Source: Deltaproteobacteria bacterium (GTDB lineage: Bacteria; Desulfobacterota; Desulfobacteria; Desulfobacterales; SpSt-501). Taken from it: a DNA stretch of 64,000 bases. Below are positions 1 through 64,000 of this stretch, piece after piece. The stretch spans positions 739-64,738 of the forward strand of contig JACRCN010000044.1 of NCBI GenBank assembly GCA_016219005.1, read 5' to 3'. Under the pieces are notes generated by a model. The model saw nothing but the letters and a program-made list of their open reading frames with translations. It had not been told where the DNA came from and did not search any database. The position numbers were made by a program, and so were the translations under genes. Position 1 is the stretch's first letter, and the number at the start of each line of letters is the position of its first letter.

Positions 1-923
1 GCGAGCTCCCGGTGATATTCCTCGTAGTGCGCATCCCCGAACACACCGAGAGGCAGGCCGCCCTGCCCGGCCAGCTCATCGAATTCGCCGGAGCGCGGCT
101 CATACACGAGGGCCGGTTCGTGGCCGGCGCGGACCCAGCGGATGCTCTTGGCCTTGCAGTCGATTTCCGCATAAAAGAGCGTCATGAATCGGCCCGAGGT
201 CTGCACGTCGTGCGTCAAGTGGCGGTTGACCTGGCCGACAATGGCTGACACGCTGCCGCGCTGCGAGGCGCATTCCCTCAAAAACGCCCGGGCCGTGGTC
301 ATCAGCAGCGCCGACGGAAGGCCGTGATCCGAGACATCCCCCACGACGATACTGATCGCGCGGCTCGCGCTGTCCGACTTCTCGAAATAGTCGTAATAAT
401 CGCCGCCCGTCTGGTCGCAGAACAGGCTCCGGCCGCCAACGTCCAGCCCGTCCCAGACGGAGCCGCCGTTCGGCAGCAGGTTCTGCTGGACCTCCATGGC
501 CTGCGTCAGCCAGCGGCGGCTGCGCTTGTTGAACTTGCGTTCTTTGTGGCTGCGCCGGTATTCATTAATGCCGGTCTGGACGGCCTCCAGGAGATTGTCC
601 GGCGAGCAGGGCTTGGTGAGAAACCGGAAAATGTTGCCCTGGTTCACGGCCTGAATGGCCGTACCGAGATCCGCGCTGCCCGTGAGCAGCATGCGCACCG
701 TTTCCGGCGCGATCTCCCGGGCCCGGCCGAGAAATTCGATCCCATTCATGCTGGGCATGCAGTAATCCGTGACGACCACGGAGAAGGGGCCGTCGCGCCG
801 GAGCACGTCAAGCCCTTCGGCGCCGCTTTCAACGGTCTCGATGGTCACCTTTTTTCGCAACTGTCGCTGGAAAGCCGCCAGTATCTTAGGGTCGTCATCC
901 ACAAAAAGCACTCGGTTAGACAC
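1..923 (-). CDS. Response-regulator receiver fused to a PP2C/SpoIIE-type serine phosphatase (RsbU/HsbR-like). The 3' end runs off the window.
   Basis: Absent from the ORF track because it is open at the window edge. Manual minus-strand translation from GTG at 921-923 gives VSNRVLFVDDDPKILAAF...FSVVVTDYCMPSMNGIEFL...FRFLTKPC (REC). This is followed by GGDYYDYF...IVVGDVSDHGLPSALLM...GRFMTLFYAEID (PP2C/SpoIIE-like). The start overlaps the stop of the upstream gene by 8 nt. Confidence 0.8.
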   Translation of the reverse strand, partial: MSNRVLFVDDDPKILAAFQRQLRKKVTIETVESGAEGLDVLRRDGPFSVVVTDYCMPSMNGIEFLGRAREIAPETVRMLLTGSADLGTAIQAVNQGNIFRFLTKPCSPDNLLEAVQTGINEYRRSHKERKFNKRSRRWLTQAMEVQQNLLPNGGSVWDGLDVGGRSLFCDQTGGDYYDYFEKSDSASRAISIVVGDVSDHGLPSALLMTTARAFLRECASQRGSVSAIVGQVNRHLTHDVQTSGRFMTLFYAEIDCKAKSIRWVRAGHEPALVYEPRSGEFDELAGQGGLPLGVFGDAHYEEYHREL

Positions 924-2142
924 GTTCGGTCTCCCTCGAACAGATCCCGCGACAAGTCCCCTCCCATGCGCCAAACCGTTCCGCCACGTTCAGCTGTTTG
1001 AGGACCTCCGGGTCGACGGCGGCAGCTGCTTCGTCCCCGGGCGTTCCGGAGAGCATATGCTCCAAGCCATTGGCCGCGTAGACGACCGCCAGCACCCGGG
1101 TAAGGGTTGACGCCCGTGACGGGCATTGGTGGTAGGCAATGGCATCCACCACTTCCTCGCCAATCCCCCACAGACCCAGCAGGTAGGCGCCAAGCTCGGC
1201 ATGCGAGCCCCCGAAGATTTCCTGCTCGAGTTCTGCCGCAGGCCGCCGGTGCGCCCGGGATCGCATGACGACATCGGCATAGAGTTCCGGGAAATTGTGG
1301 GCCAGGATCAGTTTTCCGACGTCGTGAAGAACTCCGGCCGTGAAGGCTTCGTCCTGTGCCGTGCGCGGGAGCTTTTCGCCGACCGCGATGGTCCGCGCGA
1401 ACAGGCCTGTGTTCATACTGTGCTGCCAGAGCGCATTCACATCCATGCACCGCACCCGCTTCGCATCGAATTGGGAAAAAATCTTGTTGGACAACACCAG
1501 GGCTTTCAGTGTGTCGTATCCCAGCATGGCCACCGCGTCCTGGGGGTTCAGGATGCGGCGGGTCAGTCCGAAAAAGGCGGAATTGACGATCTGCAGAACC
1601 TTGGCGGTCATGCCGACATCGCGCGCTATGAGATCCCCCACCCTCCTGAACGAGGAATTCGGCGCTTGGATCTCCGCGAGCAGTTCCGCATAGATCTCCG
1701 GCAGGCTTGGCAGGGAATCCAGCCGCGCCAGCAACTCCTTCAGGCGGCGGTCGTCCACCCAGCGGCGTAGGGCGAATGCCTGTGACAAGGCGGACTTGAG
1801 GGCCTCGGCATCGCACGGTTTGGCCAGGTACCGATGGGCGCAACGCACCGTCTTGAAGCCCGATGCCTGGTTCATCTCCCCGGACAGCACGATCCGCACC
1901 ATGTGCGGATGACGATCCTTCACGGTGTTGAGCAACTGCTCCCCGTCCATCCCCGGCATGCGCAGGTCGGTCACCACCGCGTCGAAGGCTTCGCGCTCCA
2001 GCAGACTGAGGGCCTCCCGGCCGCTCGCCGCGAATTGCATCGCCCAGGCCTCCCGCTCGCCACGCAGCATCCGCTTCAGGCCCTGCAATACCAGAGGCTC
2101 GTCGTCCACGAAGAGAACGGCACACGCATTGGGATGGGTCAT
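916..2142 (-). CDS. Response regulator with C-terminal HDOD domain
   Basis: N-terminus VLFVDDEPLVLQGLKRML...AVVTDLRMPGMDGEQLL...RYLAKPC matches REC. C-terminal LPSLPEIYAELL...AKVLQIVNSAFFGL...GVLHDVGKLIL...HAELGAYLL matches HDOD. ATG start at 2140-2142, one nt after the kinase stop. Confidence 0.9.
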   Translation of the reverse strand: MTHPNACAVLFVDDEPLVLQGLKRMLRGEREAWAMQFAASGREALSLLEREAFDAVVTDLRMPGMDGEQLLNTVKDRHPHMVRIVLSGEMNQASGFKTVRCAHRYLAKPCDAEALKSALSQAFALRRWVDDRRLKELLARLDSLPSLPEIYAELLAEIQAPNSSFRRVGDLIARDVGMTAKVLQIVNSAFFGLTRRILNPQDAVAMLGYDTLKALVLSNKIFSQFDAKRVRCMDVNALWQHSMNTGLFARTIAVGEKLPRTAQDEAFTAGVLHDVGKLILAHNFPELYADVVMRSRAHRRPAAELEQEIFGGSHAELGAYLLGLWGIGEEVVDAIAYHQCPSRASTLTRVLAVVYAANGLEHMLSGTPGDEAAAAVDPEVLKQLNVAERFGAWEGTCRGICSRETERV

Positions 2143-2143
2143 G

Positions 2144-3424
2144 TCACACCGCCTGTTTATCGAGGGGCAGGTTGATGGTGAAAGTAGTCCCCAGCCCCAC
2201 CTCCGATTCGAAAAAGATTCGGCCGCCGTGTTTGTCCACGATCACCGGGTGGCAGATGGCCAGGCCCTGACCGGTGCCTCGGCCGGGCTCCTTGGTCGTG
2301 AAAAAGGGATCGAAAATGCGGGGCCGGATCGCCTCCGGAATGCCGCCGCCGGTGTCACGGATCTGAATCTCGGCCCAGTCGTCCTTGCGACGCGTGGCGA
2401 CGGTAATGACCCCTTTGGACATCCGCCCCTGTTTCACCTGGTCCTCGATGGCATGGGCCGCGTTGACCACCAGGTTCAGGATCACCTGGTTGATCTCCCC
2501 CGGATGGCAAGACACCTCCGGGAGCGAGCGGTCGAAGTCGGTCACCAGATCCGCCACATACCTCCACTCGTTGCGCGCCACCGTCAGGGTGGTCTCGATG
2601 ATCTTGTTGAGGTCCGCCGGCACCTTGTCCTCCCGGCCGGGATGGGCGAACTCCTTCATGGCCCGCACGATCTTGGCAATGCGATCGATCCCCTCCAGGG
2701 TGTGGCGGATCGCGAGGGGGATCTCGTGGGTGAGGTAGTCGAGGTCCGCCCGCCGGATGGACTCGTCCACGGCGCGGATCACCTCCGGGCGGACGGGTCC
2801 GGACCGGGCGTCCCGCAGAAGGCCGGCCTGCTGTGTTACCACATCCATCAGGTCGGCAAAGGCGTCTTGAAGAAAGCGTGTGTTGTCGCCCACGTACTGG
2901 GTCGGCGTGTTGATCTCGTGGGCGATACCCGAGGCCAGCTGTCCGATGGTCCGCAGCTTCTGCGCCTGGGTGAGTTGTTGTTCCAGGTTCTTGCGCTCCG
3001 TGGTGTCGGCGCCGATGATGGTGATCCCCAAAAACACATCACCGTCCCGGGTCAGCGGATGAATCGTCAGCCCCAGCACCCCGTCCTTGCCGTTTGTGCG
3101 CACGAAGGACACGTCGTCGACCCGGATCGAAACACCTTCCTCGCGACACGCGCTGATGCCCCGGCGTATCCGGTCCCAATCCCAGTGAATGCCGGTGTCC
3201 TCCAGGAGTTTGCCGCGAGTCTGCGCGGCGGTGGCGCCGAGCACACTGCCGGCCATCTGGTTCCAGCGCGTGACCCGCAGGTCCTGGGACAGCCCGATCA
3301 GGATGGTCGGCAGCGTGTCCAGCAACTGCTCGGTCTCCTGCAGGGCCCGCTGCGCCTCCGGCCTCTCGGCTTTAGGCTCCGGCGGCTGCTCGGTTCCCGT
3401 CAACGTGTCCAAAATCACGGGCAT
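2144..3424 (-). CDS. PAS-domain sensor histidine kinase
   Basis: The H-box is [21 protein letters not shown] boxes are [10 protein letters not shown] and RDTGGGIP...GTGQGLAI, and a PAS-like segment lies upstream. I prefer ATG at 3424 (GGAGG 4 nt upstream) over the GTG at 3448 used by the ORF track. Confidence 0.9.
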
Positions 3425-3444
3425 CACGCCTCCATTGGCCGGCC

Positions 3445-3909
3445 TCACCGACGCACGTCCACCCAGATTCCCATGTCCCGCAACAGGTTGAGTGCCGCGT
3501 CCCGGTCGACGTCCGAATCCCGGCGGCTGGCCGCGACGATGGCCTGCAGCACGTCGTCGCTCACCCCGGCCTTCTTGAGTTCGATGATGTCCGCGGCCGT
3601 CGTGAAGCGGATGGAGCGCAGGTCTTTGCCGTAAACGATCGGCTCGCGGTCCTTCAGGAAGGATCCCTCGGCGAGGATGGTCTGCAGGGTGCCCTCGCCG
3701 ATCCCGGCCGCCTTCATGGCCAGGATCTCGTCCACGGTGAACGCGGCGGTCTCAATCGTCTTCTCCTTGGCCATGACCTCGAGGGTTTGGTCGCTGACCC
3801 CGGCTTTCTTGAGCCGCACCGCATCCTTGGCATCCAAGCCGAAGGCCATGGAAGACATCGCCACGATCCCGATCAAGACCCACGCTGTCTTCAGCATCAT
3901 CGTCTGCAT
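3445..3909 (-). CDS. Secreted/periplasmic protein with three ~24-aa repeats; unknown function
   Basis: Signal-peptide-like MQTMMLKTAWVLIGIVAMSSMAFG. Three repeats: AVRLKKAGVSDQTLEVMA, ILAMKAAGIGEGTLQTILA, IIELKKAGVSDDVLQAIVA. ATG start. Confidence 0.65.
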   Translation of the reverse strand: MQTMMLKTAWVLIGIVAMSSMAFGLDAKDAVRLKKAGVSDQTLEVMAKEKTIETAAFTVDEILAMKAAGIGEGTLQTILAEGSFLKDREPIVYGKDLRSIRFTTAADIIELKKAGVSDDVLQAIVAASRRDSDVDRDAALNLLRDMGIWVDVRR

Positions 3910-3937
3910 GTCCGAAATCCCTGCCAGGCGTTTGGCC

Positions 3938-3962
3938 GGTGAACGGGTGCCGCCCGTTCACC
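3938..3962 (-). terminator. GC-rich hairpin downstream of flgL; possible terminator or processing site
   Basis: GGTGAACGGG-tgccg-CCCGTTCACC is a perfect 10-bp stem, 55 nt after the flgL stop. No U-tract follows. Confidence 0.3.
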
Positions 3963-4016
3963 CTCGCAGCCGGCGGCGACGGATTGACGGGTCATCGCGC
4001 AACCGGGCCGACGGTT

Positions 4017-4928
4017 CTACCCGAGAAAGTCCACCAGCCCGCGCTGGATGATCTTGGCCGCCGCGGCCATGGACGTTTCATAGGCGGTCTGGAGGTTGTT
4101 CAGCTCGACGGCTACCCGGGTGATATCGGCGTCTTCGTCGCGCCCGATGGCATCCTGGACCTTGGCTTTGAAATGGGTCCAGTACTCTTCGCTGGCCTCG
4201 AGCCGGTAGAGCTTGGGTGCTGCCTCGGAGCGCTTGTTCGTGATCTGGACATGCGCGTCATCAAGCGGGTCGACGGTTGCCTGGATCTGGGTTGTGCCGG
4301 CGGTGAGATCCGCGTTTTCGAGGCCGTTGATGAGATTCCGCAGTTGATCGAAGATGTTGACGCCGCCGTCGGCCGCATCCTGAAAATAATTTCCCCCGTC
4401 GGCATCCACGCTGACCTTGACGTTGTCGACGACGGGGATCTGAAAGCTCCCGTTGTCGCCGTGGTAGGTGGCGTTGTAATTCGCGTCCCGGGTGAAGGGT
4501 GCCGCGTCCGTCTGGTAGCCCGCGAACATGTAGCGCCGGCCGAACCTGGAGTTGGCGAGCTGGATCACCTGGTCGTAGATCTCTTTGACGTTCTCGGCCG
4601 CGAGGGCCCGCTCGCCCGCCGTGACTTCCGCGCCGCTGTTGGCCTCCGCCAGTTCCCGCGCCTGCTGGACGAGGTCGTCCACTTGTTCGAGAGTTTTCTC
4701 GTTGATCTCCAGCCGGGTCTTGCCCTGCTTGATGTTTTCCACGTACTGATCGATAGCGGCCAGGCTCGAACGTCCGTCCAGCACGCGCGCCATGCCGCCA
4801 GGGTCGTCCGACGGCCGGTTGATGCGCTTCTGGCTCGCCAACTGCTCCTGGCGCTGCAGCATGGCCGCGGTCTGCTTCTGGATGTTGTTTATGAATATGT
4901 TCGACATCATGTTCTGTGTGACTCGCAT
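4017..4928 (-). CDS. flgL: Flagellar hook-associated protein 3 (hook-filament junction)
   Basis: MRVTQNMMSNIFINNIQKQTAAMLQRQEQLASQKRINRPSDDPGG is a flagellin-like N-terminus typical of FlgL. It sits after flgK. AGGAGG lies 5 nt upstream of the ATG. Confidence 0.9.
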   Translation of the reverse strand: MRVTQNMMSNIFINNIQKQTAAMLQRQEQLASQKRINRPSDDPGGMARVLDGRSSLAAIDQYVENIKQGKTRLEINEKTLEQVDDLVQQARELAEANSGAEVTAGERALAAENVKEIYDQVIQLANSRFGRRYMFAGYQTDAAPFTRDANYNATYHGDNGSFQIPVVDNVKVSVDADGGNYFQDAADGGVNIFDQLRNLINGLENADLTAGTTQIQATVDPLDDAHVQITNKRSEAAPKLYRLEASEEYWTHFKAKVQDAIGRDEDADITRVAVELNNLQTAYETSMAAAAKIIQRGLVDFLG

Positions 4929-4982
4929 GGGGACCTCCTATACTCCGAGCTTCGAACTCCGCCTTCCAGTTCCGAGCTCCTT

Positions 4983-7954
<2,972 letters not shown>

Positions 7955-7971
<17 letters not shown>

Positions 7972-8353
7972 GAAACACCCCCTTTCCCAGCACGTTCTTG
8001 ACCTTGTCCCGGATGATTTCCGGAGAGAAGGGCTTGTGAATGAAATGGACGCCCTTGCGCTGTAGCCGATCGATGCGGGTCTGGCTGCCCTCGGTGGAGA
8101 TGACGATCGTGGGGATCGTTTTCAGGTTGGGGCTGGCCTGCATGTGTTCGATCATTTCCTCGCCCGTCATCACCGGCATGTTGATATCGGCGATAACGAG
8201 GTCGATCCACTCCCGTTCAAGGGCCTCGAGACCCTCGCGACCGTTGGCGGCCTGGTGGATCTCCCCCAGCTGAAGACCGCTCAGCTGCACGGTCTTCTGG
8301 ATCATCGCACGCATCACTGCGCTGTCGTCGACTATCAGCACGTTGACTGCCAT
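7955..8353 (-). CDS. cheY: Single-domain chemotaxis response regulator
   Basis: 132 aa: VLIVDDSAVMRAMI...LVIADINMPVMTGEEM...IVISTEG...FIHKPF. Confidence 0.9.
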
Positions 8354-8422
8354 GGAACACCTGCTTCTTCCCGCTTGAGTTGTTGCCCTCCGCGACGGTT
8401 CTGCCGCGCCTCCCGCTCACCG

Positions 8423-9268
8423 CTACGCCGCCAGCGCCTGGGAAAGCTCGTTGGCCCACTGCAGGGTTTGGCTGGCGACTTTTTCCAGGTGCGACGTGGT
8501 GATCCCCAGCCGCTTCGTCACCACGGGCGAGGGCCGATAGTTCAGGCCCTCGCGGCCCACCCCGATCCCGATCATCAGACAGAGCATGTTCGCCACGTGA
8601 ACGACGTCCATTATCGGGTCGATGCGCTGCGCTTGCTCGGGTTCGTGATGCCAGCGTACGGCGTGCACGATGCCCTCCGGAAGCGACCATTTCGAAAGCA
8701 CCTGGGCGCCGACTTCGGCGTGGTTGGTGCCTAAAACGATGGATTCGGCAGTCTCGAACGGCAGCCCCTGGTCCAGGGCCAGCGCAATCTTGACATAATC
8801 GTTATGGACGAACTGCCCCAGGATGATCTTTCCGACATCGTGCAGCAGCGCCGCGGTGAAGACTTCCTCCCCCCCATCAAGCTTGAGCGCTCGCACCAGG
8901 CCCTCGGCCGCCACGGACACGGCCAGGGAGTGCCGCCAGAGCTCGCCGGCGGGCAGATCGTAGCCAGGCACCGTACGGTCCATGATGGCGCTGGTGCAGG
9001 TGGCGATGACCATCTGGACCATCCGCTTCAACCCGAGCAGGATCACCGCCTGCCGCACGGAACCAACCTTGGACGGAATCCCGAAATAGGCTGAGTTCGC
9101 CAACCTGAGAAGGTTCGCGGTGAGCCCGGGGTCCTGGCGCAGGATGGATTCGATCTGCGCTATGCTGACATCGGGATCGTCCACCAGCGTCAGCAGTTTG
9201 ACCGCCGCCCCCGGCATGCCGGGGAATTTCTCGACCTGCGCAACGATGGGGTGTTCCTTGGTCGTCAT
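8423..9268 (-). CDS. Stand-alone HDOD-domain protein inside the che operon
   Basis: FPGMPGAAVKLLTL...LLRLANSAYFG...AALLHDVGKIILG...NHAEVGAQVL matches the HDOD pattern. ATGA overlap with the cheD stop. Confidence 0.85.
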   Translation of the reverse strand: MTTKEHPIVAQVEKFPGMPGAAVKLLTLVDDPDVSIAQIESILRQDPGLTANLLRLANSAYFGIPSKVGSVRQAVILLGLKRMVQMVIATCTSAIMDRTVPGYDLPAGELWRHSLAVSVAAEGLVRALKLDGGEEVFTAALLHDVGKIILGQFVHNDYVKIALALDQGLPFETAESIVLGTNHAEVGAQVLSKWSLPEGIVHAVRWHHEPEQAQRIDPIMDVVHVANMLCLMIGIGVGREGLNYRPSPVVTKRLGITTSHLEKVASQTLQWANELSQALAA

Positions 9269-9738
9269 AACAGCCTCTTAATGCCTGCGCTGCTGAGCGT
9301 GACCTGGCCGTTGGAGACGTCGAAGTGGATCGTGCGGCTGTTCGTGCCGCCGACGTCCTCGGACTCCAGCAGGATGTTGTTCTTCCACAAAAGCTTTTTC
9401 AGCACCGTGTAGTTGCGTTCGCCGATCTTGAACACCTCGTTCTTGCCCATCGGGTTGCCGCAACCCGCCGCCTTCACCACCAGCCGCCCTTTGAGAGCCC
9501 CCTTCTCGTAGAGCGATCGGAACAGCATCGGGACCCCCGTATCCACGAACATGGCGGGATTGGCCTGGGCTTTCTGCGGATTGATGCTGGAAAGCGACAG
9601 CATCGCGTGCAGCAGACCGCCCACTTTGGCCACCGGGTCGAAGACCGTCAACCCCAGACAACTTCCCAGGGCGTGGGTCACCAGCATGTCGCCATCGCAC
9701 CCGATTTTAAAATCCCCGACGTTAACGATATGGTTCAT
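9265..9738 (-). CDS. cheD: Chemoreceptor glutamine deamidase CheD
   Basis: MNHIVNVGDFKIG...THALGSCLGLTVFDP...GGLLHAMLS...KAAGCGNPMG. The ORF-track frame extends to 10248, but that upstream part overlaps cheR and is low-complexity. ATG at 9736-9738. Confidence 0.9.
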   Translation of the reverse strand: MNHIVNVGDFKIGCDGDMLVTHALGSCLGLTVFDPVAKVGGLLHAMLSLSSINPQKAQANPAMFVDTGVPMLFRSLYEKGALKGRLVVKAAGCGNPMGKNEVFKIGERNYTVLKKLLWKNNILLESEDVGGTNSRTIHFDVSNGQVTLSSAGIKRLL

Positions 9739-9764
9739 GAATTCCCCGATCCGCGCGAGCACCG

Positions 9765-10580
9765 TTACTTCTGATACACCGCCGGCCGCACGTAGCGAAA
9801 ACGATGCTTGACCGACGAAAGACCCTCCGAGTGGCCCACGAACAGGTGTCCCCCGGGCTCCAGGAAGTCCCAGAACCGGTTGATGAGCTCCTGCTGGGTG
9901 GGCCGGTCGAAGTAGATCATCACGTTGCGGCAGAAGATCACCTGGAAAAGCCCCTTCATCGGCCAGGGATCCATCAAATTTAAATGCGCGAAGTGCACAA
10001 GCGCGCAGGCCTCGGCGGCGATCTGGCAGCTGCCGGAGCGGTCGTTGCGCCGCACGGTGAAGTATTTCCGGTATGCCGGAGTCGGCACCTCGTCCACGGC
10101 GTCCTGCGGGTAAACCGCTTGAAGGGCCTTGTCGAGCATCCGCCGCGAAATGTCGGTGGCGAGAATACGCACGTCCTTGCGCTCGATCGCCGGCAGGTGC
10201 TCCCGCAGCAGGATCGCCAGGCTGTAAGGTTCCTCCCCCGAGGAGCACGCCGCGCTCCAGAAGCGCACCCGCGACGTATTCATCCCCGGCAGCACCTGCT
10301 CGCGCAGAAAATGGAAGTGGTCCACCTCCCGGAAGAAACTCGTCTTGTTGGTGGTCATGACATCGATCAGGGCAGCCACCTCGCCGCTGCCCCGATCGCT
10401 GTCGATAAAATCGATATAATCCTCCACCCGGCTCATCCCCAGAAAGCGCAGCCGTTTCATCAGGCGCGCCCGGACCAGGGCCTCTTTGCCTTCCTTCAGG
10501 TTAATGCCGGCGGTCCGGTAAACCATGGCACTGATCTTCTGAAACTGTTTCGGATTCAGGTCTGCGACGGCCAGGTTCAT
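9765..10580 (-). CDS. cheR: Chemotaxis protein methyltransferase
   Basis: TTNKTSFFRE..HF...RFWSAACSSGEEPYSLA...ILATDIS...FQVIFCRNVMIYFD matches CheR. Confidence 0.95.
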   Translation of the reverse strand: MNLAVADLNPKQFQKISAMVYRTAGINLKEGKEALVRARLMKRLRFLGMSRVEDYIDFIDSDRGSGEVAALIDVMTTNKTSFFREVDHFHFLREQVLPGMNTSRVRFWSAACSSGEEPYSLAILLREHLPAIERKDVRILATDISRRMLDKALQAVYPQDAVDEVPTPAYRKYFTVRRNDRSGSCQIAAEACALVHFAHLNLMDPWPMKGLFQVIFCRNVMIYFDRPTQQELINRFWDFLEPGGHLFVGHSEGLSSVKHRFRYVRPAVYQK

Positions 10581-10606
10581 GATGTTCGCGGTTCCTCCAT
10601 AAGCCC

Positions 10607-13177
10607 TCAGGCGGCCAGTGACTGAGTCTTCATGGCCCCGGCCTCGTCCCGGAGTCCTTCGCGACGTTCCGGTGTCGCGAAGCGCAGCAGTCCGCCCACG
10701 TCCAGGATCAATCCCACCCGGCCGTCCGGCAGGATAGCACCGCCGGAAATGCCGGGAATGTCCCTCATGGACTCTCCCAGGCTCTTGATGACCACCTGCT
10801 GACGCCCGACCAGCTCGTCGATGACGAGCCCGGCCTTGCGCTCCCCATCTTCCACCACCACCACGACCGCCCGGTCCAGATCGTCCGCGGCGTCCTGGAT
10901 GCCGTAGATCTGCGACATGCGGTACAGCGGGATGAGGTTGCCCTGCAGCAGGAGCATCTCGCCCTGCTGGAACACGGAGGAAACGTCACCGGGCGCGGGT
11001 TTCACCGAGCGGATGATCGAAATCGTCGGGATCACGTATGTCTCGCGGCCGACGTGGATCACCATGCCGTCGATGATCGCCAGGGTAAGCGGCAGGCTCA
11101 TCCTGAAAACACTCCCCCGGCCCAGTTCGGATTTGATTTCCACCTGCCCGCGCAGCAGTTCGATGTTCTTCTTGACCACGTCCATGCCCACGCCGCGGCC
11201 CGACACGTCGGTGACGACCTTGGCGGTGGAGAAGCCCGGCTCGAAAATCAAGTTGAACACTTCCCGGTCGCTCAGGCTGCGCTCGTCGAAGTCGGGAGCG
11301 TTGCTGATGAGCCCCCGTTCCTTGCCCTTGGCGATGAGCACATCGCGGTCCAGGCCCTTGCCGTCGTCGCTGATCTCCACGACCACGCTGCCGGCCGAGT
11401 GGTAGGCCGCGATCTTCACCGTCCCCTGCTCGGGTTTGCCGGCCGCCCGCCGTTCCTCCGGCGTTTCGATCCCGTGGTCCACGGCGTTGCGGACCATGTG
11501 CAGCAGCGGATCGTTGATGATGTCCACCAGGTTGCGGTCTATCTCGGTGTCTTCGCCTTCGGTGATAAAATCCACGTTTTTGTTCAGCTTGCGGGCCACA
11601 TCCCGCACCAGCCGGGCCATCTTGCTGAAGGTGGCTTTCAGCTCCACCATCCGCATGGACATGCTGATCTCCTGGAGCCCCCGAACGATCTTGGTGGTGT
11701 GGACGATTTTTTTGGCCAGGTCGTGATTCTGGCCGTCTACCACCCGGGCATCCTGGGCGACCATCGAGTGGGCGATGACGAGCTCGCCGACCATGTCGAT
11801 CAGCCGGTCCAACCGCTGCGTGCTCACCCGCACCGAGGCTTCGACAGCCTGGCCGCCGTCACGCATCTGCTTCTGGCTGCGCAGCGCCTGCCCCACGTCG
11901 GCAATACTAGCCGCCTGAGACTTGACCAGGGCGACACCCAACTTCTCCGTGGGGTGCTCGATCAGGGCTTGCTCAATCTGGCTCCGATCGACCTTGCCCT
12001 GGGCGACGAGGATGTCGCCGATGCGCGGTGAGCCAATGGTCTCCTGTTCCTCTGAGATGCCGGCCGCTTCCGGGTTTTTCAGCACCGCCAGGAGTTCGTC
12101 GTACCCCCTGGGCTTGGCCAAGGGCTCTCCGCCCAGCGCACGCTTCACGGCCTCCACCAAGGTCTTGATCATGTCCAGCCCCTGCAGCGACAGGTCCGCG
12201 TAACCGCCGCTGTAGCGGATCTCTCCATCGCGCACGCGGCTGAGCAGAGTCTCGGCATGATGTCCGAACTCCGCAATCAGGCGGAGCTCGAGAAAGCCCG
12301 AGGTGCCCTTGACGGTGTGAAAGGCACGGAAGACCTTGCCCACGGCTTCCGCATCCCCGGGGTCGTGCTCGAGGGACAGCAACGCCTCTTCCGCATTCTG
12401 GATGAGATCGGTGCTCTCGTTGATGAATTCGGCCATGAGGTCCAGGTCGAAGTTCTGGGGCATGTAATCGGCGACGGCCTCATCGGCCGGCACGCTGGAC
12501 ACGGAGGGGTCGGGAGATTTTTCGGCCGCCCGTTCCGGCACCGGTTCCGGACGTTCCTGCGCCGTGATGGCCTGATCCAGGAGAACACCGAGCGCACCGA
12601 TCGCCGCCTCCGGGTCGGACACCCTGCCGCCGCCAAGTTCCGCTGCGCGTTCGACGGCATCCTGCAAATGCCGCCGGCAGCCCTTTGGCAGTTCCTCGTC
12701 CAGGCCAAGACGCCGCAACTCCTTCTCCAGCCGCATCCACCCGTCGGTATCCGATGCCGTAAGCCGCATGAGGAGTGCTGCCGCGTCATCGAGCGTCAGT
12801 ACTTCCGCGGAGCCGGCGGGTGTATCCCCAGCGCGGTCCGGTTCAAAGACAGCCGCCAGCCGGTCGCCAGCCGCCGCCAACTCATCGCTCCCGGGGTGGC
12901 CGCCGTAGGCCCGCTCCGAGGCCTGCAACGCCCCGGCCAAGGCGTCCACGGCACCCAGCATGTCGGGTACCGAATTTCCAGCGAGATGCATCAACCCTTG
13001 CACGGCCTGCTCAAGCAGTGCTTTGGCCCCAGGCGGCTCGGCTGCCGCGGCCTTCGCCGCGCGCTGCACCTTGGCGGCCAGTTTTTTCCAGGCCCCTCGG
13101 TCGCTCACGCTGATGGCGTCCAGGTCTTCCAAAAGCTTTCTGAGTTTGTCTGTCACCTGTTGTCGGCCTTTGCCCAT
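10607..13177 (-). CDS. cheA: Chemotaxis histidine kinase CheA with an atypical ~245-aa N-terminal extension
   Basis: Hpt motif is KVFRAFHTVKGTSGFLEL. The dimerisation domain shows RVSTQRLDRLIDMVGELVI. HATPase motifs are HMVRNAVDHGIE and DDGKGLD...GRGVGMDVV. The C-terminal CheW-like domain shows LLLQGNLIPLYRM...GAILPDGRVGLILD. Start chosen at ATG 13175-13177 (GAGAGGA upstream). The 918-aa track ORF would overlap flgN. Confidence 0.9.
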   Translation of the reverse strand: MGKGRQQVTDKLRKLLEDLDAISVSDRGAWKKLAAKVQRAAKAAAAEPPGAKALLEQAVQGLMHLAGNSVPDMLGAVDALAGALQASERAYGGHPGSDELAAAGDRLAAVFEPDRAGDTPAGSAEVLTLDDAAALLMRLTASDTDGWMRLEKELRRLGLDEELPKGCRRHLQDAVERAAELGGGRVSDPEAAIGALGVLLDQAITAQERPEPVPERAAEKSPDPSVSSVPADEAVADYMPQNFDLDLMAEFINESTDLIQNAEEALLSLEHDPGDAEAVGKVFRAFHTVKGTSGFLELRLIAEFGHHAETLLSRVRDGEIRYSGGYADLSLQGLDMIKTLVEAVKRALGGEPLAKPRGYDELLAVLKNPEAAGISEEQETIGSPRIGDILVAQGKVDRSQIEQALIEHPTEKLGVALVKSQAASIADVGQALRSQKQMRDGGQAVEASVRVSTQRLDRLIDMVGELVIAHSMVAQDARVVDGQNHDLAKKIVHTTKIVRGLQEISMSMRMVELKATFSKMARLVRDVARKLNKNVDFITEGEDTEIDRNLVDIINDPLLHMVRNAVDHGIETPEERRAAGKPEQGTVKIAAYHSAGSVVVEISDDGKGLDRDVLIAKGKERGLISNAPDFDERSLSDREVFNLIFEPGFSTAKVVTDVSGRGVGMDVVKKNIELLRGQVEIKSELGRGSVFRMSLPLTLAIIDGMVIHVGRETYVIPTISIIRSVKPAPGDVSSVFQQGEMLLLQGNLIPLYRMSQIYGIQDAADDLDRAVVVVVEDGERKAGLVIDELVGRQQVVIKSLGESMRDIPGISGGAILPDGRVGLILDVGGLLRFATPERREGLRDEAGAMKTQSLAA

Positions 13178-13227
13178 TACCGGTTCCTCTCGTTTTCGAA
13201 TCGCTGCCCGACCGCTGTCGCGCCGCT

Positions 13228-13728
13228 TTATGCCTCGTCGCGGACCATCTTCCCGCTGAGCCGGGCCGCGTGAAAGCCACCCCCGCGATGGTAAACGGGG
13301 ACATTCACCATGAAACCCTGCAACAGGCGGTAGGCCCCCTGCAGGAGCTCGACGGCGTTGCAACAGAGGGCGTTGCTGCGCCGGTTTTCCTCGCGCAGCC
13401 GGCCGACGAGCCGGCCGAGGACCTCGCGGCAGCGCCGGAGTTCACCGGATAACGGCTCGGACGAACGCTGCGCAAGAAATTCCAGCGTGAGCGCTGCCGC
13501 CGGGACGCCCAGGGTCCGGGCCAGAACGTCGACCCGTGTAAGCCTCTGTTTTTCCAGGTCCTCCATGCGCCGCAGCAGCTCTTCCTTCTCGGCCGCCGCC
13601 GCCGCGGCCTCGGCCGGCTTAAACCGGATCAGCGCCCGGCGCTCCCGACCCATGACGGCCAGCAGATCCTCGTAGAGACCGGCCACCGCCCGCAGCAATT
13701 CCGTCATTTCACGCATACGTATGTACAT
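13228..13728 (-). CDS. flgN: FlgN-family flagellar export chaperone
   Basis: About 166 aa, helical: LLRAVAGLYEDLLAVMGRERRALIRF...EKEELLRRMEDLEKQRL...NRRSNALCCNAVELLQG. It sits at the head of a sigma-28-type transcription unit. GGAAGGA lies upstream of ATG 13726-13728. Confidence 0.65.
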   Translation of the reverse strand: MYIRMREMTELLRAVAGLYEDLLAVMGRERRALIRFKPAEAAAAAAEKEELLRRMEDLEKQRLTRVDVLARTLGVPAAALTLEFLAQRSSEPLSGELRRCREVLGRLVGRLREENRRSNALCCNAVELLQGAYRLLQGFMVNVPVYHRGGGFHAARLSGKMVRDEA

Positions 13729-13766
13729 GCCATCCTTCCCGCCGGACGCTTGTCCGCATAAGGTGA

Positions 13767-13794
13767 CTATCGGCAACCTTACTCTAATACTTTA
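13767..13794 (-). promoter_or_regulatory. Sigma-28 (FliA)-type promoter for flgN-che-flgKL
   Basis: The minus strand reads TAAAGTAT-N12-GCCGATAG. The known consensus is TAAAGTTT-N11-GCCGATAA. It lies ~40 nt upstream of flgN and has the same 1-nt-longer spacer as the flagellin promoter. Confidence 0.55.
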
Positions 13795-13866
13795 GGCTTC
13801 CCGGGCTTCCGATGTGCCGGTCCGGCATGCCCATCCGACCCGGCGTGGATACGGTATCACCGTGGA

Positions 13867-14208
13867 TCACTTTTTTGGGGCAACCGGTCCCTGGAACGGG
13901 GCGCCGCGGCGGTCCAGTTGCTCGCGCAGCATGGAAGACAGACCCAGTGCCCCCCGGTTTGCCAGATCCTTGGCCAGTTCGGCGTCCATGAGCGAGGTGT
14001 AGACCTCCTCGGCACGGCCGCCGTCGGTCAGGCCGGATTTGGTCACGGTCTTGCGCATTTCGCTCAGCATGTGATTGATGAACAGGGCTTCCATGTCGTT
14101 GCAGACGGCCTTGAACCGGCTGTCGTCGGCCGGAAGCGCTGGGGCGCGCGGCGCTTTCAGCGGCGCACCCGTGAGCGGCGCGAGGGATCGGTCGACGGGT
14201 TCGGGCAT
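13867..14208 (-). CDS. flgJ: Rod-binding protein (FlgJ N-terminal domain only; no muramidase domain)
   Basis: 113 aa with FKAVCNDMEALFINHMLSEMRKT...EEVYTSLMDAELAKDL, the Rod-binding motif. It follows flgI (TAATG overlap). Confidence 0.8.
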   Translation of the reverse strand: MPEPVDRSLAPLTGAPLKAPRAPALPADDSRFKAVCNDMEALFINHMLSEMRKTVTKSGLTDGGRAEEVYTSLMDAELAKDLANRGALGLSSMLREQLDRRGAPFQGPVAPKK

Positions 14209-15344
14209 TAGATAATCTCCAGATCCGCCTGCAGCGCCCCAGCCGCCTTCAGCGCCTGGAAAATCGAAATCAGGTCGCGGGGCGAAACCCCCAGGGCATT
14301 CAAGGCCTTGACGACCTCGCCGATGCTGACGCCGGAGGGCACCACGTAGATCGGCGCACGGCCTTCCTTGACGGAGGTCTGGCTGTCCGGGGTCACCACC
14401 GTCCGGCCGGTTTCAGAGAACGGCATCGGCTGGGACACGTTGAAGTTCTGCTTGATCTCGACGCTCAGGTTGCCGTGAGCGATGGCCACCGTGGAGATCC
14501 GGACGTTTTCGCCCATGATCACCGTGCCGGTGCGCTCGTTGATCACCACCCGCGATATGTTGTCCGGGGTAACGTTCAGGACCTCGATGGAGGCGATCAG
14601 ATGGGCGATGTTGCCCAGGTACTTTGACGGCACGGCGATCTGCACGGTACCCGAATCCTGAGGAAAGGCGGCGTTTTCCAGAAGTCCGGCGTTGATGGCC
14701 TCCGCCATGCGGGTAGCGGTTGTGAAATCCGGCTGGTGCAGCGCCAGGGTGAGCGTGTCTTTCTGGTTCAGGTTGAAAGGGATCTCCTTCTCGACGAGCG
14801 CTCCCTGAACGACCCGGCCGACCGTGGTGAAGTTTTTCTGCACCTTGTCCCCGGTGCCCGACCCGACGGTGAAGCCGCCCGTGCTGACCGGCCCCTGGCC
14901 TACGGCATAGACCTGCCCGTCGGCCCCCTTGAGAGGAGTCATCAGCAGGGTGCCTCCCTGAAGCGCCTTGGAGTCGCCGATGGAGTTCACCAGGGCATCC
15001 AGACGGCTGCCCATGCGGGCGAAGGGCGGCAAATCCGCGGTCACCATCACGGCGGCGACGTTCTTGACTTTGATGTCCTCCGGCTTGACGGTGACCCCCA
15101 TTTTTTCGAGCATCGAGGAAATGGACTGCAGCGTGAAGATGGCGTCGTCGCTGTCGCCGCTGCCGGCCAGGCCAACCACCAGACCGTAACCGACCAACTG
15201 GTTGGAACGCACGCCGCGGAAGCCGGCGATGTCCTTGATGCGGGCGGCGTGAAGTTCCGCCGTCACCGCCAGAAGCACTGTTGCGACGATCGCGAGCCCG
15301 CCCGCAACCGTTACAGCGCGCTGAAAGAAAGTCGGAGATCGCAT
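14208..15344 (-). CDS. flgI: Flagellar P-ring protein
   Basis: RIKDIAGFRGVRSNQLVGYGLVVGLAGSGD...NERTGTVIMGENVRIS...LQADLEII. ATG 15344 is preferred; the GTG at 15356 in the track is possible. Confidence 0.95.
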   Translation of the reverse strand: MRSPTFFQRAVTVAGGLAIVATVLLAVTAELHAARIKDIAGFRGVRSNQLVGYGLVVGLAGSGDSDDAIFTLQSISSMLEKMGVTVKPEDIKVKNVAAVMVTADLPPFARMGSRLDALVNSIGDSKALQGGTLLMTPLKGADGQVYAVGQGPVSTGGFTVGSGTGDKVQKNFTTVGRVVQGALVEKEIPFNLNQKDTLTLALHQPDFTTATRMAEAINAGLLENAAFPQDSGTVQIAVPSKYLGNIAHLIASIEVLNVTPDNISRVVINERTGTVIMGENVRISTVAIAHGNLSVEIKQNFNVSQPMPFSETGRTVVTPDSQTSVKEGRAPIYVVPSGVSIGEVVKALNALGVSPRDLISIFQALKAAGALQADLEII

Positions 15345-15368
15345 ACGTCTTTCCACTTCCGCTAAAGG

Positions 15369-16118
15369 TTAAAACGGCCAGACGACGTCCAGAATATTGG
15401 CCATCCAGCCCGGCCGCTGGCGGTCATCGATGATGCCGGAGCCGCTGTAGGCAATTTTGGCGTCCGCGATGAACCGCGAGGCAATGATGTTCTGGTCGTT
15501 GATGTCCCGCGGCCGGATGACCCCGGACAGGACGATGACCTGGTTCTCGTGGTTGACCATTATCTCCCGGGTGCCGACGATTCGCAGATTTCCATTCGGC
15601 AGCACCTCGGTCACGCGGCAGGTGATGAAGGCCGTGAGGTCGCCGCTGCGCGAGGTCGTCCCGTCCCCCTTGAAATCGCTCGACATGCTGCCCGCGACCG
15701 ATGCCGCCCCGAAAGGGTTCACTTTCGGCAGGTCGGTCCCAAGCGCACGCAGGACTTTGTCCTGCCACCAGTTCTCGATGCCGAACAACGAATCGATGCC
15801 GGCACTCAGGCTGGAGTCGCGGCCGGTGGTGGTGTTGGCCTTGTTGGTGGCCTTGGAAGACTCGGCGATCTCGATGGTGACGATGTCCCCGATGTTGCGG
15901 GCCTTGGTGTCCAGGAACAGGCCGCTCAGCCCGTTGGAGGCCTGCCACAGCGAATTCTCCTGGTAGTCCGGCCGGCGGATGCTGACCGTTTCCGGGGCGG
16001 GAGGTGCAGGTGCGACCGGGGCCGTCGCCGTGGGATAGGTGGCGCAGCCGATCAGCGCCACCACCCAAAACACCGCGAAACCGGCCTTGCCGGCCGCGCG
16101 CAAAGTTGATTTCATCAT
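15369..16118 (-). CDS. flgH: Flagellar L-ring lipoprotein
   Basis: Lipobox VVALIGC, then SLWQ...LFLDTKARNIGDIVTIEI...NGNLRIVGTREIMVN...VIRPRDI. GAAAGGA lies upstream of ATG 16116-16118. Confidence 0.95.
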   Translation of the reverse strand: MMKSTLRAAGKAGFAVFWVVALIGCATYPTATAPVAPAPPAPETVSIRRPDYQENSLWQASNGLSGLFLDTKARNIGDIVTIEIAESSKATNKANTTTGRDSSLSAGIDSLFGIENWWQDKVLRALGTDLPKVNPFGAASVAGSMSSDFKGDGTTSRSGDLTAFITCRVTEVLPNGNLRIVGTREIMVNHENQVIVLSGVIRPRDINDQNIIASRFIADAKIAYSGSGIIDDRQRPGWMANILDVVWPF

Positions 16119-16159
16119 TCGGGTCCTTTCTTCCACAAGGGGTGCAGCACATGCCACCG

Positions 16160-17158
16160 CTAGAAATCGATTTTGACCGTCTGCGTGTCCACCACCCGCG
16201 CCTGGATCACCTTGTTGGAGTCAAGGTTCGTCACGGGGATGCGCTCGCCCATGCAGCCCTTCTGCTTCACCTCGCCGACGGCGGTGATCCGCATACCTGC
16301 GGACTCGAAGATGATCCGTACGCGGTCGCCCCGTTTCACGATCGGCTGGGATTCCACCAGGTCCGGCCGCAGCACCGTGTTGGCATCGAGCAGGCGCCGG
16401 GTGCGCTTACCCAGCACCGCCTCGGGATCGGCGATGTAGTCCGAAGGCAGGCCGGAGACGTCCACCGACCGCACCTCGACGTCGCTTTCCTCGATGGGCT
16501 TGAAGCGCCCGAGGGGCCGCTTGGTCACGACCGCGTTGGCCAGCACCTCCACCACGGCCGTCACCATCATGCGCTTCTCAAACTCATCGTTAACCCTCAG
16601 CGTCACGGTCAGGGGCAGGCTGCCCGTCATCGCGGTGTTCCGGGGGGCTGCCACCTGATGGCTCAGGCTGCCTTTGGGCAACAGCACGGGCTCCGCACCC
16701 CGAATCTCCTTGATCCGCATCGTCTGGCCTTTGCCGGCGAACTGCTGCTGGATAAACGCTTCCACGATCTGTTCGATGCGCTCGCGGCCGACTTCGACCG
16801 CCCCGCGGCGGACCAAGACCTCCGGGGGCATCTGCAGCTCGATCCGCGCAAGATCAATGCCGCTCTGTTTAAGGCGCAAAAGAATGGCCGCGCCGTCCAG
16901 CGACCGGCTTTTCCCCGGCAGAGGCGACCGGCCGATGACGACCGCCTCCAGCTCGCGCACGAATCCCGCGTCGTCCCCGTCGATACGGGCGATTTTGCCG
17001 AGCGGGATCTGATCCGCCTCGATCTCCACCTGGTCGTAGACCCGCAAACTGATGAGCCCCGCGCCCCCCGCGGCGGTCGCCGCGGCGAGCAGCACCAGCA
17101 CCAGGACCGCCACGGCCGCGGCCGCATTCGGCTTCTGCGTCTGCTTGCACCGTCCCAT
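16160..17158 (-). CDS. flgA: Flagellar P-ring assembly chaperone FlgA
   Basis: N-terminal signal/TM region. The SAF-like C-terminus is VKRGDRVRIIFESAGMRITAVGEVKQKGCMGERIPVTNLDSNKVIQARVV. ATG 17158 (AGGGA 6 nt upstream) is preferred over TTG 17164. Confidence 0.85.
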   Translation of the reverse strand: MGRCKQTQKPNAAAAVAVLVLVLLAAATAAGGAGLISLRVYDQVEIEADQIPLGKIARIDGDDAGFVRELEAVVIGRSPLPGKSRSLDGAAILLRLKQSGIDLARIELQMPPEVLVRRGAVEVGRERIEQIVEAFIQQQFAGKGQTMRIKEIRGAEPVLLPKGSLSHQVAAPRNTAMTGSLPLTVTLRVNDEFEKRMMVTAVVEVLANAVVTKRPLGRFKPIEESDVEVRSVDVSGLPSDYIADPEAVLGKRTRRLLDANTVLRPDLVESQPIVKRGDRVRIIFESAGMRITAVGEVKQKGCMGERIPVTNLDSNKVIQARVVDTQTVKIDF

Positions 17159-17167
17159 GCGCAATCC

Positions 17168-17956
17168 CTACCGTTTCAGATTGTTGGCGAGCTGCAGCAT
17201 GTCGTCCGAGGTCTGCACGACCTTGCTGTTGGTCTCGTAGGCCCTCTGGGCCGTGATCATGTTGACCATCTCGTCGACGACACTCACGTTGGACATCTCC
17301 AGGAACCCCTGGGAGATGGTTCCGAAATTGGCCGTGCCGGCCGTACCGGCAATCGCCTCACCCGAGGCGTCCGTGGGCAGGTAAAGGTTTTTGCCGATGC
17401 TCTGCAACCCGGCCGGGTTGACGAAGCGCGCGAGCTGAATCGTGCCGACTTCGCGCGGGGCGGCATCCCCCGCCTGCAGCACGCCGACCGTCCCGTCCAT
17501 GCCCACGGAAACCGAGATGGCGTCGGTAGGAATCGTGATGGCCGGTTCGAGCAGGAACCCGTCCGGGTTGACGACCCGGCCTTCCTTGTCCAGCTTGAAT
17601 GCACCGGCGCGGCTGTAAGCGGTTTCGCCGTTGGGTTGGGTGATCTGGAAGAACCCGTCACCCTCGATGGCCAGATCGAGCTCGTTCTTGGTCATCTGCA
17701 TCTCGCCCCCGGCGAAGTTCTTGGAAACCGCCACCGGCCGCGTGCCGTGGCCGATCTGGATGCCGGTCGGCACCTGGGTGTCCTCCGACGAGGACGCCCC
17801 GGGCGGCCGCATGGTTTCGTAGAGCAGGTCCTGGAACTCGGCCCGGCTGCGCTTGAAACCGGTGGTGGTGACGTTGGCGAGGTTGTTGGCGATCACGTCG
17901 ATGTTCATGCTCTGGGCCTGCATCCCGGATGCGGCCGACCACATGCTGCGAATCAT
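17168..17956 (-). CDS. flgG: Flagellar distal rod protein
   Basis: [38 protein letters not shown]...[25 protein letters not shown]. Confidence 0.95.
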
Positions 17957-18030
17957 ATGTCCTCCTCAATCGGCGCCCGCGCCGTTCCGGCCGGTCTGCC
18001 GGCGTGCGTGGGTCACCCGTCTGGAATCCC

Positions 18031-18807
18031 CTAAATGGTCCTGCCGACCTCGTTGATGCTCTTGCTGTTCAGGTCATCGATCGACCGGATCACGCGCTGA
18101 TAGGATTCGTATCCCCGATGAATCTCGATCATCTCGGTCATCAGCTGCACCGCCTCGACGTTGGCCATCTCCAGAAACCCCTGCGCCATCCGGAAGTCCT
18201 CCATAGGCTCCGGGGCCGCCCCGTCCGAGCCCGGCTTAAAATAGCAACCGTTGACCTTGGCCAGGCTGTCGGGTGCTGCAAAATCCGAAACCCGCAGCCG
18301 CCCGACCTTGCTGCCGTTGACCTGCAGGGCGCCATCCTCGCCGACGGTGACCTCGAGCGCCCTGCGGTCGGAGCCTCCGCCTGCCACCCGGATCTCGCCG
18401 CCGTCGCCCATGACCGGCCAGCCTTCCTGGGTGACCAGCATGCCCTCCGGGTTGAGGTTGAAGTTGCCGCGGCGCGTGTACAACTCGCCATCCGGGGACT
18501 GGACGCTGAAAAAACCCTTGCCGTTGAGCGCCAAGTCGAAGGGATTGCCGGTTTGCCGGAGAAAGCCCGGCGAGAAGTCGGTCCGGCTTTTATACTCGAC
18601 CCAAAACGACTCGGGGCTCGCGCCCTGCGGGTACGGCGGATTCACCGGGCTGGGGCTGCCCGCGTTGTTGAGCATGTAAGCCTGGAATGAAACGTTGTCG
18701 CGCTTGAAACCGGCCGTGTTGAGATTGGCCAGGTTGTTGGCGACCACCTCCAGGCGTTTCTCATAGGCCAGGGCGGCCGAAGCCGCCAAGTAGATGTCAC
18801 CGCTCAT
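18031..18807 (-). CDS. flgF: Flagellar proximal rod protein
   Basis: LAASAALAYEKRLEVVANNLANLNTAGFKRD...GFLEMANVEAVQLMTEMIEIHRGYE. ATG at 18805-18807 with GAGGAA upstream. Confidence 0.85.
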   Translation of the reverse strand: MSGDIYLAASAALAYEKRLEVVANNLANLNTAGFKRDNVSFQAYMLNNAGSPSPVNPPYPQGASPESFWVEYKSRTDFSPGFLRQTGNPFDLALNGKGFFSVQSPDGELYTRRGNFNLNPEGMLVTQEGWPVMGDGGEIRVAGGGSDRRALEVTVGEDGALQVNGSKVGRLRVSDFAAPDSLAKVNGCYFKPGSDGAAPEPMEDFRMAQGFLEMANVEAVQLMTEMIEIHRGYESYQRVIRSIDDLNSKSINEVGRTI

Positions 18808-18889
18808 CTGATTTTGTTCCTCGCACCCCTTGTCAGAGGTTGACCCTTCAGCATTCTTTCCGCGCACCCGCAACCGCTTTACGAATCAA

Positions 18890-18904
18890 GCAAGAGCCAT
18901 ACCA
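18890..18904 (-). promoter_or_regulatory. Sigma-54 promoter-like site upstream of flgF
   Basis: The minus strand reads TGGTAT-GGCTC-TTGCT. GG and GC have the canonical spacing. It lies ~85 nt upstream of the flgF start. Confidence 0.5.
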
Positions 18905-19062
18905 AACCCAATCGTCGAGGATGAGAGGCCGCGCGGGGTCAAGGCGTCACGTGCCAATGGCTTTCCCGGGTGCTTTTGGCATACCGGGACTCCCTGGGAT
19001 CGCCGCGGATGAGTATCGAACCTCAGCCGGTTGGGCAAAAATTGCCGGTCGCCGACCCCGGG

Positions 19063-19563
19063 TCACGATGCCGCCCGCCGCAGCTTAAGGGCCAGCTCGA
19101 CCTCTCCGCTGGGCAACCGGAGTTGCTCGGCGATCTGCTTGGCACTGAGGCCCTCGCCGGCCAACCCGAGCACGCCCTCGTAACGCCCCGCACTCGATCC
19201 GCTGGAAACGGGGGGGATATCCTCCCCGAGCCGGAACGGCAAGTGTTCCGCGCTGGCGGCATCTGCGGCCGTACCGGCACCTGGAAGACGGGCATCGGCG
19301 CCGTCGAAGGTCTGCTGCAGTCGCAACTGTTCGGCCTGCACAGCCTTCAGGATGACCTCCAGTGCCAGTTCGGTCTGCTGTCGGATGGACTGCAACCGGA
19401 TTTCCTGGGTGAACGGGATGACGCGGTCGCGCCCCTCGCCTTCCGCCAGAAAACGTTTGGTCTTGAGCTTGTTTCGAATCAGGACCACCAGAATCACGCT
19501 GCACATCGCGATCTGAATCGCGTTGCATACGACATCCCAACGCCATGCTTCCCATCCTGCCAT
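19063..19563 (-). CDS. Membrane-anchored DUF2802-like protein with a C-terminal HTH-like segment
   Basis: N-terminal TM is VVCNAIQIAMCSVILVVLI, followed by a coiled-coil middle. The C-terminus GLAGEGLSAKQIAEQLRLPSGEVELALKLRR resembles the DUF2802 family seen in flagellar/che loci. This is recalled from memory, not searched. Confidence 0.6.
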   Translation of the reverse strand: MAGWEAWRWDVVCNAIQIAMCSVILVVLIRNKLKTKRFLAEGEGRDRVIPFTQEIRLQSIRQQTELALEVILKAVQAEQLRLQQTFDGADARLPGAGTAADAASAEHLPFRLGEDIPPVSSGSSAGRYEGVLGLAGEGLSAKQIAEQLRLPSGEVELALKLRRAAS

Positions 19564-19591
19564 GCGGGACCCTCCCCTGAAGTAACGGCTC

Positions 19592-19764
19592 AGGTGTTCA
19601 GGCTGAAGGCTGAAGGCTGTAAAACATCTCGCGAAGCGCGAACCACGCCATTCATGACCTTCTCGGTTTCTACGACCTATGGTTCAATAACCAGCTTAAA
19701 TACCCGGCGACGTCTTGTGTGATCACGCATGGTTTGTCCCTGAAAGCCTTCAGTCTGCCTACCT
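19592..19764. repeat. Palindromic intergenic repeat, copy A (arms plus an enlarged internal segment)
   Basis: AGGTGTTCAGGCTGAAGGCTGAAGG ... GCCTTCAGTCTGCCTACCT. The flanks taacggctc / gaagcagttac match copy D. Confidence 0.7.
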
Positions 19765-19791
19765 GAAGCAGTTACCCCCCATGGCGTGAGC

Positions 19792-20079
19792 CTACACGCG
19801 AATATCGATCGCTTTTTTGACGGCTTCGTCTAGGCCGAATCCGCCCGGGCGGGACGCGCCGGTCGACGCCGCCGGCCCCGGCACGCCGGGCGCTTCGGCC
19901 GCAGCCTGTTCGCGGTCGTCTTCCGCGGCCGCGTCCCCTTCCGCCGGGTCCTCTGTGTCTTGGTGGAGGTGTTTGGCGAAAGCGCCACCCTCACCCTGGT
20001 CTTCACGCGGCTTGGCCCGCTTGACACGGTCAGCCCGCGTCACGGGCGTGACGTGTCTCGGAAATACCACCGGTTCCAT
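19792..20079 (-). CDS. Small acidic, low-complexity protein immediately downstream of fliA; unknown function
   Basis: 95 aa with an ATG and GGGGAGGGG 6 nt upstream. Rich in A/E/D/P/G. Ends ...GLDEAVKKAIDIRV. Confidence 0.5.
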   Translation of the reverse strand: MEPVVFPRHVTPVTRADRVKRAKPREDQGEGGAFAKHLHQDTEDPAEGDAAAEDDREQAAAEAPGVPGPAASTGASRPGGFGLDEAVKKAIDIRV

Positions 20080-20127
20080 CGTCGGCCCCTCCCCTGTCGC
20101 CCGCGCGGCATCCTCTCCCCAGGTTTG

Positions 20128-20895
20128 TCAGTCGTCGTCCAGCAGTTGTTCCTTCCGCAGCTTTTTCCGCAGTCGCATGATGGCTTGGGAGTGAATCTGG
20201 GACACCCGCGATTCCGTAATGTGCATTACTTCGCCGGTTTCCTTCATGTTCAGCTCGTCGAGATAATACAGCGACATCACCAGCCGCTCCTTCTCGGGCA
20301 GCTGCTCGATGGCCCGCGCCAAGCCGGATCTGAGCTCCCGCAGGCGCGTCTGGGACAGCGCATCCTCCTCGTTGTGGATCAGGAAGTTCATCAACTTTTC
20401 CTTCTCATCCCGAGAGGATAGACCGAGTTCCTCGAAACTGATGAAGGAGATGCTGGACATCTGTCGGGTGCGGTGCAGGTCTTCGAGGTCGATGCCGAGT
20501 TCCGCGGCCACCTCGACGTCTTCCACCTCCCGGCCCAGCCGCTGCTCCATCTTCTGGCAGGTCTGCTCGAGCTCGCGCAGCTTGCGCCGACTCGAACGGG
20601 ACAGGAAATCCCGCGAGCGCAACTCGCTCAGCACGGCCCCCTTGATGCGAAAAATCGCATAGGTCATGAATTTGTTGTCACGCTTCGGGTCGAAGCGGTC
20701 GACGGCCTGGATCAAGCCCATGACCCCCACGTTCATCAGATCTTCCACGTCGACGCTCGCCGGCAGGTGGTTCGCGATGCGCTGGACGATGCGCTTCACA
20801 TAGGGCAAATATTCATGGATCAACTTCTCGCTGGTCGCGGGTCGCTTCTTGGCCGGAGGCCGTGGTCGTGCAGTTGCCAGTTGCATGCGCATCAT
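20128..20895 (-). CDS. fliA: Flagellar sigma factor sigma-28
   Basis: Region 2 shows DLMNVGVMGLIQAVDRFDP..FMTYAIFRIKGAVL. Region 4 shows LPEKERLVMSLYYLDELNMKETGEVMHITESRVSQIHSQAIMRLR. Confidence 0.95.
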   Translation of the reverse strand: MMRMQLATARPRPPAKKRPATSEKLIHEYLPYVKRIVQRIANHLPASVDVEDLMNVGVMGLIQAVDRFDPKRDNKFMTYAIFRIKGAVLSELRSRDFLSRSSRRKLRELEQTCQKMEQRLGREVEDVEVAAELGIDLEDLHRTRQMSSISFISFEELGLSSRDEKEKLMNFLIHNEEDALSQTRLRELRSGLARAIEQLPEKERLVMSLYYLDELNMKETGEVMHITESRVSQIHSQAIMRLRKKLRKEQLLDDD

Positions 20896-20922
20896 GTTCT
20901 CCCGGTGACGGTGGTCCCCCGC

Positions 20923-21852
20923 CTACATGGGGGTGGTACGAACCAGATGGTGCCAGAAAAAGTTGGTGTTGCCCTTCGGCCGGCTGGAGGGCTTTGTCAT
21001 GGCCATCCGCCGGGCCAGGTCCATGAAGCAGCGGCTGGCCTTGGAATCGGGGTAGAGATCGCTCACCAGCCGCTGGCGTTTGACCCCGCGGGTGACCTTG
21101 TCGTCGTAGAGGACGCTGCCGAGGTAATCGATGTGGATGTCCAGAAAACGGTCGGTGACCAGGACGAGCTGCCGGAAGACGTCCTCGCCCTCCCGGGCAC
21201 TGGCCACCATGTTGACCAGCAGTTTGCAGCTTTTCTCCGCGTATTTCAGGGACAGCACTTTCATGAGGGCATAGGCGTCCGTGATCGATGTGGGCTCAGG
21301 CGAAACTACGACGACGATCTCGTGGGCCATCACGTTGAAATCCATGACGTTGGTGGAAATGCCGGCCGCCGTGTCGATCAGCAGGATGTCCACGTCGTCG
21401 ATGAGCCGGTCGAGGTCGGTGAGGAACTGCACCTTCTGGTCATTGGTCAGATGGGTGAGCTCCTGGATGCCGGAGGACGCCGGCAGGATGCGCATCTTCC
21501 CCGGTCCCTTCTCCAGGATATCGGCGATGGACTTCTCCCCGCGAATGACGTGCGAAATGTTGAATTTCGGCGCGATCCCCAGCAGCACGTCCATGTTTCC
21601 CAGGCCGAGATCGGCATCCAAAACGAGCACCTTCTTCCCGAGATTGCTGAAGGCGAACCCCAGGTTGGCGACGATGTTGGTCTTGCCGACACCCCCCTTG
21701 CCGCTGGTGATGGCGATCACCCGCGCGTGGGTTTTACGCTGGCGCGAGGTTTCGCCCGCATCTCCCAGCCCGTCGCGGCGCGGCAGAGGAATCACTTTTT
21801 TCGAGGGGTCTTTCACGATCATGATGCCAGAGTCTCCTCGCTGGGGATCCAT
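20923..21852 (-). CDS. flhG: MinD/ParA-family flagellar number regulator
   Basis: Deviant Walker A is IAITSGKGGVGKT, followed by VLVLDADLGLGN. It follows flhF. The ATG shares one nt with the flhF TGA (TGATG). Confidence 0.9.
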   Translation of the reverse strand: MDPQRGDSGIMIVKDPSKKVIPLPRRDGLGDAGETSRQRKTHARVIAITSGKGGVGKTNIVANLGFAFSNLGKKVLVLDADLGLGNMDVLLGIAPKFNISHVIRGEKSIADILEKGPGKMRILPASSGIQELTHLTNDQKVQFLTDLDRLIDDVDILLIDTAAGISTNVMDFNVMAHEIVVVVSPEPTSITDAYALMKVLSLKYAEKSCKLLVNMVASAREGEDVFRQLVLVTDRFLDIHIDYLGSVLYDDKVTRGVKRQRLVSDLYPDSKASRCFMDLARRMAMTKPSSRPKGNTNFFWHHLVRTTPM

Positions 21853-23264
21853 CACCGGTAGCCGGAAATGCGGGCGCGATCCCGCACGACCGCGCCGTTG
21901 TCGACTTGGTCCGGTTGATCCGGGCCGCAATTCCGACAGGGCAGGAACCGCCGGGACTCGGCCTCTGCCACCGTTGCGAACGATATGAGATTATCGGACT
22001 TGATCTTCCGGACCCACTTGCAGCCGGGCAGGTGGTAGAGCTCGGAATTACGGTTGGCGACAAAGCGCGCGGAGTTCGTGCGGCCGGACAGGGTAGTGCC
22101 GTGCCGTTCGTCGCCCGGGCGCTCGTTGCGGACGGAGTCGGCCGCGGCTATCGGCAACATGCGGTCGAGCAACAGCTCCAGGGGCTCCGCGACGAGGTCT
22201 TCCGGAACCCGCGGGCCGGTGCTCACCCACGACACCGGCAGCTGCGTCTGGACCATGAGGTTGAGGACTACGCCCCAGGTGCCGGCTTCATCGAGCCGGG
22301 TGAAAACCAGGCGGTGGATCGCCACCCCCTTCCACGCATCGACGACTCGCCGCAGGTCCTTCTCCCGGCTGGCCGCGCTGAGCACCAGGTGGATCTCCCG
22401 GGAAGGCAGCATGTCCAGGATCGGCCGCAGCGCGCTGCGCCGGTCCGCCTCGCCCGGGCTGATGCCCGGGGTGTCCACTATCAGGGTGTCGGCATCGCCG
22501 AGATCCGCCAGAGCCCGGCGGGCCTCCTCCGGGGATGTGGCCACCGCCAGGGGAACTCCGAGAATGGCGGCATAGGTGCGGAGTTGCTCGATGGCGCCGA
22601 TGCGCACATCGTCCAGCGTCAGGAGGGCCGGCGTGCGCTGCTGCCGCAGCCGCAAGTCGGCCGCGAGCTTGATCGCGGTGGTCGTCTTGCCCACGCCGGC
22701 GGGACCCACCAGCACGATCGCCCGCGGACGAGGAACAGCGTCGGCCCGCCGCAGTCCCATGTCCTGAAGGATACCGGCCAGCAGCGCCCGGAGGCGCTCG
22801 GTCCCGTACCGCTGGTCATAGCCGGGCAGCCGTTTGAGGTGATCGACCAGGTCGGTAGCGAGCTCGCGCTCGAGGTCCTGCGCCAGCAGGTGCTGATAAA
22901 GCTCCGCCAGCTCCGGCGCCGCGCCGGCCTCGGAGGCGGGTGCCTCGACGGGCCGGCGCCGGACAGCGAGCGATCGCAGGCTTTGATTCAAGGATTGGAA
23001 GAGGCCGCGCCGGCCGTGGGCGGTCTGCGGCGCGAGCCTTTCAGGGGCCGGGACCGGCGCGTAGCTGCCGGTGGCAGTGTAGGCCACCGAGTCGCTGTCT
23101 TTCGCAGCGGTGACCTCCACCCCCGACATCGGTCCGGCGCTAAATATCCCACGCCCGCTCCGGAGGCTGCGGGCGGTCAGGATCACGGCATTCGGACCGA
23201 ACTCGTCCTTAACCATCTTCAGAGCCGCCGTCATGGTCTTGGCTTCAAACCGTTTAATCTGCAT
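21852..23264 (-). CDS. flhF: SRP-type GTPase FlhF with an extra C-terminal Ada-like zinc-ribbon tail
   Basis: MQIKRFEAKTMTAALKMVKDEFGPNAVIL, then GPAGVGKTTT, DTPG and LVFTRLDE. The tail reads SELYHLPGCKWVRKIKSDNLISFATVAEAESRRFLPCRNCGP. Confidence 0.9.
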   Translation of the reverse strand: MQIKRFEAKTMTAALKMVKDEFGPNAVILTARSLRSGRGIFSAGPMSGVEVTAAKDSDSVAYTATGSYAPVPAPERLAPQTAHGRRGLFQSLNQSLRSLAVRRRPVEAPASEAGAAPELAELYQHLLAQDLERELATDLVDHLKRLPGYDQRYGTERLRALLAGILQDMGLRRADAVPRPRAIVLVGPAGVGKTTTAIKLAADLRLRQQRTPALLTLDDVRIGAIEQLRTYAAILGVPLAVATSPEEARRALADLGDADTLIVDTPGISPGEADRRSALRPILDMLPSREIHLVLSAASREKDLRRVVDAWKGVAIHRLVFTRLDEAGTWGVVLNLMVQTQLPVSWVSTGPRVPEDLVAEPLELLLDRMLPIAAADSVRNERPGDERHGTTLSGRTNSARFVANRNSELYHLPGCKWVRKIKSDNLISFATVAEAESRRFLPCRNCGPDQPDQVDNGAVVRDRARISGYR

Positions 23265-25356
23265 CGGAGAGCTCCACGCTTCCCATCGATCGAATCTCGA
23301 CGTTGCTCAGGATTTCTTCATAGGACAGCACGCAGACGTTCGGGATAAACCGGTCCGTCAGCTTTTTAAACGCCGGCCGTACGGCCGAGGAGCAGATCAC
23401 CACCGCCTGCACGTTCATGGCTGTGGCGCGCTCCATCTGCCGCGCCAGGCTCTGTATCATGCGGTTGGCGAGCCCGGGGTCCAGAGCCAGGATGCGGCCG
23501 TGCTCGCCCTTTTGAAGCGCTTCGGCCAGGGCGGCCTCCACGCTGTGGCCCAGGGTGATCACCGGCAGGGTGGCATCCGGGGCCTGATGCATCTTGGTCA
23601 GCGTTCGCGCCAGACTGTGGCGCACCTGCTCGGTTAGCACGTCCGCGTCTTTGGTGTGCGGGGCCCAATCCCCCAGCGTCTCCAAAATGGCCAGCAGGTC
23701 ACGGATCGGGACCTGTTCGCGCAGCAGGTTGTGGAGCACCTTCACCACCAGGCCGAGCGATATCAGGTTCGGCACGAGTTCGTCCACCACCTTGGGGTGA
23801 CTTTGCTTCAGATAGTCCAGCATCAATTGGACTTCCTGGCGTCCCAGCAGCTCGCTCGCGTGCCGCCGGATGACCTCCGACAAGTGGGTGGTCATGATCG
23901 TAGCGGTGTCCACGACGGTGTACCCCTTGGCCAGTGCGTTTTCCTTGGCGCCTTCCTTGATCCAGGTCGCCGGCAGGCCGTAAGTCGGCTCCCGGGTGGA
24001 CACGCCGTCCAGCTTACCTTCGGCAGCACCCGGGTTCATGGCAAGGTAGTGACCCGGCATCAGCTCCCCGCGCGCGATCTCGTTGCCTTTCAGCAGGATG
24101 GTGTATTCGCCCGGGTTGAGCTGCATGTTGTCCTGGATGTGCACCGGCGGGATGATGATCCCGATTTCATGTGCCATCTGCCGCCGGATGGTCTTGATGC
24201 GATCGAGCAGCTCGCCGTTCTGCTCCGCGTCCACCAGGGGAATCAGGCCGTATCCGACCTCGATTGCCAGGATGTCGAGCGGCGGTAGCGAGGTGATGTG
24301 CTCGCGGGGCCCGGCCTTGTCCTCCTGAACCTTCTGCTCCTGCGCGCTCTGCACTTGCACCCGCTTGGCCTGGACGAGCACATAGGCCAGCCCGCCGGCC
24401 AACAGCGACAGCGTCATGAACGGCAGGCCGGGCAACCCCGGCATCAGGGCAAAGCCCAGGAGCACCACGGCGACCATCGCGATGGCCCGCGGATGGAAGA
24501 AGATCTGCGAGGAGATCTCGGCGCCCATGCTGGACTCGCTGCCGGCCCGGCTGACGATGAGGCCGGTTGCCGTGGACACGATCAGCGCGGGAATCTGGGC
24601 GACCAGGCCGTCGCCCACGGTGAGCAGGGTGTAGGTCTTGGCCGCACTGATAAACGGCATGTTCTGCTGAAACACTCCGATGGCCAGCCCGCCCAGGATG
24701 TTGATCAACGCAATGATGATGCCGGCCACCGCGTCGCCGCGCACGAACTTGTTGGCGCCGTCCATGGCCCCGTAGTACTCGGCCTCCCGGGACAGCGCCT
24801 CACGACGACTTCGCGCCTGCTGCTCGTTGATGAACCCGGCGTTCAGATCGGCGTCGATGCTCATCTGCTTTCCCGGCATGGCATCCAGCGTGAAGCGTGC
24901 GGCGACCTCTGCGATGCGGCCGGCACCCTTGGTGATAACCGAAAAGTTGATCACCACCAGGATCAGAAAGACGATCAGGCCGACCAGGTAATTGCCGCCA
25001 ACCACAAACCCGCCGAAGGCCTTGATGACCGTGCCCGCCGCCCCGGCGCCCTCGTTGCCGTGCAACAGGATGACCCGCGTCGTGGCGATGTTCAGCGACA
25101 GCCGGAAGAGTGTCGTGAGCAGCAGGATGGAAGGAAACGACGACAGCTCCAGAGGACGCTCGAGGTACATGGCGACCATCAGGATAACGAGCGAGAGGGT
25201 GATGTTGAAGACCAGAAGCAGGTCGAGCAGGATCGTGGGTAGCGGTATGACCATGAAGACCAGGATGCACACCACGACCCCGGCGAGGGCCACGTCGCTG
25301 TTCTTGGTCAAGAACGGAATCGGTCCGGCAATCGGCGCGCTCTGGGCGGTCACCAT
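23254..25356 (-). CDS. flhA: Flagellar type III export gate protein
   Basis: RPLELSSFPSILLLTTLFRLSLNIATTRVIL...GAGRIAEVAARFTLDAMPGKQMSIDADL...ANKFVRGDAVAG. ATG 25356 (AGGA upstream) is preferred over GTG 25365. Confidence 0.97.
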   Translation of the reverse strand: MVTAQSAPIAGPIPFLTKNSDVALAGVVVCILVFMVIPLPTILLDLLLVFNITLSLVILMVAMYLERPLELSSFPSILLLTTLFRLSLNIATTRVILLHGNEGAGAAGTVIKAFGGFVVGGNYLVGLIVFLILVVINFSVITKGAGRIAEVAARFTLDAMPGKQMSIDADLNAGFINEQQARSRREALSREAEYYGAMDGANKFVRGDAVAGIIIALINILGGLAIGVFQQNMPFISAAKTYTLLTVGDGLVAQIPALIVSTATGLIVSRAGSESSMGAEISSQIFFHPRAIAMVAVVLLGFALMPGLPGLPFMTLSLLAGGLAYVLVQAKRVQVQSAQEQKVQEDKAGPREHITSLPPLDILAIEVGYGLIPLVDAEQNGELLDRIKTIRRQMAHEIGIIIPPVHIQDNMQLNPGEYTILLKGNEIARGELMPGHYLAMNPGAAEGKLDGVSTREPTYGLPATWIKEGAKENALAKGYTVVDTATIMTTHLSEVIRRHASELLGRQEVQLMLDYLKQSHPKVVDELVPNLISLGLVVKVLHNLLREQVPIRDLLAILETLGDWAPHTKDADVLTEQVRHSLARTLTKMHQAPDATLPVITLGHSVEAALAEALQKGEHGRILALDPGLANRMIQSLARQMERATAMNVQAVVICSSAVRPAFKKLTDRFIPNVCVLSYEEILSNVEIRSMGSVELSDAD

Positions 25357-25414
25357 GCTGCTCACATCCTGGGAATCGATCGTGACGAGTCACCTTAAAA
25401 CCAGACCCTGACTC

Positions 25415-25430
25415 TGCATTTTCCATGCCG
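25415..25430 (-). promoter_or_regulatory. Sigma-54 promoter-like site upstream of flhA
   Basis: The minus strand reads CGGCAT-GGAAA-ATGCA with correct GG-N10-GC spacing. It lies ~60 nt upstream of flhA. Confidence 0.4.
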
Positions 25431-25886
25431 ATAGAGGGCTGGAATTCAGAATGCCTCGAATCTGCGGGCTTTTTCGCACATCGACCGTGTGGGCATGTAG
25501 ATACAAAGACGGTCCTGTGACGGCCTGCTGCGCGGGCATTGAGTACCGGTGGTGCCAGATTCCGGCCGGCGGCACATCTGGGGGCCTGCTGCGGGAACGC
25601 AACGCCACGCCGGTATGCGATCTTCGCGCCCGTTGGTCCGGCCGGGGAGGTCCGACAATATTTTGTCGGCGCCGAACGCCGGTGGGATGACGTGGTGAAG
25701 AAAATGGGGTCAGGGGTCATGGAATCCAGGGGCCAAGTGGAAGAACGCGGGAAGACCGTTTGAGACGCATCCGGGTTTTCGGGCGATTGCCCGATAGTCG
25801 CATTTCCAGAAAACATGGCGGGCACTAGACTTAAAATCTCTTCCTGGCATTTTTACGCGTGAACCCTTGAACCTTTGGCCCCTTGG

Positions 25887-26960
25887 CTACATACGGACCT
25901 TGCCTTTGAGGCGGTAGACGTATGCCAGCACTTCGGCCACGGCACGGTACAGGTCGACCGGGATGTAGTCCCCCAAGTCCGTCATCTTGAAAAGGGTCTG
26001 CGCCAGGGGCTTGTTCTCGACGATCGGCACGTTATGCTCGCGGGCCGTCTCGCGGATGCGCTCGGCAATGTAGTCCGCCCCTTTCGCCACCACACGCGGG
26101 GCCGGCATCTCGTCCGACGCGAACCGCAGGGCGATGGCCAGGTGGGTCGGGTTGGTGATAACCACGTCGGCCTTCGGGACCTCTGCCATCATGCGGTGGT
26201 AGGCTGTCTGCCGCTGAAGGCTGCGGATGCGGGATTTGACCTGGGGATCGCCCTCGGTCTGCTTGTGCTCGTCCTTGACCTCCTGCTTGGTCATCTTGAG
26301 GCTTTCCTCGTACTGCCAGCGCTGGTAGAGATAATCCAGGGCCGAGAGGACCAGCATGGCCAGGAAGACGTAGAAGATGATCTTGAACGCCACCTCGGCC
26401 GTGAAGCTCCACAACGCGCCGAGGTCCCAGCGCACGAGGGCCGGGAAATCCTTCAGGTATCCCGAAACGACCGAGTAGGCGATGCCGCCGACGAACAGGA
26501 TTTTTAAAATCGACTTGCCGAGTTCAACGAACCCGCGCAGAGAGAAGATCCGTTTGATCCCCGCGATCGGGTTCATGCTGGAAAACTTGAGACCCAGGGC
26601 CTCGCCGTGGATTTCGAAGCCGATCTGGCCGACGTTGCCGACCAGTCCGGCCACCAGGAACGCGACGAAGAACGGCAGCAGAATCACGATGACCGTCTGG
26701 AAGAGATCTGCGGCCAGGGAGCTGGCTGCGGTGATGGTGTCCAGGCGCATCACGTGAAGGTCTCGGTACATCCCGCTCACGAGCGCTGAGCACTGCTCGA
26801 ACACCTGGGGTCCTGCGAAATAGAACACCCCCAGCGCGGCGAGCAGGATGAGGGTCGCGGGAATCTCGCGGCTGTTCGCGACCTGCCCGCGCTTGCGCGC
26901 CTCCGACCGGCGCTTGCCGGTTCCCTTTTCAGTGCGTTCCTGTCCGGGACTCTCCGCCAT
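25887..26960 (-). CDS. flhB: Flagellar export switch protein
   Basis: ERTEKGTGKRRSEARKRGQVANSRE...TKQEVKDEHKQTEGDPQVKSRIR...VVITNPTHLAIAL (NPTH autocleavage site). Confidence 0.95.
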   Translation of the reverse strand: MAESPGQERTEKGTGKRRSEARKRGQVANSREIPATLILLAALGVFYFAGPQVFEQCSALVSGMYRDLHVMRLDTITAASSLAADLFQTVIVILLPFFVAFLVAGLVGNVGQIGFEIHGEALGLKFSSMNPIAGIKRIFSLRGFVELGKSILKILFVGGIAYSVVSGYLKDFPALVRWDLGALWSFTAEVAFKIIFYVFLAMLVLSALDYLYQRWQYEESLKMTKQEVKDEHKQTEGDPQVKSRIRSLQRQTAYHRMMAEVPKADVVITNPTHLAIALRFASDEMPAPRVVAKGADYIAERIRETAREHNVPIVENKPLAQTLFKMTDLGDYIPVDLYRAVAEVLAYVYRLKGKVRM

Positions 26961-26972
26961 GCGGTTTTTCTC

Positions 26973-27752
26973 CTACGGCACGGCCTTGAGCAGGCTGACG
27001 GCGTGGCGGGGCACTCCGCCCAAGAGATCGCCGATGTAGGCGCCCATGTGCGGAAGGCTCAGGCCCAGGAAAATCAGTCCCACGGCAATGTTCAACGGCA
27101 TGGACACCACGAAGATGTTCATTTGCGGCACGGCGCGGGCCACCAGGCCGAAGGCCACGGTTCCCAGCATCAGCGCCACGACCACCGGAGATCCGGCCTT
27201 CAGGCCGATGATGAACATCTCGGCGGTAAGTCGCACCAGGCCCTCCAGGACCGAACCGTTCACGTGAAAGCCGAGCGGTGGCACCAGCTCGTAGCTCTGC
27301 ACCAGGACGCGGATGAACGCGTGATGTCCATTGATGATCAGAAAGATCAGTGTCGCCATCAAACTGATGAACTGCGACAGCAGCGCCACCTGGTCCTCGG
27401 TGGCGGGGTCGAGCACCTCCGCGATGGAAATCCCCATCTGGTAGCCCATCAGCTGACCGGCGAGCTGCACCCCGTCAAACACCAAACGGATGGACATCCC
27501 GGCCAGCACCCCCAACAGGATCTCGCCGGCGGCTGCGACCGCCAGGCTGAAGGCATCCGCCAGAAACGGCAGCGGCCCCGGGTTCAGCACGGGAAACACG
27601 AGCAGGCTGGCCACGAACGTCAGGCCGATCCGAAAGAAGACGGGCACACTGGGGCTGTTGACCAGGGGCAGCGCCATCAGGAAGGCCCCGGTCCGGAGGA
27701 AGACCAGGAAAAACATCTGCAGCTGCAGGAGCGAAACGCCGAGGGCCAGCAT
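26973..27752 (-). CDS. fliR: Flagellar export apparatus protein
   Basis: 259-aa polytopic membrane protein between fliQ and flhB. Motifs FLVFLRTGAFLMALP and GFLIGLKAG-like segments. Confidence 0.93.
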   Translation of the reverse strand: MLALGVSLLQLQMFFLVFLRTGAFLMALPLVNSPSVPVFFRIGLTFVASLLVFPVLNPGPLPFLADAFSLAVAAAGEILLGVLAGMSIRLVFDGVQLAGQLMGYQMGISIAEVLDPATEDQVALLSQFISLMATLIFLIINGHHAFIRVLVQSYELVPPLGFHVNGSVLEGLVRLTAEMFIIGLKAGSPVVVALMLGTVAFGLVARAVPQMNIFVVSMPLNIAVGLIFLGLSLPHMGAYIGDLLGGVPRHAVSLLKAVP

Positions 27753-27779
27753 GGGCTAATGTTCCTGTCGACGCGCGGG

Positions 27780-28049
27780 TCAGCGGATGAACTGGTTCAT
27801 GCCCATGAACATCTGCTCGGTGAAACCGACCAGAGTCTGCATCATCCAGGGAAAGAAAAAGACCAGGGCGGCGGCCACCGCCAGCATTTTGGGGATGAAG
27901 GTCAGGGTCATCTCGTTGATGGAGGTGGCCGCCTGGAAAATGCTGACCAGGAGCCCCACCAACAGCCCGGCCAGCAGCATCGGCGCCGACAGCAGGACGG
28001 TGACCTTGATGGCTTCGTACAAAAACCCGGTGATGTAGTCGCCCGTCAT
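27780..28049 (-). CDS. fliQ: Flagellar export apparatus protein
   Basis: 89 aa: LLSAPMLLAGLLVGLLVSIFQAATSINEMTLTFIPKMLAV. Confidence 0.95.
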   Translation of the reverse strand: MTGDYITGFLYEAIKVTVLLSAPMLLAGLLVGLLVSIFQAATSINEMTLTFIPKMLAVAAALVFFFPWMMQTLVGFTEQMFMGMNQFIR

Positions 28050-28088
28050 CGTCTGTTCCTTTCACCCGAAACGGTTTTGAAACCGCCT

Positions 28089-28940
28089 CTATCCAAAACT
28101 CTTGACCAGGGATCCCACCAGCAGATACCAGCCGTCGGCCACCACGAAGAGCAGCAGCTTGAACGGCAGCGACACCATGACCGGCGGCAGCATCATCATG
28201 CCCATGGAGAGCAGCACGGCTGCCACCACCATATCGATGATCAGGAAGGGAACGTAGAGCAGCAGCCCGATCTCGAAGGCCGTCTTGATCTCGCTGATAA
28301 TGAACGAGGGGATCAGCACGGTCGTGGGGATATCGTTTACATTCTCGGGCCGTTTCAGCTTGGCGATGTCCACGAAGAGCGCCAGGTCCTTTTCGCGGGT
28401 CTGCTTGAACATGAACTCGCGCAGGGGGCTTACGGCGCTCTCGAGGGCCTGCTGGTTGGAAATCCTTTTATCCAGGTAAGGCTGGAGGGCATCGGCGTTG
28501 ATCTTCTGCCACACCGGGGCCATGATGAAAATGGTCAGGAAGAGCGCCAGCCCGATCACGATCTGGTTGCTGGGGAGCGTGTTGGTGCCGAGCGCGCGCC
28601 GCAGCAGGGAGAGCACGATCACGATCCGGCTGAAGGAGGTCACCATGATCAGGATGGCCGGCGCCAGCGACAGCACCGTCATCATCAGAAAGATCTGCAG
28701 CAACACGGTGGACCGCGCCGGTTCCTCCCCGGGGGTGAGGCCGAGTGAAAAATAGGGCGTCGTCACCGCTGGCGCCGGCACCGGCGGCGCCGCCGCGCGT
28801 GCCAGCGGCACGAGCAGCATCAGCGCCAGGGCCAGGCCGGTCAGTGCAGCCGAAACCGCCCGGCCGCATGCCCGCCGCGGGCGCCTAGGCAGCCGACCCG
28901 GTCGGACATCGCCGCGACGGGTGTCGTCATTTGTCGTCAT
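28089..28940 (-). CDS. fliP: Flagellar export apparatus protein
   Basis: LLQIFLMMTVLSLAPAILIMVTSFSRIVIVLSLLRRALGT...FIISEIKTAFEIGLLLYVPFLIIDMVVAAVLLSMGMMMLPP. Confidence 0.95.
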   Translation of the reverse strand: MTTNDDTRRGDVRPGRLPRRPRRACGRAVSAALTGLALALMLLVPLARAAAPPVPAPAVTTPYFSLGLTPGEEPARSTVLLQIFLMMTVLSLAPAILIMVTSFSRIVIVLSLLRRALGTNTLPSNQIVIGLALFLTIFIMAPVWQKINADALQPYLDKRISNQQALESAVSPLREFMFKQTREKDLALFVDIAKLKRPENVNDIPTTVLIPSFIISEIKTAFEIGLLLYVPFLIIDMVVAAVLLSMGMMMLPPVMVSLPFKLLLFVVADGWYLLVGSLVKSFG

Positions 28941-29307
28941 GGACTGAGGCCTTCCTGCGCGTGGTAAGCCGGCTCAGGTGCTCCGCAAAGGACGGCACAA
29001 CCTGGGGCTCCCTGGAGCGGATCCGCTCCAGGATGGCGGGGTCGTCGATCCGGGTCAGCAGCTGCATGCGGTCCCCGGCCACTCCCAGAACCAGCACCGC
29101 ACCCGGCACCTCCACCAGCGTCACGGTTTTCTTGACGCCGATGTATTGCGAGGCCAGCACCCGGATCAGCCGGTCCCGCGAGGCCGGGCCCTGGCGCTGG
29201 AAGAACCGCCGGGCAAAATACACGACCACGAAGAGCCCGCCCAACACAGCCGCCAGCGCCCCGATCATGTTCAGAGCGGAGGGGATCAGTTCCGTCCCGG
29301 CATTCAT
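28927..29307 (-). CDS. fliO: Flagellar biosynthesis protein FliO
   Basis: 126 aa with a single TM (ALNMIGALAAVLGGLFVVVYFARRFF), then IRVLASQYIGVKKTVTLVEVPGAVLVLGV. ATGA overlap with the fliN stop. The longer track ORF is frame-shadow. Confidence 0.75.
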   Translation of the reverse strand: MNAGTELIPSALNMIGALAAVLGGLFVVVYFARRFFQRQGPASRDRLIRVLASQYIGVKKTVTLVEVPGAVLVLGVAGDRMQLLTRIDDPAILERIRSREPQVVPSFAEHLSRLTTRRKASVHDDK

Positions 29308-29636
29308 CGCAGCCTCTCGATGCGCTCCATGGGGCTCACCACCTCGGTCAGGCGCACCCCGTACTTCTCGTTGACCACCACCACCTCCCCGCGCGCGACC
29401 AGTTTCTGATTCGCCAGAATCTCCAGGGTCTGGCCGGCCAGCTTGGACAGCTCGATCACCGACCCCTGGCCGAGCTTCAACAGTTCGTTGATCAGAAGCT
29501 TGGTGCGCCCCAGTTCCACCGTCACCTCGATGGGCACGTCGAGGATGAACTCCATGTTGGCCGGCGTGGCGGCGGATGCCGTTTGACTCCGCTCGGTATG
29601 CCCTGCGTCCGGGCTGCGTTCGGCTGGTGTCGCCAT
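29304..29636 (-). CDS. fliN: Flagellar motor switch protein
   Basis: ILDVPIEVTVELGRTKLLINELLKLGQGSVIELSKLAGQTLEILANQKLVARGEVVVVNEKYGVRLTEVV. Confidence 0.95.
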   Translation of the reverse strand: MATPAERSPDAGHTERSQTASAATPANMEFILDVPIEVTVELGRTKLLINELLKLGQGSVIELSKLAGQTLEILANQKLVARGEVVVVNEKYGVRLTEVVSPMERIERLR

Positions 29637-29638
29637 AT

Positions 29639-30619
29639 TCAGACGTGACCTCCATTTCGATCCAGCAGTGCCGCGATTTCAACCGCCCGGTTGCCCTTGA
29701 TCGCGCCGGGATACGCCAGGTATTTGGGCACGTGGTCGACCGCGACGACGATTTGGTCGTCCGGGCCGCTGCGCAGCGAAATCACGTCGTCGACCTGCAG
29801 ATTCAGGATGTCTCCAATGGTCTGGCGGGTCCGGCCTAGCTCGGCGATCAGCGTCACCGGCGTGTCCATCAGCAGTTGCTGGAGCTGCTGGCTCCAGGTG
29901 TTCTCAATGTCCTTCTCCCGCAGGTACTTCGAGGAGAGCTTCTCCTTGACCGGCTCCAGCATCAGGTAGGACAGGCAGAAATGCACGTTGCCGCTGAACT
30001 CCTTACCCTTCAGTGTGAACACGATCACCACCATCATTTCGTGGGGCGACACCAGGTGCACGTACTCCGGCTTGGACTCGGTCTTCTTCACGTTGATCTT
30101 AACCGGCTGCACGATTGCCCAGGCCTTCTGCAGTTGGCTGAGCATCTCCATCGCCAGCTTGGTGATCATGCGCTGCTCGAGCAGCGTGAACTCCCGGATG
30201 CGGCTGACCGGCTTGCCCTTGCCCCCGAACATGCAGTCGATCAGCGAAAACACCAGTCCCGGCTCGATGGCCAGCAGGGCGGAGCCGATGAGCGGTTCCA
30301 TCGTGAAAATGTTGAAGCTCGTGGGGCTGGCGAAAGCGTTGATGCACTCCTGGTACTTGACCATCTCACTGGAGGCGAATTCCACTTCGATCACGCGCTG
30401 CAGCAGCGAGGAGAGCGAGCCGTTCAGCAAGGCGGCGAACTTGTCGTAGACCTCCTCCAGGGCGCTGAACTGGTCCCGGAGCATAATGTTCTGGGAGGTG
30501 AGGTTGTAAGGCACGGCCTCCGCCGCAGCCCCTTTGTTCTGCTCGAGGTCGACGTCCCCCCGGTCCATGGCGGACAGCAGGGCGTCGATTTCCTCCTGGC
30601 TGAGAATTTGGTCGGGCAT
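29639..30619 (-). CDS. fliM: Flagellar motor switch protein
   Basis: MPDQILSQEEIDALLSA (CheY-P binding LSQxEIDALL motif), followed by the FliM middle and SpoA-like C-terminal domains. Confidence 0.95.
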   Translation of the reverse strand: MPDQILSQEEIDALLSAMDRGDVDLEQNKGAAAEAVPYNLTSQNIMLRDQFSALEEVYDKFAALLNGSLSSLLQRVIEVEFASSEMVKYQECINAFASPTSFNIFTMEPLIGSALLAIEPGLVFSLIDCMFGGKGKPVSRIREFTLLEQRMITKLAMEMLSQLQKAWAIVQPVKINVKKTESKPEYVHLVSPHEMMVVIVFTLKGKEFSGNVHFCLSYLMLEPVKEKLSSKYLREKDIENTWSQQLQQLLMDTPVTLIAELGRTRQTIGDILNLQVDDVISLRSGPDDQIVVAVDHVPKYLAYPGAIKGNRAVEIAALLDRNGGHV

Positions 30620-30631
30620 GCGGACTCCTGG

Positions 30632-31126
30632 CTACTGGATGACGAATTCTTTGAAGTAAATCCGGGATATCTGACTCGATGCCAGCAAGCTGTTCACCCC
30701 GTTTAGAATTTCCTCCCGCAGGGAGGTCTTGCCCTCCGTGGTGCTGATGTCGACATACCGCTTGGTGGACAGGATCATCAAAGTCGCATCCCGAATCTGG
30801 GGCATACGCCTGGCGAGTTCCTCGCCTGCTGTCTTGGCGGCCGACTTGTCGGCCGGCTTGCCGGCCAGCTCGAAGTCCATGGTGACCCGCAGATAGCGGT
30901 TCCCGCCGGGGTCGGCCAGGTTCACAATGAAAGTGTCCACGGAGACGACGGCTCCGATGTCTTCGGGCTTGGCCTTGTCGGGATTGGCCTCGGCCTCCGT
31001 CTCGGGCACGGCTGCCTTGGGACTCGCGGCCGGCAGCTTGGTCCAGATCATAAACATCCCGCCGCCCATGCCGAGCACCAGCACCAGCACCAGCCCTATG
31101 AGGATCAGCAGCATTTTGTTGGACAT
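30632..31126 (-). CDS. fliL: Flagellar basal-body-associated protein
   Basis: 164 aa with an N-terminal TM. Motifs VSVDTFIVNLADPGGNRYLRVTMDFEL and ISRIYFKEFVIQ. Confidence 0.9.
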   Translation of the reverse strand: MSNKMLLILIGLVLVLVLGMGGGMFMIWTKLPAASPKAAVPETEAEANPDKAKPEDIGAVVSVDTFIVNLADPGGNRYLRVTMDFELAGKPADKSAAKTAGEELARRMPQIRDATLMILSTKRYVDISTTEGKTSLREEILNGVNSLLASSQISRIYFKEFVIQ

Positions 31127-31236
31127 GGTCGCAACGGCCCTCCGCTATGCTCAGGTTTCGATTGGCAGGGTTTGCCCGCAGCGTACCGCGCCGCGAGCCA
31201 CCCGGATGCGCCGGGATTGAACCCGTTTTTAATAAA

Positions 31237-31251
31237 GCAAGGAGCATGCCA
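31237..31251 (-). promoter_or_regulatory. Sigma-54 promoter-like site upstream of fliL
   Basis: The minus strand reads TGGCAT-GCTCC-TTGCT, ~110 nt upstream of fliL. Confidence 0.55.
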
Positions 31252-31495
31252 TTGGAAGGAGCGTGGAAGGCGGAACAAGCGGGGCCGCACGTCGGGGGAC
31301 GGACAGATCGACGGACAGGCACCCCCCGCGGACGCGCACGCGCCCTGTCAGGCGGCCGATCTGAAATCAGTGCGGAAATGCCGGGCGGATTGGCGTTGCG
31401 GAAGCGGGCGCGGCGTCAGGTTTGACCTCCACCGGTCAAGGCTTTGACATCCCTCGGCCTCCGGAGGGAACATATCTGAATTTTCCAGGCGTCTC

Positions 31496-31714
31496 TCAGG
31501 CCGCCGCAAATACCGGCTCGGCGCACTCCCCCGGAGCCTGAAGAACGCGGCGGTACTGCACGATCCGCTGGGTCACCTCCTCCACCGCCTCTTTGACCAG
31601 CAGGCGGTCGCGGTTGATGAAGGTGATGACCGTATCGGGGTTGGCTTCGACCGACTGGATGTTCTCGGCATTGATCAGGAGAACCGAATTGTTAAATCGC
31701 GTCACTTTGATCAT
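31496..31714 (-). CDS. flbD: Flagellar protein FlbD
   Basis: MIKVTRFNNSVLLINAENIQSVEANPDTVITFINRDRLLVKEAVEEV is the typical FlbD sequence. Confidence 0.9.
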   Translation of the reverse strand: MIKVTRFNNSVLLINAENIQSVEANPDTVITFINRDRLLVKEAVEEVTQRIVQYRRVLQAPGECAEPVFAAA

Positions 31715-31857
31715 GGGTTATCCCCGTCGTTGAGTCTGCTGGGTCAATTGAGCCGTGGACGCCTCAGTCCGGTTGCCGGCTGACAGATCATTTCCGCCCG
31801 CAGATGATCTGTCAGCGATCCTGACCCGATACGCTATCGGCTACGGGCGTTGCCTTT

Positions 31858-33096
31858 CTACCGCTTGATGTTGATCAGCTCCTGCAGGATTTCATCGCTG
31901 GTGGTGATCACGCGCGAGTTGGCCTGGAAGGCGCGCTGGGTGGTGATCATCTTGACGAATTCCTCCGCCAGATCGACGTTGGACATCTCCAGGCTTTGCG
32001 GGGAGATGTTCCCGAGCCGACCGGTCCCTGCGGTGCCCGGCAGGGCTTGGCCCGAAGCCAGCGACTGCGCGTAGAGGTTGTTGCCCATCTTGGTCAGGCC
32101 GTCGTAGCTCGGGAAATCCGCCAGCGCGATCTGGTACACGGGGGTCATCTCTCCGTTCGAGTAGCTGGCGGTGATAACCCCCTGCTCGTCCACCGAGATG
32201 CCCCGCAGCGTGCCGGCCGGGAACCCGTCCTGGTACTGGAACGTCGTGCCGGAGTCGGCGGCAAATCCTGTCACGTCCCCGTGGCTGACCGCGGGGGTGG
32301 AGGCGTCGAAGAAGTCCCATGTGAGATTGAGCGGGGTGGTTGCCCCGTTCGTCAGGGTGACGGCGACGGTCACGTCGGCGGCGGGTGCGGTCATCACCCC
32401 GCTCGAATTGAAGGTGATGGGCATGGTGGCGTTGCCGCCGATGGTCACGCCGCTGCCGGCGGTGGCCGGAACCGTGCCGGCCACCGACCACGCGCCGTTT
32501 CCGGTATTCGTGAACGTGAACGTCACGGGCACGGCATTGCCCAGCGAGTCGTAGACGGTCTGGGCGGTCGAGTAGGTGTCGTTGACGGCGGCGCCGGCGT
32601 CCAGGTTGATGTCGAAGTTGAACTCGGTCGTGGCCGAGGGCGGGGAGGTCCGCTCGCCCGGGATGTACACGGACGTGATGGCGCCGATGTTGCCATCGGC
32701 ATCGATCTGATAACCCTGCAGCTGCATCCCGTCCGGGTTCACGAGGTAGCCGTTCTTGTCGAAGGTGAAGCTGCCGGCGCGGGTGTAGAAGTTCGCGCCG
32801 CTGGCGTCCTGGACCATGAAGAACCCCTTGCCGTTGATGGCGAGATCCGTGGGGCTGGAGGAGTTTTCCATGGACCCCTGGGTCCACAGGGCGTTGGTGC
32901 CCCAGAACTCGACTCCCCGGCCGACATTGCCCGTGGCGGACTCGCCGCCGAGAGACGTGCTCAGGATGTTGGCGAAGTGGGAACGGTTGCCCTTGAAGGC
33001 TGTCGTACCCACGTTGGCGATGTTGTCGCCGATGACCGTCATGGCGGTCGCATTCGCGCTGAGCCCTGAAATTCCAGCATACAATGATGCAATCAT
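31858..33096 (-). CDS. flgE: Flagellar hook protein
   Basis: MIASLYAGISGLSANATAMTVIGDNIANVGTTAFKGNR...LEMSNVDLAEEFVKMITTQRAFQANSRVITTSDE. Confidence 0.95.
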   Translation of the reverse strand: MIASLYAGISGLSANATAMTVIGDNIANVGTTAFKGNRSHFANILSTSLGGESATGNVGRGVEFWGTNALWTQGSMENSSSPTDLAINGKGFFMVQDASGANFYTRAGSFTFDKNGYLVNPDGMQLQGYQIDADGNIGAITSVYIPGERTSPPSATTEFNFDINLDAGAAVNDTYSTAQTVYDSLGNAVPVTFTFTNTGNGAWSVAGTVPATAGSGVTIGGNATMPITFNSSGVMTAPAADVTVAVTLTNGATTPLNLTWDFFDASTPAVSHGDVTGFAADSGTTFQYQDGFPAGTLRGISVDEQGVITASYSNGEMTPVYQIALADFPSYDGLTKMGNNLYAQSLASGQALPGTAGTGRLGNISPQSLEMSNVDLAEEFVKMITTQRAFQANSRVITTSDEILQELINIKR

Positions 33097-33141
33097 GTCG
33101 TAATCCCTCCGTTTATTTTCGGCGGTGAATATGCCTTATAG

Positions 33142-33819
33142 TTAAGTGGCCGACGCGGCAGCCTGGGTGACCTGGGTCACATTGCCGATCGCCGTCTTGT
33201 TCTTGCCCGTGATCAGGTAGGTGATGCCGTCCTCGAAAGTGACGCCCGTCACCGTGCCCTTGGAAAAGGTCGTTACATCGAGCTTAGCATTCTTCTGGTC
33301 CACGGCCTGGACCTCGAACGTGTAGGTCCCGTCGGCAACCGTGTTGCCGTTGCGGTCCTTGCCGTCCCAGGTGAGGCTCTGTTTGCCCGCGGCGACCGCT
33401 GTTGTCTCATAATCCCGGACGAAGTTGCCCGTGGCGTCGTAGATCGTAACCACCACGCTCTTGGCCGCGGCAGGCAGCTCGTAATCACAGCTGACCGGCT
33501 GCCCGTTCGCCATCTCGATCGAATTACCGTTGGCGACGATGTCCTTGCCGATGAAGCCGACCGCCTGGGCGTTGTTGATGGAGGCCTGGTAGAGATTGAG
33601 CGTGCTGAGCGTCTCGTTGATGTTGCTCAACTGCTCGAGCGAACTGAACTGCGCCAGCTGGGCTGTGAATTCGGTGCTGTCGGTCGGGTTGAGCGGGTCC
33701 TGGTTCTGAAGCTGGGTGGTCAGCAGCTTCAGAAAGGCATCTTTATCCAGACTACTGGACGCCTTGGTGGTGCTCGCGCTCCCGCTGTCGGACACCGATG
33801 AAACTGCGCTTACTGTCAT
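33142..33819 (-). CDS. flgD: Flagellar hook capping/assembly protein
   Basis: LDKDAFLKLLTTQLQNQDPLNPTDSTEFTAQLAQFSSLEQ, plus a FlgD Ig-like C-terminus. Confidence 0.95.
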   Translation of the reverse strand: MTVSAVSSVSDSGSASTTKASSSLDKDAFLKLLTTQLQNQDPLNPTDSTEFTAQLAQFSSLEQLSNINETLSTLNLYQASINNAQAVGFIGKDIVANGNSIEMANGQPVSCDYELPAAAKSVVVTIYDATGNFVRDYETTAVAAGKQSLTWDGKDRNGNTVADGTYTFEVQAVDQKNAKLDVTTFSKGTVTGVTFEDGITYLITGKNKTAIGNVTQVTQAAASAT

Positions 33820-33889
33820 GGTCGTCTCCTCTCCTCGAAGGTCGGGCCGCGGGCCGTTTCACGGCGATGGCGGCCGACCCGGTTCACAG

Positions 33890-35857
33890 TCACGCGAACA
33901 TGTTGATGGTCGTCTGTCCGCCCAGGCCCCACCGGTAAGCGGCCTCCGGGCGGAGCCCTGCGCTGGTTTCGGAATCAGCAGGTGCAACGTCGCTGCCCGC
34001 ATGGCCCTTCCGGCCCGCGCCGGTCCGCGCCTGACGCCCCGGGTGCTGGCGGGGGTCGTCCGCAACCGCCACTTCGACCCGTTCCACCTGCATGCCCTGC
34101 TGCTGCAGGTCCGACTTGAGCTGGTGGATATTGCTTTCGATCATGTCCCGGACCGTCGGAAGCTCGGTCAGGATGCGCACGGTGACCTGCTGGTTGTCGG
34201 TCACGATCTGCAGGCGCACATGCCCGAGAAATTCCGGTTTGAGGTCGATCCGTATCTCGCCCTGATCGTTCTTCACGTGCGCGGCGGCGCGCTGCACGAT
34301 CTGGTCGAACACATCCGTCTTGACCGGTGCGGCCGCGGTGTCCCGGCCCTTGGCCGCCGCCGCGGCATCAGCGGGCTTGTCCGGGCTGCCGTCCGGCATC
34401 GCGAAGCTGCGTACGTCGCGCAGGGCCGCTTCGAAACGCAGGCTGGGCGAGGCGCCTTCCTCAGCGACGTTATCCGCCGTGGAAAGCGCCAGACCGCTCG
34501 TGGCTTTCTCGGCCGGCGACCGGGAGTCGTCCGAGACTTCCGATTGCGTATCCTCCACCTCGAAATTCCTTGGAAGCACGAAGCTGCCGTCCGGAGCCTG
34601 CGCCTTTGAAGAGACGGCTGTGCTTCGGAGGGTCTCCGCCGGTGGGGAAGCCGCGGGCGGCGCTGCGGGCATCATCCGCCCCGCGCCGGGGCCACGTTCA
34701 TCGGCAACGGGCCGGCCCCGATCTGAAAATTCATCGGCACGCGCCGCGGCATCGGCTTTGCCCACAGCGGCCTGGCTGCCCTTGGCGTCGAGCAGCACTT
34801 CGCTCGCTGCGCGGCCGGCACCGACGGGCAGGCCGTCATGCCGAGACCCGACGGCAGAAATCGGCCCCGCGCCGGACAAGCTGGCCGTTTCAAGCGGGAC
34901 TTTTTCCGCACCCCCGTCCGCGCTTGCCAACGCGGCGGCCCATCGGTCCCAGGCAATGGCGGGCAGAGCCTCCTGGATGTTTTCGAGCAATACAAGGAGC
35001 CGGCCAGGAAGGCCCGCCGGCTGGCTCTCGTTCGCACCCGCCTGCCATTGTTCCAACATCTGCCGCAAGCGGTCCAACTGGACGGCACTCTCAGCCGTGA
35101 GCGCTGCCGGGTTTTCCTGAAGCTGCTTCAGAAGATCTACGAGCGCGGCAAGATCCTCGGCGGCATCGCCCGCCTCGGTATCTGAGGCAATGGCATCGCC
35201 CTGATCCTCGACCGCGGCGGCGTTCGAGTCCGCAGCGGCGGCCAGGTTCTGAAGGATCTGCGCCAGCAGCACCCACACAGGTTGGCTTTCGGCATCGTTC
35301 GCCGGGCTGCCATGGGTCGCCTGGGTGTCGCTGTCATCGGCAGCACGGCTGCGGTCGGTCTCGTTCACGGCCCCTTCGCCATACGCCGGCGCGGAGTTGG
35401 CCGGCGCCTCGTCCTTTGCAGCGGCGGCAGCACGGCTGCGGTCGGTTTCTTTCTCGGCCTCTTCGCCATGCGCCGGCGTGCAGCTGGCCGGCGCCTCGTC
35501 CTTTGCAGCGGCGGCAGCACGGCTGCGGTCGGTCTCGTTCACGGCCCCTTCGCCATGCGCCGGCGCGGAGCTGGCCGGCGCCTCGTCCTTTGCAGCGGCG
35601 GCAGCACGGCTGCGGTCGGTCTCGTTCACGGCCTCTTTGCCACGCGCCGGCGCGGAGTTGGCCGGCATCTTGTCCTTTGCAGCGGCGGCATTGCGCAGCA
35701 TATCATGAAACGATCCCGGCCCCGTGGCCGCCGGCCGACGGAAGCCGCCGTTTGCGCCCGCGCGCAACATGCAGGCCGGAGTCGCGCCGCCTTTTGGGCC
35801 GGGGCCGGGGGTGTTGAGGCTCGTGCCTGGATCAAATCCGATATTAACTGGCAGCAT
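33890..35857 (-). CDS. fliK: Flagellar hook-length control protein
   Basis: 655 aa, A/P/E-rich and disordered. The C-terminal FliK domain shows GEIRIDLKPEFLGHVRLQIVTDNQQVTVRILTELPTVRDMIESNIHQLKSDLQQQGM. Located upstream of flgD. Confidence 0.8.
   Translation of the reverse strand: MLPVNIGFDPGTSLNTPGPGPKGGATPACMLRAGANGGFRRPAATGPGSFHDMLRNAAAAKDKMPANSAPARGKEAVNETDRSRAAAAAKDEAPASSAPAHGEGAVNETDRSRAAAAAKDEAPASCTPAHGEEAEKETDRSRAAAAAKDEAPANSAPAYGEGAVNETDRSRAADDSDTQATHGSPANDAESQPVWVLLAQILQNLAAAADSNAAAVEDQGDAIASDTEAGDAAEDLAALVDLLKQLQENPAALTAESAVQLDRLRQMLEQWQAGANESQPAGLPGRLLVLLENIQEALPAIAWDRWAAALASADGGAEKVPLETASLSGAGPISAVGSRHDGLPVGAGRAASEVLLDAKGSQAAVGKADAAARADEFSDRGRPVADERGPGAGRMMPAAPPAASPPAETLRSTAVSSKAQAPDGSFVLPRNFEVEDTQSEVSDDSRSPAEKATSGLALSTADNVAEEGASPSLRFEAALRDVRSFAMPDGSPDKPADAAAAAKGRDTAAAPVKTDVFDQIVQRAAAHVKNDQGEIRIDLKPEFLGHVRLQIVTDNQQVTVRILTELPTVRDMIESNIHQLKSDLQQQGMQVERVEVAVADDPRQHPGRQARTGAGRKGHAGSDVAPADSETSAGLRPEAAYRWGLGGQTTINMFA
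35340..35687 (-). repeat. 4 x 87-bp perfect-phase tandem repeat inside fliK
   Basis: Units start at 35340, 35427, 35514 and 35601 (gcagcacggctgcggtcgg...). They encode four 29-aa copies of DRSRAAAAAKDEAPA(S/N)SAPAHGEGAVNET. Confidence 0.9.
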
Positions 35858-35924
35858 TGGGTCTCTTCTTTCTTCCTCGGCATCGAATGGCGTGTCGCGT
35901 TCCGTTCCGCTTCAGGCCGCACAT

Positions 35925-35940
35925 TGCAGAGAGCATGCCA
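35925..35940 (-). promoter_or_regulatory. Sigma-54 promoter-like site upstream of fliK
   Basis: The minus strand reads TGGCAT-GCTCT-CTGCAA, ~70-85 nt upstream of fliK. Confidence 0.55.
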
Positions 35941-36165
35941 GCTTTCGGCACGCCGATGTCGCAGGCCGGAATTTGCACCCGTGCGCTTGCCAGCCCCCGC
36001 CAGCAGGGGCTTTCGGCAGGCCGCCCGCAGTTCAATGCACGCGGCGGCCGGACGGCAAGCTATTTCATGGCCGCGCTACCGGCCCAGGCTCCCGGCAAGT
36101 TTTTCCCGTGATGGTAAAATTTTCCGTGGCCAAGGAAACGCACGGCGGGTCCGCCGCGGCCGGGG

Positions 36166-36600
36166 TCAGGGCCGGGCGTGCTGTTGGGCGGCAGATTCGT
36201 CGGTGAACCGCTGCTCGCGGCCGGCTTCAGCCTTGAGGTACGACTGGATCTGCTTTTCCTTCAGCTTGTCGAGGATCTTGCGCTTTTTCACGGCCTCAAG
36301 CAGGGCCTGCCGCTTCTGCTCCACTTTGCGCTCGACCGCCGCGACACGCTTCATGTGCAGTTCGATGTCCAGCTTCAGACGTTCCAGGTAGGGGTAGTAC
36401 AGCAGCATGTCGTCGGCGCGGAAGCGGTCCCGCTGCTTCCGGTGCATGTCCCGCATGCACTGGCGGTGCGTGCTTTTGGCCTCCCGCAGAACAGTCTGGG
36501 CCGCGGCGAGTTCCTGGCGGGCGTCGGCCAGCGCTTTCTGACAACGCTCTTCGACGTGGCGGCGCTGAGTGAGGACGGTCTCGAGGCGGAAACGGAACAT
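36166..36600 (-). CDS. fliJ: Flagellar export chaperone/stalk protein
   Basis: 144-aa coiled coil: MFRFRLETVLTQRRHVEERCQKALADARQEL...YYPYLERLKLDIE. Located after fliI. Confidence 0.8.
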   Translation of the reverse strand: MFRFRLETVLTQRRHVEERCQKALADARQELAAAQTVLREAKSTHRQCMRDMHRKQRDRFRADDMLLYYPYLERLKLDIELHMKRVAAVERKVEQKRQALLEAVKKRKILDKLKEKQIQSYLKAEAGREQRFTDESAAQQHARP

Positions 36601-36648
36601 AGGGCCTTATCGGGTGAGCCTAAATGGCGCTATAGTGCTTAACATCGC

Positions 36649-36729
36649 AGGTAGGTGGACGGAAGACTGGAGGCTGAAGGCCAATACTGACCGCGCACGC
36701 CTCGCTCCTTCAGTCTATCCACCTTACCT
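36649..36729. repeat. Palindromic intergenic repeat, copy B (between fliI and fliJ)
   Basis: AGGTAGGTGGACGGAAGACTGGAGGCTGAAGG ... CCTTCAGTCTATCCACCTTACCT. The 3' arm touches the fliI stop codon. Confidence 0.75.
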
Positions 36730-38047
36730 AATCGAACAGCGCCTGCAGCTGCGCTCCGCTCTCGGCAAACGACACCCGCTCAGCGACGTCCTGTCTCAGG
36801 AAGCCGTTGATTCGGTCGATCATTTTGATCGCGTGGTCGATGCGCGGACTGCTGCCGGCCACATAGGCGCCGATGTTGATCAGGTCCTCCGCCTTGCGGT
36901 AGGTCGCCAGGGCCTCTTTCAGGCGCCCGGCGTTCTGCTTATGGCCCGGGTCCACGACGTCGTCCATGACGCGGCTGATGCTGGCGAGAACGTCGATCGC
37001 GGGATAGTGATTCTGCATCGCCAGCTCGCGGGTCAGGTTGATGTGCCCGTCCAGGATCGAGCGCGCCGCGTCGGCGATGGGCTCGTTGGTGTCATCGCCT
37101 TCCACCAGCACGGTGTAGAGTCCGGTGATGGAGCCGCGGCCGGCGCCGGTGCCGGCGCGCTCAAGGAGCTTCGGCAGCAGGGTAAACACCGAGGGCGTGT
37201 AGCCTTTCGTGGTCGGCGGTTCGCCGAGAGCCAGACCGATCTCGCGCTGGGCCATGGCGAAGCGGGTCACCGAGTCCATCATCAGGTTCACCCGGCGGCC
37301 CTGGTCCCGGAAGTACTCGGCGATGGCGGTGGCCACAAACGCCCCGCGGGTGCGGATCAACGGCAGCCGGTCGGAGGTGGCGACCACCACCACGGACCGG
37401 GCGAGCCCTTCCGGGCCCAAGTCCTTTTCGATAAAATCATTGACCTCGCGCCCCCGTTCGCCGATGAGAGCGATCACGTTGACGTCGGCGGCGGTGTTGC
37501 GGGCAATCATGCCGAGCAGGACGCTTTTGCCCACCCCGGAGCCGGCAAACACGCCGATGCGCTGACCGCACCCCACCGTGAGCAGGCCGTTGATGGCCCG
37601 TACCCCGAGATCCAAAGGTTCGTGGATCCGCCGGCGCTGCAGCGGGTTGATGGCGGGGCCATATAGGGGATATTCCTCGGTGGCGGCGAGCGGCCCCTGA
37701 TCGTCGATAGGATCCCCCAGTCCGTCGATCACGCGGCCGAGCAAGGCGCGGCCGACCCGCACCGTGGCCTTCTGCTGCCGGGCGATCACCCGGCAGCCGG
37801 GGGCAATGCCCCGGATCTCTTCGAGCGGCATCAGCAGCACGCGCTGGTCGCGGAAGCCCAGAGCTTCGGTCGCCAGCCGGCGGCTGCCCTCCCGGGTAAC
37901 GATATCGCACACCGCGCCCAGCCGGCAGGCGGGGCCGCATGACTCAACCACCAGGCCGACCACCTGCGTCACGTTCCCCTGCGCCTGGATCGGCTGCAGC
38001 GACTCCAGACAGAGGTGGTATTTGGCGAGGTCCAGCGCCACGCTCAT
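36728..38047 (-). CDS. fliI: Flagellum-specific ATPase
   Basis: Walker A is GVFAGSGVGKSVLLGMI. Walker B is RVNLMMDSVTRFA. Also ITGLYTVLVEGDD. Confidence 0.97.
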   Translation of the reverse strand: MSVALDLAKYHLCLESLQPIQAQGNVTQVVGLVVESCGPACRLGAVCDIVTREGSRRLATEALGFRDQRVLLMPLEEIRGIAPGCRVIARQQKATVRVGRALLGRVIDGLGDPIDDQGPLAATEEYPLYGPAINPLQRRRIHEPLDLGVRAINGLLTVGCGQRIGVFAGSGVGKSVLLGMIARNTAADVNVIALIGERGREVNDFIEKDLGPEGLARSVVVVATSDRLPLIRTRGAFVATAIAEYFRDQGRRVNLMMDSVTRFAMAQREIGLALGEPPTTKGYTPSVFTLLPKLLERAGTGAGRGSITGLYTVLVEGDDTNEPIADAARSILDGHINLTRELAMQNHYPAIDVLASISRVMDDVVDPGHKQNAGRLKEALATYRKAEDLINIGAYVAGSSPRIDHAIKMIDRINGFLRQDVAERVSFAESGAQLQALFD

Positions 38048-38751
38048 ATGGACTGCTCCCGGCGAGCCGTTTGCCGGTCGAGTTCGGCCCGAAAGGCCTC
38101 TTCCACCACCTGAAACTGGCGCTCGATGCGTGCGTCAACCTCGCCGCCGTCCGTCGCGATCAGACAACCACCTCGGGCGATGCCCTCATCGGCTTCGAAA
38201 GCGACCCGGCCCGTCTCCGGCAGGCCGCTCAGCAACTGCGGTTTAATGTCCGCCAGCAGTTCCAGATCGGCGGGGTTGAGCTTGATGGTGATTCGTCCTG
38301 CATGCTCCACCCGGCCCAACGCCTGCCGGATGATCCGGGTAACGGCATCCGGGCCGAGGCTGATTTCGCTGCCGACGATCTTGCGCGCTACGGCCAACGC
38401 CAACTGAACCAGGTCGGCTTCCACGTCCCGGCAGGCCTGGCGGTGCAGGTCCCCGAGCTCGCTTAAGAGTTTGCGGCCGCCCGTCAAAAGCGAGTCCAGT
38501 TTTTGCATGGCGGACTCAAGGCCGGCCTGCACGCCCATCTCGTAACCTTTGCGCTCACCGTCGGTAAAGCCCCGGCAGTAGGCCTGCTGCTCGGCATCCT
38601 GCACGGGAAGGGCTGTTCTTGAGTCACCGCAGGAACCGGGCAGCGATCCGAGGCCGGCCCTTCGGAAATCGGGTTTGGGATTGGCCGCCGCCAAAGCCCG
38701 ATCCGATTTTTTTCGCAACAGGTCCGGGAACAGATAACATGTGGAATCCAC
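38044..38751 (-). CDS. fliH: Flagellar assembly protein (FliI regulator)
   Basis: 235 aa between fliG and fliI. The C-terminus GGCLIATDGGEVDARIERQFQ is typical. GTG start with TGGAGA upstream; ATGA overlap with fliI. Confidence 0.8.
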   Translation of the reverse strand: MDSTCYLFPDLLRKKSDRALAAANPKPDFRRAGLGSLPGSCGDSRTALPVQDAEQQAYCRGFTDGERKGYEMGVQAGLESAMQKLDSLLTGGRKLLSELGDLHRQACRDVEADLVQLALAVARKIVGSEISLGPDAVTRIIRQALGRVEHAGRITIKLNPADLELLADIKPQLLSGLPETGRVAFEADEGIARGGCLIATDGGEVDARIERQFQVVEEAFRAELDRQTARREQSI

Positions 38752-38783
38752 TGAGTTGAATCTCCAATCGGGGGCGGGCGCCG

Positions 38784-39758
38784 TCAGCCGACCATCTGTT
38801 CTCCGCGCCGCCCGCCGATCATAAGCTCGCCCTTGGCCTCTAGCTCCTGAACGATGCTGTTGATGGCCAGCTGGGCATCGGAAACTTCCTTCATGCGCAC
38901 CGGCCCGAGGGTTTCCATCTCCTCCCGCAGCATTCCAGCGGCGCGCTCGGACATGTTCTTGTAGACCTTGTTCTTGACCTCTTCGGAGGCGGCTTTGAGG
39001 GCGATGGCCAATTCCTTGGTCTCCACCCGCCGCAGCAGTTTCTGGAAGCCGCGATCGTCGACCTGGACGATGTCCTCGAAGACAAACATCTTCTGCTTGA
39101 TCTGGGCCGCCATTTCCGGGTTGGCCTCCTCGATCTCGCTCAGAATCAACTCGCTCGAGATTTCGTCGGCCTGGTTCAGGATCTCGGCCAGCCGATCGAC
39201 CCCGCCGCCGATGCTGGTGGCGCTGGTCTTCCTATTTTTCAGAATTTCCGTGAAGATCCCGTTCGCCTCGTCGACCATGGTGCCGATGATCTTGTCCATG
39301 CTGGCGATGCGGATGGCGACGTCGGTCTTGACCTCATCCGGTAGATACGCGACCACCTCGCTGGCCACGGCCGTCTTCAGGTGAATGATGACCATGGCCA
39401 TGGTCTGGGGATGTTCGGCCTTGATCAGCTCATATATCTCCTCGGCGCCAAGGCTCTTGAGCACTTCCAGCCCTTCGATTTTCTTCCCGTCCGCGCCGGT
39501 CGCGCCCTCCGCCGCACTGCCTCCGAAGTGGGGCAGTGCGGCCGGGCCGGACTTCACCCGCTGCGCCATGAGGGTGAATTCGCGCGCCACCTGGTCCACC
39601 ACGTCGGGCGGGACATTGCCCACCTGCTGGAGATGCCGTTTGACTACGTCGCGTTCCTCCGCGCTCAGGCGGCTGAGCAGGCCGGCGGCCGAATGCTCCC
39701 CCATGGACTTAATGAGAATGGCCGCTTTGGCGGTCCCGGATAGCTGTCTGGGATCCAT
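38784..39758 (-). CDS. fliG: Flagellar motor switch protein
   Basis: LSGTAKAAILIKSMGE...MFVFEDIVQVDDRGFQKLLRRVETKELAIALKAASEEVKNKVYKNMSERAA. Confidence 0.95.
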   Translation of the reverse strand: MDPRQLSGTAKAAILIKSMGEHSAAGLLSRLSAEERDVVKRHLQQVGNVPPDVVDQVAREFTLMAQRVKSGPAALPHFGGSAAEGATGADGKKIEGLEVLKSLGAEEIYELIKAEHPQTMAMVIIHLKTAVASEVVAYLPDEVKTDVAIRIASMDKIIGTMVDEANGIFTEILKNRKTSATSIGGGVDRLAEILNQADEISSELILSEIEEANPEMAAQIKQKMFVFEDIVQVDDRGFQKLLRRVETKELAIALKAASEEVKNKVYKNMSERAAGMLREEMETLGPVRMKEVSDAQLAINSIVQELEAKGELMIGGRRGEQMVG

Positions 39759-39807
39759 CGTATTGTTGTCCCGTCACGCCAACGAGGTGGATGTTTCGAA
39801 ATGGCTG

Positions 39808-41415
39808 CTATGATTCCTTGAGCCAGGTGCGCATGGCTCCCACTGAAGCCTCGCCGTCGCTGGCGACCAGTTGCGAGGCCTGATTCAGATAGGGAAGGCT
39901 TTTCATGCCCGCCATCTCGCGCTCAAGCTCCCCGACGGTCTTGGGAAGCTGCTTCACGATCTCCACGTCGCTGAGCGAGTACTCCGTCAGCCAGCGCACG
40001 AGCGGCTTCACGAAGAAGAGAAAGCTCAGCAGAAGAAAAAGTCCCATGAAGGCGGCCTTGAGATAGGGGGCCGCCTGCCCCAAGAGAGAAAGCCACCCGG
40101 GGGATGCCTGGGCCTCGTCCGCTTTCGCCCACTCGGTGACTTCAAAGGGGATATTGATGACTTCCACTTTATCGCCGCGCTCCGCGTCGAAGTTGACGGC
40201 GCGCTTGACGATGGACTCGATTTTCTGAATCTCATCGGGGGTCCGGCTGACGTACTGGCGTTCGGTACCGCCCCCTTTCTTCGGCACCTGCTTGTAGGTG
40301 CCGTCCACCAGGACCGCCAGCGACACGCGGGTGAGTTTGCCCGTCGGCTCCACAATGCGGCTGGTGATCTTGCCGATCTCGTAGTTCACGGTGCGGTCCT
40401 GCTTTTCGAAGGCGCTAGCTCCGCCGGCTGAAACGGCGTTGCGGCTGTCCAGCATTTCAGCCCCCGGCGTGTTGGAGCGTACGCCCGGGACCCCCTGCGG
40501 GGTGGCGTCGCTGTTGCGCGTGGACTCGCTCAAGCTTTGTTCGCTGCGGATCACACGGTTGTCGCCCAGGTAATGCTCCTCGGTTTTTTCGTGGCGCAGG
40601 AAGTCGAAGGCGCACGCCAGCCGCACGATGGCCCGGCCGTCGCCCAGCGCCTGATCCAGCATGGATTTCACGCGGCCCTCGAGGTTCTTTTCGACGTGGG
40701 CCTGATATTCGAGTTGCTCGACGCTGAGAGCGCCGAAGGTGGACTTGCCCTTATTGCCGGCCAGGAGCCTGCCGCTGTTGTCCACCACCGTGACCTGATC
40801 CGGAATGAGCCGCGGAACACTGGAAGACACCAGGTGCACGATGCCCTTGATCTGCTCCTGGCTGAGCTGGCGGCCGCCCTTTAGCTTCACCGCCACCGAC
40901 GCGCTGGCCGGCTGCTCGTTGCTGACGAAGAGGGTCTTCTCGGGCATGACGAGGTGGACCCGGCAGCTGTCGACCTCTGCAATGCGGCTGATGGTGCGGG
41001 CGAGCTCACCCTGCAGGGCCCGCTGGTAGTTCACGTTCTGGGCAAATTCGCTCAGGCCGAGCTTGGTGTTGTCGAAGACCTCGAAGCCGATGCCGCCGCC
41101 CTGCGGCAGCCCCTCGGAGGCAAGTTGCATGCGAATTTCGTGCAGCGTCTCGGCCGGGACCAGGATGCTTTTGCCGTCCGGGCCGACCCGGTAGGGGACT
41201 TTCTGCTCCTTGAGCCGAGCCACAATGGCGCCCGCATCCTCCGGGTCCAGGTTGGAGTATAGGGGACGCAGATCGACGCCGCCGGACCAGTTCGTCAGCA
41301 GCACAAACCCGGCGACGGTTCCCACGATCAACACCACCAGCGTGAGGCGCTTGCCGGCGCTAAGGTTGCGGAGCAGGCTGGTGAGCTGCCCAAAAAACTG
41401 CGCAGTATCCGCCAT
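39808..41415 (-). CDS. fliF: Flagellar MS-ring protein
   Basis: LYSNLDPEDAGAIVARLKEQKVPYRV...ILVPAETLHEIRMQLASEGLPQGG...YQRALQGELARTI. Confidence 0.95.
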   Translation of the reverse strand: MADTAQFFGQLTSLLRNLSAGKRLTLVVLIVGTVAGFVLLTNWSGGVDLRPLYSNLDPEDAGAIVARLKEQKVPYRVGPDGKSILVPAETLHEIRMQLASEGLPQGGGIGFEVFDNTKLGLSEFAQNVNYQRALQGELARTISRIAEVDSCRVHLVMPEKTLFVSNEQPASASVAVKLKGGRQLSQEQIKGIVHLVSSSVPRLIPDQVTVVDNSGRLLAGNKGKSTFGALSVEQLEYQAHVEKNLEGRVKSMLDQALGDGRAIVRLACAFDFLRHEKTEEHYLGDNRVIRSEQSLSESTRNSDATPQGVPGVRSNTPGAEMLDSRNAVSAGGASAFEKQDRTVNYEIGKITSRIVEPTGKLTRVSLAVLVDGTYKQVPKKGGGTERQYVSRTPDEIQKIESIVKRAVNFDAERGDKVEVINIPFEVTEWAKADEAQASPGWLSLLGQAAPYLKAAFMGLFLLLSFLFFVKPLVRWLTEYSLSDVEIVKQLPKTVGELEREMAGMKSLPYLNQASQLVASDGEASVGAMRTWLKES

Positions 41416-41429
41416 GAGGTCCCCCCGAG

Positions 41430-41732
41430 CTAGATCTGCTGCCGCATGATGGTTTCGTATGCGGTCAGCAGCTTGTTACGAATCGTCATCGCCATCTCGA
41501 AGGCGATCTCGGCTTTCTCCACCGCGATCATGGTGGAGTGGATGTCCGTCTGGCGGCCGGTCGCCAGGTCGTCGACGGACTGGTCGGCGGCCGTCTGGAG
41601 CTGGCTGACACGGTCCAGCGAGGCCTGCAGCATCTCCCCGAACCTCACCCCGGAGCCTTCAGCCTGCTCTTTCATCGGCATGGACAAGCCCGCTTTTTCG
41701 CTCACTCCTGACATCAATCCGATTTCGTTCAT
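41430..41732 (-). CDS. fliE: Flagellar hook-basal body complex protein
   Basis: 100 aa: FGEMLQASLDRVSQLQTAADQSVDDLATGRQTDIHSTMIAVEKAEIAFEMAMTIRNKLLTAYE. Confidence 0.9.
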   Translation of the reverse strand: MNEIGLMSGVSEKAGLSMPMKEQAEGSGVRFGEMLQASLDRVSQLQTAADQSVDDLATGRQTDIHSTMIAVEKAEIAFEMAMTIRNKLLTAYETIMRQQI

Positions 41733-41749
41733 AAGGATCTCCTCACTGG

Positions 41750-42193
41750 CTATTTCCCGATTTCAAGGGCCTTCAAGGCCATGTCCTTGGAGGCCTTGAC
41801 GGCGGCCACGTTGGCTTCGTAGCTGCGGGTCGCGGATATCATGTTGACCATTTCTTCCATCATGTTCACATTAGGCAGTTGGACGTATCCCTGCTCGTCG
41901 GCGTCGGGATGTCCCGGGTCGAATTTCAGGACCGGCGGACGGGGGTCATCGAAAACCTTGCTGGCACGGACCTCGGCCGGCAGGCGGCCCTGGCGGGACT
42001 GCAGCACCTCGCGAAAGGAACCCGACTTCGACCGCGCCTCGAAAACGATTTCCTTGCGGCGGTAGGGACCTCCTTCCGGGGTGCGCGTCGTGTTCACGTT
42101 CGCCAGGTTGGCAGAAATGAGATTCATGCGCATCCGCTGGGCCGAAAGGCCCGAGGAGCTGGTGCGCAGGGCATCATAGATGTCCATGGTCAT
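41750..42193 (-). CDS. flgC: Flagellar proximal rod protein
   Basis: ALRTSSSGLSAQRMRMNLISANLANVNTTRTPEGGPYRRK...LPNVNMMEEMVNMISATRSYEAN. Confidence 0.95.
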   Translation of the reverse strand: MTMDIYDALRTSSSGLSAQRMRMNLISANLANVNTTRTPEGGPYRRKEIVFEARSKSGSFREVLQSRQGRLPAEVRASKVFDDPRPPVLKFDPGHPDADEQGYVQLPNVNMMEEMVNMISATRSYEANVAAVKASKDMALKALEIGK

Positions 42194-42609
42194 CTACCTC
42201 CAATGATGGCGTTTTTCAGGTCTTTGAGTTTAATACCGATCAACTGGGCGGACGTCTTGTATTTGATGGTGTTCTCGGACAGCTCGCCCATCGCCCGATC
42301 GAGGTCCACGGTGTTGCCGTCGGCCCGCAGGCTGAGCGCAGGCGCGGGCGAGTTTTTAAGGGTGACGCGGTCAGCCTCGATCCGGCCGACGGGCAAGTGG
42401 CTGCTTTGGGTGCGCGCCAGCTGAATCCGGGGCCTGCCAGTGCCGAGCTTGCGCAGCTCTTCGTCGACCGCGACCTCGAACGCCTTGTAGTTCGGCGTGT
42501 CGGCGTTGGCGACGTTCGACGAGAGCACCTGATGCTGAATGGACCGGACGTTCAGGCTCTTCTCCAGCAGGTTCACGGTCCCGTCAAAAATTCCCGAAGG
42601 CGACGGCAT
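42190..42609 (-). CDS. flgB: Flagellar proximal rod protein
   Basis: LEKSLNVRSIQHQVLSSNVANADTPNYKA...ENTIKYKTSAQLIG. ATGA overlap with flgC. Confidence 0.95.
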   Translation of the reverse strand: MPSPSGIFDGTVNLLEKSLNVRSIQHQVLSSNVANADTPNYKAFEVAVDEELRKLGTGRPRIQLARTQSSHLPVGRIEADRVTLKNSPAPALSLRADGNTVDLDRAMGELSENTIKYKTSAQLIGIKLKDLKNAIIGGR

Positions 42610-42654
42610 GTGGGTTCTCCTTTTCTCTGTTCCGCTGGTGGATCCATTACCAGG

Positions 42655-44103
42655 TTATATGACAGCAATTTCCGTACCATCACCCGGCCCCGGATCCTCC
42701 CGCGATGCGTTGCGGGTCGCATCAGCCGCCGCGCCGCTTTCCCGATATTCTTTGAGCTTGTTGCGCAGGGTACGGATGCTGATGCCCAGAAGCTCCGCGG
42801 CATGGGTGCGGTTCTGATGCACATGCGAGAGCGTTCCCATGATGAGGTCCCGCTCCATCTCCCACACAGTGATGCCGGTCCGAACGCTCCGCAGCGGTCC
42901 ACCTCCCGCGCCATTATCGGGCCCCGGCGGCAACTGCAGGTGCCGCGGCAGAACCGTGTCGCCGTCGGCCAGGAGCACGGCCCGCTCCAGCGTGTTCTCC
43001 AGCTCCCGCACGTTGCCTTTCCAGTTGTTCCGGGACAGCAGGTCGAGCGCATCTGCGGAAATGCTCGCAACCGCTTTGCCCGTGAAGGTGTTGAATTTCT
43101 CGAGGAAATGATGTGCCAGAAGCAGGACGTCACCCGGACGCTCCCGCAGCGGCGGGATTCTCAGCGGCACCACGTTGATCCGGTAGTAGAGATCCTCCCG
43201 GAAGTTGCCGGCGGCGACGGCCGTGGCGAGGTCGCGGTTGGTGACCACGACCACCCGCGCCTCGATAGGGGTCGGCATGCCGCCGCCGACGCGGTCGATC
43301 TCGCGCTCCTGGAGCACCCTCAGCAGCTTCGCCTGCAGGGCGAGCGACATCTCGCCGATCTCGTCCAGGACGATGGTGCCCTTGCGGGCCAGTTCAAACT
43401 TGCCGATCTTGCGCATGACGGCGCCGGTGAAGGCCCCCTTTTCATGCCCGAACAGCTCGCTCTCGGCCAGGGTATCCGGCAGGGCTGCGCAGTTCACCGC
43501 CACATATGGAGCTTCCGGATGCAGACCGTGGCGGTGGATATAGGCGGCCAGCAACTCCTTGCCCGTGCCGCTCTCGCCCTGGATCAGAACGGTGGCGGTG
43601 CTGCGGGCGACCTGGCGCGCCAGCGCCAGCACCTCGAGCAGGCGGCCGTCCTGGGTGACGAGCGTCTTGCGGCTGGACCGAGCGTCGGCGCTCTTGGGGC
43701 TGATCGCGGCCTCCCGCGCACCTTGCGTCTGCAAGGCTTTACGCACGCTCGTCTCCAAGCTCTCCAGCGCAAAAGGTTTGAGCAAATAGTCGCAAGCGCC
43801 GGCCTGCATGGCCTCGACGGCATTCTCGACGCTGCCGCCGGCGGTCATGACGATGACCGGAATGGGAACACCCAGGCGCCGCGCCGCCCGCAGCACGTCC
43901 AGTCCGGTCACATCGGGCATTTTGAGGTCGGTGACCACCAGGCTGAAGCTTGCGCGGGTGAGCCGCGCCAGGGCCTCGCGCCCCCCCGCGACGGCCTCCG
44001 CGGCAAACCCGCCACGCTGGAGCGCCTGGGTGAGAACGGACCGGATGGCGGGGTCGTCGTCGACGATCAATACGGACTGGGTTCCGGTGGTCAATGCATG
44101 CAT
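42655..44103 (-). CDS. Sigma-54-dependent response regulator (FlrC/FleR/NtrC-type)
   Basis: REC is VLIVDDDPAIRSVL...LVVTDLKMPDVTGLDVL. AAA+ shows VLIQGESGTGKELLA and GAFTGA; ESELFGHEKGAFTG is the GAFTGA loop. The C-terminal Fis-type HTH shows NRTHAAELLGISIRTLRNKLKEY. ATG at 44101-44103. Confidence 0.9.
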   Translation of the reverse strand: MHALTTGTQSVLIVDDDPAIRSVLTQALQRGGFAAEAVAGGREALARLTRASFSLVVTDLKMPDVTGLDVLRAARRLGVPIPVIVMTAGGSVENAVEAMQAGACDYLLKPFALESLETSVRKALQTQGAREAAISPKSADARSSRKTLVTQDGRLLEVLALARQVARSTATVLIQGESGTGKELLAAYIHRHGLHPEAPYVAVNCAALPDTLAESELFGHEKGAFTGAVMRKIGKFELARKGTIVLDEIGEMSLALQAKLLRVLQEREIDRVGGGMPTPIEARVVVVTNRDLATAVAAGNFREDLYYRINVVPLRIPPLRERPGDVLLLAHHFLEKFNTFTGKAVASISADALDLLSRNNWKGNVRELENTLERAVLLADGDTVLPRHLQLPPGPDNGAGGGPLRSVRTGITVWEMERDLIMGTLSHVHQNRTHAAELLGISIRTLRNKLKEYRESGAAADATRNASREDPGPGDGTEIAVI

Positions 44104-44174
44104 CGCTTTCAACAATGGCCGAGGCCCGCGGCCGCCGTCGGCTTGAACCGTAGTATTGGGCCAGAATCTGTTCA

Positions 44175-44189
44175 GCAAATAGCATGCCA
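44175..44189 (-). promoter_or_regulatory. Sigma-54 promoter-like site upstream of the FlrC-like regulator and flgB operon
   Basis: The minus strand reads TGGCAT-GCTAT-TTGCT, 72-86 nt upstream of the start codon. Confidence 0.55.
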
Positions 44190-44327
44190 CCCGGCATTGC
44201 GCGGTCGCCGCCGGCCCGGGCGAGAGCTGGCGCGGCGTGCGGCAAGTCCCCACTCCCTCATCCGGCCGAAATCGCCGTCAATGGTCGTGGATGCGGCCGT
44301 CACCCTCTTGACGCAGGTTTTTTGCAA

Positions 44328-44552
44328 CTAGAAGCTATCTCAAAAACAGCAGATCACAGCCGAGGGCAAGGCGCACGCCGATGAAAAAGCGCAGCCGCGG
44401 CACGTGGCGGCCATTTTTCAGAGGCGTGCAATGCCGCCAGCGACTGTCAGATGCATTCTTGAGACAGCTTCTGCTCGGGAAGCAATGATGAGTGGGGTAG
44501 AGAGAACTACGAAATACGCAATCGACGTGAAAGGGCAAGCCCAGCTACTGGT
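44328..44552. repeat. Non-coding repeat module X, copy 1
   Basis: Aligns by eye with 47916-48104. For example, cagcagatcacagccgagggcaaggcgcacgccgatgaa matches ...gcgcgcgccgatgaa, and gtgcaatgccgccagcgactgtcagatgcatt matches gtgcaacgccaccagcgcgctgtcagatgcatt. Indels break every reading frame. Confidence 0.7.
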
Positions 44553-44814
44553 TGAGGTTTCTTGATAACGCATTTTCAGGTGGTTTGCGCGTTTCGCAGT
44601 TAAACGTGATTTCAGATGGCGAAGGTGCAACAATATCGGATGCATCGGCAGTCGAAGCGGGAGACAGGATCTTCGAAAGGTGGCAAGGCGGGACGAGCCT
44701 CAGGATCGACGGCAACTTGCGCAGCTCCGGTGTCTCAGAGGGATGCTTACGCCCTCCCCCTTTGATCTTTCAGCCTTGAGCTTCGATGTCCATTGTCCCC
44801 GCTTTCAGCTTTCC

Positions 44815-45879
44815 TCAAGCCCCGCAGGGCCGCAGCTGGTGGCGCTTGATTTTCTCCACCAGGGTGGTGCGGTTGAGGTGCAGCAGCTTGGCGGCCTTGT
44901 TCTTGACCCACTGGGTCTTCTCAAGCGATTGCAGGATGAGCGTCTTCTCAAACTCCGTGACGGCGCTCGTGAGGCAGATGCCCTCCTCGGAGATCTCCAG
45001 CACGGTCGGCGCTTCGACCCCGCGCACACCGGTTTTAAGCTCCGGCGGCAGGTCGCGGCGCGTGATGGTGCCGGCAGCCTTGAGCACAACCATCCGCTCC
45101 ACCAGGTTCTTAAGCTCGCGTACATTGCCCGGCCAGCGGTGCGCCATCATGTCATCGAGGGCGTCTGCGCTCAGACCTTCCACCTGGCGGTGGTTCTTGC
45201 GGTTGGATTCCGCGAGGAAGTACGCCGCCAGGTGGGGGATGTCCTGGGTGCGCTCGCGCAGGGCCGGCAGCATCATGGGGATGACGTAAAGCCGGTAGAA
45301 GAGATCCTCGCGGAAATTGCCCTTCTGCACTTCCTCCGAAAGGTCGCGATGGGTGGCGGTGATGATCCGCACGTCCACCTTGATGGTCTTGGAACCGCCG
45401 ACCGGCTCGAACTCACCTTCCTCCAGCACCTTCAGGACCTTCACCTGAAGGTCGGCGCTCATGTCGCCGATTTCGTCCAAAAACACGGTGCCGCCGTCTG
45501 CCAGTTCGAACTTCCCGGGCTTGGTGGTGGTGGCTCCGGTGAAGGCGCCCTTCACATGCCCGAAGAGCTCGCTCTCCAAAAGGTTCTCCGGGATGGCGCC
45601 GCAGTTGATCGATATGAATGGCTTCGCACGGCGCCGGGATTTTTTGTGGATCGCCCGCGCCACCAGACCCTTGCCGGTGCCGGTCTCGCCGTTGATGAGA
45701 ATGGTGCTGTCGCAGTCGGCCACCTTCTCGATCAGCTCGAATATCTCGAGCATGCGGGAGCTGCGGCCGATCATATCGTCGAACCGGGCCGCTGTAGAGG
45801 AATTTTCCGCATCGACGGCTGGCGCGGAAAATAGATCCATTTGCTCTGAACCGGACTTGCGGGCAGCGGCCTTCTGCAC
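44815..45879 (-). CDS. Receiver-less sigma-54 enhancer-binding protein (AAA+ plus Fis-HTH only); candidate top-level flagellar regulator
   Basis: [39 protein letters not shown]...[15 protein letters not shown]...[11 protein letters not shown]...[19 protein letters not shown]. Only ~35 aa precede the AAA+ domain. GTG start with AAAGGAGA 5 nt upstream. Confidence 0.88.
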
Positions 45880-45986
45880 GGCGATCTCCTTTTCGGGTGC
45901 ACCCGCGCGCCAAACTCATCGCACGCGGGAGATTGCGGTCACGCGCAAAGCGCTCCGCTCGACAACGGCAACGCAACGGCAGTTGA

Positions 45987-46001
45987 GCAATATCCATGCC
46001 G
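45987..46001 (-). promoter_or_regulatory. Sigma-54 promoter-like site upstream of the receiver-less activator
   Basis: The minus strand reads CGGCAT-GGATA-TTGCT, ~110 nt upstream of the GTG start. Confidence 0.4.
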
Positions 46002-46537
46002 AAAGGACAACCGGGCTGAGCGCGCGCGCGCCGGCACAGGCAGGCCGGCACCGGGGCCTGCCTGCCGCACTCAAGGAGTGGTGGAGAGAGGAGATCGGTA
46101 CCTACAACATTTTGCGCAGGCCGCTTGATGCGCCCGCACGGGACAGGGCTGCAGACGGTCGTCGCCAGCGCAGGGCAAACCGATCGAGAGGACCTGAAAC
46201 GAGCTTAAAATCTTTGCGTTCTGCAAACAATAATACCGGGCCTCGGCGTCCGGATGGGCCGCGGCCGCAACAAACCTGCAGCCGCCACGCCCGCCCCGCT
46301 CGCTCCGCGGCAGGTGATCCTGACGCCCTTCTCGGTATCAGTTTGAAATCATACAAAATCCGCAAGAAACCAGCAGATAGAGCTTAGGCGCCCGCAGCTT
46401 CGATCCGGCTGCATGACCACTCAACCCGAACAACCCGGGAATTGTGCATTTTGCAAACGATCCGCTACATTTTGCAACAAGACTCCGGGTGCCCATGAAT
46501 ATCAACCGGTTAGCCAGAATCTTAGTGCCAAGCCGAA

Positions 46538-47278
46538 TTACATGGCTGCCCTGGCTTCCTCGATCGAGTGGGCTACCGTAATCTGGCTTGTTTCCTGAAA
46601 CCCTTTCAACTCTTCGCCCTGTTTAGCGTTGGCGACCAGCTTCACCGCGACGTTTGCTTTCTGGCACTGCTGCAACGCGGTGATGATCAGTTTGATCAGG
46701 GACACGTTGGTTTCAGATACCCCGCCCATGTCCAGGATCATCTTCTTCAACTGGGCGGCCGTCATGTCCTTAATTTTGACCTGGAGGCTGTTTTCGACTT
46801 CCACGCTGACCGGCCGCAGGACCTTTGCGGGCAGGGTCAGGACGACGACGTCCTCGACCTGGGTAAAGTATTTGCCCGGCTTCTTGTCATCCATCTCCTC
46901 CGTCTTCGGCTCGAGCGGCATGATCTTGCGCACGCGCTCGATCAGATCCTCGCCCTTGAACGGCTTCACCATGTAGTCGTTGATGCCCTTCTTGACGATG
47001 TTCATGACGTTGTCCTTGCCGGACTCGGCCGTCAGCATGATAACGGGGATGGCCTTCAAGGCATCGTCCCCCTTCAGCCGTTCGAGCATCTCCACCCCGG
47101 TCATAACCGGCATGGTGATGTCGAGGATGATCAGGCCCGGTTTGATTTTCGCGGCGGCGGCCAGCCCCTCCACCCCGTTTTCGGCCTCGGTGATTTCACA
47201 GTTATAAGCTTGAAACGCCTTCTTGACGATCATGCGGATCGTCTTGCTGTCGTCGACGGTCAACACTTTCAACGTCAT
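46538..47278 (-). CDS. Response-regulator receiver fused to a STAS (anti-sigma-antagonist-like) domain
   Basis: REC is VLTVDDSKTIRMIV...LIILDITMPVMTGVEML...DYMVKPF. The C-terminal ~110 aa (VVVLTLPAKVLRPVSVEVENSLQ...ILDMGGVSETNVSLIKLIITALQ) fits SpoIIAA/STAS topology by eye. Confidence 0.8.
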   Translation of the reverse strand: MTLKVLTVDDSKTIRMIVKKAFQAYNCEITEAENGVEGLAAAAKIKPGLIILDITMPVMTGVEMLERLKGDDALKAIPVIMLTAESGKDNVMNIVKKGINDYMVKPFKGEDLIERVRKIMPLEPKTEEMDDKKPGKYFTQVEDVVVLTLPAKVLRPVSVEVENSLQVKIKDMTAAQLKKMILDMGGVSETNVSLIKLIITALQQCQKANVAVKLVANAKQGEELKGFQETSQITVAHSIEEARAAM

Positions 47279-47296
47279 GGTGATCCTCCTGCATTA

Positions 47297-47782
47297 TTAA
47301 TTGGCAGCCTTGATGTAGACTTCCATCAGGGCGGAATGATGACTGTTGCGCACACCGTAGCGCTCGTGCCGATCCCACCCCTTGGATTCGGTTCTGAAAC
47401 TCTCGCCGAACGTGACCGAGGGGATGGAAAGCGAGCAGGTAAATCCGGAATCGCACAGACGAGACTTGAGGTCCCCGCCCACCATGTTGCAAACTTCGCC
47501 GATCACGTCGTGCACCTCCTCATCGCTGCCTATGTCATCCACCGTCATGCTCAGCATTGCCGCGGCTATTTCGCACGCGAACTGGCGGCTGACAAAGATG
47601 CTGACATTGCCCATGGCCGCGCCCGCAAACCCCACCGTGCCGACGATGTGCTTTCCCGTCGTAATGTTCTCGAAGTTCGGCGGCTCCTCCAGTTCAAGCG
47701 ACATGGAGAGCATGGTCTGGAACACTCCCTTCACCGCATTGGTGACGAAACCCTTCAAGTCAATCGTTTGAATCCCACCCAT
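47297..47782 (-). CDS. CheX/CheC-like phosphatase paralog
   Basis: VKGVFQTMLSM...GTVGFAGAAMGNVSIF...HDVIGEVCNMVGGDLK contains the E-x2-N motif. ATG 47782 (AAGGAG 9 nt upstream) is preferred; the track start is 47806. Confidence 0.7.
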   Translation of the reverse strand: MGGIQTIDLKGFVTNAVKGVFQTMLSMSLELEEPPNFENITTGKHIVGTVGFAGAAMGNVSIFVSRQFACEIAAAMLSMTVDDIGSDEEVHDVIGEVCNMVGGDLKSRLCDSGFTCSLSIPSVTFGESFRTESKGWDRHERYGVRNSHHSALMEVYIKAAN

Positions 47783-47846
47783 ATCCCCAATCTCCTTCCC
47801 ATGCATAAATGACGCCGACAGTGCAAATGTCTCGCACTCACAGCCC

Positions 47847-47869
47847 TTATCGGCAGGTTATCCCGATAA
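47847..47869. promoter_or_regulatory. Inverted repeat TTATCGG-N9-CCGATAA. The minus-strand half equals a perfect sigma-28 -10 box (GCCGATAA).
   Basis: Seen directly in the sequence. It lies ~65 nt upstream of the cheX-like start. No good TAAA -35 element occurs at the spacing used by the other two sigma-28-like sites. Confidence 0.3.
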
Positions 47870-47915
47870 CTGAAGATTTTTTTTTTACTACCCAGCTATC
47901 TGAAATCGCTCTTAA

Positions 47916-48104
47916 CTATAAGCCATCTCAAGAGCAGCAGATCACAGCCGAGGGCAAGGCGCGCGCCGATGAAGAGCCTATCCGCGCGGCAGGTGGTGAG
48001 CATATTTCAGGGGCGTGCAACGCCACCAGCGCGCTGTCAGATGCATTTTTTAAGATGGTTTCAACAAAATGCTCGGAATACGCGAAAGTGCATAGCTACT
48101 CAGG
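47916..48104. repeat. Non-coding repeat module X, copy 2
   Basis: See copy 1 (44328-44552). It is immediately followed by palindromic repeat copy C. Confidence 0.7.
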
Positions 48105-48184
48105 TAGATAGACTGAAGGCTGAAGGGCAATGATGATCTTGCAAACCATTTCCTTCAGGCTATTCACCTTCAGTCTGTCTACCT
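48102..48184. repeat. Palindromic intergenic repeat, copy C (best-preserved)
   Basis: AGGTAGATAGACTGAAGG (48102-48119) and CCTTCAGTCTGTCTACCT (48167-48184) are complementary at 17 of 18 positions, with a 47-nt spacer. It lies 36 nt downstream of the HDOD gene stop. Confidence 0.8.
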
Positions 48185-48219
48185 TGCAGTCTAGCGAAGA
48201 TGGTTGATCTTGAGTTCTG

Positions 48220-49068
48220 TCAACCCAGGAAGGAGCGGATGTCGTCGAACTCGGTCAGCATGGAAGCCATGATGGCGTCGACGGCACTCGTTTTGAGCTT
48301 CAGCAGGTCCCAGGCGGCCTTGTCCAGGGGCGGCATCTTATCGTCGCCGCCGGAGCCGAGAGCGAGCGCCCGGGTGAAAATGTCAGCCAGGTGCACGATG
48401 GAAGCCTCCATGGCAAACGTCCCGGCCGCGGCCGGGGCGTGGTGCCAGGCGATGGCGCCCACCAGCTTCGCCGGCAGGTTCCATTGCTCGGCCAGCAGCC
48501 GGCCGATGTCCGCGTGGGTGCACCCCAGCAGGTCCTGTTCGGCCGCCGACATCAGCACGCCCTCGGCCCGGACCCGCTCCGTGATCCGGGCAAACTCGTC
48601 CTGCAGGAACATCATCTCGACGATCTTGCCGATATCGTGCAGCAGCCCGGCGACGAAGAGTTCCTCCAGCTTGTCGTGCCGCAGGAAGTCCCCGATGGAC
48701 TTGGCACCGATCGCGCAGCCCAGTGAATGGTCCCAGAGCTGCTCCTGATCACGCCGGACTCTCGCGATACGTGCGGGGAACAGGTCCAGCACCGAGGTCG
48801 TCAGCAGCAGGTTGCGGATGGCGTCGAACCCGAGCAGCACGATGGCCCCGGTGACGGTGGAGACCCGCTGGGGGAAGCCGTAAAAGGACGAGTTGACAAG
48901 CTTGAGCAGCCGGGCCGTCAGCACCTGGTCGTCCGTGATGATGATGGAGAGATCCTTCGCGGACGCCCTGGGGTCGTTGACCAGCTCGGTGATCCGAAGC
49001 ACCGTACGCGGCAGGGTGGGAAGGTCCTCGACCTTGGCGATGATACGCCTGAGATCAGCTTCGCCCAT
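48220..49068 (-). CDS. Stand-alone HDOD-domain protein
   Basis: LPTLPRTVLRITELVNDP...ARLLKLVNSSFYGF...AGLLHDIGKIV...HADIGRLLAEQW. Confidence 0.85.
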   Translation of the reverse strand: MGEADLRRIIAKVEDLPTLPRTVLRITELVNDPRASAKDLSIIITDDQVLTARLLKLVNSSFYGFPQRVSTVTGAIVLLGFDAIRNLLLTTSVLDLFPARIARVRRDQEQLWDHSLGCAIGAKSIGDFLRHDKLEELFVAGLLHDIGKIVEMMFLQDEFARITERVRAEGVLMSAAEQDLLGCTHADIGRLLAEQWNLPAKLVGAIAWHHAPAAAGTFAMEASIVHLADIFTRALALGSGGDDKMPPLDKAAWDLLKLKTSAVDAIMASMLTEFDDIRSFLG

Positions 49069-49405
49069 GCCGAACCTTTTTCTTGCGACCGTGGCCTGCG
49101 AGGTGGCGGCCGGCCGCCTCCATGATCGCTGCCATCACCGGGTCGTCGAGCACGCCGGCAAAGCGGGCCCGCAACGCGTCGTCGGGGGCCTCCGCCGCCG
49201 GCAGGCCCACCCCCATGCCGGTAGACTCGTCACCCGCCGCGCCTCCCTTCACCGCAACCGCCGCAACCCCCCAGGATTTGAAGATGCGCAAGTGTTTTTC
49301 GCTGATGCGGCGGCCGGTCTCCAGGAGCAGTCGGTCCTGATGGGTGTAGACCGGCTGGGCCAGGGTCATGCCCGGCTTTACGTCGTCAAGCGTCAGGATC
49401 GGCAT
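49055..49405 (-). CDS. Small hypothetical protein co-transcribed with the HDOD gene
   Basis: 116 aa from ATG 49403-49405: MPILTLDDVKPGMTLAQPVYTHQDRLLLETGRRISEKHLRIFKSWGV. It resembles N-terminal modules of HD-GYP/HDOD-associated proteins. Overlaps the HDOD start by 14 nt. Confidence 0.5.
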   Translation of the reverse strand: MPILTLDDVKPGMTLAQPVYTHQDRLLLETGRRISEKHLRIFKSWGVAAVAVKGGAAGDESTGMGVGLPAAEAPDDALRARFAGVLDDPVMAAIMEAAGRHLAGHGRKKKVRHGRS

Positions 49406-49526
49406 GGGTCGCGGTTCATCCTTATTATGAATTCCCGCCAGGCAGCGGCAGGTCGCAAGCGGCTTTTCGTCGGAAATCACTCTTAACCACGAAATGCGCG
49501 AAGCACGCGAACGTGCGTAACGACTC

Positions 49527-49593
49527 AGGTGGCCCGGCTGGAGGCTGAAGGGCAATTTTGTTCCCGCATTTCTTTTCCTTCAGTCTATCAACC
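49527..49593. repeat. Palindromic intergenic repeat, copy D (5' arm degenerate)
   Basis: AGGTGGCCCGGCTGGAGGCTGAAGGGCAAT...CCTTCAGTCTATCAACC. The flanks taacgactc / ggagcagttgc match copy A. Confidence 0.7.
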
Positions 49594-49745
49594 GGAGCAG
49601 TTGCTTTCATCTTAACATAAAGACGAGGCTCACGAAAGCCCGGTCGAGGATCGCCTCGGACTGAGGCCGATGACGCAGGCGAACACGCAAAACTCCCCGC
49701 GGCAGGCTGTCGGGAATCAGGCCCCGCAGGAAACAAAAAAAGAAC

Positions 49746-49773
49746 TAAAGTTTCCCCGCCGCAAGCCCGATAA
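49746..49773 (+). promoter_or_regulatory. Sigma-28 (FliA)-type promoter of the flagellin gene
   Basis: TAAAGTTT-N12-CCCGATAA, against the consensus TAAAGTTT-N11-GCCGATAA. It predicts a ~140-nt 5' UTR containing the hairpin TTGGCA-agaa-TGCCAA (49872-49887) and AAGGAG 10 nt before the ATG. Confidence 0.6.
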
Positions 49774-49919
49774 TGATTGCGAAGGCGTAAGAATCGACGG
49801 TCTGAAAGGAGGGGAAAAAGACTCGACCGAGCTGCGCCGAAACCCAAACCGAAAAACAATCGCACCCCAACTTGGCAAGAATGCCAAACTAACAAAACTA
49901 GAAAAGGAGTACACCGACT

Positions 49920-50753
49920 ATGGCTATGCAACCCATCACTTTAACCTCAGGCATGCGGGCCAACCTGGTCAGCCTTCAGAACACCAACAGCCTGTTGGAG
50001 ACCACCCAGAAAAAACTGGCAACCGGCAAAAAGGTCAACAGCGCCCTGGACGATCCCGTGGCGTACTTCACGGCGATAGCCCACGAGCAGCGCGCCGGTG
50101 ACCTGGCCGCCCGTAAAGACGAGATGTCCGAGGCGGTTCAGCTGGTCAAGGCGGCAAACGCCGGCATCGAAAGCATCCGAACGCTTATTGCAGCAGCCAA
50201 GTCGCTGGCATCAGCTGCGCTCTCATCCGATGTGACCACGGACGTTACCTCGCTAAGGGATCAGTATAACGAAGTGCAGAATCAGATCAGCCTGATGGCG
50301 GATGACTCGGGTTACAAAGGTATCAATCTGCTCAAGAGCGGCAGCAGCGTCGTCAAGTTCGACGAGACAGGTGCACAGTCAAAACTGACACTCACTGGAT
50401 TTGATGCGACTGCGACCGGCGCGTCGTTGGCTTTAACAGCTGCAACGTGGGATGGCCCGAATACAACTGCCCGAGCAGCCATGGACACGGATATCGGCAA
50501 GCTCGACACTGCTGTATCGACATTGAGGACCAAATCGAGCACGCTGTCCAACAACCTGAGCATCATCACCGCCCGCCAGGAGTTCACCCAGGGCATGATC
50601 AACACCCTGAAGGACGGTGCGGCCGGGTTGACCAACGCCGACATGAACGAGGAAGGCGCCAACATGCTCATGCTCCAGACCCGTCAGGCTCTGGGCACGA
50701 CATCGTTGAATCTCGCCTCCCAGGCGGCCCAGTCGGTCCTGAGACTGTTCTAA
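49920..50753 (+). CDS. fliC: Short (277-aa) flagellin
   Basis: N-terminus LTSGMRANLVSLQNTNSLLETTQKKLATGKKVNSALDDPVAYF. C-terminus DMNEEGANMLMLQTRQALGTTSLNLASQAAQSVLRLF. These are the D0/D1 domains with almost no variable domain. Confidence 0.9.
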   Translation: MAMQPITLTSGMRANLVSLQNTNSLLETTQKKLATGKKVNSALDDPVAYFTAIAHEQRAGDLAARKDEMSEAVQLVKAANAGIESIRTLIAAAKSLASAALSSDVTTDVTSLRDQYNEVQNQISLMADDSGYKGINLLKSGSSVVKFDETGAQSKLTLTGFDATATGASLALTAATWDGPNTTARAAMDTDIGKLDTAVSTLRTKSSTLSNNLSIITARQEFTQGMINTLKDGAAGLTNADMNEEGANMLMLQTRQALGTTSLNLASQAAQSVLRLF

Positions 50754-50769
50754 CCTCACCATTAACCTT

Positions 50770-50806
50770 AAACCCGGGAGAGGAAGCATTTCCCTCTCCC
50801 GGGTTT
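50770..50806 (+). terminator. Strong hairpin after the flagellin gene; attenuator or terminator
   Basis: AAACCCGGGAGAGG-aagcatttc-CCTCTCCCGGGTTT is a perfect 14-bp stem, 17 nt after the stop. The T-run is limited to the TTT at the stem end. Confidence 0.55.
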
Positions 50807-50878
50807 AACGTCACTTGGCTCTTTTCTTGCATTGTGTTCAGCCCGATGTGAAAGATCGAATCCACGAGGTGAACTGGC

Positions 50879-51289
50879 ATGGCTCTTAAAATCACGTTAA
50901 AGCCGGGCGAACGCATGGTTATCGGCGGCGCAGTGCTCACCAACGCGAACTCCGCAAGTTGCGACCTGGTGATCGAAAATAAGACCCCTATTCTCAGGCA
51001 AAAGGACATCCTGTCCGAAGAAAAGGCCAACTCCCCCTGCCGCCGGATCTACTACGCAATTCAGCTGATGTACATCGATGAGCACAACCTTGCCGCGTAT
51101 CATAAGATCTATTGGGACTTGGTAAAGGACTTGATCCGCGCAGCACCGAGTACCGTTGTGCTGATCGATTCCATCAGCGAGCACATCCTTCAGCGGAAGT
51201 ACTATCAGGCCCTCAAGCTGACCAAGCGATTGATCGACTACGAACAGGAGGCTATTCAACATGTATCAGGCTGCGCTGAAAGCGTATGA
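50879..51289 (+). CDS. flbT: Flagellin translational repressor FlbT
   Basis: MALKITLKPGERMVIGGAVLTNANSASCDLVIENKTPILRQKDILSEE.A.SPCRRIYYAIQLMYID matches the FlbT family pattern known from alphaproteobacteria. GAGGTGA RBS. Confidence 0.8.
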   Translation: MALKITLKPGERMVIGGAVLTNANSASCDLVIENKTPILRQKDILSEEKANSPCRRIYYAIQLMYIDEHNLAAYHKIYWDLVKDLIRAAPSTVVLIDSISEHILQRKYYQALKLTKRLIDYEQEAIQHVSGCAESV

Positions 51290-51665
51290 CACCGTAAACA
51301 AGTCCACGATGAGCGGACGGGACGTCGAGGCGGAAGTTCTGACCAAGGCGGCCCTCAAATTAAAAGCATGCCAGGATAGTCTGGCGCGAAATAGCCACGA
51401 TGCAAATCTCGATGCGGCACTGAAATACAACCAGCGCGTGTGGTGCATTTTTCAGGCGGAACTGGAAAATCCCGAAAACCCCCTCCCCAACGCGTTGAAA
51501 ATTGATTTACTGCGCCTGATCGCCTTCATCGACAAACGCACGCTTGAGGTACTGGCCTACCCGGCGGCGGAAAAAATGACGATCCTCATCAACATAAACA
51601 GTAACATCGCCGCCGGGTTGCGCACCCGACCGAATCCGGTTGAGGCCGGCAAAGCTGCCGCATAA
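51261..51665 (+). CDS. flaF: Flagellar biosynthesis regulator FlaF
   Basis: YQAALKAYDTVNKSTMSGRDVEAEVLTKAALKLK...LDAALKYNQRVWCIFQAEL..PENPLPNALKIDLLRLIAFIDKRT matches FlaF. AGGAGG RBS. Overlaps flbT by 29 nt. Confidence 0.8.
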   Translation: MYQAALKAYDTVNKSTMSGRDVEAEVLTKAALKLKACQDSLARNSHDANLDAALKYNQRVWCIFQAELENPENPLPNALKIDLLRLIAFIDKRTLEVLAYPAAEKMTILININSNIAAGLRTRPNPVEAGKAAA

Positions 51666-51785
51666 ACAAGGACCCTGCGACCGCTCCTCCCCCAACGTAT
51701 TTTTGCTCCAAAAATATGCACCCCTGACAGCGCATCGATCTGTGCCGCCAGGGGTGTATTGCGCCCCTGGAAATCCCCAAAAAAT

Positions 51786-53792
51786 TCAATCGGCGGCGGC
51801 GCGGCAGTTCGCCAGATGCGACACTATTTCCGAGTTGACATATCCCAGACGCGATGCCGCCTCCAGTGTCAGGCGCGCATAGTCAGCAAGTGATGCCGAT
51901 AGCAGCCGCCTTGCAATATCGAGGAATGATTCGCCGATGTATTCTCCCATGGCCAAGGACATAAGTGTATTGAGGGCACTTTCCATCTGAGATTGCTCCT
52001 CCAGGCAGGCATGGGTCACGCAAAGCAGGAATTGAGCCGCCGGATACTCCGGCTGCTTCGCCACAACCTCCTGCAGAATTAATTTGGTTTCTTCCGCCTG
52101 CCCTTCCAACAGCAATGCCAGGGCTCGGTTGAACTTAGCTTCTTTCAGAGTCGGGTCAAGCCGCAGTGCTTTTTCTGCGAAGTCTGCCGCTTCTGCATAC
52201 CGTGCAAGGTTCCAGCAGGCGGTACCGATATTCAGATGAGCCTCGGCAGATTGAGGTTGCAGCTTTAAAAATTCTTTCCACGAGTTCAGTGCCTCTTCAT
52301 GCCTCCCCAGGTGTGAGCACTGGATGGCGAATTCCCGCAGCGCCACTGGGTCACGGCGGGTTTTTTTGAGCTTTTTCCGGCCAAGATTGTTATATGCCTT
52401 CGTTTTTTCGTGGGTCTTCCCTTCCTCAAGCTTGCCGTAATGATGAACAGGGATGTCGCACGTGCCGACGGCAATGTTCAGATTCCCGAGAGCAGGCTCA
52501 ACGAGTTCGTGCACCGGGTGGGAAAAACGGATGCGCGCATCATTCGTGAACAGTCTCACCTTATCGCTGGGAATCCAGCCCGACCCCTCTTCCTCAGGAT
52601 ACTCTCCGGTATTCGGTTGCCAGCCCACGGCATTCACGTGCCGGGTGTAGTTACGGGTACGAATGCAAAAAGCCGCAGGCACCTTTTGCACTGAATTAAT
52701 TAGCTTCCTGAATTTATCATGATCCCGCACCGAAAGGATTTCATCGGCGTCCAGTACAAGAATCCAGGCACAGGATGCCTGAGAAAGCGAAAAATTCCGG
52801 GCCTCGGAGAAATCATGCGCCCACGGAAAATCGGCCACATGAGCGCCAAACGCCACGCCGATCTCCTTGGTCCGATCGGTAGATCCGGTATCGACGATGA
52901 CGATCTCGTCGACTACCGGCTTGACACTGTGAAGGCAGCGCGCCAGGTGTTTCTCCTCGTTCTTTACAATCATGCAAAGCGACACTGTGCCGCAGGTTCC
53001 GGAGCTTCCCGCACAGCGCATGGCCCCTATCTGATTCCGGATGTTCAAGGCAGCTCCAAGGATACCGCTGTCAATGCCGAAATCGACCATTGCGGATTCG
53101 ATCTCCGGCATGGCCGCGCCGCGTTTTCCTTGGCGCAACAGAACATCAATCAACAGAAAGCGCACCCGCCGGTTGAGCGCTTGGCATGTCCGTGCACGCC
53201 TGAAAGCGTCTTCCGCGCGCTGAAGGCTATTGAGGGCCAAGAGAGTTTCATGAAAGGCAAGGGTGATTTCGCGTGAAAACGGACAGCACTGAAATGCCTT
53301 TTCAAACCAATCCAAGCTCGTCTCGTGGTTGCCTGCCTCGCGGCTGAGATAACCAAGCCCCAAGCATGCCGAGCCGGAGCGAGGGTTGCGGCAAAGCGCA
53401 TCCTGAAAACACGATTCCGCAAGGATGAGATCCCCGGATCGCGCGGCAATCCGTCCCTTGATGACAAATCCGTATGCGTTGTGACTGTCAACTTCAAGCA
53501 GCATGTCTGCCGATTTCTGCGCGGACGGCACATCTCCGAGCGCTTCATGACAAATGCCGCTTAAATAGATGCGATCGATATCGATCGGGTCGCATTCAGA
53601 CGCCTGAAGCACCTTCAACGCATCCCCATAGCGCTCCGAGTCCATTAGAAGCTCCGCAAGCTTCGCGCGCGCTTCATGGCCAACGGAACCAGTTGCGATG
53701 GCTTGTGCGAGGAGGTTTACAGCCTGGTCACACCGCCCCATGCTGTAAAAAATCTCCGCGCGTTCGATGATGGTGTGTGCGTGCCTGGTCAT
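51786..53792 (-). CDS. TPR - family-2 glycosyltransferase - TPR protein; candidate flagellin glycosyltransferase
   Basis: N-terminal TPR repeats. GT2 core is VSLCMIVKNEEKHLARCLHSVKPVVDEIVIVDTGSTDRT...WILVLDADEIL (DxD). C-terminal TPRs (LNIGTACWNLARYAEAADFAEKALRLDP). Paralogous to the C-terminal third of the adjacent giant protein. Confidence 0.85.
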   Translation of the reverse strand: MTRHAHTIIERAEIFYSMGRCDQAVNLLAQAIATGSVGHEARAKLAELLMDSERYGDALKVLQASECDPIDIDRIYLSGICHEALGDVPSAQKSADMLLEVDSHNAYGFVIKGRIAARSGDLILAESCFQDALCRNPRSGSACLGLGYLSREAGNHETSLDWFEKAFQCCPFSREITLAFHETLLALNSLQRAEDAFRRARTCQALNRRVRFLLIDVLLRQGKRGAAMPEIESAMVDFGIDSGILGAALNIRNQIGAMRCAGSSGTCGTVSLCMIVKNEEKHLARCLHSVKPVVDEIVIVDTGSTDRTKEIGVAFGAHVADFPWAHDFSEARNFSLSQASCAWILVLDADEILSVRDHDKFRKLINSVQKVPAAFCIRTRNYTRHVNAVGWQPNTGEYPEEEGSGWIPSDKVRLFTNDARIRFSHPVHELVEPALGNLNIAVGTCDIPVHHYGKLEEGKTHEKTKAYNNLGRKKLKKTRRDPVALREFAIQCSHLGRHEEALNSWKEFLKLQPQSAEAHLNIGTACWNLARYAEAADFAEKALRLDPTLKEAKFNRALALLLEGQAEETKLILQEVVAKQPEYPAAQFLLCVTHACLEEQSQMESALNTLMSLAMGEYIGESFLDIARRLLSASLADYARLTLEAASRLGYVNSEIVSHLANCRAAAD

Positions 53793-56700
53793 CCGATCGT
53801 TCAGCCCTCATTTTACCGGCAGCCTCGAACAATAAGCCAGCCTGTTCCGCCCTGCCCTCGGAAATCAGGGCTGCCGCCAGTTCTTTGACGAAATCCTCAC
53901 AGTTAAAACGCTTCTTCCAAAGCATTCGAAAAAATTCGAGACCTTTCTCTTTCTGACCGTCGACATAGTAGGCGCTCGCGATCAGGCCCATGGCGGGCGG
54001 GTAATCCGGTTCGCTTTTCAGCAATTTTTCGAGAACACATACGGCATTTTTTGCATTACCTGTTATTAATTCGCAGTTTGAATAATTCAGAGCCGCCTCT
54101 TTTAGGCCCGCATTGAGCTCAAGCGCCTTCTTAGACACTGACAGCGCTTCACTGAAATTCTTTTGCGCCAGATAGGCATATCCCATATTCATCCATGCAA
54201 CGGCATCTGCAGGTTCGCGTTCGAGAAGCTCTTTCCAGATATTGATGGCCTCGTCGTATTCGCCGATTTCGGCGGCCTGGATCGCAAGCTCCCTCAGAGC
54301 ATTTATATCCCCGCCTGTTTCTTCCATCTTCTTTCTGCCCAGCAAAAAGTATTCCTTTCCTTTGGATATCACCTCCGCATGATTTAGCCTGCCATAGTGA
54401 TGAATGGGAATCTGACAAGGGGTGACCCGTATCCCACATTTTTCGATCGCTGATTCCACGGTTTCATGCACCGCGTTTTCAAATTGAATACTTCTATGGT
54501 TTAAAAAAAGCCGCACCTTTGCACTCGGGAACCAGCCCCTAGCGGATTCCTCCTCCGGGTATTCGCCGTCATTGGGTGTCCAACCACGCGACCCGATCTG
54601 ATTCGTATAATTCCGGGTGGTCAATGCATACGCGACCTTTTTAGGGTTTTGATTATGAACGATTGCACGTAAAATGGGATAATCCGCAGGCGAGATGACC
54701 TCATCCGCATCAAGAACCAAAATCCAGTCACCGGTCGCTTTACTTAAAGAAAAATTCCTTGCGGTCGAAAAGTCGCTTCCCCATTGGAAATCGAAAACCC
54801 TTGCACCGAACGCCGTGGCGATCTCCTTCGTACGGTCATTCGATCCTGTGTCTACGATTATGATTTCGTCGACAACCGGTTTCGCGCTGCTCAGACAACG
54901 CGCAAGATGGCCTTGTTCATTTTTAACGATCATGCACAAAGAGAGTCGGTTTGGCGATACATGGCCCAAATCATGAGCGCCCACCTTTTCCCTGACCGCA
55001 AGCGCGGCGGAAAGAATTCCCTCATCGATCCCAAAGCTCGCCATTGCCTGCTCGATCTGGTCCATTGCCTGTGCATGCTTGTTTTGCCTTAATAAAAGGT
55101 CGATCAGCAAAAAAGCGATTCTTCTGCTATTCGGGCAACATTCTCTTGCCTCCGTGAACAGCTCTTCAGCCCTCTGGAACTGCCCGGCGGCGGTAATTGC
55201 CGAGTGGTATGTCGTTAGGGTATGTACGCGTGTCGGTGTGAGGACAAAGCCCTTTTCAAAAAGATCGAGCGCTTCTGCAGTTTGTTCTTCAGCCCATTTC
55301 AGAATGCCGCGGTTCGTGTAGGGATCGCCATAACCCGCATCGGCTTCAATCGCCTTTTTGAAAAAAACGTCGGCTACCGCCGAATCACCTTTTCGAAAAG
55401 CGACAAGACCTTTGAGATTGAGGGCAGATGCCGAGGCAGGTTCGATGTTCAACGCCTTGTCCGCACAATCTTCTGCCTCGCCGTAGGACTCTAACCCCTC
55501 TTTGCAATATCCGATTAATTCCAGGCGTCTCGAATCTTTTTTAGAATTTTCAGGAGCAGAGCAAATTGCATCCAAACCATCCTTATATCGTTTGGAATCA
55601 ATCAGGATTTCGGCGAACCGATGATAGATCCGTGCGTCGTTCGCTGACCGGGTAATCCCTTCAAGAAGTTTTCCAATCGCTTCGTCAATTTGCCCTTTTT
55701 GATAAAATTCATCAGCTTTTTCAACCGCGGACATAGTGAAAAGACTATCGGAAAAGACACTATTTTGCTCTATCTTCTCCCATTTCTCGTCGTATCTACG
55801 TTTATCCTCTATTATTTCAACTCGATTCTTATTTTTCTTTTTATCACTTTTCCTGGTCCCATGTTTTTTGACAAACACGTCGCCGGCAATCAAGTTGCGA
55901 TAACCTGCCAGCTCCGCCCTGAGGCAGAAGTCTTCCACCGCCATGCCACTTGATTTCATCCCCTCATCGAACAGCCCCACATCATCAACGAGATCCCGCT
56001 TGAACATGGCGCAGAAACCGGCAACATGCCGCGCAGAAATTCGACGGTGCTGGTATAGACGCCTTAAAGATTGCGCAAATTTCTGCGGACGCGCCAGCGC
56101 GTCAGACCCGGATCGTGAAACCCTTGGCAAACCGAAGCCGATGACGGTCATGGGGCCGACGACCCCGACGTCTCGGACGCTTTCCAAGCACCCGATCATT
56201 CCGGCAAGCCAGCCCCCGCTCACGACCACGTCAAGGTCTAAGAGCAGCAGGTACTCACCCGATGCTTCGCGAATCCCCTGATTGCTTTCTTCTGCGAAAC
56301 CAAGATCTTCAGCATTTTCGATACATTTGCAGTTATTGTTTTCCCGCAGGATTTTTTTAACCCACTTTAAGACTGCAGGCGATGAATTGTGCGCGACAAC
56401 AATGATCTCATGGGGTTCGCCTGTGTGCTTCCTGATGCTTTTAAAACATTTTTTGACAAGCTCGAGGTCATCTGAGACACGCATAACTATTGTAGTCAGC
56501 CCATCTACCCAGTTCTGGACTGGCTGAGTTGCAGACTCAAACCTCCTAATCGGTTTTTGATGCAATGCATCAATGCGCTGCATGACCACCTTTGCGGCTT
56601 CTTCCCAGGTGAATTTAGTCTTTATCCGGGATAGCGCTGCCATTGCCTTTTCTTGGGCATCTCCCCGGTTTTCGAAAACGTGTTTCATAATCGTTTGTAA

Positions 56701-58860
56701 AGCGGCTTGATCGGGCTCGGCGAGCCAGGGGTAATCCACCGTTTTGATATTCCCGATTTTCTTCTCGGTCCGTTTCACCTCACAAGCAGGTATGAGATAA
56801 GCATTTTCCGAAGTGCAGAAGTCGAGGGCCGCCCCGTATCCCGTGACGACAACGGGCAGTCCGCATGCCATTGCCTCGGCAATCGGCAGACCAAAGCCTT
56901 CTCCACGGTACGGATGCACCAGGCAACTGCAGGCGGTGTAGAGCCCCGCCATATCCTTATCATTCAACGCATGCTCGATATACTCGATTCCCGGGGCACC
57001 CGGCCTCGACCGGTAGCCTTCGATCATCTGTTGAGCGGTCTGACCCTTGTAGAATGTCTTTCCTCCCATATCCTTGATAACAAGGCATACATCGTCTTTT
57101 TCTGAAAACGTATTGAAATAGGCGTCCAGTAAGGCATCAATGCCTTTCCGAAAGATAGTGCCTCCGACGAAAAGAAACTTGAACCGCTTCGTAGTCGAAA
57201 GCTCAAATGGCACCGCATCCGGATGGAACGTGGCGGTATCGACACCGTTGGGTACCACAAAGACCCGGTCCGCCTGCACCCCACTTCGTATATAGCATTC
57301 CCGCACATAGGAACTCGGCACCCACATTTCATCTATCATGGTCGTCATGGGGCGAATCCACTCTTCGGGCAGACTTCCAAATTCCCATGGTTGGATGTTA
57401 ACCCAGTAACCTTCCCGGGGCGGCTGGAAATTAGGGGGCCACCGATGCCTTATATGGACATCGGCTTTTCCGGAAAGCGCTTTTTGGGTCCTTTGAACAA
57501 TCCTCATAAAACGCGGATCGGCATCGGGATGGATGTCGTCTTTTCCGTAAGGGATTATCGAGACCTCACAGCCGGAGTCAATCAAACGTATGCACAATTC
57601 CCTGTTGACCAGGGCAAGAGAATGACGGACGAATTGAGAGCCCTCCCACGCTATTCTCTTGACCGGATTCTTTGCTTTCCTGTCTTTCTCCAACGCCATC
57701 TTATATTGCCATCCGGCGTTTATGGCGCTGACCATCCTGGAAACGACCTCCGACGTGCCTAACAGATTCGCCGCGCCGGCAGCCCGGGTCTGCCGCTCAT
57801 GGTTCGGCATATCATAAGCGCGACGCATGGCATTACGAACATCTTGTACGTGGAGCAGGGGCATGGATGACCCCTTGTGATTTGGTTGATACAACAGCAT
57901 TTCCTGCGTCAAAGGAATCCTGGCATGCGGATCTATAGGTATCGCGACATAGCACTCCGGCGACATATCAAGCACGCCCTCGGGCAGAATGACCATTCGC
58001 TGTCTTACCCGTGCTTCACCGACTGGCGCCGTCGAGGCGGTATCGGTGGATACATATGCGTTACAGCTATCGATTAAGCGGGCGATACCGCTTCGAGTGC
58101 CGAAATCCTCATCAAGTATAATGCTCGCTTCAGAACCGGTCTTTCGGCGCAATGACGCGACCAGATCCAGGAGGTCCTGCCGGGGCTTGCCTGGTACAGG
58201 GTGCCATAAAGGGTAATTAACCTTCAGATAAAGCTCGACATTTTCAGTCCTTTTGAATTCTTCCAGGTAGGCTTCGATCAGAGTGTCCCACCGGCGCCGG
58301 GGCAGAAACAGCGAAATATTCAGGAACCGGAAAGGCCTATCCGTACTCGACGTTTCGGGAAAGGGCGGCGGCAATGCAGGGTTTTCCAGCCAGTGGTGCG
58401 GCCAATAGACGGTGTGAACCATTTCGGGTGGAAAGCCGGCTGCGATAAAGGCTTCCCGTTCGAACTCCACGTGAAGCCAGATCTGGTCCATTTCCCTGCA
58501 CACTGCCAACATTTCGGCGGGAGGCGAGTCCTCCTTAGCATGGCAGTCAAAGACAGTGGTAGCCATAATGCGAACGTTCGGTTCCGGCAATTTTATATCC
58601 AACCAACTCCTGCTGGGCACGTGAGAGATAATAGCGGTAACTGGCGGAATAACTGGTGTTGCTTCAAGCGATTTGATAAGAGCCAGGTCACAATCATCTA
58701 TGCCTGACTCAGCCTGATTTACGGATATGATCTTGATTCGTGCACCGGCCTTATGGAGGGCCGCCACACTCGTCCGCGCTGCAACGCCGAAGCCGCTCCG
58801 ATTATAAAACGGCGCAATCCAGACTATCGTTCCGGACAACACCGGATGCTGTTTGTTCAC
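53728..58860 (-). CDS. Giant (~1,710-aa) multi-glycosyltransferase/TPR fusion: GT4-like, GT4, GT2, TPR, GT2, TPR
   Basis: The GT4 signature is HPYRGEGFGLPIAEAMACGLPVVV. The first GT2 shows TTIVMRVSDDLELVKKC...IIVVAHNSS...YLLLLDLDVVV. TPR block is FYQKGQIDEAIGKL.... The second GT2 shows LSLCMIVKNEQGHLARCL...IIIVDTGSNDRT...WILVLDADEVI. C-terminal TPRs follow. Start set at GTG 58858-58860 (AAAGGGG 7 nt upstream). The track ORF to 59193 would overlap the upstream SDR gene. Confidence 0.8.
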   Translation of the reverse strand: MNKQHPVLSGTIVWIAPFYNRSGFGVAARTSVAALHKAGARIKIISVNQAESGIDDCDLALIKSLEATPVIPPVTAIISHVPSRSWLDIKLPEPNVRIMATTVFDCHAKEDSPPAEMLAVCREMDQIWLHVEFEREAFIAAGFPPEMVHTVYWPHHWLENPALPPPFPETSSTDRPFRFLNISLFLPRRRWDTLIEAYLEEFKRTENVELYLKVNYPLWHPVPGKPRQDLLDLVASLRRKTGSEASIILDEDFGTRSGIARLIDSCNAYVSTDTASTAPVGEARVRQRMVILPEGVLDMSPECYVAIPIDPHARIPLTQEMLLYQPNHKGSSMPLLHVQDVRNAMRRAYDMPNHERQTRAAGAANLLGTSEVVSRMVSAINAGWQYKMALEKDRKAKNPVKRIAWEGSQFVRHSLALVNRELCIRLIDSGCEVSIIPYGKDDIHPDADPRFMRIVQRTQKALSGKADVHIRHRWPPNFQPPREGYWVNIQPWEFGSLPEEWIRPMTTMIDEMWVPSSYVRECYIRSGVQADRVFVVPNGVDTATFHPDAVPFELSTTKRFKFLFVGGTIFRKGIDALLDAYFNTFSEKDDVCLVIKDMGGKTFYKGQTAQQMIEGYRSRPGAPGIEYIEHALNDKDMAGLYTACSCLVHPYRGEGFGLPIAEAMACGLPVVVTGYGAALDFCTSENAYLIPACEVKRTEKKIGNIKTVDYPWLAEPDQAALQTIMKHVFENRGDAQEKAMAALSRIKTKFTWEEAAKVVMQRIDALHQKPIRRFESATQPVQNWVDGLTTIVMRVSDDLELVKKCFKSIRKHTGEPHEIIVVAHNSSPAVLKWVKKILRENNNCKCIENAEDLGFAEESNQGIREASGEYLLLLDLDVVVSGGWLAGMIGCLESVRDVGVVGPMTVIGFGLPRVSRSGSDALARPQKFAQSLRRLYQHRRISARHVAGFCAMFKRDLVDDVGLFDEGMKSSGMAVEDFCLRAELAGYRNLIAGDVFVKKHGTRKSDKKKNKNRVEIIEDKRRYDEKWEKIEQNSVFSDSLFTMSAVEKADEFYQKGQIDEAIGKLLEGITRSANDARIYHRFAEILIDSKRYKDGLDAICSAPENSKKDSRRLELIGYCKEGLESYGEAEDCADKALNIEPASASALNLKGLVAFRKGDSAVADVFFKKAIEADAGYGDPYTNRGILKWAEEQTAEALDLFEKGFVLTPTRVHTLTTYHSAITAAGQFQRAEELFTEARECCPNSRRIAFLLIDLLLRQNKHAQAMDQIEQAMASFGIDEGILSAALAVREKVGAHDLGHVSPNRLSLCMIVKNEQGHLARCLSSAKPVVDEIIIVDTGSNDRTKEIATAFGARVFDFQWGSDFSTARNFSLSKATGDWILVLDADEVISPADYPILRAIVHNQNPKKVAYALTTRNYTNQIGSRGWTPNDGEYPEEESARGWFPSAKVRLFLNHRSIQFENAVHETVESAIEKCGIRVTPCQIPIHHYGRLNHAEVISKGKEYFLLGRKKMEETGGDINALRELAIQAAEIGEYDEAINIWKELLEREPADAVAWMNMGYAYLAQKNFSEALSVSKKALELNAGLKEAALNYSNCELITGNAKNAVCVLEKLLKSEPDYPPAMGLIASAYYVDGQKEKGLEFFRMLWKKRFNCEDFVKELAAALISEGRAEQAGLLFEAAGKMRAERSDDQARTHHHRTRGDFLQHGAV

Positions 58861-59006
58861 TGACCTACCCCTTTCCAAAATTCTGACACAGAAATTTCTA
58901 GCTCGATCGCCAGGCGGCTGAACCCGGATTGCCGGTGGTTCTTCTATCCGGATTTTCCATGCTGGAATGACATGTGCCCGGACAACCTCATCCCGGTTCA
59001 CTAGAT

Positions 59007-60092
59007 TTACCGGCCCTGCATCGGCGTCATGGAAAAGAAGTCCACCGTGCGCCGAATGGCGCATTCCAGGTTGATCCACATCCCTATCCCCAGCTCTTTC
59101 TGCGCCTTTTGGGTCGACGGCACGTAGCGATCCGGAAGTGCGCCGGGAGCGGGCCTTCCGATGATGTGGACTTCGGGGGGGTTGGGTAAGCAATTCGCCA
59201 CGAATCGGGCCAACTCGGCGATGCTCAAGGCGTCTTCGGAACCAACGTTGTAGATCCCGCCCGGACTACCTTTGAAAAGGATCGTCCAGAGCCAGATTGT
59301 GAGATCAGCGGCATAAAGGTATGCGCGGACAGCCGTTCCATCCCCCTGCACGACAACGGGGCCGCCACGAAGGGCATCCCGGATGAAATTCCCGATGGCA
59401 TAATGAAGGTCCAGGGGCAGACGAGGACCGACGAAGCTGAAGCAGCGAGCGATGGTAATGGCAATCCCGGAGGTCTCACCGATCGCTTCGCAGAGGAATT
59501 CTGCGGCGCGCTTTCCCTCGGCCAGGGCCCGCTGGGGGTAGCCGCGAACCGGGCCCCCTGCAAAATCCTCAGGAATCCGGTCAAGATCCTTCGGCTGCGG
59601 TCCATACACCACGCCCGAACTCGTGAAGAGCATCCGCCGTGCTCCGCTTTGGACCGCGAAGTCCAGCACCCTGCGCGTTCCCATCGCGAGGGTTTCATAC
59701 TTCCGCAGGGATGATTCCCCGGCAAAGGTCTCCCTGGCGTTGGTGGTCGCTGCATGGAAGATCAAGTCAAAGGCCCCTTCCGGAAAGGCGAAGTCCCTAA
59801 CGTCGCCTGCCACAAGCACGATGGCCGGATCGTCCGCCAAATGAGGAAGGGATCGCCGGAAGCCCCCGGGGTCGCGGGTGAGCACGACGGCGGATGCGTT
59901 CAAGTCCAGGCGCTGGTTTGCGAACGTCAAACTCTCCAGCAACCAACTGCCAAAGAAGCCCGTCGCTCCAGTGAGAAATAGGCGTTTACCTTTGAGCCCA
60001 TCCCAAATATCGCTTGCCTTTGCGAGGATGTGGCAGAGATCCGCCTCCGGAAGCTGTGGGATGCATGCGATTGGTGGCATCTTAATACCCAT
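59007..60092 (-). CDS. NAD-dependent sugar epimerase/dehydratase (extended SDR; UDP-glucuronate-decarboxylase-like)
   Basis: The Rossmann motif is LFLTGATGFFGSWLL. The catalytic region Y....EGKRAAEFL resembles the UXS-type YDEGKRVAE. Confidence 0.85.
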   Translation of the reverse strand: MGIKMPPIACIPQLPEADLCHILAKASDIWDGLKGKRLFLTGATGFFGSWLLESLTFANQRLDLNASAVVLTRDPGGFRRSLPHLADDPAIVLVAGDVRDFAFPEGAFDLIFHAATTNARETFAGESSLRKYETLAMGTRRVLDFAVQSGARRMLFTSSGVVYGPQPKDLDRIPEDFAGGPVRGYPQRALAEGKRAAEFLCEAIGETSGIAITIARCFSFVGPRLPLDLHYAIGNFIRDALRGGPVVVQGDGTAVRAYLYAADLTIWLWTILFKGSPGGIYNVGSEDALSIAELARFVANCLPNPPEVHIIGRPAPGALPDRYVPSTQKAQKELGIGMWINLECAIRRTVDFFSMTPMQGR

Positions 60093-60144
60093 TGGATCGG
60101 GATGCTGGTTGATGATAGAGAGTGCACAAACCCATGCGCTTTAT

Positions 60145-61467
60145 TTAATCCGATCCTCCTACATGCCGGTATTGGTCTCGTATGCCTTGTTCTCCAGGGA
60201 ATTGCAGCATTTCACCGCCTTCTCCGCAATGGTCACAGCTTTCGTAGTGCGGTTGTTCGTCGACCTGCAGAATTTTTTCCCGCAACTCCTGGGCAGAATG
60301 TGTCGCATCGATTCTCACCCAGTCGCATGGGTAATCTGCAAGATGATGGGAACCGATGCCGGCAGTGGTGGAGCAAGGGTAGTAAACGCCATTCTGGATG
60401 GTCTTGCAGCTATTAATTGAATTGCATCCGGCTTTCATTGCGATTTTAGTGGCTCCGGGGAGATTCAATTTGCGCAAGGACGCCGGGGTTGACCAGAGCG
60501 GCTGACCAACCGTGAAGTTAATGCCACTCTCGGATGCGTGTCTAACATTTTTTGCAAATAGATTGCGCTGGTTTTCCGACAGGCTTGTCGTATAGTCTGA
60601 AAAAATCAGGCGAGTCTTTCTATTGTTGAGTTTGATGATGTGTTTGTCCTTGATGTCGCAGATGCCGTTCGTGGTGATTCCGAGCACGCCGAAATTGGGC
60701 TTACCGAGCACAAGATCAATGATATCGTTCAATGCGGGGTGCAGGAACGGTTCCCCTCCTATAATCGAAACGTAGCCAATCGCATCCACCGCGTCGAAAA
60801 TCCGGTCAATATCCGTCTTGATCCGTTCAAGAGTGAAATTGATGCGCTCCTCCCGCGGATAGTGATTTATGTACTGCCCGCAATGCTGGCATTTCAGCGT
60901 GCATTTCTGGTTAATTGCGAAGGTTGCTACCGGGAAGACAAGCTTGCCGCTGAAATCATTAAGGCGTGCCTTCTTGCATTCCCGATACAGCAGACTCGGC
61001 AGGCGTTTGCATGCACACCAGTTGCAAAACGTCGTGCCGATGCAAACCTTCGCATCGAAGCCGGTCTCTGGCTTCATTCCGCACATCAAGGCCTCAAACA
61101 ATGCCATGCCGGAAAGGTAATGGCGATAACCCACTGCCAAAAATTCCTGTTCACCGACACTGCCCGACAGGCTCCCGTTCGGGATGCAGCTTACGATGAG
61201 TGTTCGTTCACGGTCGAATTCCGACGAGAACGGCATAGTAACCTTAATGTCGTTGACTTCCTTCAATTCTGCGGCACGGATATCCCAATAACAAAGCTGT
61301 TCGCGGGGGACACCCCCTGCAATAAGGAAAGCGCCGAATGCCGTGCCAAATTTTCCAGCGCCGCGCAGGACGATATTCCGGAAGCCTTTGATGTATCGGC
61401 CGATTTCAGCGGAGTGATCGCTGTCACCCCTTCTGGCAAGTTCCAGGACTTCGTTAATGTTTTTCAT
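60145..61467 (-). CDS. Radical-SAM enzyme with an N-terminal GxGxxG domain and extra Cys clusters (paralog 1)
   Basis: The radical-SAM triad is NQKCTLKCQHCGQY (CxxxCxxC), followed by IIGGEPFLHP. Upstream Cys motif is CGMKPETGFDAKVCIGTTFCNWCAC. N-terminus has VLRGAGKFGTAFG. C-terminus has YPCS...YPCDW...SCDHCGEG. ATG 61467 (GAGGGAG upstream) is preferred over TTG 61500. Confidence 0.8.
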   Translation of the reverse strand: MKNINEVLELARRGDSDHSAEIGRYIKGFRNIVLRGAGKFGTAFGAFLIAGGVPREQLCYWDIRAAELKEVNDIKVTMPFSSEFDRERTLIVSCIPNGSLSGSVGEQEFLAVGYRHYLSGMALFEALMCGMKPETGFDAKVCIGTTFCNWCACKRLPSLLYRECKKARLNDFSGKLVFPVATFAINQKCTLKCQHCGQYINHYPREERINFTLERIKTDIDRIFDAVDAIGYVSIIGGEPFLHPALNDIIDLVLGKPNFGVLGITTNGICDIKDKHIIKLNNRKTRLIFSDYTTSLSENQRNLFAKNVRHASESGINFTVGQPLWSTPASLRKLNLPGATKIAMKAGCNSINSCKTIQNGVYYPCSTTAGIGSHHLADYPCDWVRIDATHSAQELREKILQVDEQPHYESCDHCGEGGEMLQFPGEQGIRDQYRHVGGSD

Positions 61468-61506
61468 GTGCGGTCGGCTCCCTCGTTGATCAGTTGACAA
61501 CGGTTG

Positions 61507-62727
61507 TCACGCCGGGCAGGCCCTTGGTGTCGTCATTAGGCGCACAACTCTGTTCGGCAGTCCGAGACAGCGTATCGATTTTTCTATGCTTTCAGAGGAG
61601 TTTTCGCCACAAATAACAATGTCACCGCTGAATGAGCATAAGGTTTTTGGGGGCTCGACGGTCAAACCCATCAGCCTTTCTCCCTGTCGCTCAGGATTAC
61701 TGTCTACAAGGTGGCGGATGCTGCAGTTCCTCAGGGGCGTATGAGTAAGCATTCGATAAGCAAAGATTGAAACTCCCCACAATGCAATTTCGTGTGAATT
61801 CAATTGGGCGATATTCGAAAGGACAGCATTCCCTTTATCGCTCGGACGGGTGAAGCTGTCATAAATAAATTGAGCATCGGCTGCAGCGAAACATAGAGGC
61901 TTTTTAACATCGGATTTTTCAAATAATGCACGTATGCAAGGATAGATTCCGGGCGTCGACTCGTATTGTATCAGCGTGAATGCGCGCATCAAATTCAGCA
62001 ACGAAACCAGGCTAAAATGGTTAATATGCTCGAATTCAAAGAAATAGCCGGGGAACGGACTGCATTCCTGGAAGCGGGCAAGATCGGGGAGTTCGACGTA
62101 GATCCTTCCCCTCGGTTTAAGCCACTTCCCAACATTGTCAAGGCACGCCAGCGGGAATTCCAGATGCTCGAGGACGTGACGCAATATGATCAAATCAAAC
62201 TTGTTCTCAAATTCTGGGAATAAATCAGTGGCCAAGCCCGTTCTGCCGGGAATTCCACGGTCTGATAAGTATTTAATTGCGGCCCGATCCGGGTCGATGG
62301 CATACAGGTTGTCGAAACCGGCGCGCTGCAACGACGCCAAAGTAACGCCAAATGAGCAACCTATGTCCACGATGGTTTGGTTCGTCGGCTTCAATCCTGC
62401 GCGTACCAAGAAGCTGGTCGTCATATCGTTGAGCCGTGCCTGATCGACAGAGACCTGGTAGTGGTTCGTGTCGGAACCCGTATAGGATTCGTAATAGTCG
62501 TCACGGTCATCCTGATGCCTGACGTTATGAAAGACGGCACCGCAGCGGGCGCATGCGTTGACCGAAAATGAGTGCTGCAACGAAAAGTTATCCGGAACGA
62601 CCAGTTCTATATGCCGAATGGGGGAGGACTCCCTAGATCCACAGACGGGGCAAGTGCGAGGTGCGACCGCCGTTGCATCGGTACGGCCGGCGAAGGTGTC
62701 TGTTGAAGATGGAATATTCTGCGACAT
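61507..62727 (-). CDS. SAM-dependent methyltransferase with an N-terminal zinc ribbon (NDP-hexose C-methyltransferase-like architecture)
   Basis: Zn ribbon is CPVCGS...CARCGAVFHN. SAM motif I is IVDIGCSFGVTL, then FDLIILRHVLEHL, plus a ~120-aa C-terminal domain. ATG 62725-62727 with GGAAGGAG 7 nt upstream. Confidence 0.8.
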   Translation of the reverse strand: MSQNIPSSTDTFAGRTDATAVAPRTCPVCGSRESSPIRHIELVVPDNFSLQHSFSVNACARCGAVFHNVRHQDDRDDYYESYTGSDTNHYQVSVDQARLNDMTTSFLVRAGLKPTNQTIVDIGCSFGVTLASLQRAGFDNLYAIDPDRAAIKYLSDRGIPGRTGLATDLFPEFENKFDLIILRHVLEHLEFPLACLDNVGKWLKPRGRIYVELPDLARFQECSPFPGYFFEFEHINHFSLVSLLNLMRAFTLIQYESTPGIYPCIRALFEKSDVKKPLCFAAADAQFIYDSFTRPSDKGNAVLSNIAQLNSHEIALWGVSIFAYRMLTHTPLRNCSIRHLVDSNPERQGERLMGLTVEPPKTLCSFSGDIVICGENSSESIEKSIRCLGLPNRVVRLMTTPRACPA

Positions 62728-62789
62728 AAAGAGGCTCCTTCCGGCAGATAAAAATGCACTTAAACCGGGGGTATGAATCCGCGTTCCTG

Positions 62790-64000
62790 CTATTCCTCGG
62801 GTAGCGCGTACCGACTGTCGAAACCTTGCTCCGCGGCTTGGCTTGTCAATGCCGGGGATCCGAAAGCATCGCAGTGCCCGCATGCTCGGTAATGCAAGCG
62901 CGATATCAGCTCGCGAATACCATCGCGAATTTCCTCTGGCGATTTATTGGGATCAAGAAGGACATAGTCCGTCTTATAATCAGCCACGCGGAGGTCATGA
63001 ATAGACAGGGCAAAAGCGCACGGGAAAAGTCTGCCATCGAATACGTACAGGAAGCGCACACCACACGCACTTTTCTTTTGGATCGTCGTTTCGATGGAAT
63101 CTCGTTTGTTCTCGAGCGTAGATGAGATGTTCCAGGTCGGCAACGTGTTTTGATACTTTGTATTGACGCCCGAGGATTTGGCGGTTTCGATGTTCCTGAA
63201 AAACAACGCTTTTTTCCTCTCGTCAATCACTTCGAGGTAATTTGAAAACGCTAGGCGAACCCGTTCGTCTGCCATGCTAGCGAGTTGGCTATTCTCAATG
63301 CGGACGGTCCCGTTGCTGTTAACGATAACTGCCCCCATATTATCGTGGGATAACACACGGCTGACAATCCGATCGAGGTCTTTATGGAGGAACGGTTCGC
63401 CGCCGAAGATGTTGACAACGCCGAACGAATGTACTGCGCGCATAACGACATCAATATCTTGCAGTATCTGCCCGATAGATACGTTTTGTTTATACTCTTT
63501 GGGATAACTATTGATGTAGACGAAACAATGCTTGCACTTCAGATTACATATGTTATTGACAATAAAATGGACTCTGTCGAACGACAGTGTTTCGCCCAGC
63601 GAAATGCCCAGTTTTCGGGCTGCGTTCGCCCGGACGATGTTGTGCAGACGTTCGCACGAGCATACGCTGCAAATGTCAAGACTGTTGCAGATTTTTGTGT
63701 CGGGAGGCCGTTCGTTGGAGAGAGGGCATAGCAGCCCTTGCAGAAGATCGTTCCCATGCACCACGTGCTTCCAACCGTTTTCGGCCAGTTGCCGAAAGAC
63801 ATTCGGCCCGATGGCCACATTGCCAATACAAAAGAGAACCAATGTCGTTTCTTTTCTTAAATAACCTGTAAAGGGAGGGGTAACGCCCAGGCCGTTGCAC
63901 GTTTTGATAATCTCGGCCTGAATGTCCCAATAACAGGAAACGGGGACACCTAGCTCCAGTAGCTTGCTGCCTACCGCAGTCCCGAGGTTACCTGCCCCCC
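62790..64000 (-). CDS. Radical-SAM enzyme paralog 2; the 5' end runs off the window
   Basis: NNICNLKCKHCFVY, IFGGEPFLHK, the upstream Cys motif CPLSNERPPDTKICNSLDICSVCSC, and C-terminal ACGHCDAFG. Manual translation upstream of the track's TTG (63842) stays open to 64000 and reads GAGNLGTAVGSKLLELGVPVSCYWDIQAEII. This is homologous to GAGKFGTAFGAFLIAGGVPREQLCYWDIRAAEL of paralog 1. Confidence 0.75.
   Translation of the reverse strand, partial: GAGNLGTAVGSKLLELGVPVSCYWDIQAEIIKTCNGLGVTPPFTGYLRKETTLVLFCIGNVAIGPNVFRQLAENGWKHVVHGNDLLQGLLCPLSNERPPDTKICNSLDICSVCSCERLHNIVRANAARKLGISLGETLSFDRVHFIVNNICNLKCKHCFVYINSYPKEYKQNVSIGQILQDIDVVMRAVHSFGVVNIFGGEPFLHKDLDRIVSRVLSHDNMGAVIVNSNGTVRIENSQLASMADERVRLAFSNYLEVIDERKKALFFRNIETAKSSGVNTKYQNTLPTWNISSTLENKRDSIETTIQKKSACGVRFLYVFDGRLFPCAFALSIHDLRVADYKTDYVLLDPNKSPEEIRDGIRELISRLHYRACGHCDAFGSPALTSQAAEQGFDSRYALPEE

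What the first reader, a model, noticed from the sequence alone, without database searches (positions are those of the whole stretch)
10607..13177. CheA with a ~245-aa N-terminal extension and a tandem MshEN/T2SSE_N-like motif where P2 should be
The phospho-accepting His (FRAFHTVKG) sits near residue 287 of the protein as I start it (ATG 13177). A helical, Ala-rich ~245-aa region (12443-13177) with no recognisable domain precedes the Hpt domain.

Between Hpt and the dimerisation domain (11873-12028) the sequence reads RIGDILVAQGKVDRSQIEQALIEH-PTE-KLGVALVKSQAASIADVGQALRSQ. Each half approximates the 24-residue motif RLGxx(L/V/I)(L/V/I)xxG(L/V/I)(L/V/I)xxxxLxxxLxxQ described for the c-di-GMP-binding MshEN domain. 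There are several mismatches and a 3-residue rather than 5-residue spacer.

A c-di-GMP or other ligand input directly on CheA would be noteworthy.
Basis: inference. Interest (0 to 1): 0.65.

Follow-up and report, generated by a model that had tools for sequence, protein, structure and literature searches.

The report
CheA kinase with MshEN-type insert
[quoted passage not shown] It also has an uncharacterised duplicated helical domain at its N-terminus. The kinase/module fusion was catalogued in 2016 and is widespread, but I found no paper that tests it.

Summary
ORF 10607-13177(-) encodes an 856-aa CheA with P1/Hpt (His287), P3, P4 and P5, and no P2.

Residues 385-435 form a divergent MshEN_N-type module.
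- The NCBIfam c-di-GMP_motif model aligns end to end, but below its cut-off.
- A profile of orthologous segments finds PilF GSPII-C (E=2e-9) and MshE in the PDB.
- An AlphaFold model (pLDDT 86) superposes on c-di-GMP-bound PilF and MshE at 1.3-1.8 Å.
- Most ligand-contact positions are conserved. Exceptions are His408 for Gln32, Gln421 for Gly47 and a 3-residue spacer.

The 245-aa extension is genuine coding sequence. It holds two homologous helical bundles (1-117 and 124-212) and a disordered linker. The module is seen almost only at CheA N-termini.

A CheA/MshEN_N fusion was already listed by Wang et al. 2016. I found the tandem motif at the same position in CheAs from about a dozen lineages. 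I found no paper testing it.

Best explanation: c-di-GMP binds the short tether between P1 and P3 and modulates kinase output. This is plausible (about 0.45) but untested. I rate it a new variant of a known kind, of moderate interest.

The parts
10607..13177 (-). cheA gene, 856 aa plus stop
   Evidence: ORF and translation. Pfam finds Hpt, H-kinase_dim, HATPase_c and CheW. NCBIfam CheA models match at E=1.5e-123.
12827..13177 (-). N-terminal module A (aa 1-117), a five-helix bundle present only in a subset of relatives
   Evidence: AF2 pLDDT is about 90-98, with helices 3-21, 27-43, 49-67, 73-91 and 97-116. It is homologous to module B: hhalign E=2e-5 over 75 columns and BLAST 29% identity. 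No Pfam or NCBIfam family matches.
12542..12808 (-). N-terminal module B (aa 124-212), a four-helix bundle with consensus SLDDAAALLIQLEPxD...DP...E.G.LLE.A, present in nearly all relatives
   Evidence: Alignments A2 and A3. AF2 helices 129-138, 144-158, 165-183 and 189-208. Only 199 representatives reach E<=1e-3 among 1.84 billion proteins. Of the 37 listed hits of at least 450 aa, 28 carry a CheA-type phospho-His motif downstream; most shorter hits are probably fragments.
12443..12541 (-). Disordered Pro/acid-rich linker (aa 213-245), ending in the conserved DYMPxDxD that precedes P1
   Evidence: pLDDT is 51-66 with no secondary structure. Length varies between relatives, and P240 and D244 are at least 90% conserved.
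12062..12442 (-). P1/Hpt domain (aa 246-~372) with phospho-accepting His287 (codon 12317-12319)
   Evidence: Pfam PF01627 covers 246-343 at E=8.8e-12. His position. The extension to about residue 372 as a fifth helix (conserved GYDELLxxLxNPE) is my inference.
11873..12025 (-). MshEN_N-type module (aa 385-435): motif I RIGDILVAQGKVDRSQIEQALIEH, spacer PTE, motif II KLGVALVKSQAASIADVGQALRSQ
   Evidence: NF053729 aligns 1-53/53 at E=1e-6 to 1.6e-8. The family profile hits PilF GSPII-C at 2.1e-9 and MshE at 1.5e-3. AF2 pLDDT is 94 in the core. The top 16 Foldseek hits are all MshEN/GSPII domains. Chance control.
11654..11839 (-). P3 dimerisation domain (aa 447-508), only about 11 residues after the MshEN_N module
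   Evidence: Pfam PF02895 at E=1.3e-12. Linker KQMRDGGQAVE.
11084..11512 (-). P4 kinase (HATPase_c) domain (aa 556-698)
   Evidence: Pfam PF02518 at E=1.9e-17.
10682..11068 (-). P5 CheW-like domain (aa 704-832)
   Evidence: Pfam PF01584 at E=2.9e-21.
6374..10580 (-). Downstream che genes that appear co-oriented in one operon: cheR 9765-10580, cheD 9265-9774, HDOD 8423-9268, cheY-like REC 7955-8353, cheX 7444-7971, cheB 6374-7447
   Evidence: Pfam and ORF translation for CheR. The same order occurs in the Desulfatibacillum MAG L003. A similar set occurs in Desulfonema magnum L001.

Best explanation
What it is
- This is the CheA kinase of a flagellar chemotaxis operon in a Desulfobacterales-type bacterium.
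- The usual P2 (CheY-docking) domain is replaced by a 51-residue MshEN_N-type four-helix module.
- That module is the only folded element in the short tether between the phospho-accepting P1 domain and the P3 dimerisation helix.

Proposed mechanism (inferred, not shown)
- One c-di-GMP molecule binds between the two 24-residue motifs, as in MshE and PilF.
- The first guanine would be held by Arg385 together with Ile401, Leu405 and Leu413.
- The second guanine would be held by Lys412 together with Ile386, Val428 and Leu432.
- Backbone amides of Gly387-Asp388 and Gly414-Val415, and the side chain of Gln435, would complete the site.
- Ligand-induced ordering of the module would change the length or geometry of the P1-P3 tether. 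That would change how efficiently P1 reaches the P4 ATP site, or hands phosphate to CheY and CheB.
- Cellular c-di-GMP would thereby bias flagellar chemotaxis output directly at the kinase.

The N-terminal extension
- The 245-aa extension is a separate, lineage-restricted accessory. It consists of two duplicated helical bundles on a flexible acidic linker.
- It most likely acts as a protein-interaction or autoregulatory element. Its function is unknown.
For: Domain identity
- NF053729 'c-di-GMP_motif, MshE-related' aligns over its full 53 positions to aa 385-435.
- 54 of 59 orthologous segments hit that model at E<=1e-3; the best is 3.1e-14.
- A profile of the family hits PilF GSPII-C across both motifs (E=2.1e-9) and MshE 5HTL (1.5e-3).
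- The AF2 model has pLDDT 85.9.
- The Foldseek top 16 PDB hits are all MshEN/GSPII domains. The best are c-di-GMP-bound PilF-GSPIIB and MshE: rmsd 1.3-1.8 Å over 54-57 columns, TMq 0.68-0.69.

Ligand-contact positions under selection
- Motif I: R 100%, hydrophobic 98%, G 100%, D 100%.
- The equivalents of Leu25 and Leu29 are hydrophobic in 98% and 97%.
- Motif II: G 100%, V/I 100% (V 97%), L/I 100%, Q 98%.

Published tolerance of the deviations
- K, L or P at motif position 1 still allows binding. GSPII-C, whose motif II starts with Pro, binds c-di-GMP (PMC11731258).
- The isolated N-terminal subdomain is sufficient for binding (PMC12002112; PMC5013675).
- A conserved Pro precedes Arg385 (consensus PRxGD). 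In my reading this should prevent the extra N-terminal helical turn that blocks binding in GSPII-A.

Accessory, modular character
- Relatives in the same clade have only an acidic linker, or a remnant of the motif, at this site.
- Other phyla carry near-canonical versions at the same offset from the phospho-His.

Context
- The gene is embedded in flagellar and che genes.
Against: - No binding data exist for this or any CheA in the literature I could search.
- The query is below the curated NF053729 cut-off: 28.4 to 34.2 bits against 38.
- PF05157 gives no hit.
- His408 replaces Gln32. In PilF GSPII-A the same His is one of three changes that had to be reverted to restore measurable binding.
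- Gln421 replaces the turn residue Gly47, and Lys395 replaces a core hydrophobic residue.
- The spacer is 3 residues rather than 5 in 55 of 59 relatives.
- Family-invariant Arg398 and Arg433 (100%) and the 92%-conserved Glu402 are not part of the MshEN consensus. They could mark a different ligand or a protein interface.
- No GGDEF, EAL or PilZ gene, and no c-di-GMP riboswitch, was found in the window.
- The direction of regulation and the tether mechanism are pure inference.
Confidence: 0.45

Rival explanations
1. The module is a degenerate MshEN_N domain that no longer binds c-di-GMP. It would serve as a protein-docking or structural element, for example a surrogate for the missing P2 that docks CheY, CheB or CheX. 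It could also bind an adaptor, as the MshEN domain of Xanthomonas PilB binds PilZ.
For: - It sits exactly where P2 normally is, and no P2 is present.
- It carries family-specific charged residues outside the MshEN consensus: invariant Arg398 and Arg433, plus Glu402 (92%), Asp427 (71%) and Lys419 (68%).
- It has His at the motif-I terminal position, like the non-binding PilF GSPII-A.
- MshEN-fold domains that bind proteins rather than c-di-GMP exist. PilB-PilZ complexes (7lkm, 7lkn, 7lko) are among the Foldseek hits. XpsE has lost binding (PMC5013675).
Against: - The positions most strongly conserved across 59 relatives are the ones that contact c-di-GMP in MshE and PilF.
- Versions in other phyla match the binding consensus at 21-22 of 22 positions.
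- Non-binding MshEN domains such as PilB of P. aeruginosa and V. cholerae, and XpsE, have lost the RLG/G signature (alignment). This one keeps it.
Confidence: 0.3
2. The module binds a related nucleotide rather than c-di-GMP, for example 3',3'-cGAMP or another cyclic dinucleotide. The family-specific Arg398, Arg433 and His408 would tune specificity.
For: - VcMshEN binds cGAMP weakly (figure legend in PMC5013675).
- The subfamily has its own invariant basic residues, a shorter spacer, and His in place of Gln at a phosphate/ribose-contacting position.
Against: - The Gly-Asp backbone amide pair that reads guanine O6/N7 is invariant in motif I, and the Gly is invariant in motif II.
- No evidence for another ligand was obtained.
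Confidence: 0.1
3. The motif resemblance is a chance feature of a helical linker, or the N-terminal extension is an artefact of choosing too early a start codon.
For: - Single 24-residue windows scoring 9/11 occur elsewhere in CheA homologues, for example in the P3 helix MVGELVIAHSMVAQD.
- The ORF can be read from several in-frame Met codons.
Against: - A tandem this good appears in 8 of 5000 shuffles, and it is unique in the window.
- The profile and fold evidence is independent of the regular expression.
- The extension aligns from residue 1 with distant homologues whose N-termini coincide.
- The extension folds with pLDDT 87.
- A Shine-Dalgarno-like box precedes ATG 13177.
Confidence: 0.03

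Closest known systems
CheA with an MshEN_N insert, as catalogued by Wang et al. [quoted passage not shown]
   Same: A CheA kinase with a tandem MshEN motif between P1 and P3, predicted on bioinformatic grounds to link c-di-GMP to chemotaxis.
   Different: - The Aeromonas protein keeps P2 and has a weaker motif I (MLGQLL..., no Arg). Here P2 is absent and the module directly replaces it.
- Here the spacer is 3 residues.
- Here there is a 245-aa N-terminal duplicated helical extension.
- I found no paper testing either protein.
MshEN/GSPII domains of T4P and T2SS ATPases (V. cholerae MshE, 5HTL; T. thermophilus PilF GSPII-B and GSPII-C, 8PDK and 6F8L)
   Same: - A four-helix N-subdomain built from two 24-residue motifs.
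- 27-33% identity and 1.3-1.8 Å rmsd to the model.
- The G(K)xxRE turn and a Pro/Lys start of motif II are shared with PilF GSPII-C.
   Different: - Those domains are N-terminal regulators of secretion ATPases and include a C-terminal subdomain. Here only the N-subdomain is present, embedded inside a histidine kinase.
- Here His replaces Gln32, Gln replaces Gly47, and the spacer is 3 residues rather than 5.
NfrB-type c-di-GMP-activated glycosyltransferases (C-terminal MshEN_N)
   Same: An MshEN_N module used as an accessory c-di-GMP sensor fused to an unrelated enzyme. The NfrB model NF008411 matches aa 386-438 at E=1.5e-4, and 17 of 59 relatives hit it.
   Different: The output domain differs (glycosyltransferase rather than kinase). 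In NfrB the module is terminal rather than internal.
Indirect c-di-GMP control of chemotaxis: the PilZ adaptor MapZ acting on CheR1, YcgR-type flagellar brakes, PilZ-containing chemoreceptors
   Same: The same physiological logic, coupling c-di-GMP level to motility and chemotaxis output. This comparison rests on my own knowledge and on titles cited.
   Different: Those systems use PilZ domains acting on CheR, the motor or receptors. Here the putative sensor is an MshEN_N fold built into the CheA kinase itself.
LID region of Vibrio and Pseudomonas CheA (ParP-binding, between P2 and P3)
   Same: An accessory element in the P2-P3 linker of CheA.
   Different: - LID consists of EFExLLD repeats found in organisms that have ParC and ParP. 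No such motif is present here.
- No ParP gene was seen in the window. The only ParA-like gene is the MinD/ParA-type ATPase next to flhF, which I read as flhG.

Membership tests
CheA (chemotaxis histidine kinase) | P1/Hpt domain with a phospho-accepting His in an H-T/S-h-K-G context | tested here: met
   PF01627 covers 246-343 at E=8.8e-12. His287 lies in FRAFHTVKG.
CheA (chemotaxis histidine kinase) | P3 dimerisation, P4 HATPase_c and P5 CheW-like domains in that order | tested here: met
   PF02895, PF02518 and PF01584 all score above their gathering cut-offs. NCBIfam CheA models match at E=1.5e-123, below the equivalog cut-offs.
CheA (chemotaxis histidine kinase) | P2 CheY/CheB-docking domain (typical but not universal) | tested here: not met
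   No P2 family appears even at E<=10. Only about 12 residues separate the end of P1 from the MshEN_N module, which leaves no room for a domain of about 70 aa.
CheA (chemotaxis histidine kinase) | Chemotaxis gene neighbourhood | tested here: met
   cheR, cheD, cheY-like, cheX and cheB lie downstream; flgN, flgI and other flagellar genes lie around them.
MshEN_N (c-di-GMP-binding N-subdomain of MshEN/T2SSE_N/GSPII) | Score at or above the curated cut-off of NCBIfam NF053729 (c-di-GMP_motif, 38 bits) | tested here: not met
   The query scores 28.4 bits in the whole protein and 32.7-34.2 bits as a fragment, aligned 1-53/53. 54 of 59 relatives hit at E<=1e-3. The best is 3.1e-14, which I estimate at about 53 bits by E-value scaling.
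MshEN_N (c-di-GMP-binding N-subdomain of MshEN/T2SSE_N/GSPII) | Two tandem 24-residue motifs RLGxx(L/V/I)(L/V/I)xxG(L/V/I)(L/V/I)xxxxLxxxLxxQ (relaxed form of Wang et al.) | tested here: inconclusive
   The query matches 9/11 and 10/11 of the relaxed positions. The mismatches are Lys395, His408 and Gln421. A tandem this good appears in 8 of 5000 shuffles.
MshEN_N (c-di-GMP-binding N-subdomain of MshEN/T2SSE_N/GSPII) | 5-residue spacer giving a 53-residue unit | tested here: not met
   The spacer is 3 residues (PTE) here and in 55 of 59 relatives. CheAs of other phyla have spacers of 1-8 residues.
MshEN_N (c-di-GMP-binding N-subdomain of MshEN/T2SSE_N/GSPII) | Four-helix fold superposable on ligand-bound MshE or PilF | tested here: met
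   AF2 pLDDT is 85.9, and 93-95 in the core blocks. The Foldseek top 16 hits are all MshEN/GSPII domains, with rmsd 1.3-1.8 Å, TMq 0.68-0.69 and probability 1.00. E-values are only 0.015-0.13 because the domain is small.
MshEN_N (c-di-GMP-binding N-subdomain of MshEN/T2SSE_N/GSPII) | Ligand-contact residues (R9, L10, G11, L25, L29, Q32; R38, L39, G40, L54, L58, Q61 of VcMshE) | tested here: inconclusive
   10 of 12 are conserved or conservatively replaced: R385, I386, G387, I401, L405, L413, G414, V428, L432 and Q435. K412 replaces R38, a tolerated class of change. H408 replaces Q32, an unfavourable precedent. Mapping.
MshEN_N (c-di-GMP-binding N-subdomain of MshEN/T2SSE_N/GSPII) | Specific binding of c-di-GMP | not testable with these tools
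   This needs ITC, DRaCALA or NMR on the purified fragment. No published test on any CheA was found.
Pfam PF05157 (T2SSE_N / MshEN) | Profile match | tested here: not met
   No hit at E<=10 for the fragment and none among 59 relatives at E<=1. According to the alignment in Wang et al., the Pfam model starts within motif II and mostly covers the C-subdomain, which is absent here.
Hpt / CheA P1-like domain (considered for the N-terminal modules) | Profile match to Hpt and a phospho-accepting His on helix 2 | tested here: not met
   - No PF01627 hit in any of 38 N-extensions.
- hhalign of module B against the family's own P1 gives E=0.078, and of module A gives 0.38.
- There is no His in the corresponding helices (sequence).
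- CheA P1 structures appear only as weak Foldseek hits: 1i5n at probability 0.72 and 2lp4 at 0.63.
CheA LID (ParP-binding region) | EFExLLD-type repeats, with ParC and ParP in the genome | tested here: not met
   No such motif occurs in the protein. No ParP gene was seen in the window.

The most novel reading that the evidence does not exclude
c-di-GMP binds directly to the CheA kinase through an MshEN_N module that replaces P2 and gates P1 phosphotransfer. This built-in second-messenger input would be shared by CheAs of about a dozen lineages, including Desulfobacterota, Planctomycetota with anammox bacteria, Zixibacteria, Fibrobacterota, Gemmatimonadota, Nitrospirota and Spirochaetota. In addition, the CheA-specific N-terminal duplicated bundle would be a previously undescribed regulatory domain, for example a His-less P1 mimic that competes with P1 for P4 or for CheY.
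Probability: 0.4. Interest if true: 0.65.

Novelty: new variant of a known kind. Interest (0 to 1): 0.45.

Why it matters
Known links between c-di-GMP and chemotaxis act on receptors, on CheR or on the motor, through PilZ proteins. A sensor built into CheA would put the second messenger at the central kinase of the pathway.

The prediction has stood since 2016, and I found no published test of it. This family offers a clean test case for three reasons.
- The module is the only folded element between P1 and P3.
- Natural relatives exist with and without it.
- Some relatives carry three motifs.

The N-terminal module is an uncharacterised domain seen almost only at CheA N-termini, and could be described as a new family.

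Tried and rejected
- **PF05157 scan.** No hit on the fragment or on 59 relatives. I set this aside as a negative, because the Pfam model largely covers the C-subdomain that is absent here.
- **Profile search for the N-extension with the search for homologous proteins (A2).** It returned only 7 hits, probably because word pre-filtering was swamped. It was replaced by the exhaustive representative search.
- **The search for related loci with alignment A1.** It failed because no stretch was conserved enough to back-translate. I used the whole protein instead.
- **Exact look-up of the window protein in public assemblies.** Not on record.
- **N-extension as degenerate Hpt/P1.** Not supported statistically.
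- **N-extension as TPR.** Only designed TPR-like proteins hit, at E of about 1e-3, through the 'LEPxDxxxW' hairpin. The AF2 model shows closed bundles, so I rejected this as uninformative.
- **Short 'Hpt-only' homologues P0004-6, P0028 and P0038.** They looked like a split architecture but are frameshifted gene calls with out-of-frame tails.
- **LID/ParP hypothesis.** Rejected.
- **c-di-GMP riboswitch or any Rfam family in the window.** None found.
- **Chemotaxis class.** I could not assign the F-class of Wuichet and Zhulin with these tools.
Full report
**1. The observation**

The minus-strand ORF 10607-13177 starts at ATG 13177. A GAGAGGAA box lies 6 nt upstream. The upstream gene, a FlgN homologue, stops at 13228. 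The product is 856 aa.

Pfam finds Hpt (246-343), H-kinase_dim (447-508), HATPase_c (556-698) and CheW (704-832). It finds nothing else above noise, and in particular no P2 domain. NCBIfam CheA models match the C-terminal two thirds at E=1.5e-123.

Residues 1-245 are 18% Ala. They match no Pfam or NCBIfam family.

The tandem motif lies at residues 385-435, window 11873-12025. It matches 9/11 and 10/11 positions of the relaxed motif used by Wang et al. 2016. A tandem this good arises in 8 of 5000 composition-preserving shuffles. It is the only one in all six reading frames of the window.

**2. The segment between P1 and P3**

Three independent lines show that it is a homologue of the MshEN_N subdomain.

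- *Curated profile.* The NCBIfam model NF053729 ('c-di-GMP_motif, cyclic di-GMP-binding domain-containing protein, MshE-related') aligns over all 53 of its positions.
  - E-values range from 1e-6 in the whole protein to 1.6e-8 for the fragment.
  - Scores are 28-34 bits, below the curated 38-bit cut-off.
  - The NfrB model also matches through its C-terminal MshEN_N, at E=1.5e-4.
- *Family profile.* I collected 120 relatives, mostly from Desulfobacterales and other 'Deltaproteobacteria' MAGs.
  - Nearly all carry the same tandem about 98 residues after the phospho-His.
  - A profile of 59 such segments (A1) finds T. thermophilus PilF GSPII-C across both motifs (E=2.1e-9) and V. cholerae MshE 5HTL (E=1.5e-3) in the PDB.
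  - 54 of the 59 segments individually hit NF053729; the best is 3.1e-14.
- *Predicted fold.* AlphaFold2 on A1 gives a four-helix unit with mean pLDDT 85.9, and 93-95 in the core.
  - The top 16 Foldseek hits in the PDB are all MshEN/GSPII domains.
  - They are led by c-di-GMP-bound PilF-GSPIIB and MshE, with rmsd 1.3-1.8 Å over 54-57 columns and TMq 0.68-0.69.
  - E-values are only 0.015-0.13 because the domain is small.

This is expected. In the alignment published by Wang et al., that model begins inside motif II and mainly covers the C-subdomain, which is absent here.

**3. Can it bind c-di-GMP?**

I mapped the family alignment onto VcMshE numbering (with the contact roles).

Conserved contact positions:

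| Position | Conservation in 59 relatives |
|---|---|
| Motif I Arg (R385) | 100% |
| Motif I hydrophobic (I386) | 98% |
| Motif I Gly-Asp (G387-D388), whose backbone amides read guanine O6/N7 | 100% |
| Equivalents of Leu25 and Leu29 | hydrophobic in 98% and 97% |
| Motif II Gly | 100% |
| Equivalent of Leu54 | V/I 100% (V 97%) |
| Equivalent of Leu58 | L/I 100% |
| Equivalent of Gln61 | Q 98% |

Deviations in the query:

- Lys412 replaces Arg38. The family has Pro 53% and Lys 31% here.
- His408 replaces Gln32. The family has His 36% and Gln 22%.
- Gln421 replaces the turn residue Gly47.
- Lys395 replaces Ile19.
- The spacer is 3 residues rather than 5, as in 55 of 59 relatives.

Published work bears on these deviations.

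- K or L at motif position 1 improves affinity in PilF GSPII-B. GSPII-C, whose motif II starts with Pro335, binds c-di-GMP with an affinity similar to MshEN's (PMC11731258).
- An isolated N-subdomain suffices for binding (PMC12002112).
- However, PilF GSPII-A has His at the motif-I terminal position and does not bind. H33Q was one of three reversions needed to restore measurable binding.
- GSPII-A is also blocked by an extra N-terminal helical turn. Here a conserved Pro precedes the Arg (consensus PRxGD), which in my reading should prevent such a turn.

The subfamily also has invariant Arg398 and Arg433, and a 92%-conserved Glu402, that are not part of the MshEN consensus. Binding is therefore plausible but uncertain. 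I put it near 0.45-0.5.

**4. Anatomy and proposed mechanism**

P1 probably runs to about residue 372, with the conserved GYDELLxxLxNPE as a fifth helix (inferred). The module occupies 385-435, and P3 starts at 447.

The MshEN_N unit is therefore the only folded element in a very short P1-P3 tether. Canonical CheAs have two long linkers and P2 at this point.

My proposal is that ligand-dependent ordering of this unit changes how P1 reaches P4, or how it presents phosphate to CheY and CheB. This is inference, not something shown here. Ligand-induced folding was reported for isolated subdomains.

The module behaves as an accessory.

- Clade members with the same N-terminal module and the same P1 and P3 boundaries have only an acidic linker here (P0135, P0167, P0175 and others).
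- One has a remnant of the motif (P0252, '...VGQALRTQ').
- Some have three motifs, as PilF GSPII-C does.

**5. The N-terminal extension**

It is real coding sequence.

- It aligns from residue 1 with homologues down to 22-31% identity, and their N-termini coincide.
- AlphaFold2 on alignment A2 gives pLDDT 87.3.
  - A five-helix bundle spans residues 3-116.
  - A four-helix bundle spans residues 129-208.
  - Residues 209-245 form a disordered Pro/acid-rich linker ending in the conserved DYMPxDxD.
- The two bundles are homologous: BLAST E=4e-4 at 29% identity, and hhalign E=2e-5 over 75 columns.
- Most relatives have only module B. This lineage and some others have both modules.

No known fold or family emerges.

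- Foldseek finds only generic or designed helical bundles. CheA P1 structures appear at low probability.
- Neither Pfam nor the PDB gives a meaningful sequence match.
- hhalign against the family's own P1 is not significant (E=0.078 and 0.38).

An exhaustive profile search of 1.84 billion representative proteins finds only 199 hits at E<=1e-3.

- Of the 37 listed hits of at least 450 aa, 28 carry a CheA-type phospho-His motif downstream.
- Most shorter hits are probably fragments.
- A few long, multi-stretch hits look like unrelated repeat proteins.

This is a narrow module seen almost only at CheA N-termini. Its function is unknown.

**6. Context and distribution**

The gene lies in a large flagellar region. 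The order around it is flgI, a small ORF (13867-14208) that I read as flgJ-like without scanning it, flgN, cheA, cheR, cheD, HDOD, cheY-like, cheX, cheB, flgK and flgL. Further along lie fliK, fliF, fliI, flhF, flhG, fliA, flagellin and a putative flagellin-glycosylation cluster.

The closest genome is an uncultured Desulfatibacillum MAG, at 67% identity with the same gene order. Desulfonema magnum has a similar che cluster.

I scanned 80 genome loci for the motif. A tandem MshEN motif lies about 90-105 residues after the phospho-His in most positive CheAs. The offset is larger (up to about 207 residues) in Brocadiaceae, Nitrospirales and Bacteriovoracaceae loci. Positive loci come from:

- Desulfobacterota
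- Planctomycetota, including Brocadiaceae
- Gemmatimonadales
- Fibrobacterota
- Zixibacteria
- Ignavibacteriaceae
- Nitrospirales
- Hydrogenedentes
- Auribacterota
- Spirochaetota
- Riflebacteria

Many of these have a canonical 5-residue spacer and match 21-22 of 22 motif positions. The architecture is therefore widespread.

**7. Comparison with what is known, and novelty**

Wang et al. 2016 state that MshEN associates with 'chemotaxis protein kinase CheA'. [quoted passage not shown] The fusion as such is already known from bioinformatics.

I found no paper testing c-di-GMP binding by any CheA. The library I could search is incomplete.

This protein differs from the published example in four ways.

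- It lacks P2.
- Its motif I is stronger than the Aeromonas one, but its spacer is shortened.
- It has subfamily-specific invariant residues.
- It has the duplicated N-terminal module.

The Vibrio/Pseudomonas LID (ParP-binding) element is a different thing.

I rate this a new variant of a known kind, with moderate interest (0.45).

- A specialist would not be very surprised.
- The family does make a ten-year-old prediction directly testable.
- It also contains an undescribed CheA-specific domain.

Noticed in passing
window 916-2142(-), 8423-9268(-), 48220-49068(-): One flagellar/chemotaxis region holds three HDOD-domain proteins. One is REC-HDOD. One sits inside the che operon between cheD and cheY. 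No GGDEF, EAL or PilZ gene was found among the ORFs scanned.
   Followed up: partly
window 21852-23264(-): The FlhF-like SRP54-type GTPase carries a C-terminal hit to the Ada Zn-binding domain (aa 400-449, E=1.5e-5). To my knowledge this is an unusual addition for FlhF.
   Followed up: no
window 51786-63842: A probable flagellin-glycosylation island lies next to a flagellin gene (49920-50753). It includes an 1821-aa protein with several GT2/GT4 domains and TPRs (53728-59193), a 668-aa GT2+TPR protein, an epimerase, a radical-SAM protein and a methyltransferase.
   Followed up: no
relatives P0013, P0026, P0058, P0076, P0089, P0111: Some CheA relatives carry three consecutive MshEN motifs. The extra motif-I copy follows with no spacer. 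This resembles PilF GSPII-C.
   Followed up: partly
relatives P0135, P0167, P0175, P0183, P0220, P0252: CheAs with the same N-terminal module have no MshEN_N and only an acidic/Pro-rich linker. P0252 and P0220 keep short remnants of motif II ('VGQALRTQ', 'SLRSQ'). This indicates loss, or modular gain and loss, within the clade.
   Followed up: partly
relatives P0004, P0005, P0006, P0028, P0038: Apparent 400-450-aa 'Hpt-only' homologues on long ENA contigs are frameshifted gene calls. Their C-terminal tails are out-of-frame translations of the MshEN region.
   Followed up: yes
L001 (Desulfonema magnum CP061800, 955850-974084): The homologous cluster reads cheA-cheR-cheD-mcp-cheD-cheY-cheX-cheB-cheD. 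It has three cheD copies and a split cheR call, and no flagellar genes lie within the 8 kb flanks. From my own knowledge, Desulfonema moves by gliding, so this CheA type may not be restricted to flagellar systems.
   Followed up: no
window 46538-47278(-); 42655-44253(-); 2144-3448(-): Other regulators lie in the region: a REC-STAS protein, a sigma-54 activator (REC-AAA-HTH_8) and a PAS histidine kinase next to the REC-HDOD gene.
   Followed up: no
window 3445-3909(-), 18970-19722(+), 44680-45834(+), 45461-46387(+): These ORFs of 154-384 aa have no Pfam family at E<=1e-4 to 1e-3. Some may not be genes, since they overlap ORFs on the other strand. No Rfam family was found anywhere in the window.
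   Followed up: no

Follow-up and report, generated by a model that had tools for sequence, protein, structure and literature searches.

The window, which is the whole 64-kb stretch of DNA that we analyzed, carries a flagellar gene cluster in which copies of one palindromic repeat are found in the gaps between genes. Four copies, A to D, were located by sequence reading, an arm HMM and folding; all have the same orientation (plus strand), and with a decayed fifth copy there are four to five within 30 kb of the one cluster. Copy A (19582..19775) lies between a small ORF 3' of fliA and a DUF2802-like gene. Its left arm (GTAACGGCTCAGGTGTTCAGGCTGAAGGCTGAAGG) has a Y-type unit and its right arm (CCTTCAGTCTGCCTACCTGAAGCAGTTAC) an X-like unit, the two unit types being described below, and its internal segment is unusually long (about 125 nt) and contains two fragments of the loop motif. 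Copy B (36639..36731) takes up most of the 127-nt gap between fliI and fliJ. The left end of copy B (TTAACATCGCAGGT) is near-complete, and its right end (ACCTTACCTAA) supplies the TAG stop codon of fliI (36728-36730, minus strand). Copy C (48092..48190) lies 30 nt past the stop codon of the HDOD gene (48220, minus strand) and is the best palindrome of the four, with heptad units doubled on both arms. The palindrome of copy D (GTAACGACTCAGGTGG…CCTTCAGTCTATCAACCGGAGCAGTTGC, 49517..49604) sits in the divergent region between flagellin and the operon of a 116-aa protein and the HDOD protein, 142 nt upstream of a sigma28-type flagellin promoter.

Copies C and D also share a tail, about 45 nt long and present on one side only. 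The tail of copy C (48040..48091, plus strand, …CGGAATACGCGAAAGTGC) was found by repeat search, BLAST and alignment, and is related to that of copy D and to tails at the loci L045, L127 and L191 in other genomes. The tail of copy D (49472..49516, plus strand) was delimited by alignment against the relatives L147 and L128. In the repeat search of the window, which recovers the family as entries D6, D12 and D14, entry D6 pairs 48064-48168 with 49489-49593 at 74%.

An earlier note on this DNA had described four clear copies and a weaker trace at 44540-44600. The four are all present and intergenic, with copy B overlapping the fliI stop codon. The fifth is also real, being identified by alignment to copies in relatives, but it is decayed and starts earlier than was thought (44503..44600, plus strand). 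It aligns to the tail (AACTACGAAATACGC…), the left arm (degenerate, GCTACTGGTTGAGG) and the loop motif (TTGATAACGCA), and AACTACGAAATACGC is a 15-nt exact match to the copies of relatives. Heptads and a right arm are missing from this stretch, and the arm HMM detects no arms in it. At 46474..46493 (minus strand), ACCCGGAGTC beside TTGTTGCAAAATG may be the eroded end of one more copy. This is weak and suggested by position alone: in the relatives L190, L191 and L122 the very same junction holds a right arm that is intact.

The copies are well in excess of chance. With up to one mismatch, CCTTCAGTCTNTC occurs five times in the window against 0.20 expected, a number reached in 0/100 shuffles, and GGCTGAAGG occurs nine times against 0.99 expected. 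An HMM of the arms, trained on 140 foreign copies, matches exactly copies A to D over the window at E<0.01 and nothing else; the matches in copy A are at 19582-19615 (minus) and 19742-19769 (plus). Predicted RNA folds are strong for copy A (-63 kcal/mol, z -3.2), copy B (-35.8 and -41.5 kcal/mol on the plus and minus strands, z -3.3 and -4.2) and copy C (-42.6 and -42.8 kcal/mol, z -6.1 and -6.6), and weak for copy D (-30.8 and -26.1 kcal/mol, z -1.5 and -0.9). No Rfam family matched at the gathering threshold anywhere in the window, and in a search of 47900-49700 the only matches were to miRNA hairpins, at chance level (E 0.18 or worse).

The canonical element is built of nested parts. The outer stem is 14 bp (GTAACTACTCAGGT / ACCTGAGTAGTTAC as consensus ends), and the inverted ends can be written as GTAACTACTCAGG. 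Inside it lies an asymmetric internal loop with an X unit (GGT-AGAT/GGAT-AGA, including a GT[AG]G head) on one arm and a Y unit (GGT-GTTC/GTTT-AGG, of GTGTTY type) on the other. The inner stem consists of CTGAAGG / CCTTCAG heptads in variable number, CTGAAGG being present one to four times per element, and the locus L009 has variants such as GGTGGAAGG four times. The innermost part is a variable loop of 15-45 nt, which in the lineage of the window contains a TGATC..GCA motif. Whole elements are 60-190 nt long. Several details reported in the earlier note fit this anatomy: the outer 18-nt arms of copy C are complementary at 17/18 positions, the loop start GG(G)CAAT holds in copies B, C and D, and a U-tract is absent from both strands of all four copies on direct reading of the sequence. 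The conserved flanks reported for copies A and D (gtaacgRctcagg / gRagcagttRc) also hold and are the outer stem itself, so the true extents of the copies are slightly larger than had been claimed.

The X and Y units are more than two halves of a stem. Among 44 fully anchored elements, X faced Y in 28, X faced X in six, and Y never faced Y. In the 28 X/Y elements, an X unit of the form GGTAGAT or GGTGGAT (GTAG/GTGG) faces a Y unit that is not complementary to it; the head, however, is enclosed by an outer stem, and N4 also takes other forms. The N4 modules were complementary in 8 of 78 cases against 7.3 expected by chance, and no covariation was found at the adjacent R/Y position. Taken together, these counts indicate that unit identity is maintained beyond what pairing alone would require. 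Additionally, X precedes Y along the direction of transcription in 13 of 16 tandem pairs (from crude ORF calls), in agreement with copies A and D of the window, and this bias hints at selection at the RNA level in general.

The placement of the copies led the earlier note to propose a link to flagellar operon junctions, with a common regulator or dedicated processing hairpins. On such a reading, the repeats would act in cis as regulatory hairpins or binding sites, and their recruitment would serve to adjust how strongly the segments of the flagellar operons (fliI versus fliJ, HDOD/cheX, flagellin) are expressed relative to each other, through RNA processing, RNA stability or a common regulator. 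The density of copies in one orientation around one cluster, the exact position of copy B between fliI and fliJ across the fliI stop, the strong hairpins on the transcribed strand and the X to Y bias along transcription in other genomes are all in line with this. However, the region has its sigma28- and sigma54-type promoters outside the elements, and even relatives whose flanking proteins are 93-99% identical conserve none of copies B, C and D. Copy B is missing from the fliI-fliJ gap in L190, L122, L191 and L123-125. In L190, the nearest relative, fliI and fliJ are just 5 nt apart, while L122 and L191 have a different palindrome in this gap. No relative has copy C downstream of HDOD, not even at 92-93% identity. 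The site of copy D is empty in the otherwise collinear L147 and L128, where the missing block is 133 nt (49472-49604, tail and palindrome), and more distant relatives likewise do not have it.

The close relatives do have the family, but the gaps that it occupies in this flagellar cluster are different ones. Where FliI is 95-97% identical (L122, L190 and L191), the arm HMM finds three elements per 11-21 kb. An example is the flgC-fliE gap, which contains a 109-nt copy in L122 and L191 and is empty in the window and in L190. Beyond these relatives, the arm HMM detected no element at the loci with 85-88% identical FliI (L123-126), and among HDOD loci with at least 74% identity copies are limited to the closest pair, L150 and L173 (98-99%); at HDOD loci of 44% identity or less, the arm HMM detected none. 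The flagellar clusters of relatives at 74-88% identity are without the family, and within the family to which the window belongs the element is confined to the closest clade. Since copy positions differ among genomes with 93-99% identical flanking proteins, the flagellar copies are recent passengers without a conserved regulatory role.

Copies C and D, separated by 1425 nt with the 116-aa and HDOD genes between them, share their flanks and could be read as two integron attC-like sites that bracket a two-gene cassette. GTAAC/GTTAC would then be the R''/R' boxes, with AAC…GTT contained in the ends, the unpaired X/Y bubble would be the central spacer and the variable loop the variable terminal structure. 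Chromosomal integrons are common in the host phyla. Nevertheless, the 116-aa and HDOD genes keep their place in relatives that have neither copy C nor copy D, so the C-D interval is not a cassette. In attC sites, moreover, the boxes are RYYYAAC (R'') and GTTRRRY (R') with the unpaired spacer directly inside them, but here the R' box would be GTTACNN and the 14-bp outer stem is fully paired before the bubble. No integrase was found among the window proteins scanned. Elsewhere the elements are singletons beside housekeeping genes and not arrays, with one copy in 115 of the 120 8-kb loci listed, whereas attC sites form arrays of one orientation between promoterless cassettes, usually close to intI. 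This dispersal and the behavior of the C-D interval largely refute the attC reading, to which we assign almost no probability.

The dispersal of the family was determined by scanning 596 Gb of genome sequence with a pattern built from the element arms, which gave at least 120 matching stretches against an estimated two or so expected by chance. By record titles, 45 loci among the matches listed are from Nitrospirota and 52 from Desulfobacterota, and one is in the complete genome of an isolate, Desulfosarcina variabilis. Others listed are in Desantisbacteria, Planctomycetota and further groups; most genomes with matches are MAGs, and where a rare phylum has just one match, incorrect binning could be the reason. 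In Planctomycetota, the matches do not have the outer stem. The GC content of the host loci ranges from 29 to 74% among the matches listed, and copy C agrees with one from Nitrospira (L111) at 26 of 28 positions in the arms. With the same arms in Nitrospirota, Desulfobacterota and others, the family is not restricted to a species or genus in which it is inherited vertically.

Most of the listed matches are intergenic (115/120), with 78 between tandem genes, 13 between convergent and 10 between divergent ones. The core starts a median of 18 nt after the upstream stop codon, and this stop is closer than the next start in 55 of the 78 tandem cases. The neighboring genes are unrelated and include those for histidine kinases, ABC transporters, RuvB, NadE, DapAB and UreD; no protein family beyond ubiquitous ones was enriched in the loci of the matches listed, and the overwhelming share of these matches adjoins non-flagellar genes. 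The earlier note had held that hundreds of copies scattered throughout the genome would be generic repeats with no flagellar link, and matches in several phyla beside unrelated genes agree with this outcome in spirit. As other gaps are used in close relatives and genes of all kinds across phyla, the family is not a flagellar control element, and a flagellum-linked function of the copies is very improbable.

Our results show a family that is dispersed, modular and polymorphic in presence or absence among close relatives, as the REP- or MITE-like, modular or mobile origin suggested in the earlier note would have it. The question is then which kind of mobile element it is. One possibility is an IS-derived MITE, in which GTAAC…GTTAC would be the terminal inverted repeats of a deleted IS, moved as double-stranded DNA by its DDE transposase through cut-and-paste or copy-paste. 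Its boundaries are sharp, as conservation breaks off right after GTTAC, and the size, the presence/absence polymorphism and a patchy lineage distribution compatible with horizontal spread all suit a MITE. A duplicated TA target (G-TA-[ACTACTCAGG…CCTGAGTAGT]-TA-C) would fit an IS630/Tc1-like insertion, but is indistinguishable from a palindromic end. Against this, neither of the two clean filled/empty pairs available (copy D and flgC-fliE) has a target duplication, and the inserted block is one-ended or asymmetric in both: the flgC-fliE copy begins at the X unit without an outer arm, and the copy D insertion carries the 45-nt one-sided tail. The arms are systematically of two unit types, as would not be expected of true inverted repeats, the heptads differ in number between copies like the units of modular REP/BIME/BOX elements, and neither a long partner sharing these ends nor a full-length IS encoding a transposase was seen in the loci around the matches. 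We therefore consider the MITE reading unlikely, although it deserves more weight than the flagellar one.

The repeats are probably copies of a non-autonomous mobile palindromic family of REP/REPIN/BIME type that colonizes intergenic DNA, typically just past a stop codon, and that apparently has not been described so far. New copies would arise from a single-stranded form of the hairpin through an enzyme that acts in trans and recognizes the asymmetry of X and Y. The most likely candidate for this enzyme, as judged by resemblance, would be a RAYT-type HUH Y1 transposase, in view of the GT[AG]G head, the missing target duplications and the fact that one-ended copies are inserted. No transposase was found among the window proteins, and a search with a Y1 transposase query found no Y1-transposase-like ORF in 1.3 Mb of loci (8-21-kb blocks around matches). 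An element inside an operon would be transcribed as a hairpin of -26 to -43 kcal/mol, which may incidentally shield upstream mRNA from 3' exonucleases or affect neighboring cistrons. REPs in E. coli have both effects. A generic hairpin effect of this kind on the flagellar mRNAs is possible, as is a regulatory side-effect on fliI/fliJ or the HDOD operon.

REP/REPIN sequences with GT[AG]G heads are mobilized by RAYT (Y1 HUH) transposases, and BIMEs consist of alternating Y and Z REP types. Like the present family, REP/REPIN sequences and the BIMEs of E. coli are extragenic, high-copy and hairpin-forming, usually lie just past stop codons and are co-transcribed. REP/REPIN sequences also produce no target duplication and are modular with many decayed or partial copies. 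A partly unpaired GTAG/GTGG motif marks one arm of REP/REPIN sequences and may have its counterpart in the X unit, and the inverted pairing of two distinct unit types in BIMEs (Y/Z) corresponds to X/Y here. However, the present elements are far longer (60-190 nt versus 20-40 bp per REP), have loops of 15-45 nt instead of the 3-6 nt of classical REPs, and possess an extra 14-bp outer stem and stems built from 7-nt tandem units. REP/REPIN sequences flank a RAYT gene (PF01797-type) in the same genome; in the 8-21-kb blocks around the matches here, no Y1-like ORF was found. REP families usually stay within a species or genus, whereas the one described here occurs in two phyla or more and in hosts with a GC content of 29-74%.

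The Correia elements of Neisseria, ERIC/IRU of enterobacteria and RUP/BOX of Streptococcus, all MITE-like, are likewise intergenic palindromes of about 100 nt that are transcribed into long hairpins and differ in presence or absence between strains, and BOX is modular too. Their effects on mRNA processing and stability are incidental and locus-specific. In contrast to the present family, which has arms of two types and shows no duplication, Correia and ERIC insertions are flanked by a duplicated TA target and end in true terminal inverted repeats, and all of these elements are confined to one genus or family while the present one crosses phyla. Finally, in the short tandemly repeated repetitive (STRR) heptamers of heterocystous cyanobacteria, a 7-nt unit is repeated between genes, and slippage changes the number of repeats. 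The present elements may resemble them in being intergenic and using 7-nt units in variable number, but the STRR sequences are plain tandem arrays, whereas the heptads here are arranged as inverted arms, and the outer stems and loops are well defined.

The earlier note had reported four copies of a palindromic repeat and a weaker fifth trace, and all of these are present in the window. Copy A lies at 19582-19775, copy B at 36639-36731, copy C at 48092-48190 and copy D at 49517-49604, all in the same orientation on the + strand and built from the heptad CTGAAGG/CCTTCAG, with consensus ends GTAACTACTCAGG. These extents are larger than first described, since the conserved flanks gtaacgRctcagg and gRagcagttRc are real but belong to the element itself. 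For the right-arm core CCTTCAGTCTNTC (at most one mismatch) the window has 5 occurrences where 0.20 would be expected, and for GGCTGAAGG it has 9 where 0.99 would be. A repeat search of the window groups the copies as families D6, D12 and D14. A tail of about 45 nt, on one side only, is common to copies C and D, and the fifth trace is a truly related, decayed copy at 44503-44600, in which the tail, a degenerate left arm and the loop motif can be aligned (alignment A2). An arm HMM trained on foreign copies detects A-D and nothing further in the 64 kb, including no arm in the decayed copy.

Folding as RNA gives -26 to -63 kcal/mol for the four copies. A, B and C are strong hairpins (z-scores of -3.2 to -6.6), and D is a weaker one (-0.9 to -1.5). 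As had been claimed, there is no U-tract on either strand of copies A-D. Rfam gave no real family, either at gathering thresholds across the whole window or in a permissive scan of 47900-49700, and a tRNA/tmRNA scan had no match.

The element has a more specific anatomy than its hairpins suggest. From 140 aligned arms the consensus is …CCTTCAG[C/T]CT-N4-ACCTGAGTAGTTAC, in which conservation stops directly after GTTAC, and the 17-nt unit reads GGT-N4-AGRCTGAAGG. The N4 module defines two kinds of arm unit: in the X unit it is AGAT or GGAT, read as a GTAG or GTGG head, and in the Y unit it gives GTTC or GTTT. Among the 44 elements with both outer anchors, 28 are X/Y, 6 are X/X and none are Y/Y, while the N4 modules of paired arms are complementary in 8 of 78 cases (7.3 expected by shuffling). 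The element is therefore not a simple palindrome. In the canonical hairpin, an outer stem of 14 bp leads into an internal loop in which X lies opposite Y, mostly unpaired; then come an inner stem of one to four CTGAAGG heptads and a variable loop. In the lineage of the window the loop carries the motif TGATC..GCA, which sets the orientation. Heptad number varies, and related 7-9-mers expand locally, e.g., GGTGGAAGG four times in one foreign locus (L009). The X unit precedes the Y unit along transcription in 13 of 16 tandem gene pairs, and likewise in copies A and D.

A plain palindrome, or selection on RNA structure, was considered as the sole account of the element and rejected, as neither the N4 modules nor the adjacent R/Y position covary. 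Because unit identity and not mere pairing is maintained, we infer that a protein probably recognises the arms; stability of the RNA by itself is the less likely target of selection. Separately, the heptad varies as CTGRAGG in all copies (in the window, e.g., at 36664-36680 and 49535-49551) and contains CTGRAG, the recognition sequence of Eco57MI-type (CTGAAG/CTGGAG) type IIS/IIG restriction-modification enzymes. This overlap may well be coincidental, since the variants CCGAAGG and GTAGAAGG also occur.

The gene assignments of the earlier note hold. On the - strand lie a DUF2802-like gene (19063-19563), a fliA-type sigma factor gene (20128-20895), fliJ (36166-36600), fliI (36728-38047), cheX (47297-47806) and an HDOD gene (48220-49068), and flagellin is encoded on the + strand (49920-50753). 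Copy B overlaps the fliI stop codon, copy C lies 30 nt downstream of the HDOD stop, and copy D is housed in the divergent region. A near-consensus sigma28 (FliA) promoter, TAAAGTTT-N11-GCCCGATAA, occupies 49746-49774 (+), some 146 nt before flagellin begins.

Several other features of the cluster were observed. A 60-nt duplication with 92% identity (44326-44385 and 47914-47973) lies upstream of a response-regulator/sigma54-activator gene (42655-44253) and of cheX, and reads GGCG[T/C]GCGCCTTGCC on the - strand, spaced GG-N10-GC like a sigma54 -24/-12 promoter. A FliK-like gene with a Flg_hook domain (33890-35857, -) contains 4.1 tandem 87-nt units at 35338-35690 (92% matches), i.e., a 29-aa in-frame repeat of the hook-length control protein. 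FliK is 655 aa in the window and 558-613 aa in relatives, and repeat number may alter the length of the ruler protein. Flagellin is followed by homologues of FlbT and FlaF, regulators of flagellin translation (50879-51665), and then by a block of low GC3 (51786-63842; about 0.6 compared with 0.8-0.9 elsewhere) encoding TPR/glycosyltransferase proteins of 1821 and 668 aa, an epimerase, two radical-SAM proteins and a methyltransferase. This block is probably a flagellin glycosylation island, possibly horizontally acquired.

The placement of the repeats at flagellar operon junctions had been read as a flagellar feature, which can be compared with close relatives. FliI homologues put the organism in an uncultured clade, the named relatives of which mostly carry the label of Desulfobacterales MAGs. 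The comparison at sites B, C and D drew on the flagellar cluster of seven relatives together with 63 metagenomic HDOD loci. At site B, the 97% relative (L190) has a fliI-fliJ spacing of 5 nt, the 95% relatives (L122 and L191) have the gap filled by a different palindrome, ACAGGCTGTTGAAAAAC…GTTTTTCAACACCCTGT, the 88% relatives have an element-free gap of 33-70 nt, and an 85% relative has a half-element only. Copy C was not found downstream of HDOD in any relative examined, those of 92-93% identity included, and HDOD is directly followed by a sigma28-type cheX promoter in the relatives of 75-78% identity. The sites in these loci (L134-L144), TTTAG…GCCGATAA, are similar to the flagellin sigma28 promoter. 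At site D, two relatives with 97% and 93% HDOD identity (L147 and L128) lack a 133-nt block, 49472-49604, but otherwise align collinearly with the window (alignment A3). The block was not found in more distant relatives either, and its absence is thus ancestral. A rearranged copy lies at the same point in the 98-99% relatives L150 and L173 and in L190.

Other gaps show the reverse situation. The flgC-fliE gap measures 17 nt in the window and in L190, but in L122 and L191 it holds a copy of 109 nt (alignment A4). A copy upstream of the sigma54-activator gene in L190, L191 and L122 corresponds to at most an eroded end in the window. By arm HMM, the three relatives with 95-97% FliI identity (L122, L190 and L191) carry 3 elements per 11-21 kb, and none were detected in loci with 85-88% identity (L123-126). 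Among HDOD loci of at least 74% identity, the arm HMM found a copy only in L150 and L173 (98-99%), and it found none in 180 kb of more distant HDOD loci. This pattern is that of a recently expanding mobile repeat and not of a conserved regulatory site: B, C and D are not conserved in the relatives, whose copies occupy other gaps.

In the same intergenic gaps, close relatives also carry two further palindrome families that were not found in the window: ACAGGCTGTTGAAAAAC…GTTTTTCAACACCCTGT, about 150 nt long, at 11321-11470 in both L122 and L191, and GACGACTTTGTAAAAAGC…GCTTTTTTCGAAGTCGTC, about 115 nt long and sometimes nested in the CTGAAGG element, in L150 (~570-720), L173 and L127 (~2560-2650). 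Such gaps are hot spots for several mobile repeats. In the closest relative, L190 (ena:ERZ25039459:contig_40186; FliI 97%), the HDOD gene is called at 149 aa compared with 282 aa in the window, the cheX and RR-STAS genes are absent, and the contig stops 120 nt past fliI. Together with the 5-nt fliI-fliJ gap, these features suggest repeat-mediated rearrangement or assembly breaks, and the repeats offer an account of such events in the flagellar clusters of related genomes.

The family is widely dispersed. A scan of a 596-Gb genome collection with the invariant parts, AGGCTGAAGG-N15-45-CCTTCAGNCTNNNNACC (about 22 specified bases), matched at least 120 stretches compared with about 2 by chance by our own estimate. 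By record title, the matches listed include 45 loci from Nitrospirota and 52 from Desulfobacterota (Geobacteraceae, Desulfobacterales, Desulfospira, Desulfocapsa, Syntrophaceae and others), and fewer from Desantisbacteria, Planctomycetota, Nitrospinota, Lentisphaerota, Chloroflexota, Patescibacteria and unclassified MAGs. One of the matches comes from an isolate with a complete genome, Desulfosarcina variabilis. Host loci among these span 29-74% GC. Some rare-phylum matches, e.g., Gemmataceae, have the heptad hairpin only and may not be true members. Full arms are common to Nitrospirota and Desulfobacterota copies, and 26 of 28 arm positions agree between copy C and a copy from Nitrospira (L111).

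Most of the matches listed have a single element per locus, beside unrelated housekeeping genes (histidine kinases, ABC transporters, heptosyltransferases, RuvB, NadE, DapA/B, UreD). By crude ORF calls, 115 of these 120 lie between genes (78 in tandem, 13 in convergent and 10 in divergent pairs), and the core starts a median of 18 nt past the upstream stop codon, so that the outer arm touches or overlaps it; in 55 of the 78 tandem pairs the core is closer to this stop than to the next start. With such neighbours and mostly intergenic copies, the family is not flagellum-specific. In Nitrospira, elements lie upstream of ruvB (L027, L070, L074, L117) and at ureD-nadE (L028, L096). Those at one orthologous junction in several species have the same truncated left end (…ggcaacat, then AGGCTGAAGG) and differ in internal heptad and unit make-up, i.e., the copies outlast speciation while their interiors reshuffle. 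Searches of plasmids (no BLAST match) and viral contigs (only 7 matches) gave no obvious vector.

The suggestion that the repeats are REP/MITE-like and of mobile origin is borne out by this dispersal and by the insertion polymorphism in relatives. In REP/REPIN/BIME elements, copying proceeds through single-stranded hairpins and is carried out by RAYT (Y1 HUH) transposases. The present family appears, by analogy, to most resemble these elements, because it combines insertion polymorphism, absence of target duplication (two filled/empty site pairs), one-ended inserted blocks (the flgC-fliE copy begins at the X unit, and D has a one-sided tail), the GT[AG]G head and a two-unit architecture. It would accordingly be copied in the same way, with a RAYT-type enzyme as the likeliest candidate. 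The main rival, a MITE moved by a DDE transposase, is made less likely by the missing target duplications and by arms that are not identical. An attC reading was rejected because of the dispersal of the copies and because of the C-D interval.

A mobilising enzyme was looked for and not found. All-against-all clustering of 1637 ORFs from 120 loci among the matches listed returned only ubiquitous families or local synteny groups, and no transposase-like family enriched near copies. Genes between paired elements are NadE, DapA/DapB and UreD. In the loci around copies, phmmer with an IS200 TnpA query had no match, and no far-apart arm pairs convincingly bounded an autonomous element. Four unannotated neighbouring ORFs had no Pfam match, and the window proteins, where scanned, were flagellar, chemotaxis, regulatory and glycosylation proteins, with no mobilising enzyme.

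Within the flagellar operons, transcripts of the - strand would carry the copies as strong hairpins. In E. coli, REP hairpins at or a few nt from a stop codon can lend stability to the mRNA upstream or interfere with termination and with translation downstream. Copy B, at the fliI stop, could by analogy affect upstream mRNA, termination or downstream translation in the same way. Any such effect on flagellar mRNAs would be incidental, since the copies are not conserved.

Collectively, the repeats are real, REP/MITE-like and mobile, while the flagellar link does not stand, as the copies are dispersed and not conserved. The four hairpins should be annotated as dispersed repeats and not as flagellar regulatory sites. 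Tentatively, one REP-like family in at least two phyla and in hosts of about 30-74% GC, with a fixed X/Y architecture, GT[AG]G head, heptad stems and preferred transcriptional orientation, could point to a conserved trans-acting partner or RNA function, although we consider this rather unlikely. If true, a RAYT-like ssDNA transposase or a host nucleic-acid-binding protein would have moved between phyla with the repeats, or a general 3'-end or intercistronic RNA function would be under selection. Some copies, e.g., B at fliI-fliJ, may have been co-opted. The X/Y asymmetry and the clean insertion polymorphisms provide a handle on the copying enzyme in Nitrospira and in sulfate- and metal-reducing Desulfobacterota, and the family could serve as a strain-typing marker in uncultured groups of both.

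Literature searches of incomplete coverage (heptad strings; REP, MITE, Geobacter and Nitrospira topics) returned no description of the family, nor is it among those described in a GTAG/CGTC REP survey, the RepRanger papers and the supplements on G. bemidjiensis multicopy sequences; we provisionally regard it as undescribed. Among known elements, the nearest are GT[AG]G-tagged REPs, REPINs and BIMEs, and intergenic palindromes of the Correia, ERIC and BOX type. The family differs from all of these in unit length, outer stem, heptad-built stems and large loops, and no linked RAYT gene has been found so far. As a class the element is ordinary; its asymmetric architecture is well defined, and it is unusually widespread for a REP-like element: the foremost difference from these known kinds is that one sequence family occurs in at least two phyla and across a very wide GC range.

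What the first reader, a model, noticed from the sequence alone, without database searches (positions are those of the whole stretch)
21852..23264. FlhF carries a C-terminal Ada-type zinc-ribbon tail
After the SRP-type GTPase core ends (about ...VPEDLVAEPLELLLDRML), roughly 95 extra residues follow. They include SELYHLPGCKWVRKIKSDNLISFATVAEAESRRFLPCRNCGP (21921-22046).

The pattern YH-x3-C ... N-x3-F-x5-EA ... PC-x2-C matches the small metal-binding fold of the Ada N-terminal domain and its stand-alone relatives. FlhF determines flagellar position and number. A nucleic-acid or phospholipid-binding Zn module fused to it is not part of the canonical protein and may provide a new localisation or regulatory handle.
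Basis: partly seen in the sequence, partly recalled or inferred. Interest (0 to 1): 0.6.

Follow-up and report, generated by a model that had tools for sequence, protein, structure and literature searches.

The report
FlhF with Ada-like zinc tail
In a large group of sulfate-reducing bacteria, FlhF (the GTPase that decides where flagella are built) ends in a small conserved zinc-binding module related to the DNA-repair protein Ada, and in the same group its partner FlhG lacks the motif that normally switches FlhF off, so this well-studied switch probably works differently here.

Summary
ORF 21852-23264 (-) is a 470-aa FlhF in an flhB-flhA-flhF-flhG-fliA cluster.

After the G domain come a disordered ~27-aa linker, a 50-aa module (residues 400-449) and a disordered 21-aa end. 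The module passes Pfam's Ada_Zn_binding threshold. By profile it hits only N-Ada in the PDB, and its AF2 model superposes on N-Ada (TM 0.75).

The metal ligands are His411, Cys415, Cys443 and Cys446. Ada's methyl-acceptor Cys38 is a His here, so this is not a repair domain. It belongs to the widespread His/Cys3 "ADA_N-like" add-on modules.

It is not an artefact. 119 of the 120 closest homologues carry it, and 60 non-identical FlhF sequences from species-level genomes keep it without indels.

The fusion is confined to one clade of Desulfobacterales (22 family codes, 16 with the tail). On an FlhF tree built without the tail columns, one well-supported branch separates this clade. On that same branch FlhG changes: the DQAxxLR enhancer motif (0/57 versus 51/51) is replaced by xNKVIxLxRR. 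Eight nested lineages lack the tail but keep the new FlhG.

The function is untested. I favour a tethered polyanion or nucleic-acid-binding handle in a rewired FlhF-FlhG switch. The papers searched do not describe it.

The parts
21852..23264 (-). flhF, 470 aa plus stop. The start overlaps the end of flhA by 11 nt.
   Evidence: ORF. NCBIfam TIGR03499 FlhF scores 192.9 bits against a cut-off of 174.15. The AF2 model's best PDB matches are the FlhF structures 2px3, 2px0 and 8r9r, with TM on the target of 0.81-0.82.
23100..23264 (-). Residues 1-55: structured N-terminal part of the B domain (MQIKRFEAKTM...). It corresponds in position to the FliG-interacting domain of other FlhFs.
   Evidence: AF2 pLDDT is about 88-92, with strands and a helix. 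It is the most conserved N-terminal block in alignment A1. The FID concept comes from PMC12826062. FliG binding was not tested.
22920..23099 (-). Residues 56-115: disordered, variable B-domain linker.
   Evidence: pLDDT is below 50. The columns are variable in A1.
22149..22919 (-). Residues 116-372: NG domain. It holds the P-loop GPAGVGKT (187-194), DDVRIGAIEQL, DTPG (264-267) and TRLDE (322-326).
   Evidence: Pfam SRP54 covers residues 181-370, E 3.4e-30. The motif columns are invariant. The fold matches FlhF and SRP GTPases.
22068..22148 (-). Residues 373-399: flexible, poorly conserved linker between the G domain and the zinc module.
   Evidence: pLDDT is below 50 for residues 375-397. The columns are variable in A1.
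21918..22067 (-). Residues 400-449: ADA_N-like His/Cys3 module. The putative Zn ligands are H411 (22032-22034), C415 (22020-22022), C443 (21936-21938) and C446 (21927-21929).
   Evidence: PF02805 matches residues 400-449 at 25.3/29.0 bits against a cut-off of 23. The HMMER alignments to 1adn put H411, C415, C443 and C446 on Ada C38, C42, C69 and C72. AF2 pLDDT is 85-92. Foldseek's top four hits are N-Ada. The module is 50 aa without indels, and H+3C is invariant in 60 of 60 tails.
21855..21917 (-). Residues 450-470: disordered C-terminal end, finishing in a weakly conserved ...R-I-S-G-Y-R.
   Evidence: pLDDT is below 50. Many but not all relatives end in (I/L)(S/A)(G/S)Y(R/S).
20923..21822 (-). 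flhG (MinD-like ATPase, 299 aa), starting 29 nt after the flhF stop and preceded by GGAG. It has no DQAxxLR motif.
   Evidence: Pfam AAA_31, CbiA and ParA match. The N-terminus reads MIVKDPSKKVIPLPRRDG...RVIAITSGKGGVGKT. No other MinD-type frame in the genome has DQAxxLR upstream of its Walker A.
21775..21804 (-). FlhG residues 7-16, SKKVIPLPRR: a clade-specific N-terminal motif in the place of the DQAxxLR enhancer helix.
   Evidence: The consensus x(N/K)(K/N)(V/I)I x L x (R/K)(R/K) is present in all 57 tail-bearing pairs and in the 8 tail-less members of the same clade. It is absent from the 51 canonical pairs.
23254..25365 (-). flhA (FHIPEP), directly upstream.
   Evidence: Pfam FHIPEP, E 1e-274.
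20128..20895 (-). fliA-type sigma factor, directly downstream of flhG.
   Evidence: Pfam Sigma70 regions r2, r3 and r4 match.

Best explanation
Shown.
- This is a genuine FlhF (FID-linker-N-G) to which a 50-residue ADA_N-like zinc module has been added at the C-terminus on a flexible ~27-residue tether.
- The module was most probably captured from the small exported His/Cys3 modules common in the same phylum.
- The fusion arose once, at or near the base of a large Desulfobacterales clade, and is kept under strong constraint.
- On the same branch FlhG exchanged its DQAxxLR enhancer helix for an xNKVIxLxRR motif, and the FlhF G domain changed near its active-site motifs (DTAG to DTPG; TNGQ to (S)TG(P)R).

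Inferred.
- The module is a structural Zn(His)(Cys)3 site, not a methyl acceptor, because His replaces Ada's nucleophilic Cys38.
- A neutral His at that position gives the metal centre the same net charge as methylated Ada, which is the strong DNA-binding form.
- The module carries a conserved basic cluster around the metal site (C-K-W-x-R/K-K-I-K and C-R-x-C).
- I therefore think it most likely works as a tethered binder of a polyanionic surface, most probably a nucleic-acid backbone (DNA or RNA/ribosome). The GTP-bound FlhF dimer would then have two such handles, and so a nucleotide-state-dependent extra anchor.
- GTPase control by FlhG would run through a route other than the canonical co-catalytic glutamine.

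My odds: real conserved Ada-like non-catalytic Zn module in a rewired FlhF-FlhG pair, about 0.95. Ligand is nucleic acid or another polyanion, about 0.4-0.45.
For: Identity of FlhF.

Identity of the module. PF02805 scores above its cut-off. The only PDB hits by sequence profile are N-Ada, E 2.4e-5. Foldseek's top four are N-Ada, TMq 0.75. The module is confidently folded while its flanks are disordered.

His at Cys38. This is seen in the alignments. Cys38 is the methyl acceptor, and methylated N-Ada is a potent DNA binder (PMC10814553).

Conservation. 119/120 homologues carry the motif. 60/60 non-identical tails have H+3C, a length of 50 aa and a mean net charge of +2.7.

Clade structure. On the tree built from B-N-G columns only, one branch with 98% SH-aLRT support splits 51 canonical pairs from 68 variant pairs. 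FlhG type changes once and the tail changes 5 times. The contingency is tail/noDQA 57, tail/DQA 0, no tail/DQA 51, no tail/noDQA 8.

Pointers to DNA or RNA as ligand. Among 97 non-FlhF relatives of the module, 12 carry an SNase domain and 3 a metallo-beta-lactamase domain (the kind found in ComEC). NCBIfam holds models for ribosomal proteins L4, L17, L20 and S2 with a related 'sunset' end domain. ECOD lists ComEC and L4 fusions (PMC12353581).

Own genome. It has one FlhF, one FlhG-like gene without DQAxxLR, and one Ada-like module.
Against: - No binding experiment exists for any His/Cys3 ADA_N-like module. ECOD states their function is undetermined.
- The closest non-FlhF relatives in the same phylum are small proteins with signal peptides. 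Many others are lipoproteins or secreted arrays. Their natural ligand is therefore not obviously nucleic acid.
- Net charge is only moderately positive and ranges from -3 to +6.
- Eight nested lineages lack the module yet keep the new FlhG N-terminus. The tail is therefore dispensable and not obligatorily coupled to the FlhG change.
- The tail/FlhG association rests on a single evolutionary event, so it is co-inheritance, not replicated correlation.
Confidence: 0.55

Rival explanations
1. Protein-protein docking module. The zinc module binds a protein partner, and nucleic acids play no part. The partner could be a polar landmark, a flagellar basal-body or C-ring component, or FlhG itself (for example its new KVIxL N-terminal strand, by beta-augmentation).
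For: In other bacteria FlhF works as a tether between landmark proteins and FliG (PMC12826062), so an added protein-binding handle would fit the known logic. The tail and the new FlhG N-terminus appear on the same branch. Relatives of the module sit on pilins, cell-wall-binding proteins and secreted arrays, where protein or envelope ligands are plausible.
Against: The eight tail-less lineages keep the FlhG KVIxL motif unchanged. That argues against the tail being the motif's obligatory partner. No candidate partner gene was found to be specific to tail-bearing loci. The conserved surface features are mostly basic.
Confidence: 0.27
2. Membrane handle. The basic/aromatic patch (C-K-W-x-R-K-I-K) binds anionic phospholipids of the inner membrane. 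It would hold GTP-bound FlhF dimers at the (polar) membrane.
For: A conserved Trp lies next to four basic positions beside the metal site. The closest relatives are exported small proteins that could sit on membrane surfaces. FlhG and FtsY are known to use amphipathic membrane-targeting sequences.
Against: The Trp is replaced by A, S, K or C in several tail-bearing families. No amphipathic helix is predicted; the segment is part of a compact fold. No lipid-binding precedent exists for this fold.
Confidence: 0.1
3. Redox or zinc sensor. The Zn(His)(Cys)3 site is a labile switch, in the manner of Hsp33 or ZAS anti-sigma factors. Oxidation or zinc loss would unfold the module and alter FlhF activity in these strict anaerobes.
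For: The His-x3-Cys plus Cys-x2-Cys ligand chemistry is of the kind used by thiol-based switches (own knowledge). The hosts are anaerobic sulfate reducers (record titles).
Against: No sequence or fold relation to known redox-switch domains was found; only N-Ada matched. The same module is common in exported proteins, which sit in oxidising or variable environments.
Confidence: 0.06
4. True Ada-like alkylation sensor. The module accepts a methyl group from methylphosphotriesters in DNA and couples alkylation damage to flagellar assembly.
For: The module passes the Pfam Ada_Zn_binding threshold and has the N-Ada fold. Three cysteine ligands remain. ECOD speculates that ADA_N-like domains could sense alkylated DNA.
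Against: The nucleophilic Cys38 is His in 60 of 60 tails. There is no HTH/AraC domain and no AGT domain. No Ada protein is encoded in this genome.
Confidence: 0.02
5. Artefact. A sequencing frameshift or assembly chimera joined flhF to a separate small ORF.
For: None was found. One same-genus genome (G016) does have flhF split over two frames. One metagenomic ORF joins the FlhA end to a tail. Such errors or rearrangements therefore do occur.
Against: The same uninterrupted architecture is seen in 119 of 120 homologues from independent assemblies, and in 60 non-identical FlhFs of species-level genomes, including closed chromosomes and the cultured Desulfosarcina sp. BuS5.
Confidence: 0.005

Closest known systems
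N-terminal zinc domain of E. coli Ada (N-Ada10; PDB 1adn, 1eyf, 1u8b, 1zgw, 1wpk; Pfam PF02805)
   Same: Same fold: a small beta-sheet plus a C-terminal helix carrying C-x2-C. The four ligand positions have the same spacing, and the surface around the metal is basic. This is the only PDB family hit by sequence profile and by structure.
   Different: The first ligand is His, not the methyl-accepting Cys38. The first ~16 positions of the Pfam model are missing (match 17-65 of 65). The module is C-terminal, not N-terminal. It is not followed by HTH/AraC or methyltransferase domains. Identity is about 25-29%.
ADA_N-like / 'sunset'-type add-on modules (ECOD X-group 'ADA_N-like domains', Pei et al. 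2025, PMC12353581; NCBIfam NF051437 and the L4/L17/L20/S2 sunset variants; exported 'YH-x3-C...C-x2-C' modules)
   Same: They share the typical C-terminal add-on position and the His/Cys3 ligand pattern. The motif (V/I)(G/A)(S/N)xxSxxYHxxxC...I...N...F...EA...PCxxCxP is shared. Identity to small exported single-module proteins of the same phylum is 39-47%, including C(K/R)W..KIK..NL..F.
   Different: The host protein (FlhF) is new for this module: it is not in ECOD's list nor in the flagellar review. The module is cytoplasmic, whereas most close relatives are exported. It scores below the NCBIfam 'sunset' cut-off (16.3 against 27 bits). It keeps an intact metal site, unlike the L4 and ArfC versions.
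Canonical FlhF-FlhG switch (B. subtilis, Shewanella, Vibrio, Pseudomonas; FlhG enhancer helix DQAxxLR)
   Same: Same gene order, flhA-flhF-flhG-fliA. FlhF has a structured N-terminal domain, a linker and an NG domain. FlhG is a MinD-type ATPase with the deviant Walker A motif.
   Different: FlhF has an extra C-terminal zinc module. FlhG lacks DQAxxLR and its co-catalytic Gln, and has xNKVIxLxRR instead. The G domain differs at DTAG/DTPG and TNGQ/(S)TG(P)R.
Ffh/SRP54 M domain (works-like comparison only)
   Same: In both, a domain attached by a flexible linker follows the NG domain of an SRP-family GTPase. In SRP that domain binds RNA, and the RNA supplies the GTPase-activating base that FlhG's Gln replaces in canonical FlhF.
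   Different: There is no sequence or fold relation. No RNA partner is known, and Rfam finds nothing in the window. This is an analogy, not homology.

Membership tests
FlhF (SRP-type flagellar GTPase; NCBIfam TIGR03499) | Score above the curated equivalog cut-off | tested here: met
   192.9 bits against a cut-off of 174.15, covering residues 1-267.
FlhF (SRP-type flagellar GTPase; NCBIfam TIGR03499) | SRP54-type NG fold with the G1, IBD, G3 and G4 motifs | tested here: met
   PF00448 matches at E 3e-30. GPAGVGKT, DDVRIGAIEQL, DTPG and TRLDE are present. The AF2 model matches FlhF structures 2px3, 2px0 and 8r9r.
FlhF (SRP-type flagellar GTPase; NCBIfam TIGR03499) | Flagellar gene context, between flhA and flhG | tested here: met
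   The gene order is flhB-flhA-flhF-flhG-fliA-flgF/G-flgA-flgH-flgI.
FlhF (SRP-type flagellar GTPase; NCBIfam TIGR03499) | GTP-dependent homodimer that directs MS-ring and flagellum placement | not testable with these tools
   Needs biochemistry and cell biology.
Canonical FlhF-FlhG switch | FlhG N-terminal enhancer helix with DQAxxLR (co-catalytic Gln) | tested here: not met
   The motif is absent from the window's FlhG and from every MinD-type frame of the genome. It is absent in 57/57 tail-bearing pairs and present in 51/51 canonical pairs of the same order.
Ada_Zn_binding (Pfam PF02805) | HMM score at or above the gathering threshold | tested here: met
   25.3 bits for the whole protein and 29.0 bits for the tail alone, against a threshold of 23. 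The match covers model positions 17-65 of 65.
Ada_Zn_binding (Pfam PF02805) | N-Ada fold | tested here: met
   Foldseek's top four hits are 1u8b, 1wpk, 1zgw and 1adn, with TMq 0.65-0.75 and probability 1.00. This rests on a predicted model with mean pLDDT 78.
Ada_Zn_binding (Pfam PF02805) | Four cysteine ligands (C38, C42, C69, C72) | tested here: not met
   The aligned residues are H411, C415, C443 and C446. His is invariant in 60/60 tails.
Ada (methylphosphotriester repair / adaptive-response regulator) | Nucleophilic Cys38 methyl acceptor | tested here: not met
   His occupies that position. The role of Cys38 is taken from PMC10814553.
Ada (methylphosphotriester repair / adaptive-response regulator) | Downstream HTH/AraC domain and O6-alkylguanine transferase domain | tested here: not met
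   Only 21 disordered residues follow the module. No such Pfam hit was found.
ADA_N-like domains (ECOD X-group) / His-Cys3 add-on modules | Ada-N fold used as a (mostly C-terminal) add-on, with a variable or partly altered ligand set | tested here: met
   The module is C-terminal, has the fold and has the H/C3 pattern shared with 1,621 representative proteins at E<=1e-3.
NCBIfam 'sunset' domain (NF051437) | Score at or above the curated cut-off | tested here: not met
   16.3 bits against a cut-off of 27. Related exported modules do pass (31.4 bits).
Zinc-binding protein in general | Stoichiometric metal bound | not testable with these tools
   Needs ICP-MS or a PAR assay on purified protein.

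The most novel reading that the evidence does not exclude
The clade has partly reverted FlhF to an SRP-like, nucleic-acid-dependent mode. The tethered zinc module sits where Ffh carries its RNA-binding M domain. It would bind RNA, either ribosomal or messenger RNA of early flagellar proteins, or a dedicated small RNA. This would tether FlhF to translating ribosomes for co-translational capture of FliF/FlhA at the pole. It might also bring in a nucleotide base that replaces the lost co-catalytic glutamine of FlhG as GTPase activator.
Probability: 0.08. Interest if true: 0.9.

Novelty: new variant of a known kind. Interest (0 to 1): 0.6.

Why it matters
FlhF-FlhG is the textbook switch for where and how many flagella a bacterium builds. 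Its current model has two fixed points. FlhF is B-N-G only, and FlhG's DQAxxLR glutamine turns FlhF off, as a protein stand-in for SRP RNA.

Here a whole clade breaks both rules at once. The clade covers 22 of 53 FlhF-bearing family codes sampled in Desulfobacterales, which are environmentally dominant sulfate reducers. That gives a natural experiment on how an SRP-family GTPase changes its activator.

It also offers the first cytoplasmic, functionally framed host for the widespread but functionless His/Cys3 ADA_N-like module. Finding what the FlhF tail binds would probably assign a function to thousands of such modules.

The question can be tested directly with recombinant proteins. At least one cultured carrier exists (Desulfosarcina sp. 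BuS5).

Tried and rejected
1. Frameshift or chimera: rejected.
2. A functional Ada repair domain: rejected, because Cys38 is His and there are no HTH or AGT domains.
3. Filing under the NCBIfam 'sunset' domain: the score is below the cut-off, so I use the broader ADA_N-like label.
4. 'The new FlhG N-terminal motif is the tail's ligand': weakened, because 8 tail-less lineages keep the motif.
5. 'The tail-less clade members have the module as a separate neighbouring gene': no such ORF lies within about 5 kb. One of these genomes (G087) has no match anywhere.
6. Other copies of the module or of FlhG/FlhF in the window's genome: none.
7. A known RNA near flhF: no Rfam hit in the window.
8. Literature: no paper links FlhF with a zinc or Ada domain, or with these taxa. 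'Sunset domain' and 'ArfC' searches gave nothing relevant. He et al. 2005 is not held.
9. Inter-domain docking of the tail on NG could not be judged.
10. The look-up of earlier findings by sequence found nothing. The look-up by words gave the FlhG lead.
Full report
**1. What is there**

The minus-strand ORF 21852..23264 is open and encodes 470 aa. It lies in a flagellar cluster with the order flhB, flhA (FHIPEP, E 1e-274), this gene, a MinD-like ATPase (flhG), a fliA-type sigma factor, then rod, P-ring and L-ring genes. Its ATG overlaps the end of flhA by 11 nt. flhG starts 29 nt after its stop, behind a GGAG.

The protein passes NCBIfam's FlhF equivalog (TIGR03499, 192.9 bits against 174.15). 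It has an SRP54-type G domain (residues 181-370, E 3e-30). Its AF2 model is most similar to the FlhF crystal structures 2px3, 2px0 and 8r9r.

The quoted peptide is residues 407-448 and maps exactly to 21921-22046.

**2. Anatomy of the extension**

AF2 was run on a 59-sequence alignment (mean pLDDT 76). It predicts these parts:
- a structured N-terminal domain (residues 1-55);
- a disordered B linker;
- the NG domain, to about residue 372;
- a disordered linker (375-397);
- a confidently folded module (400-449, pLDDT ~88-92);
- a disordered end (450-470).

The module alone folds the same way.

**3. What the module is**

- Pfam Ada_Zn_binding matches residues 400-449 above its gathering score (25.3 bits in context, 29.0 alone, cut-off 23). 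The match covers model positions 17-65 of 65.
- A profile of 20 tails hits nothing in the PDB except the four N-Ada sequences (E 2.4e-5 to 1.1e-4).
- Foldseek with the tail model returns N-Ada as its four best hits. The best is 1u8b (TMq 0.75, rmsd 1.9 A over 52 columns, probability 1.00). Everything else has E above 1.
- The HMMER alignments put H411, C415, C443 and C446 on Ada's C38, C42, C69 and C72.
- Cys38 is Ada's methyl acceptor, and methylated N-Ada is the strong DNA binder (PMC10814553). The ECOD paper names Cys69 instead; that cysteine is kept here.

With His at position 38, and with no HTH or AGT domain after the module, this is not an Ada repair/regulator domain. It is a member of the broader ADA_N-like group. 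ECOD describes that group as a mostly C-terminal add-on with undetermined function, and does not list FlhF among its hosts (PMC12353581). 'Zinc ribbon' is a loose name: ECOD likens the fold to a treble clef without the hairpin.

**4. Relatives of the module**

phmmer of the 60-aa tail against 1.84 billion representative proteins gives 1,621 hits at E<=1e-3. Besides FlhFs, these include:
- proteins with up to 7 tandem copies;
- many proteins with signal peptides or lipoprotein boxes.

Of 97 non-FlhF relatives scanned, 94 match PF02805, 24 DUF6233, 12 SNase and 3 a metallo-beta-lactamase domain of the kind found in ComEC.

NCBIfam calls related modules 'sunset' and has models for L4, L17, L20 and S2 variants carrying one. 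The FlhF tail itself is below that cut-off (16.3 against 27).

In other families of the same phylum, the nearest relatives (39-47% identity) are 80-136-aa proteins with a signal peptide and a single module. They share even the C(K/R)W..KIK..NL..F signature. That is the likely source of the FlhF tail.

**5. Real and conserved**

- 119 of the 120 best homologues (37-95% identical, from ENA, JGI, NCBI and Logan assemblies) carry YH-x3-C...C-x2-C. The exception is a 305-aa fragment.
- In the 59-sequence alignment the module is among the best-conserved parts of the protein. The invariant residues are A403, S407, Y410, H411, C415, I421, K422, F429, A435, C443, R444 and C446. The linker is variable.
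- All 35 GTDB species loci found with a tail pattern have the module at the end of an FlhF frame.
- Across 60 non-identical tails from species-level genomes, the module is always 50 aa with no indel. His+3Cys is invariant, and the mean net charge is +2.7.
- The record titles are all uncultured Desulfobacterales-type MAGs. One cultured carrier was identified, Desulfosarcina sp. BuS5 (WP_027352942.1, annotated simply as FlhF).

**6. Distribution**

- Every same-genus genome has the tail.
- In an even sample of 201 genomes of the order, 105 have FlhF. By my count 33 of these match through the tail.
- In 401 genomes across the phylum, FlhF-sized frames with the module occur only inside this order.
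- The window's genome has one FlhF, one FlhG-like gene and one Ada-like module, and no Ada.

**7. The partner changes too**

I tested this here.

The window's FlhG begins MIVKDPSKKVIPLPRRDG... and has no DQAxxLR. I fetched the flhF-flhG region from 90 further genomes of the order and added the 35 earlier loci. After removing identical FlhFs, 119 sequences remain, counting the window's. They sort as follows:

| FlhF tail | FlhG DQAxxLR | Count |
|---|---|---|
| present | absent | 57 |
| present | flhG off the contig | 3 |
| present | present | 0 |
| absent | present | 51 |
| absent | absent | 8 |

All 65 DQA-less FlhGs carry x(N/K)(K/N)(V/I)I-x-L-x-(R/K)(R/K) at the corresponding place.

I built a maximum-likelihood tree on the B-N-G columns only, leaving the tail out. 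One branch with 98% SH-aLRT support splits the 51 canonical pairs from the 68 others. On this tree FlhG type changes once and the tail changes 5 times. The eight tail-less rows are nested among tail-bearing ones. That is most simply one gain and about four losses, although the root is not inferred.

No family code occurs on both sides of the split: 22 family codes are variant, of which 16 have the tail, and 31 are canonical. The tail-less variant loci have no separate module gene nearby. One such genome (G087) has no match anywhere.

The two groups also differ in the G domain: DTAG against DTPG, and TNGQ.VPEDI against (S)TG(P)RVPEDL.

The Dec 2025 review of the system describes FlhF as B-N-G. 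It describes the DQAxxLR glutamine as the co-catalytic element that functionally replaces the SRP-RNA base. It mentions no zinc domain and no Desulfobacterota (PMC12826062).

**8. How it most likely works**

*Shown.* The module is independently folded, tethered and strongly constrained. It has an intact His/Cys3 site and a conserved basic cluster next to that site. It was added to FlhF in a lineage whose FlhG lacks the canonical activator.

*Inferred.*
- (a) It is structural, not catalytic, because His is at the Cys38 position.
- (b) A neutral His gives the metal centre the same net charge (-1) as S-methylated Ada, the high-affinity DNA-binding state. This follows from the electrostatic-switch model of He et al. 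2005, cited. I could not read that paper.
- (c) N-Ada contacts the DNA backbone, and relatives of the module are fused to nucleases, ComEC and ribosomal proteins. The most likely ligand is therefore a nucleic-acid backbone or another polyanion.
- (d) A GTP-bound FlhF dimer would present two tails, so binding would depend on nucleotide state.

*Against.* The closest relatives are exported proteins. The charge is only moderately positive. Eight lineages do without the tail. Nothing has been measured.

The FlhG KVIxL motif survives without the tail, so the tail is probably not its obligatory partner. The tail/FlhG association is a single evolutionary event. It is co-inheritance, not replicated correlation.

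**9. Rivals**

| Explanation | My odds |
|---|---|
| Protein-docking handle | ~0.27 |
| Anionic-membrane handle | ~0.10 |
| Redox or zinc switch | ~0.06 |
| True alkylation sensor | ~0.02 |
| Artefact | <0.01 |

**10. Novelty and verdict**

Databases already show the two Pfam domains side by side, and a few records are named 'Ada metal-binding domain-containing protein'. I found no paper that describes the fusion or the DQAxxLR-less FlhG of this clade.

It is a new variant of a known system, not a new kind of system. It is testable with recombinant proteins, and it bears on how SRP-family GTPases change activators.

Interest 0.6.

Noticed in passing
window 10607-13363 (-): CheA-like ORF of 918 aa, as listed from a TTG start. 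The Hpt domain matches only at residues 308-405, followed by the dimerisation, HATPase and CheW domains. Either the true start lies further downstream, or about 300 unassigned residues precede Hpt.
   Followed up: no
P0195 (125-aa metagenomic ORF): The sequence reads as the C-terminal end of FlhA (...VILCSAQIRSHFKKLIDRFISN), directly followed by an FlhF-type zinc tail (FVANQNSDVFHKPGCKW...). The whole FlhF core is missing. It is either a natural in-frame deletion or an assembly chimera.
   Followed up: no
G016:C39:15390-16704 (same genus as the window): flhF is split over two overlapping frames: query residues 1-313 and 302-448. This is a frameshift or sequencing error in that assembly. The tail part is still present.
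   Followed up: no
L092 (G062:C103): This variant-clade FlhF (428 aa) has no zinc module, yet still ends in ...QTGGYR, like the ...ISGYR end of tail-bearing FlhFs. The extreme C-terminal peptide may be a separate short motif that outlived the module.
   Followed up: partly
L035 (JBLMXM010000089.1): The contig is labelled 'Hyphomicrobiales bacterium MAG256'. Its FlhF (with tail) and FlhG nest inside the Desulfatibacillum-labelled clade next to the window. The contig is probably mis-binned or the bin mislabelled.
   Followed up: no
L142-L147 (other families of the phylum): These are small proteins of about 80-100 aa, each with a signal peptide and one His/Cys3 module. The module is very like the FlhF tail (for example CRWAQKIKSENLVTF). 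They are likely donors of the tail, and their function is unknown.
   Followed up: partly
window 22149-22730 (-), FlhF G domain: The variant clade differs from canonical FlhFs of the same order at conserved motifs: DTAG to DTPG, and TNGQ.VPEDI to (S)TG(P)RVPEDL. I did not map these positions onto the FlhF-FlhG peptide structure.
   Followed up: partly
window 1-64000: No Rfam family reaches its gathering score anywhere in the window.
   Followed up: yes
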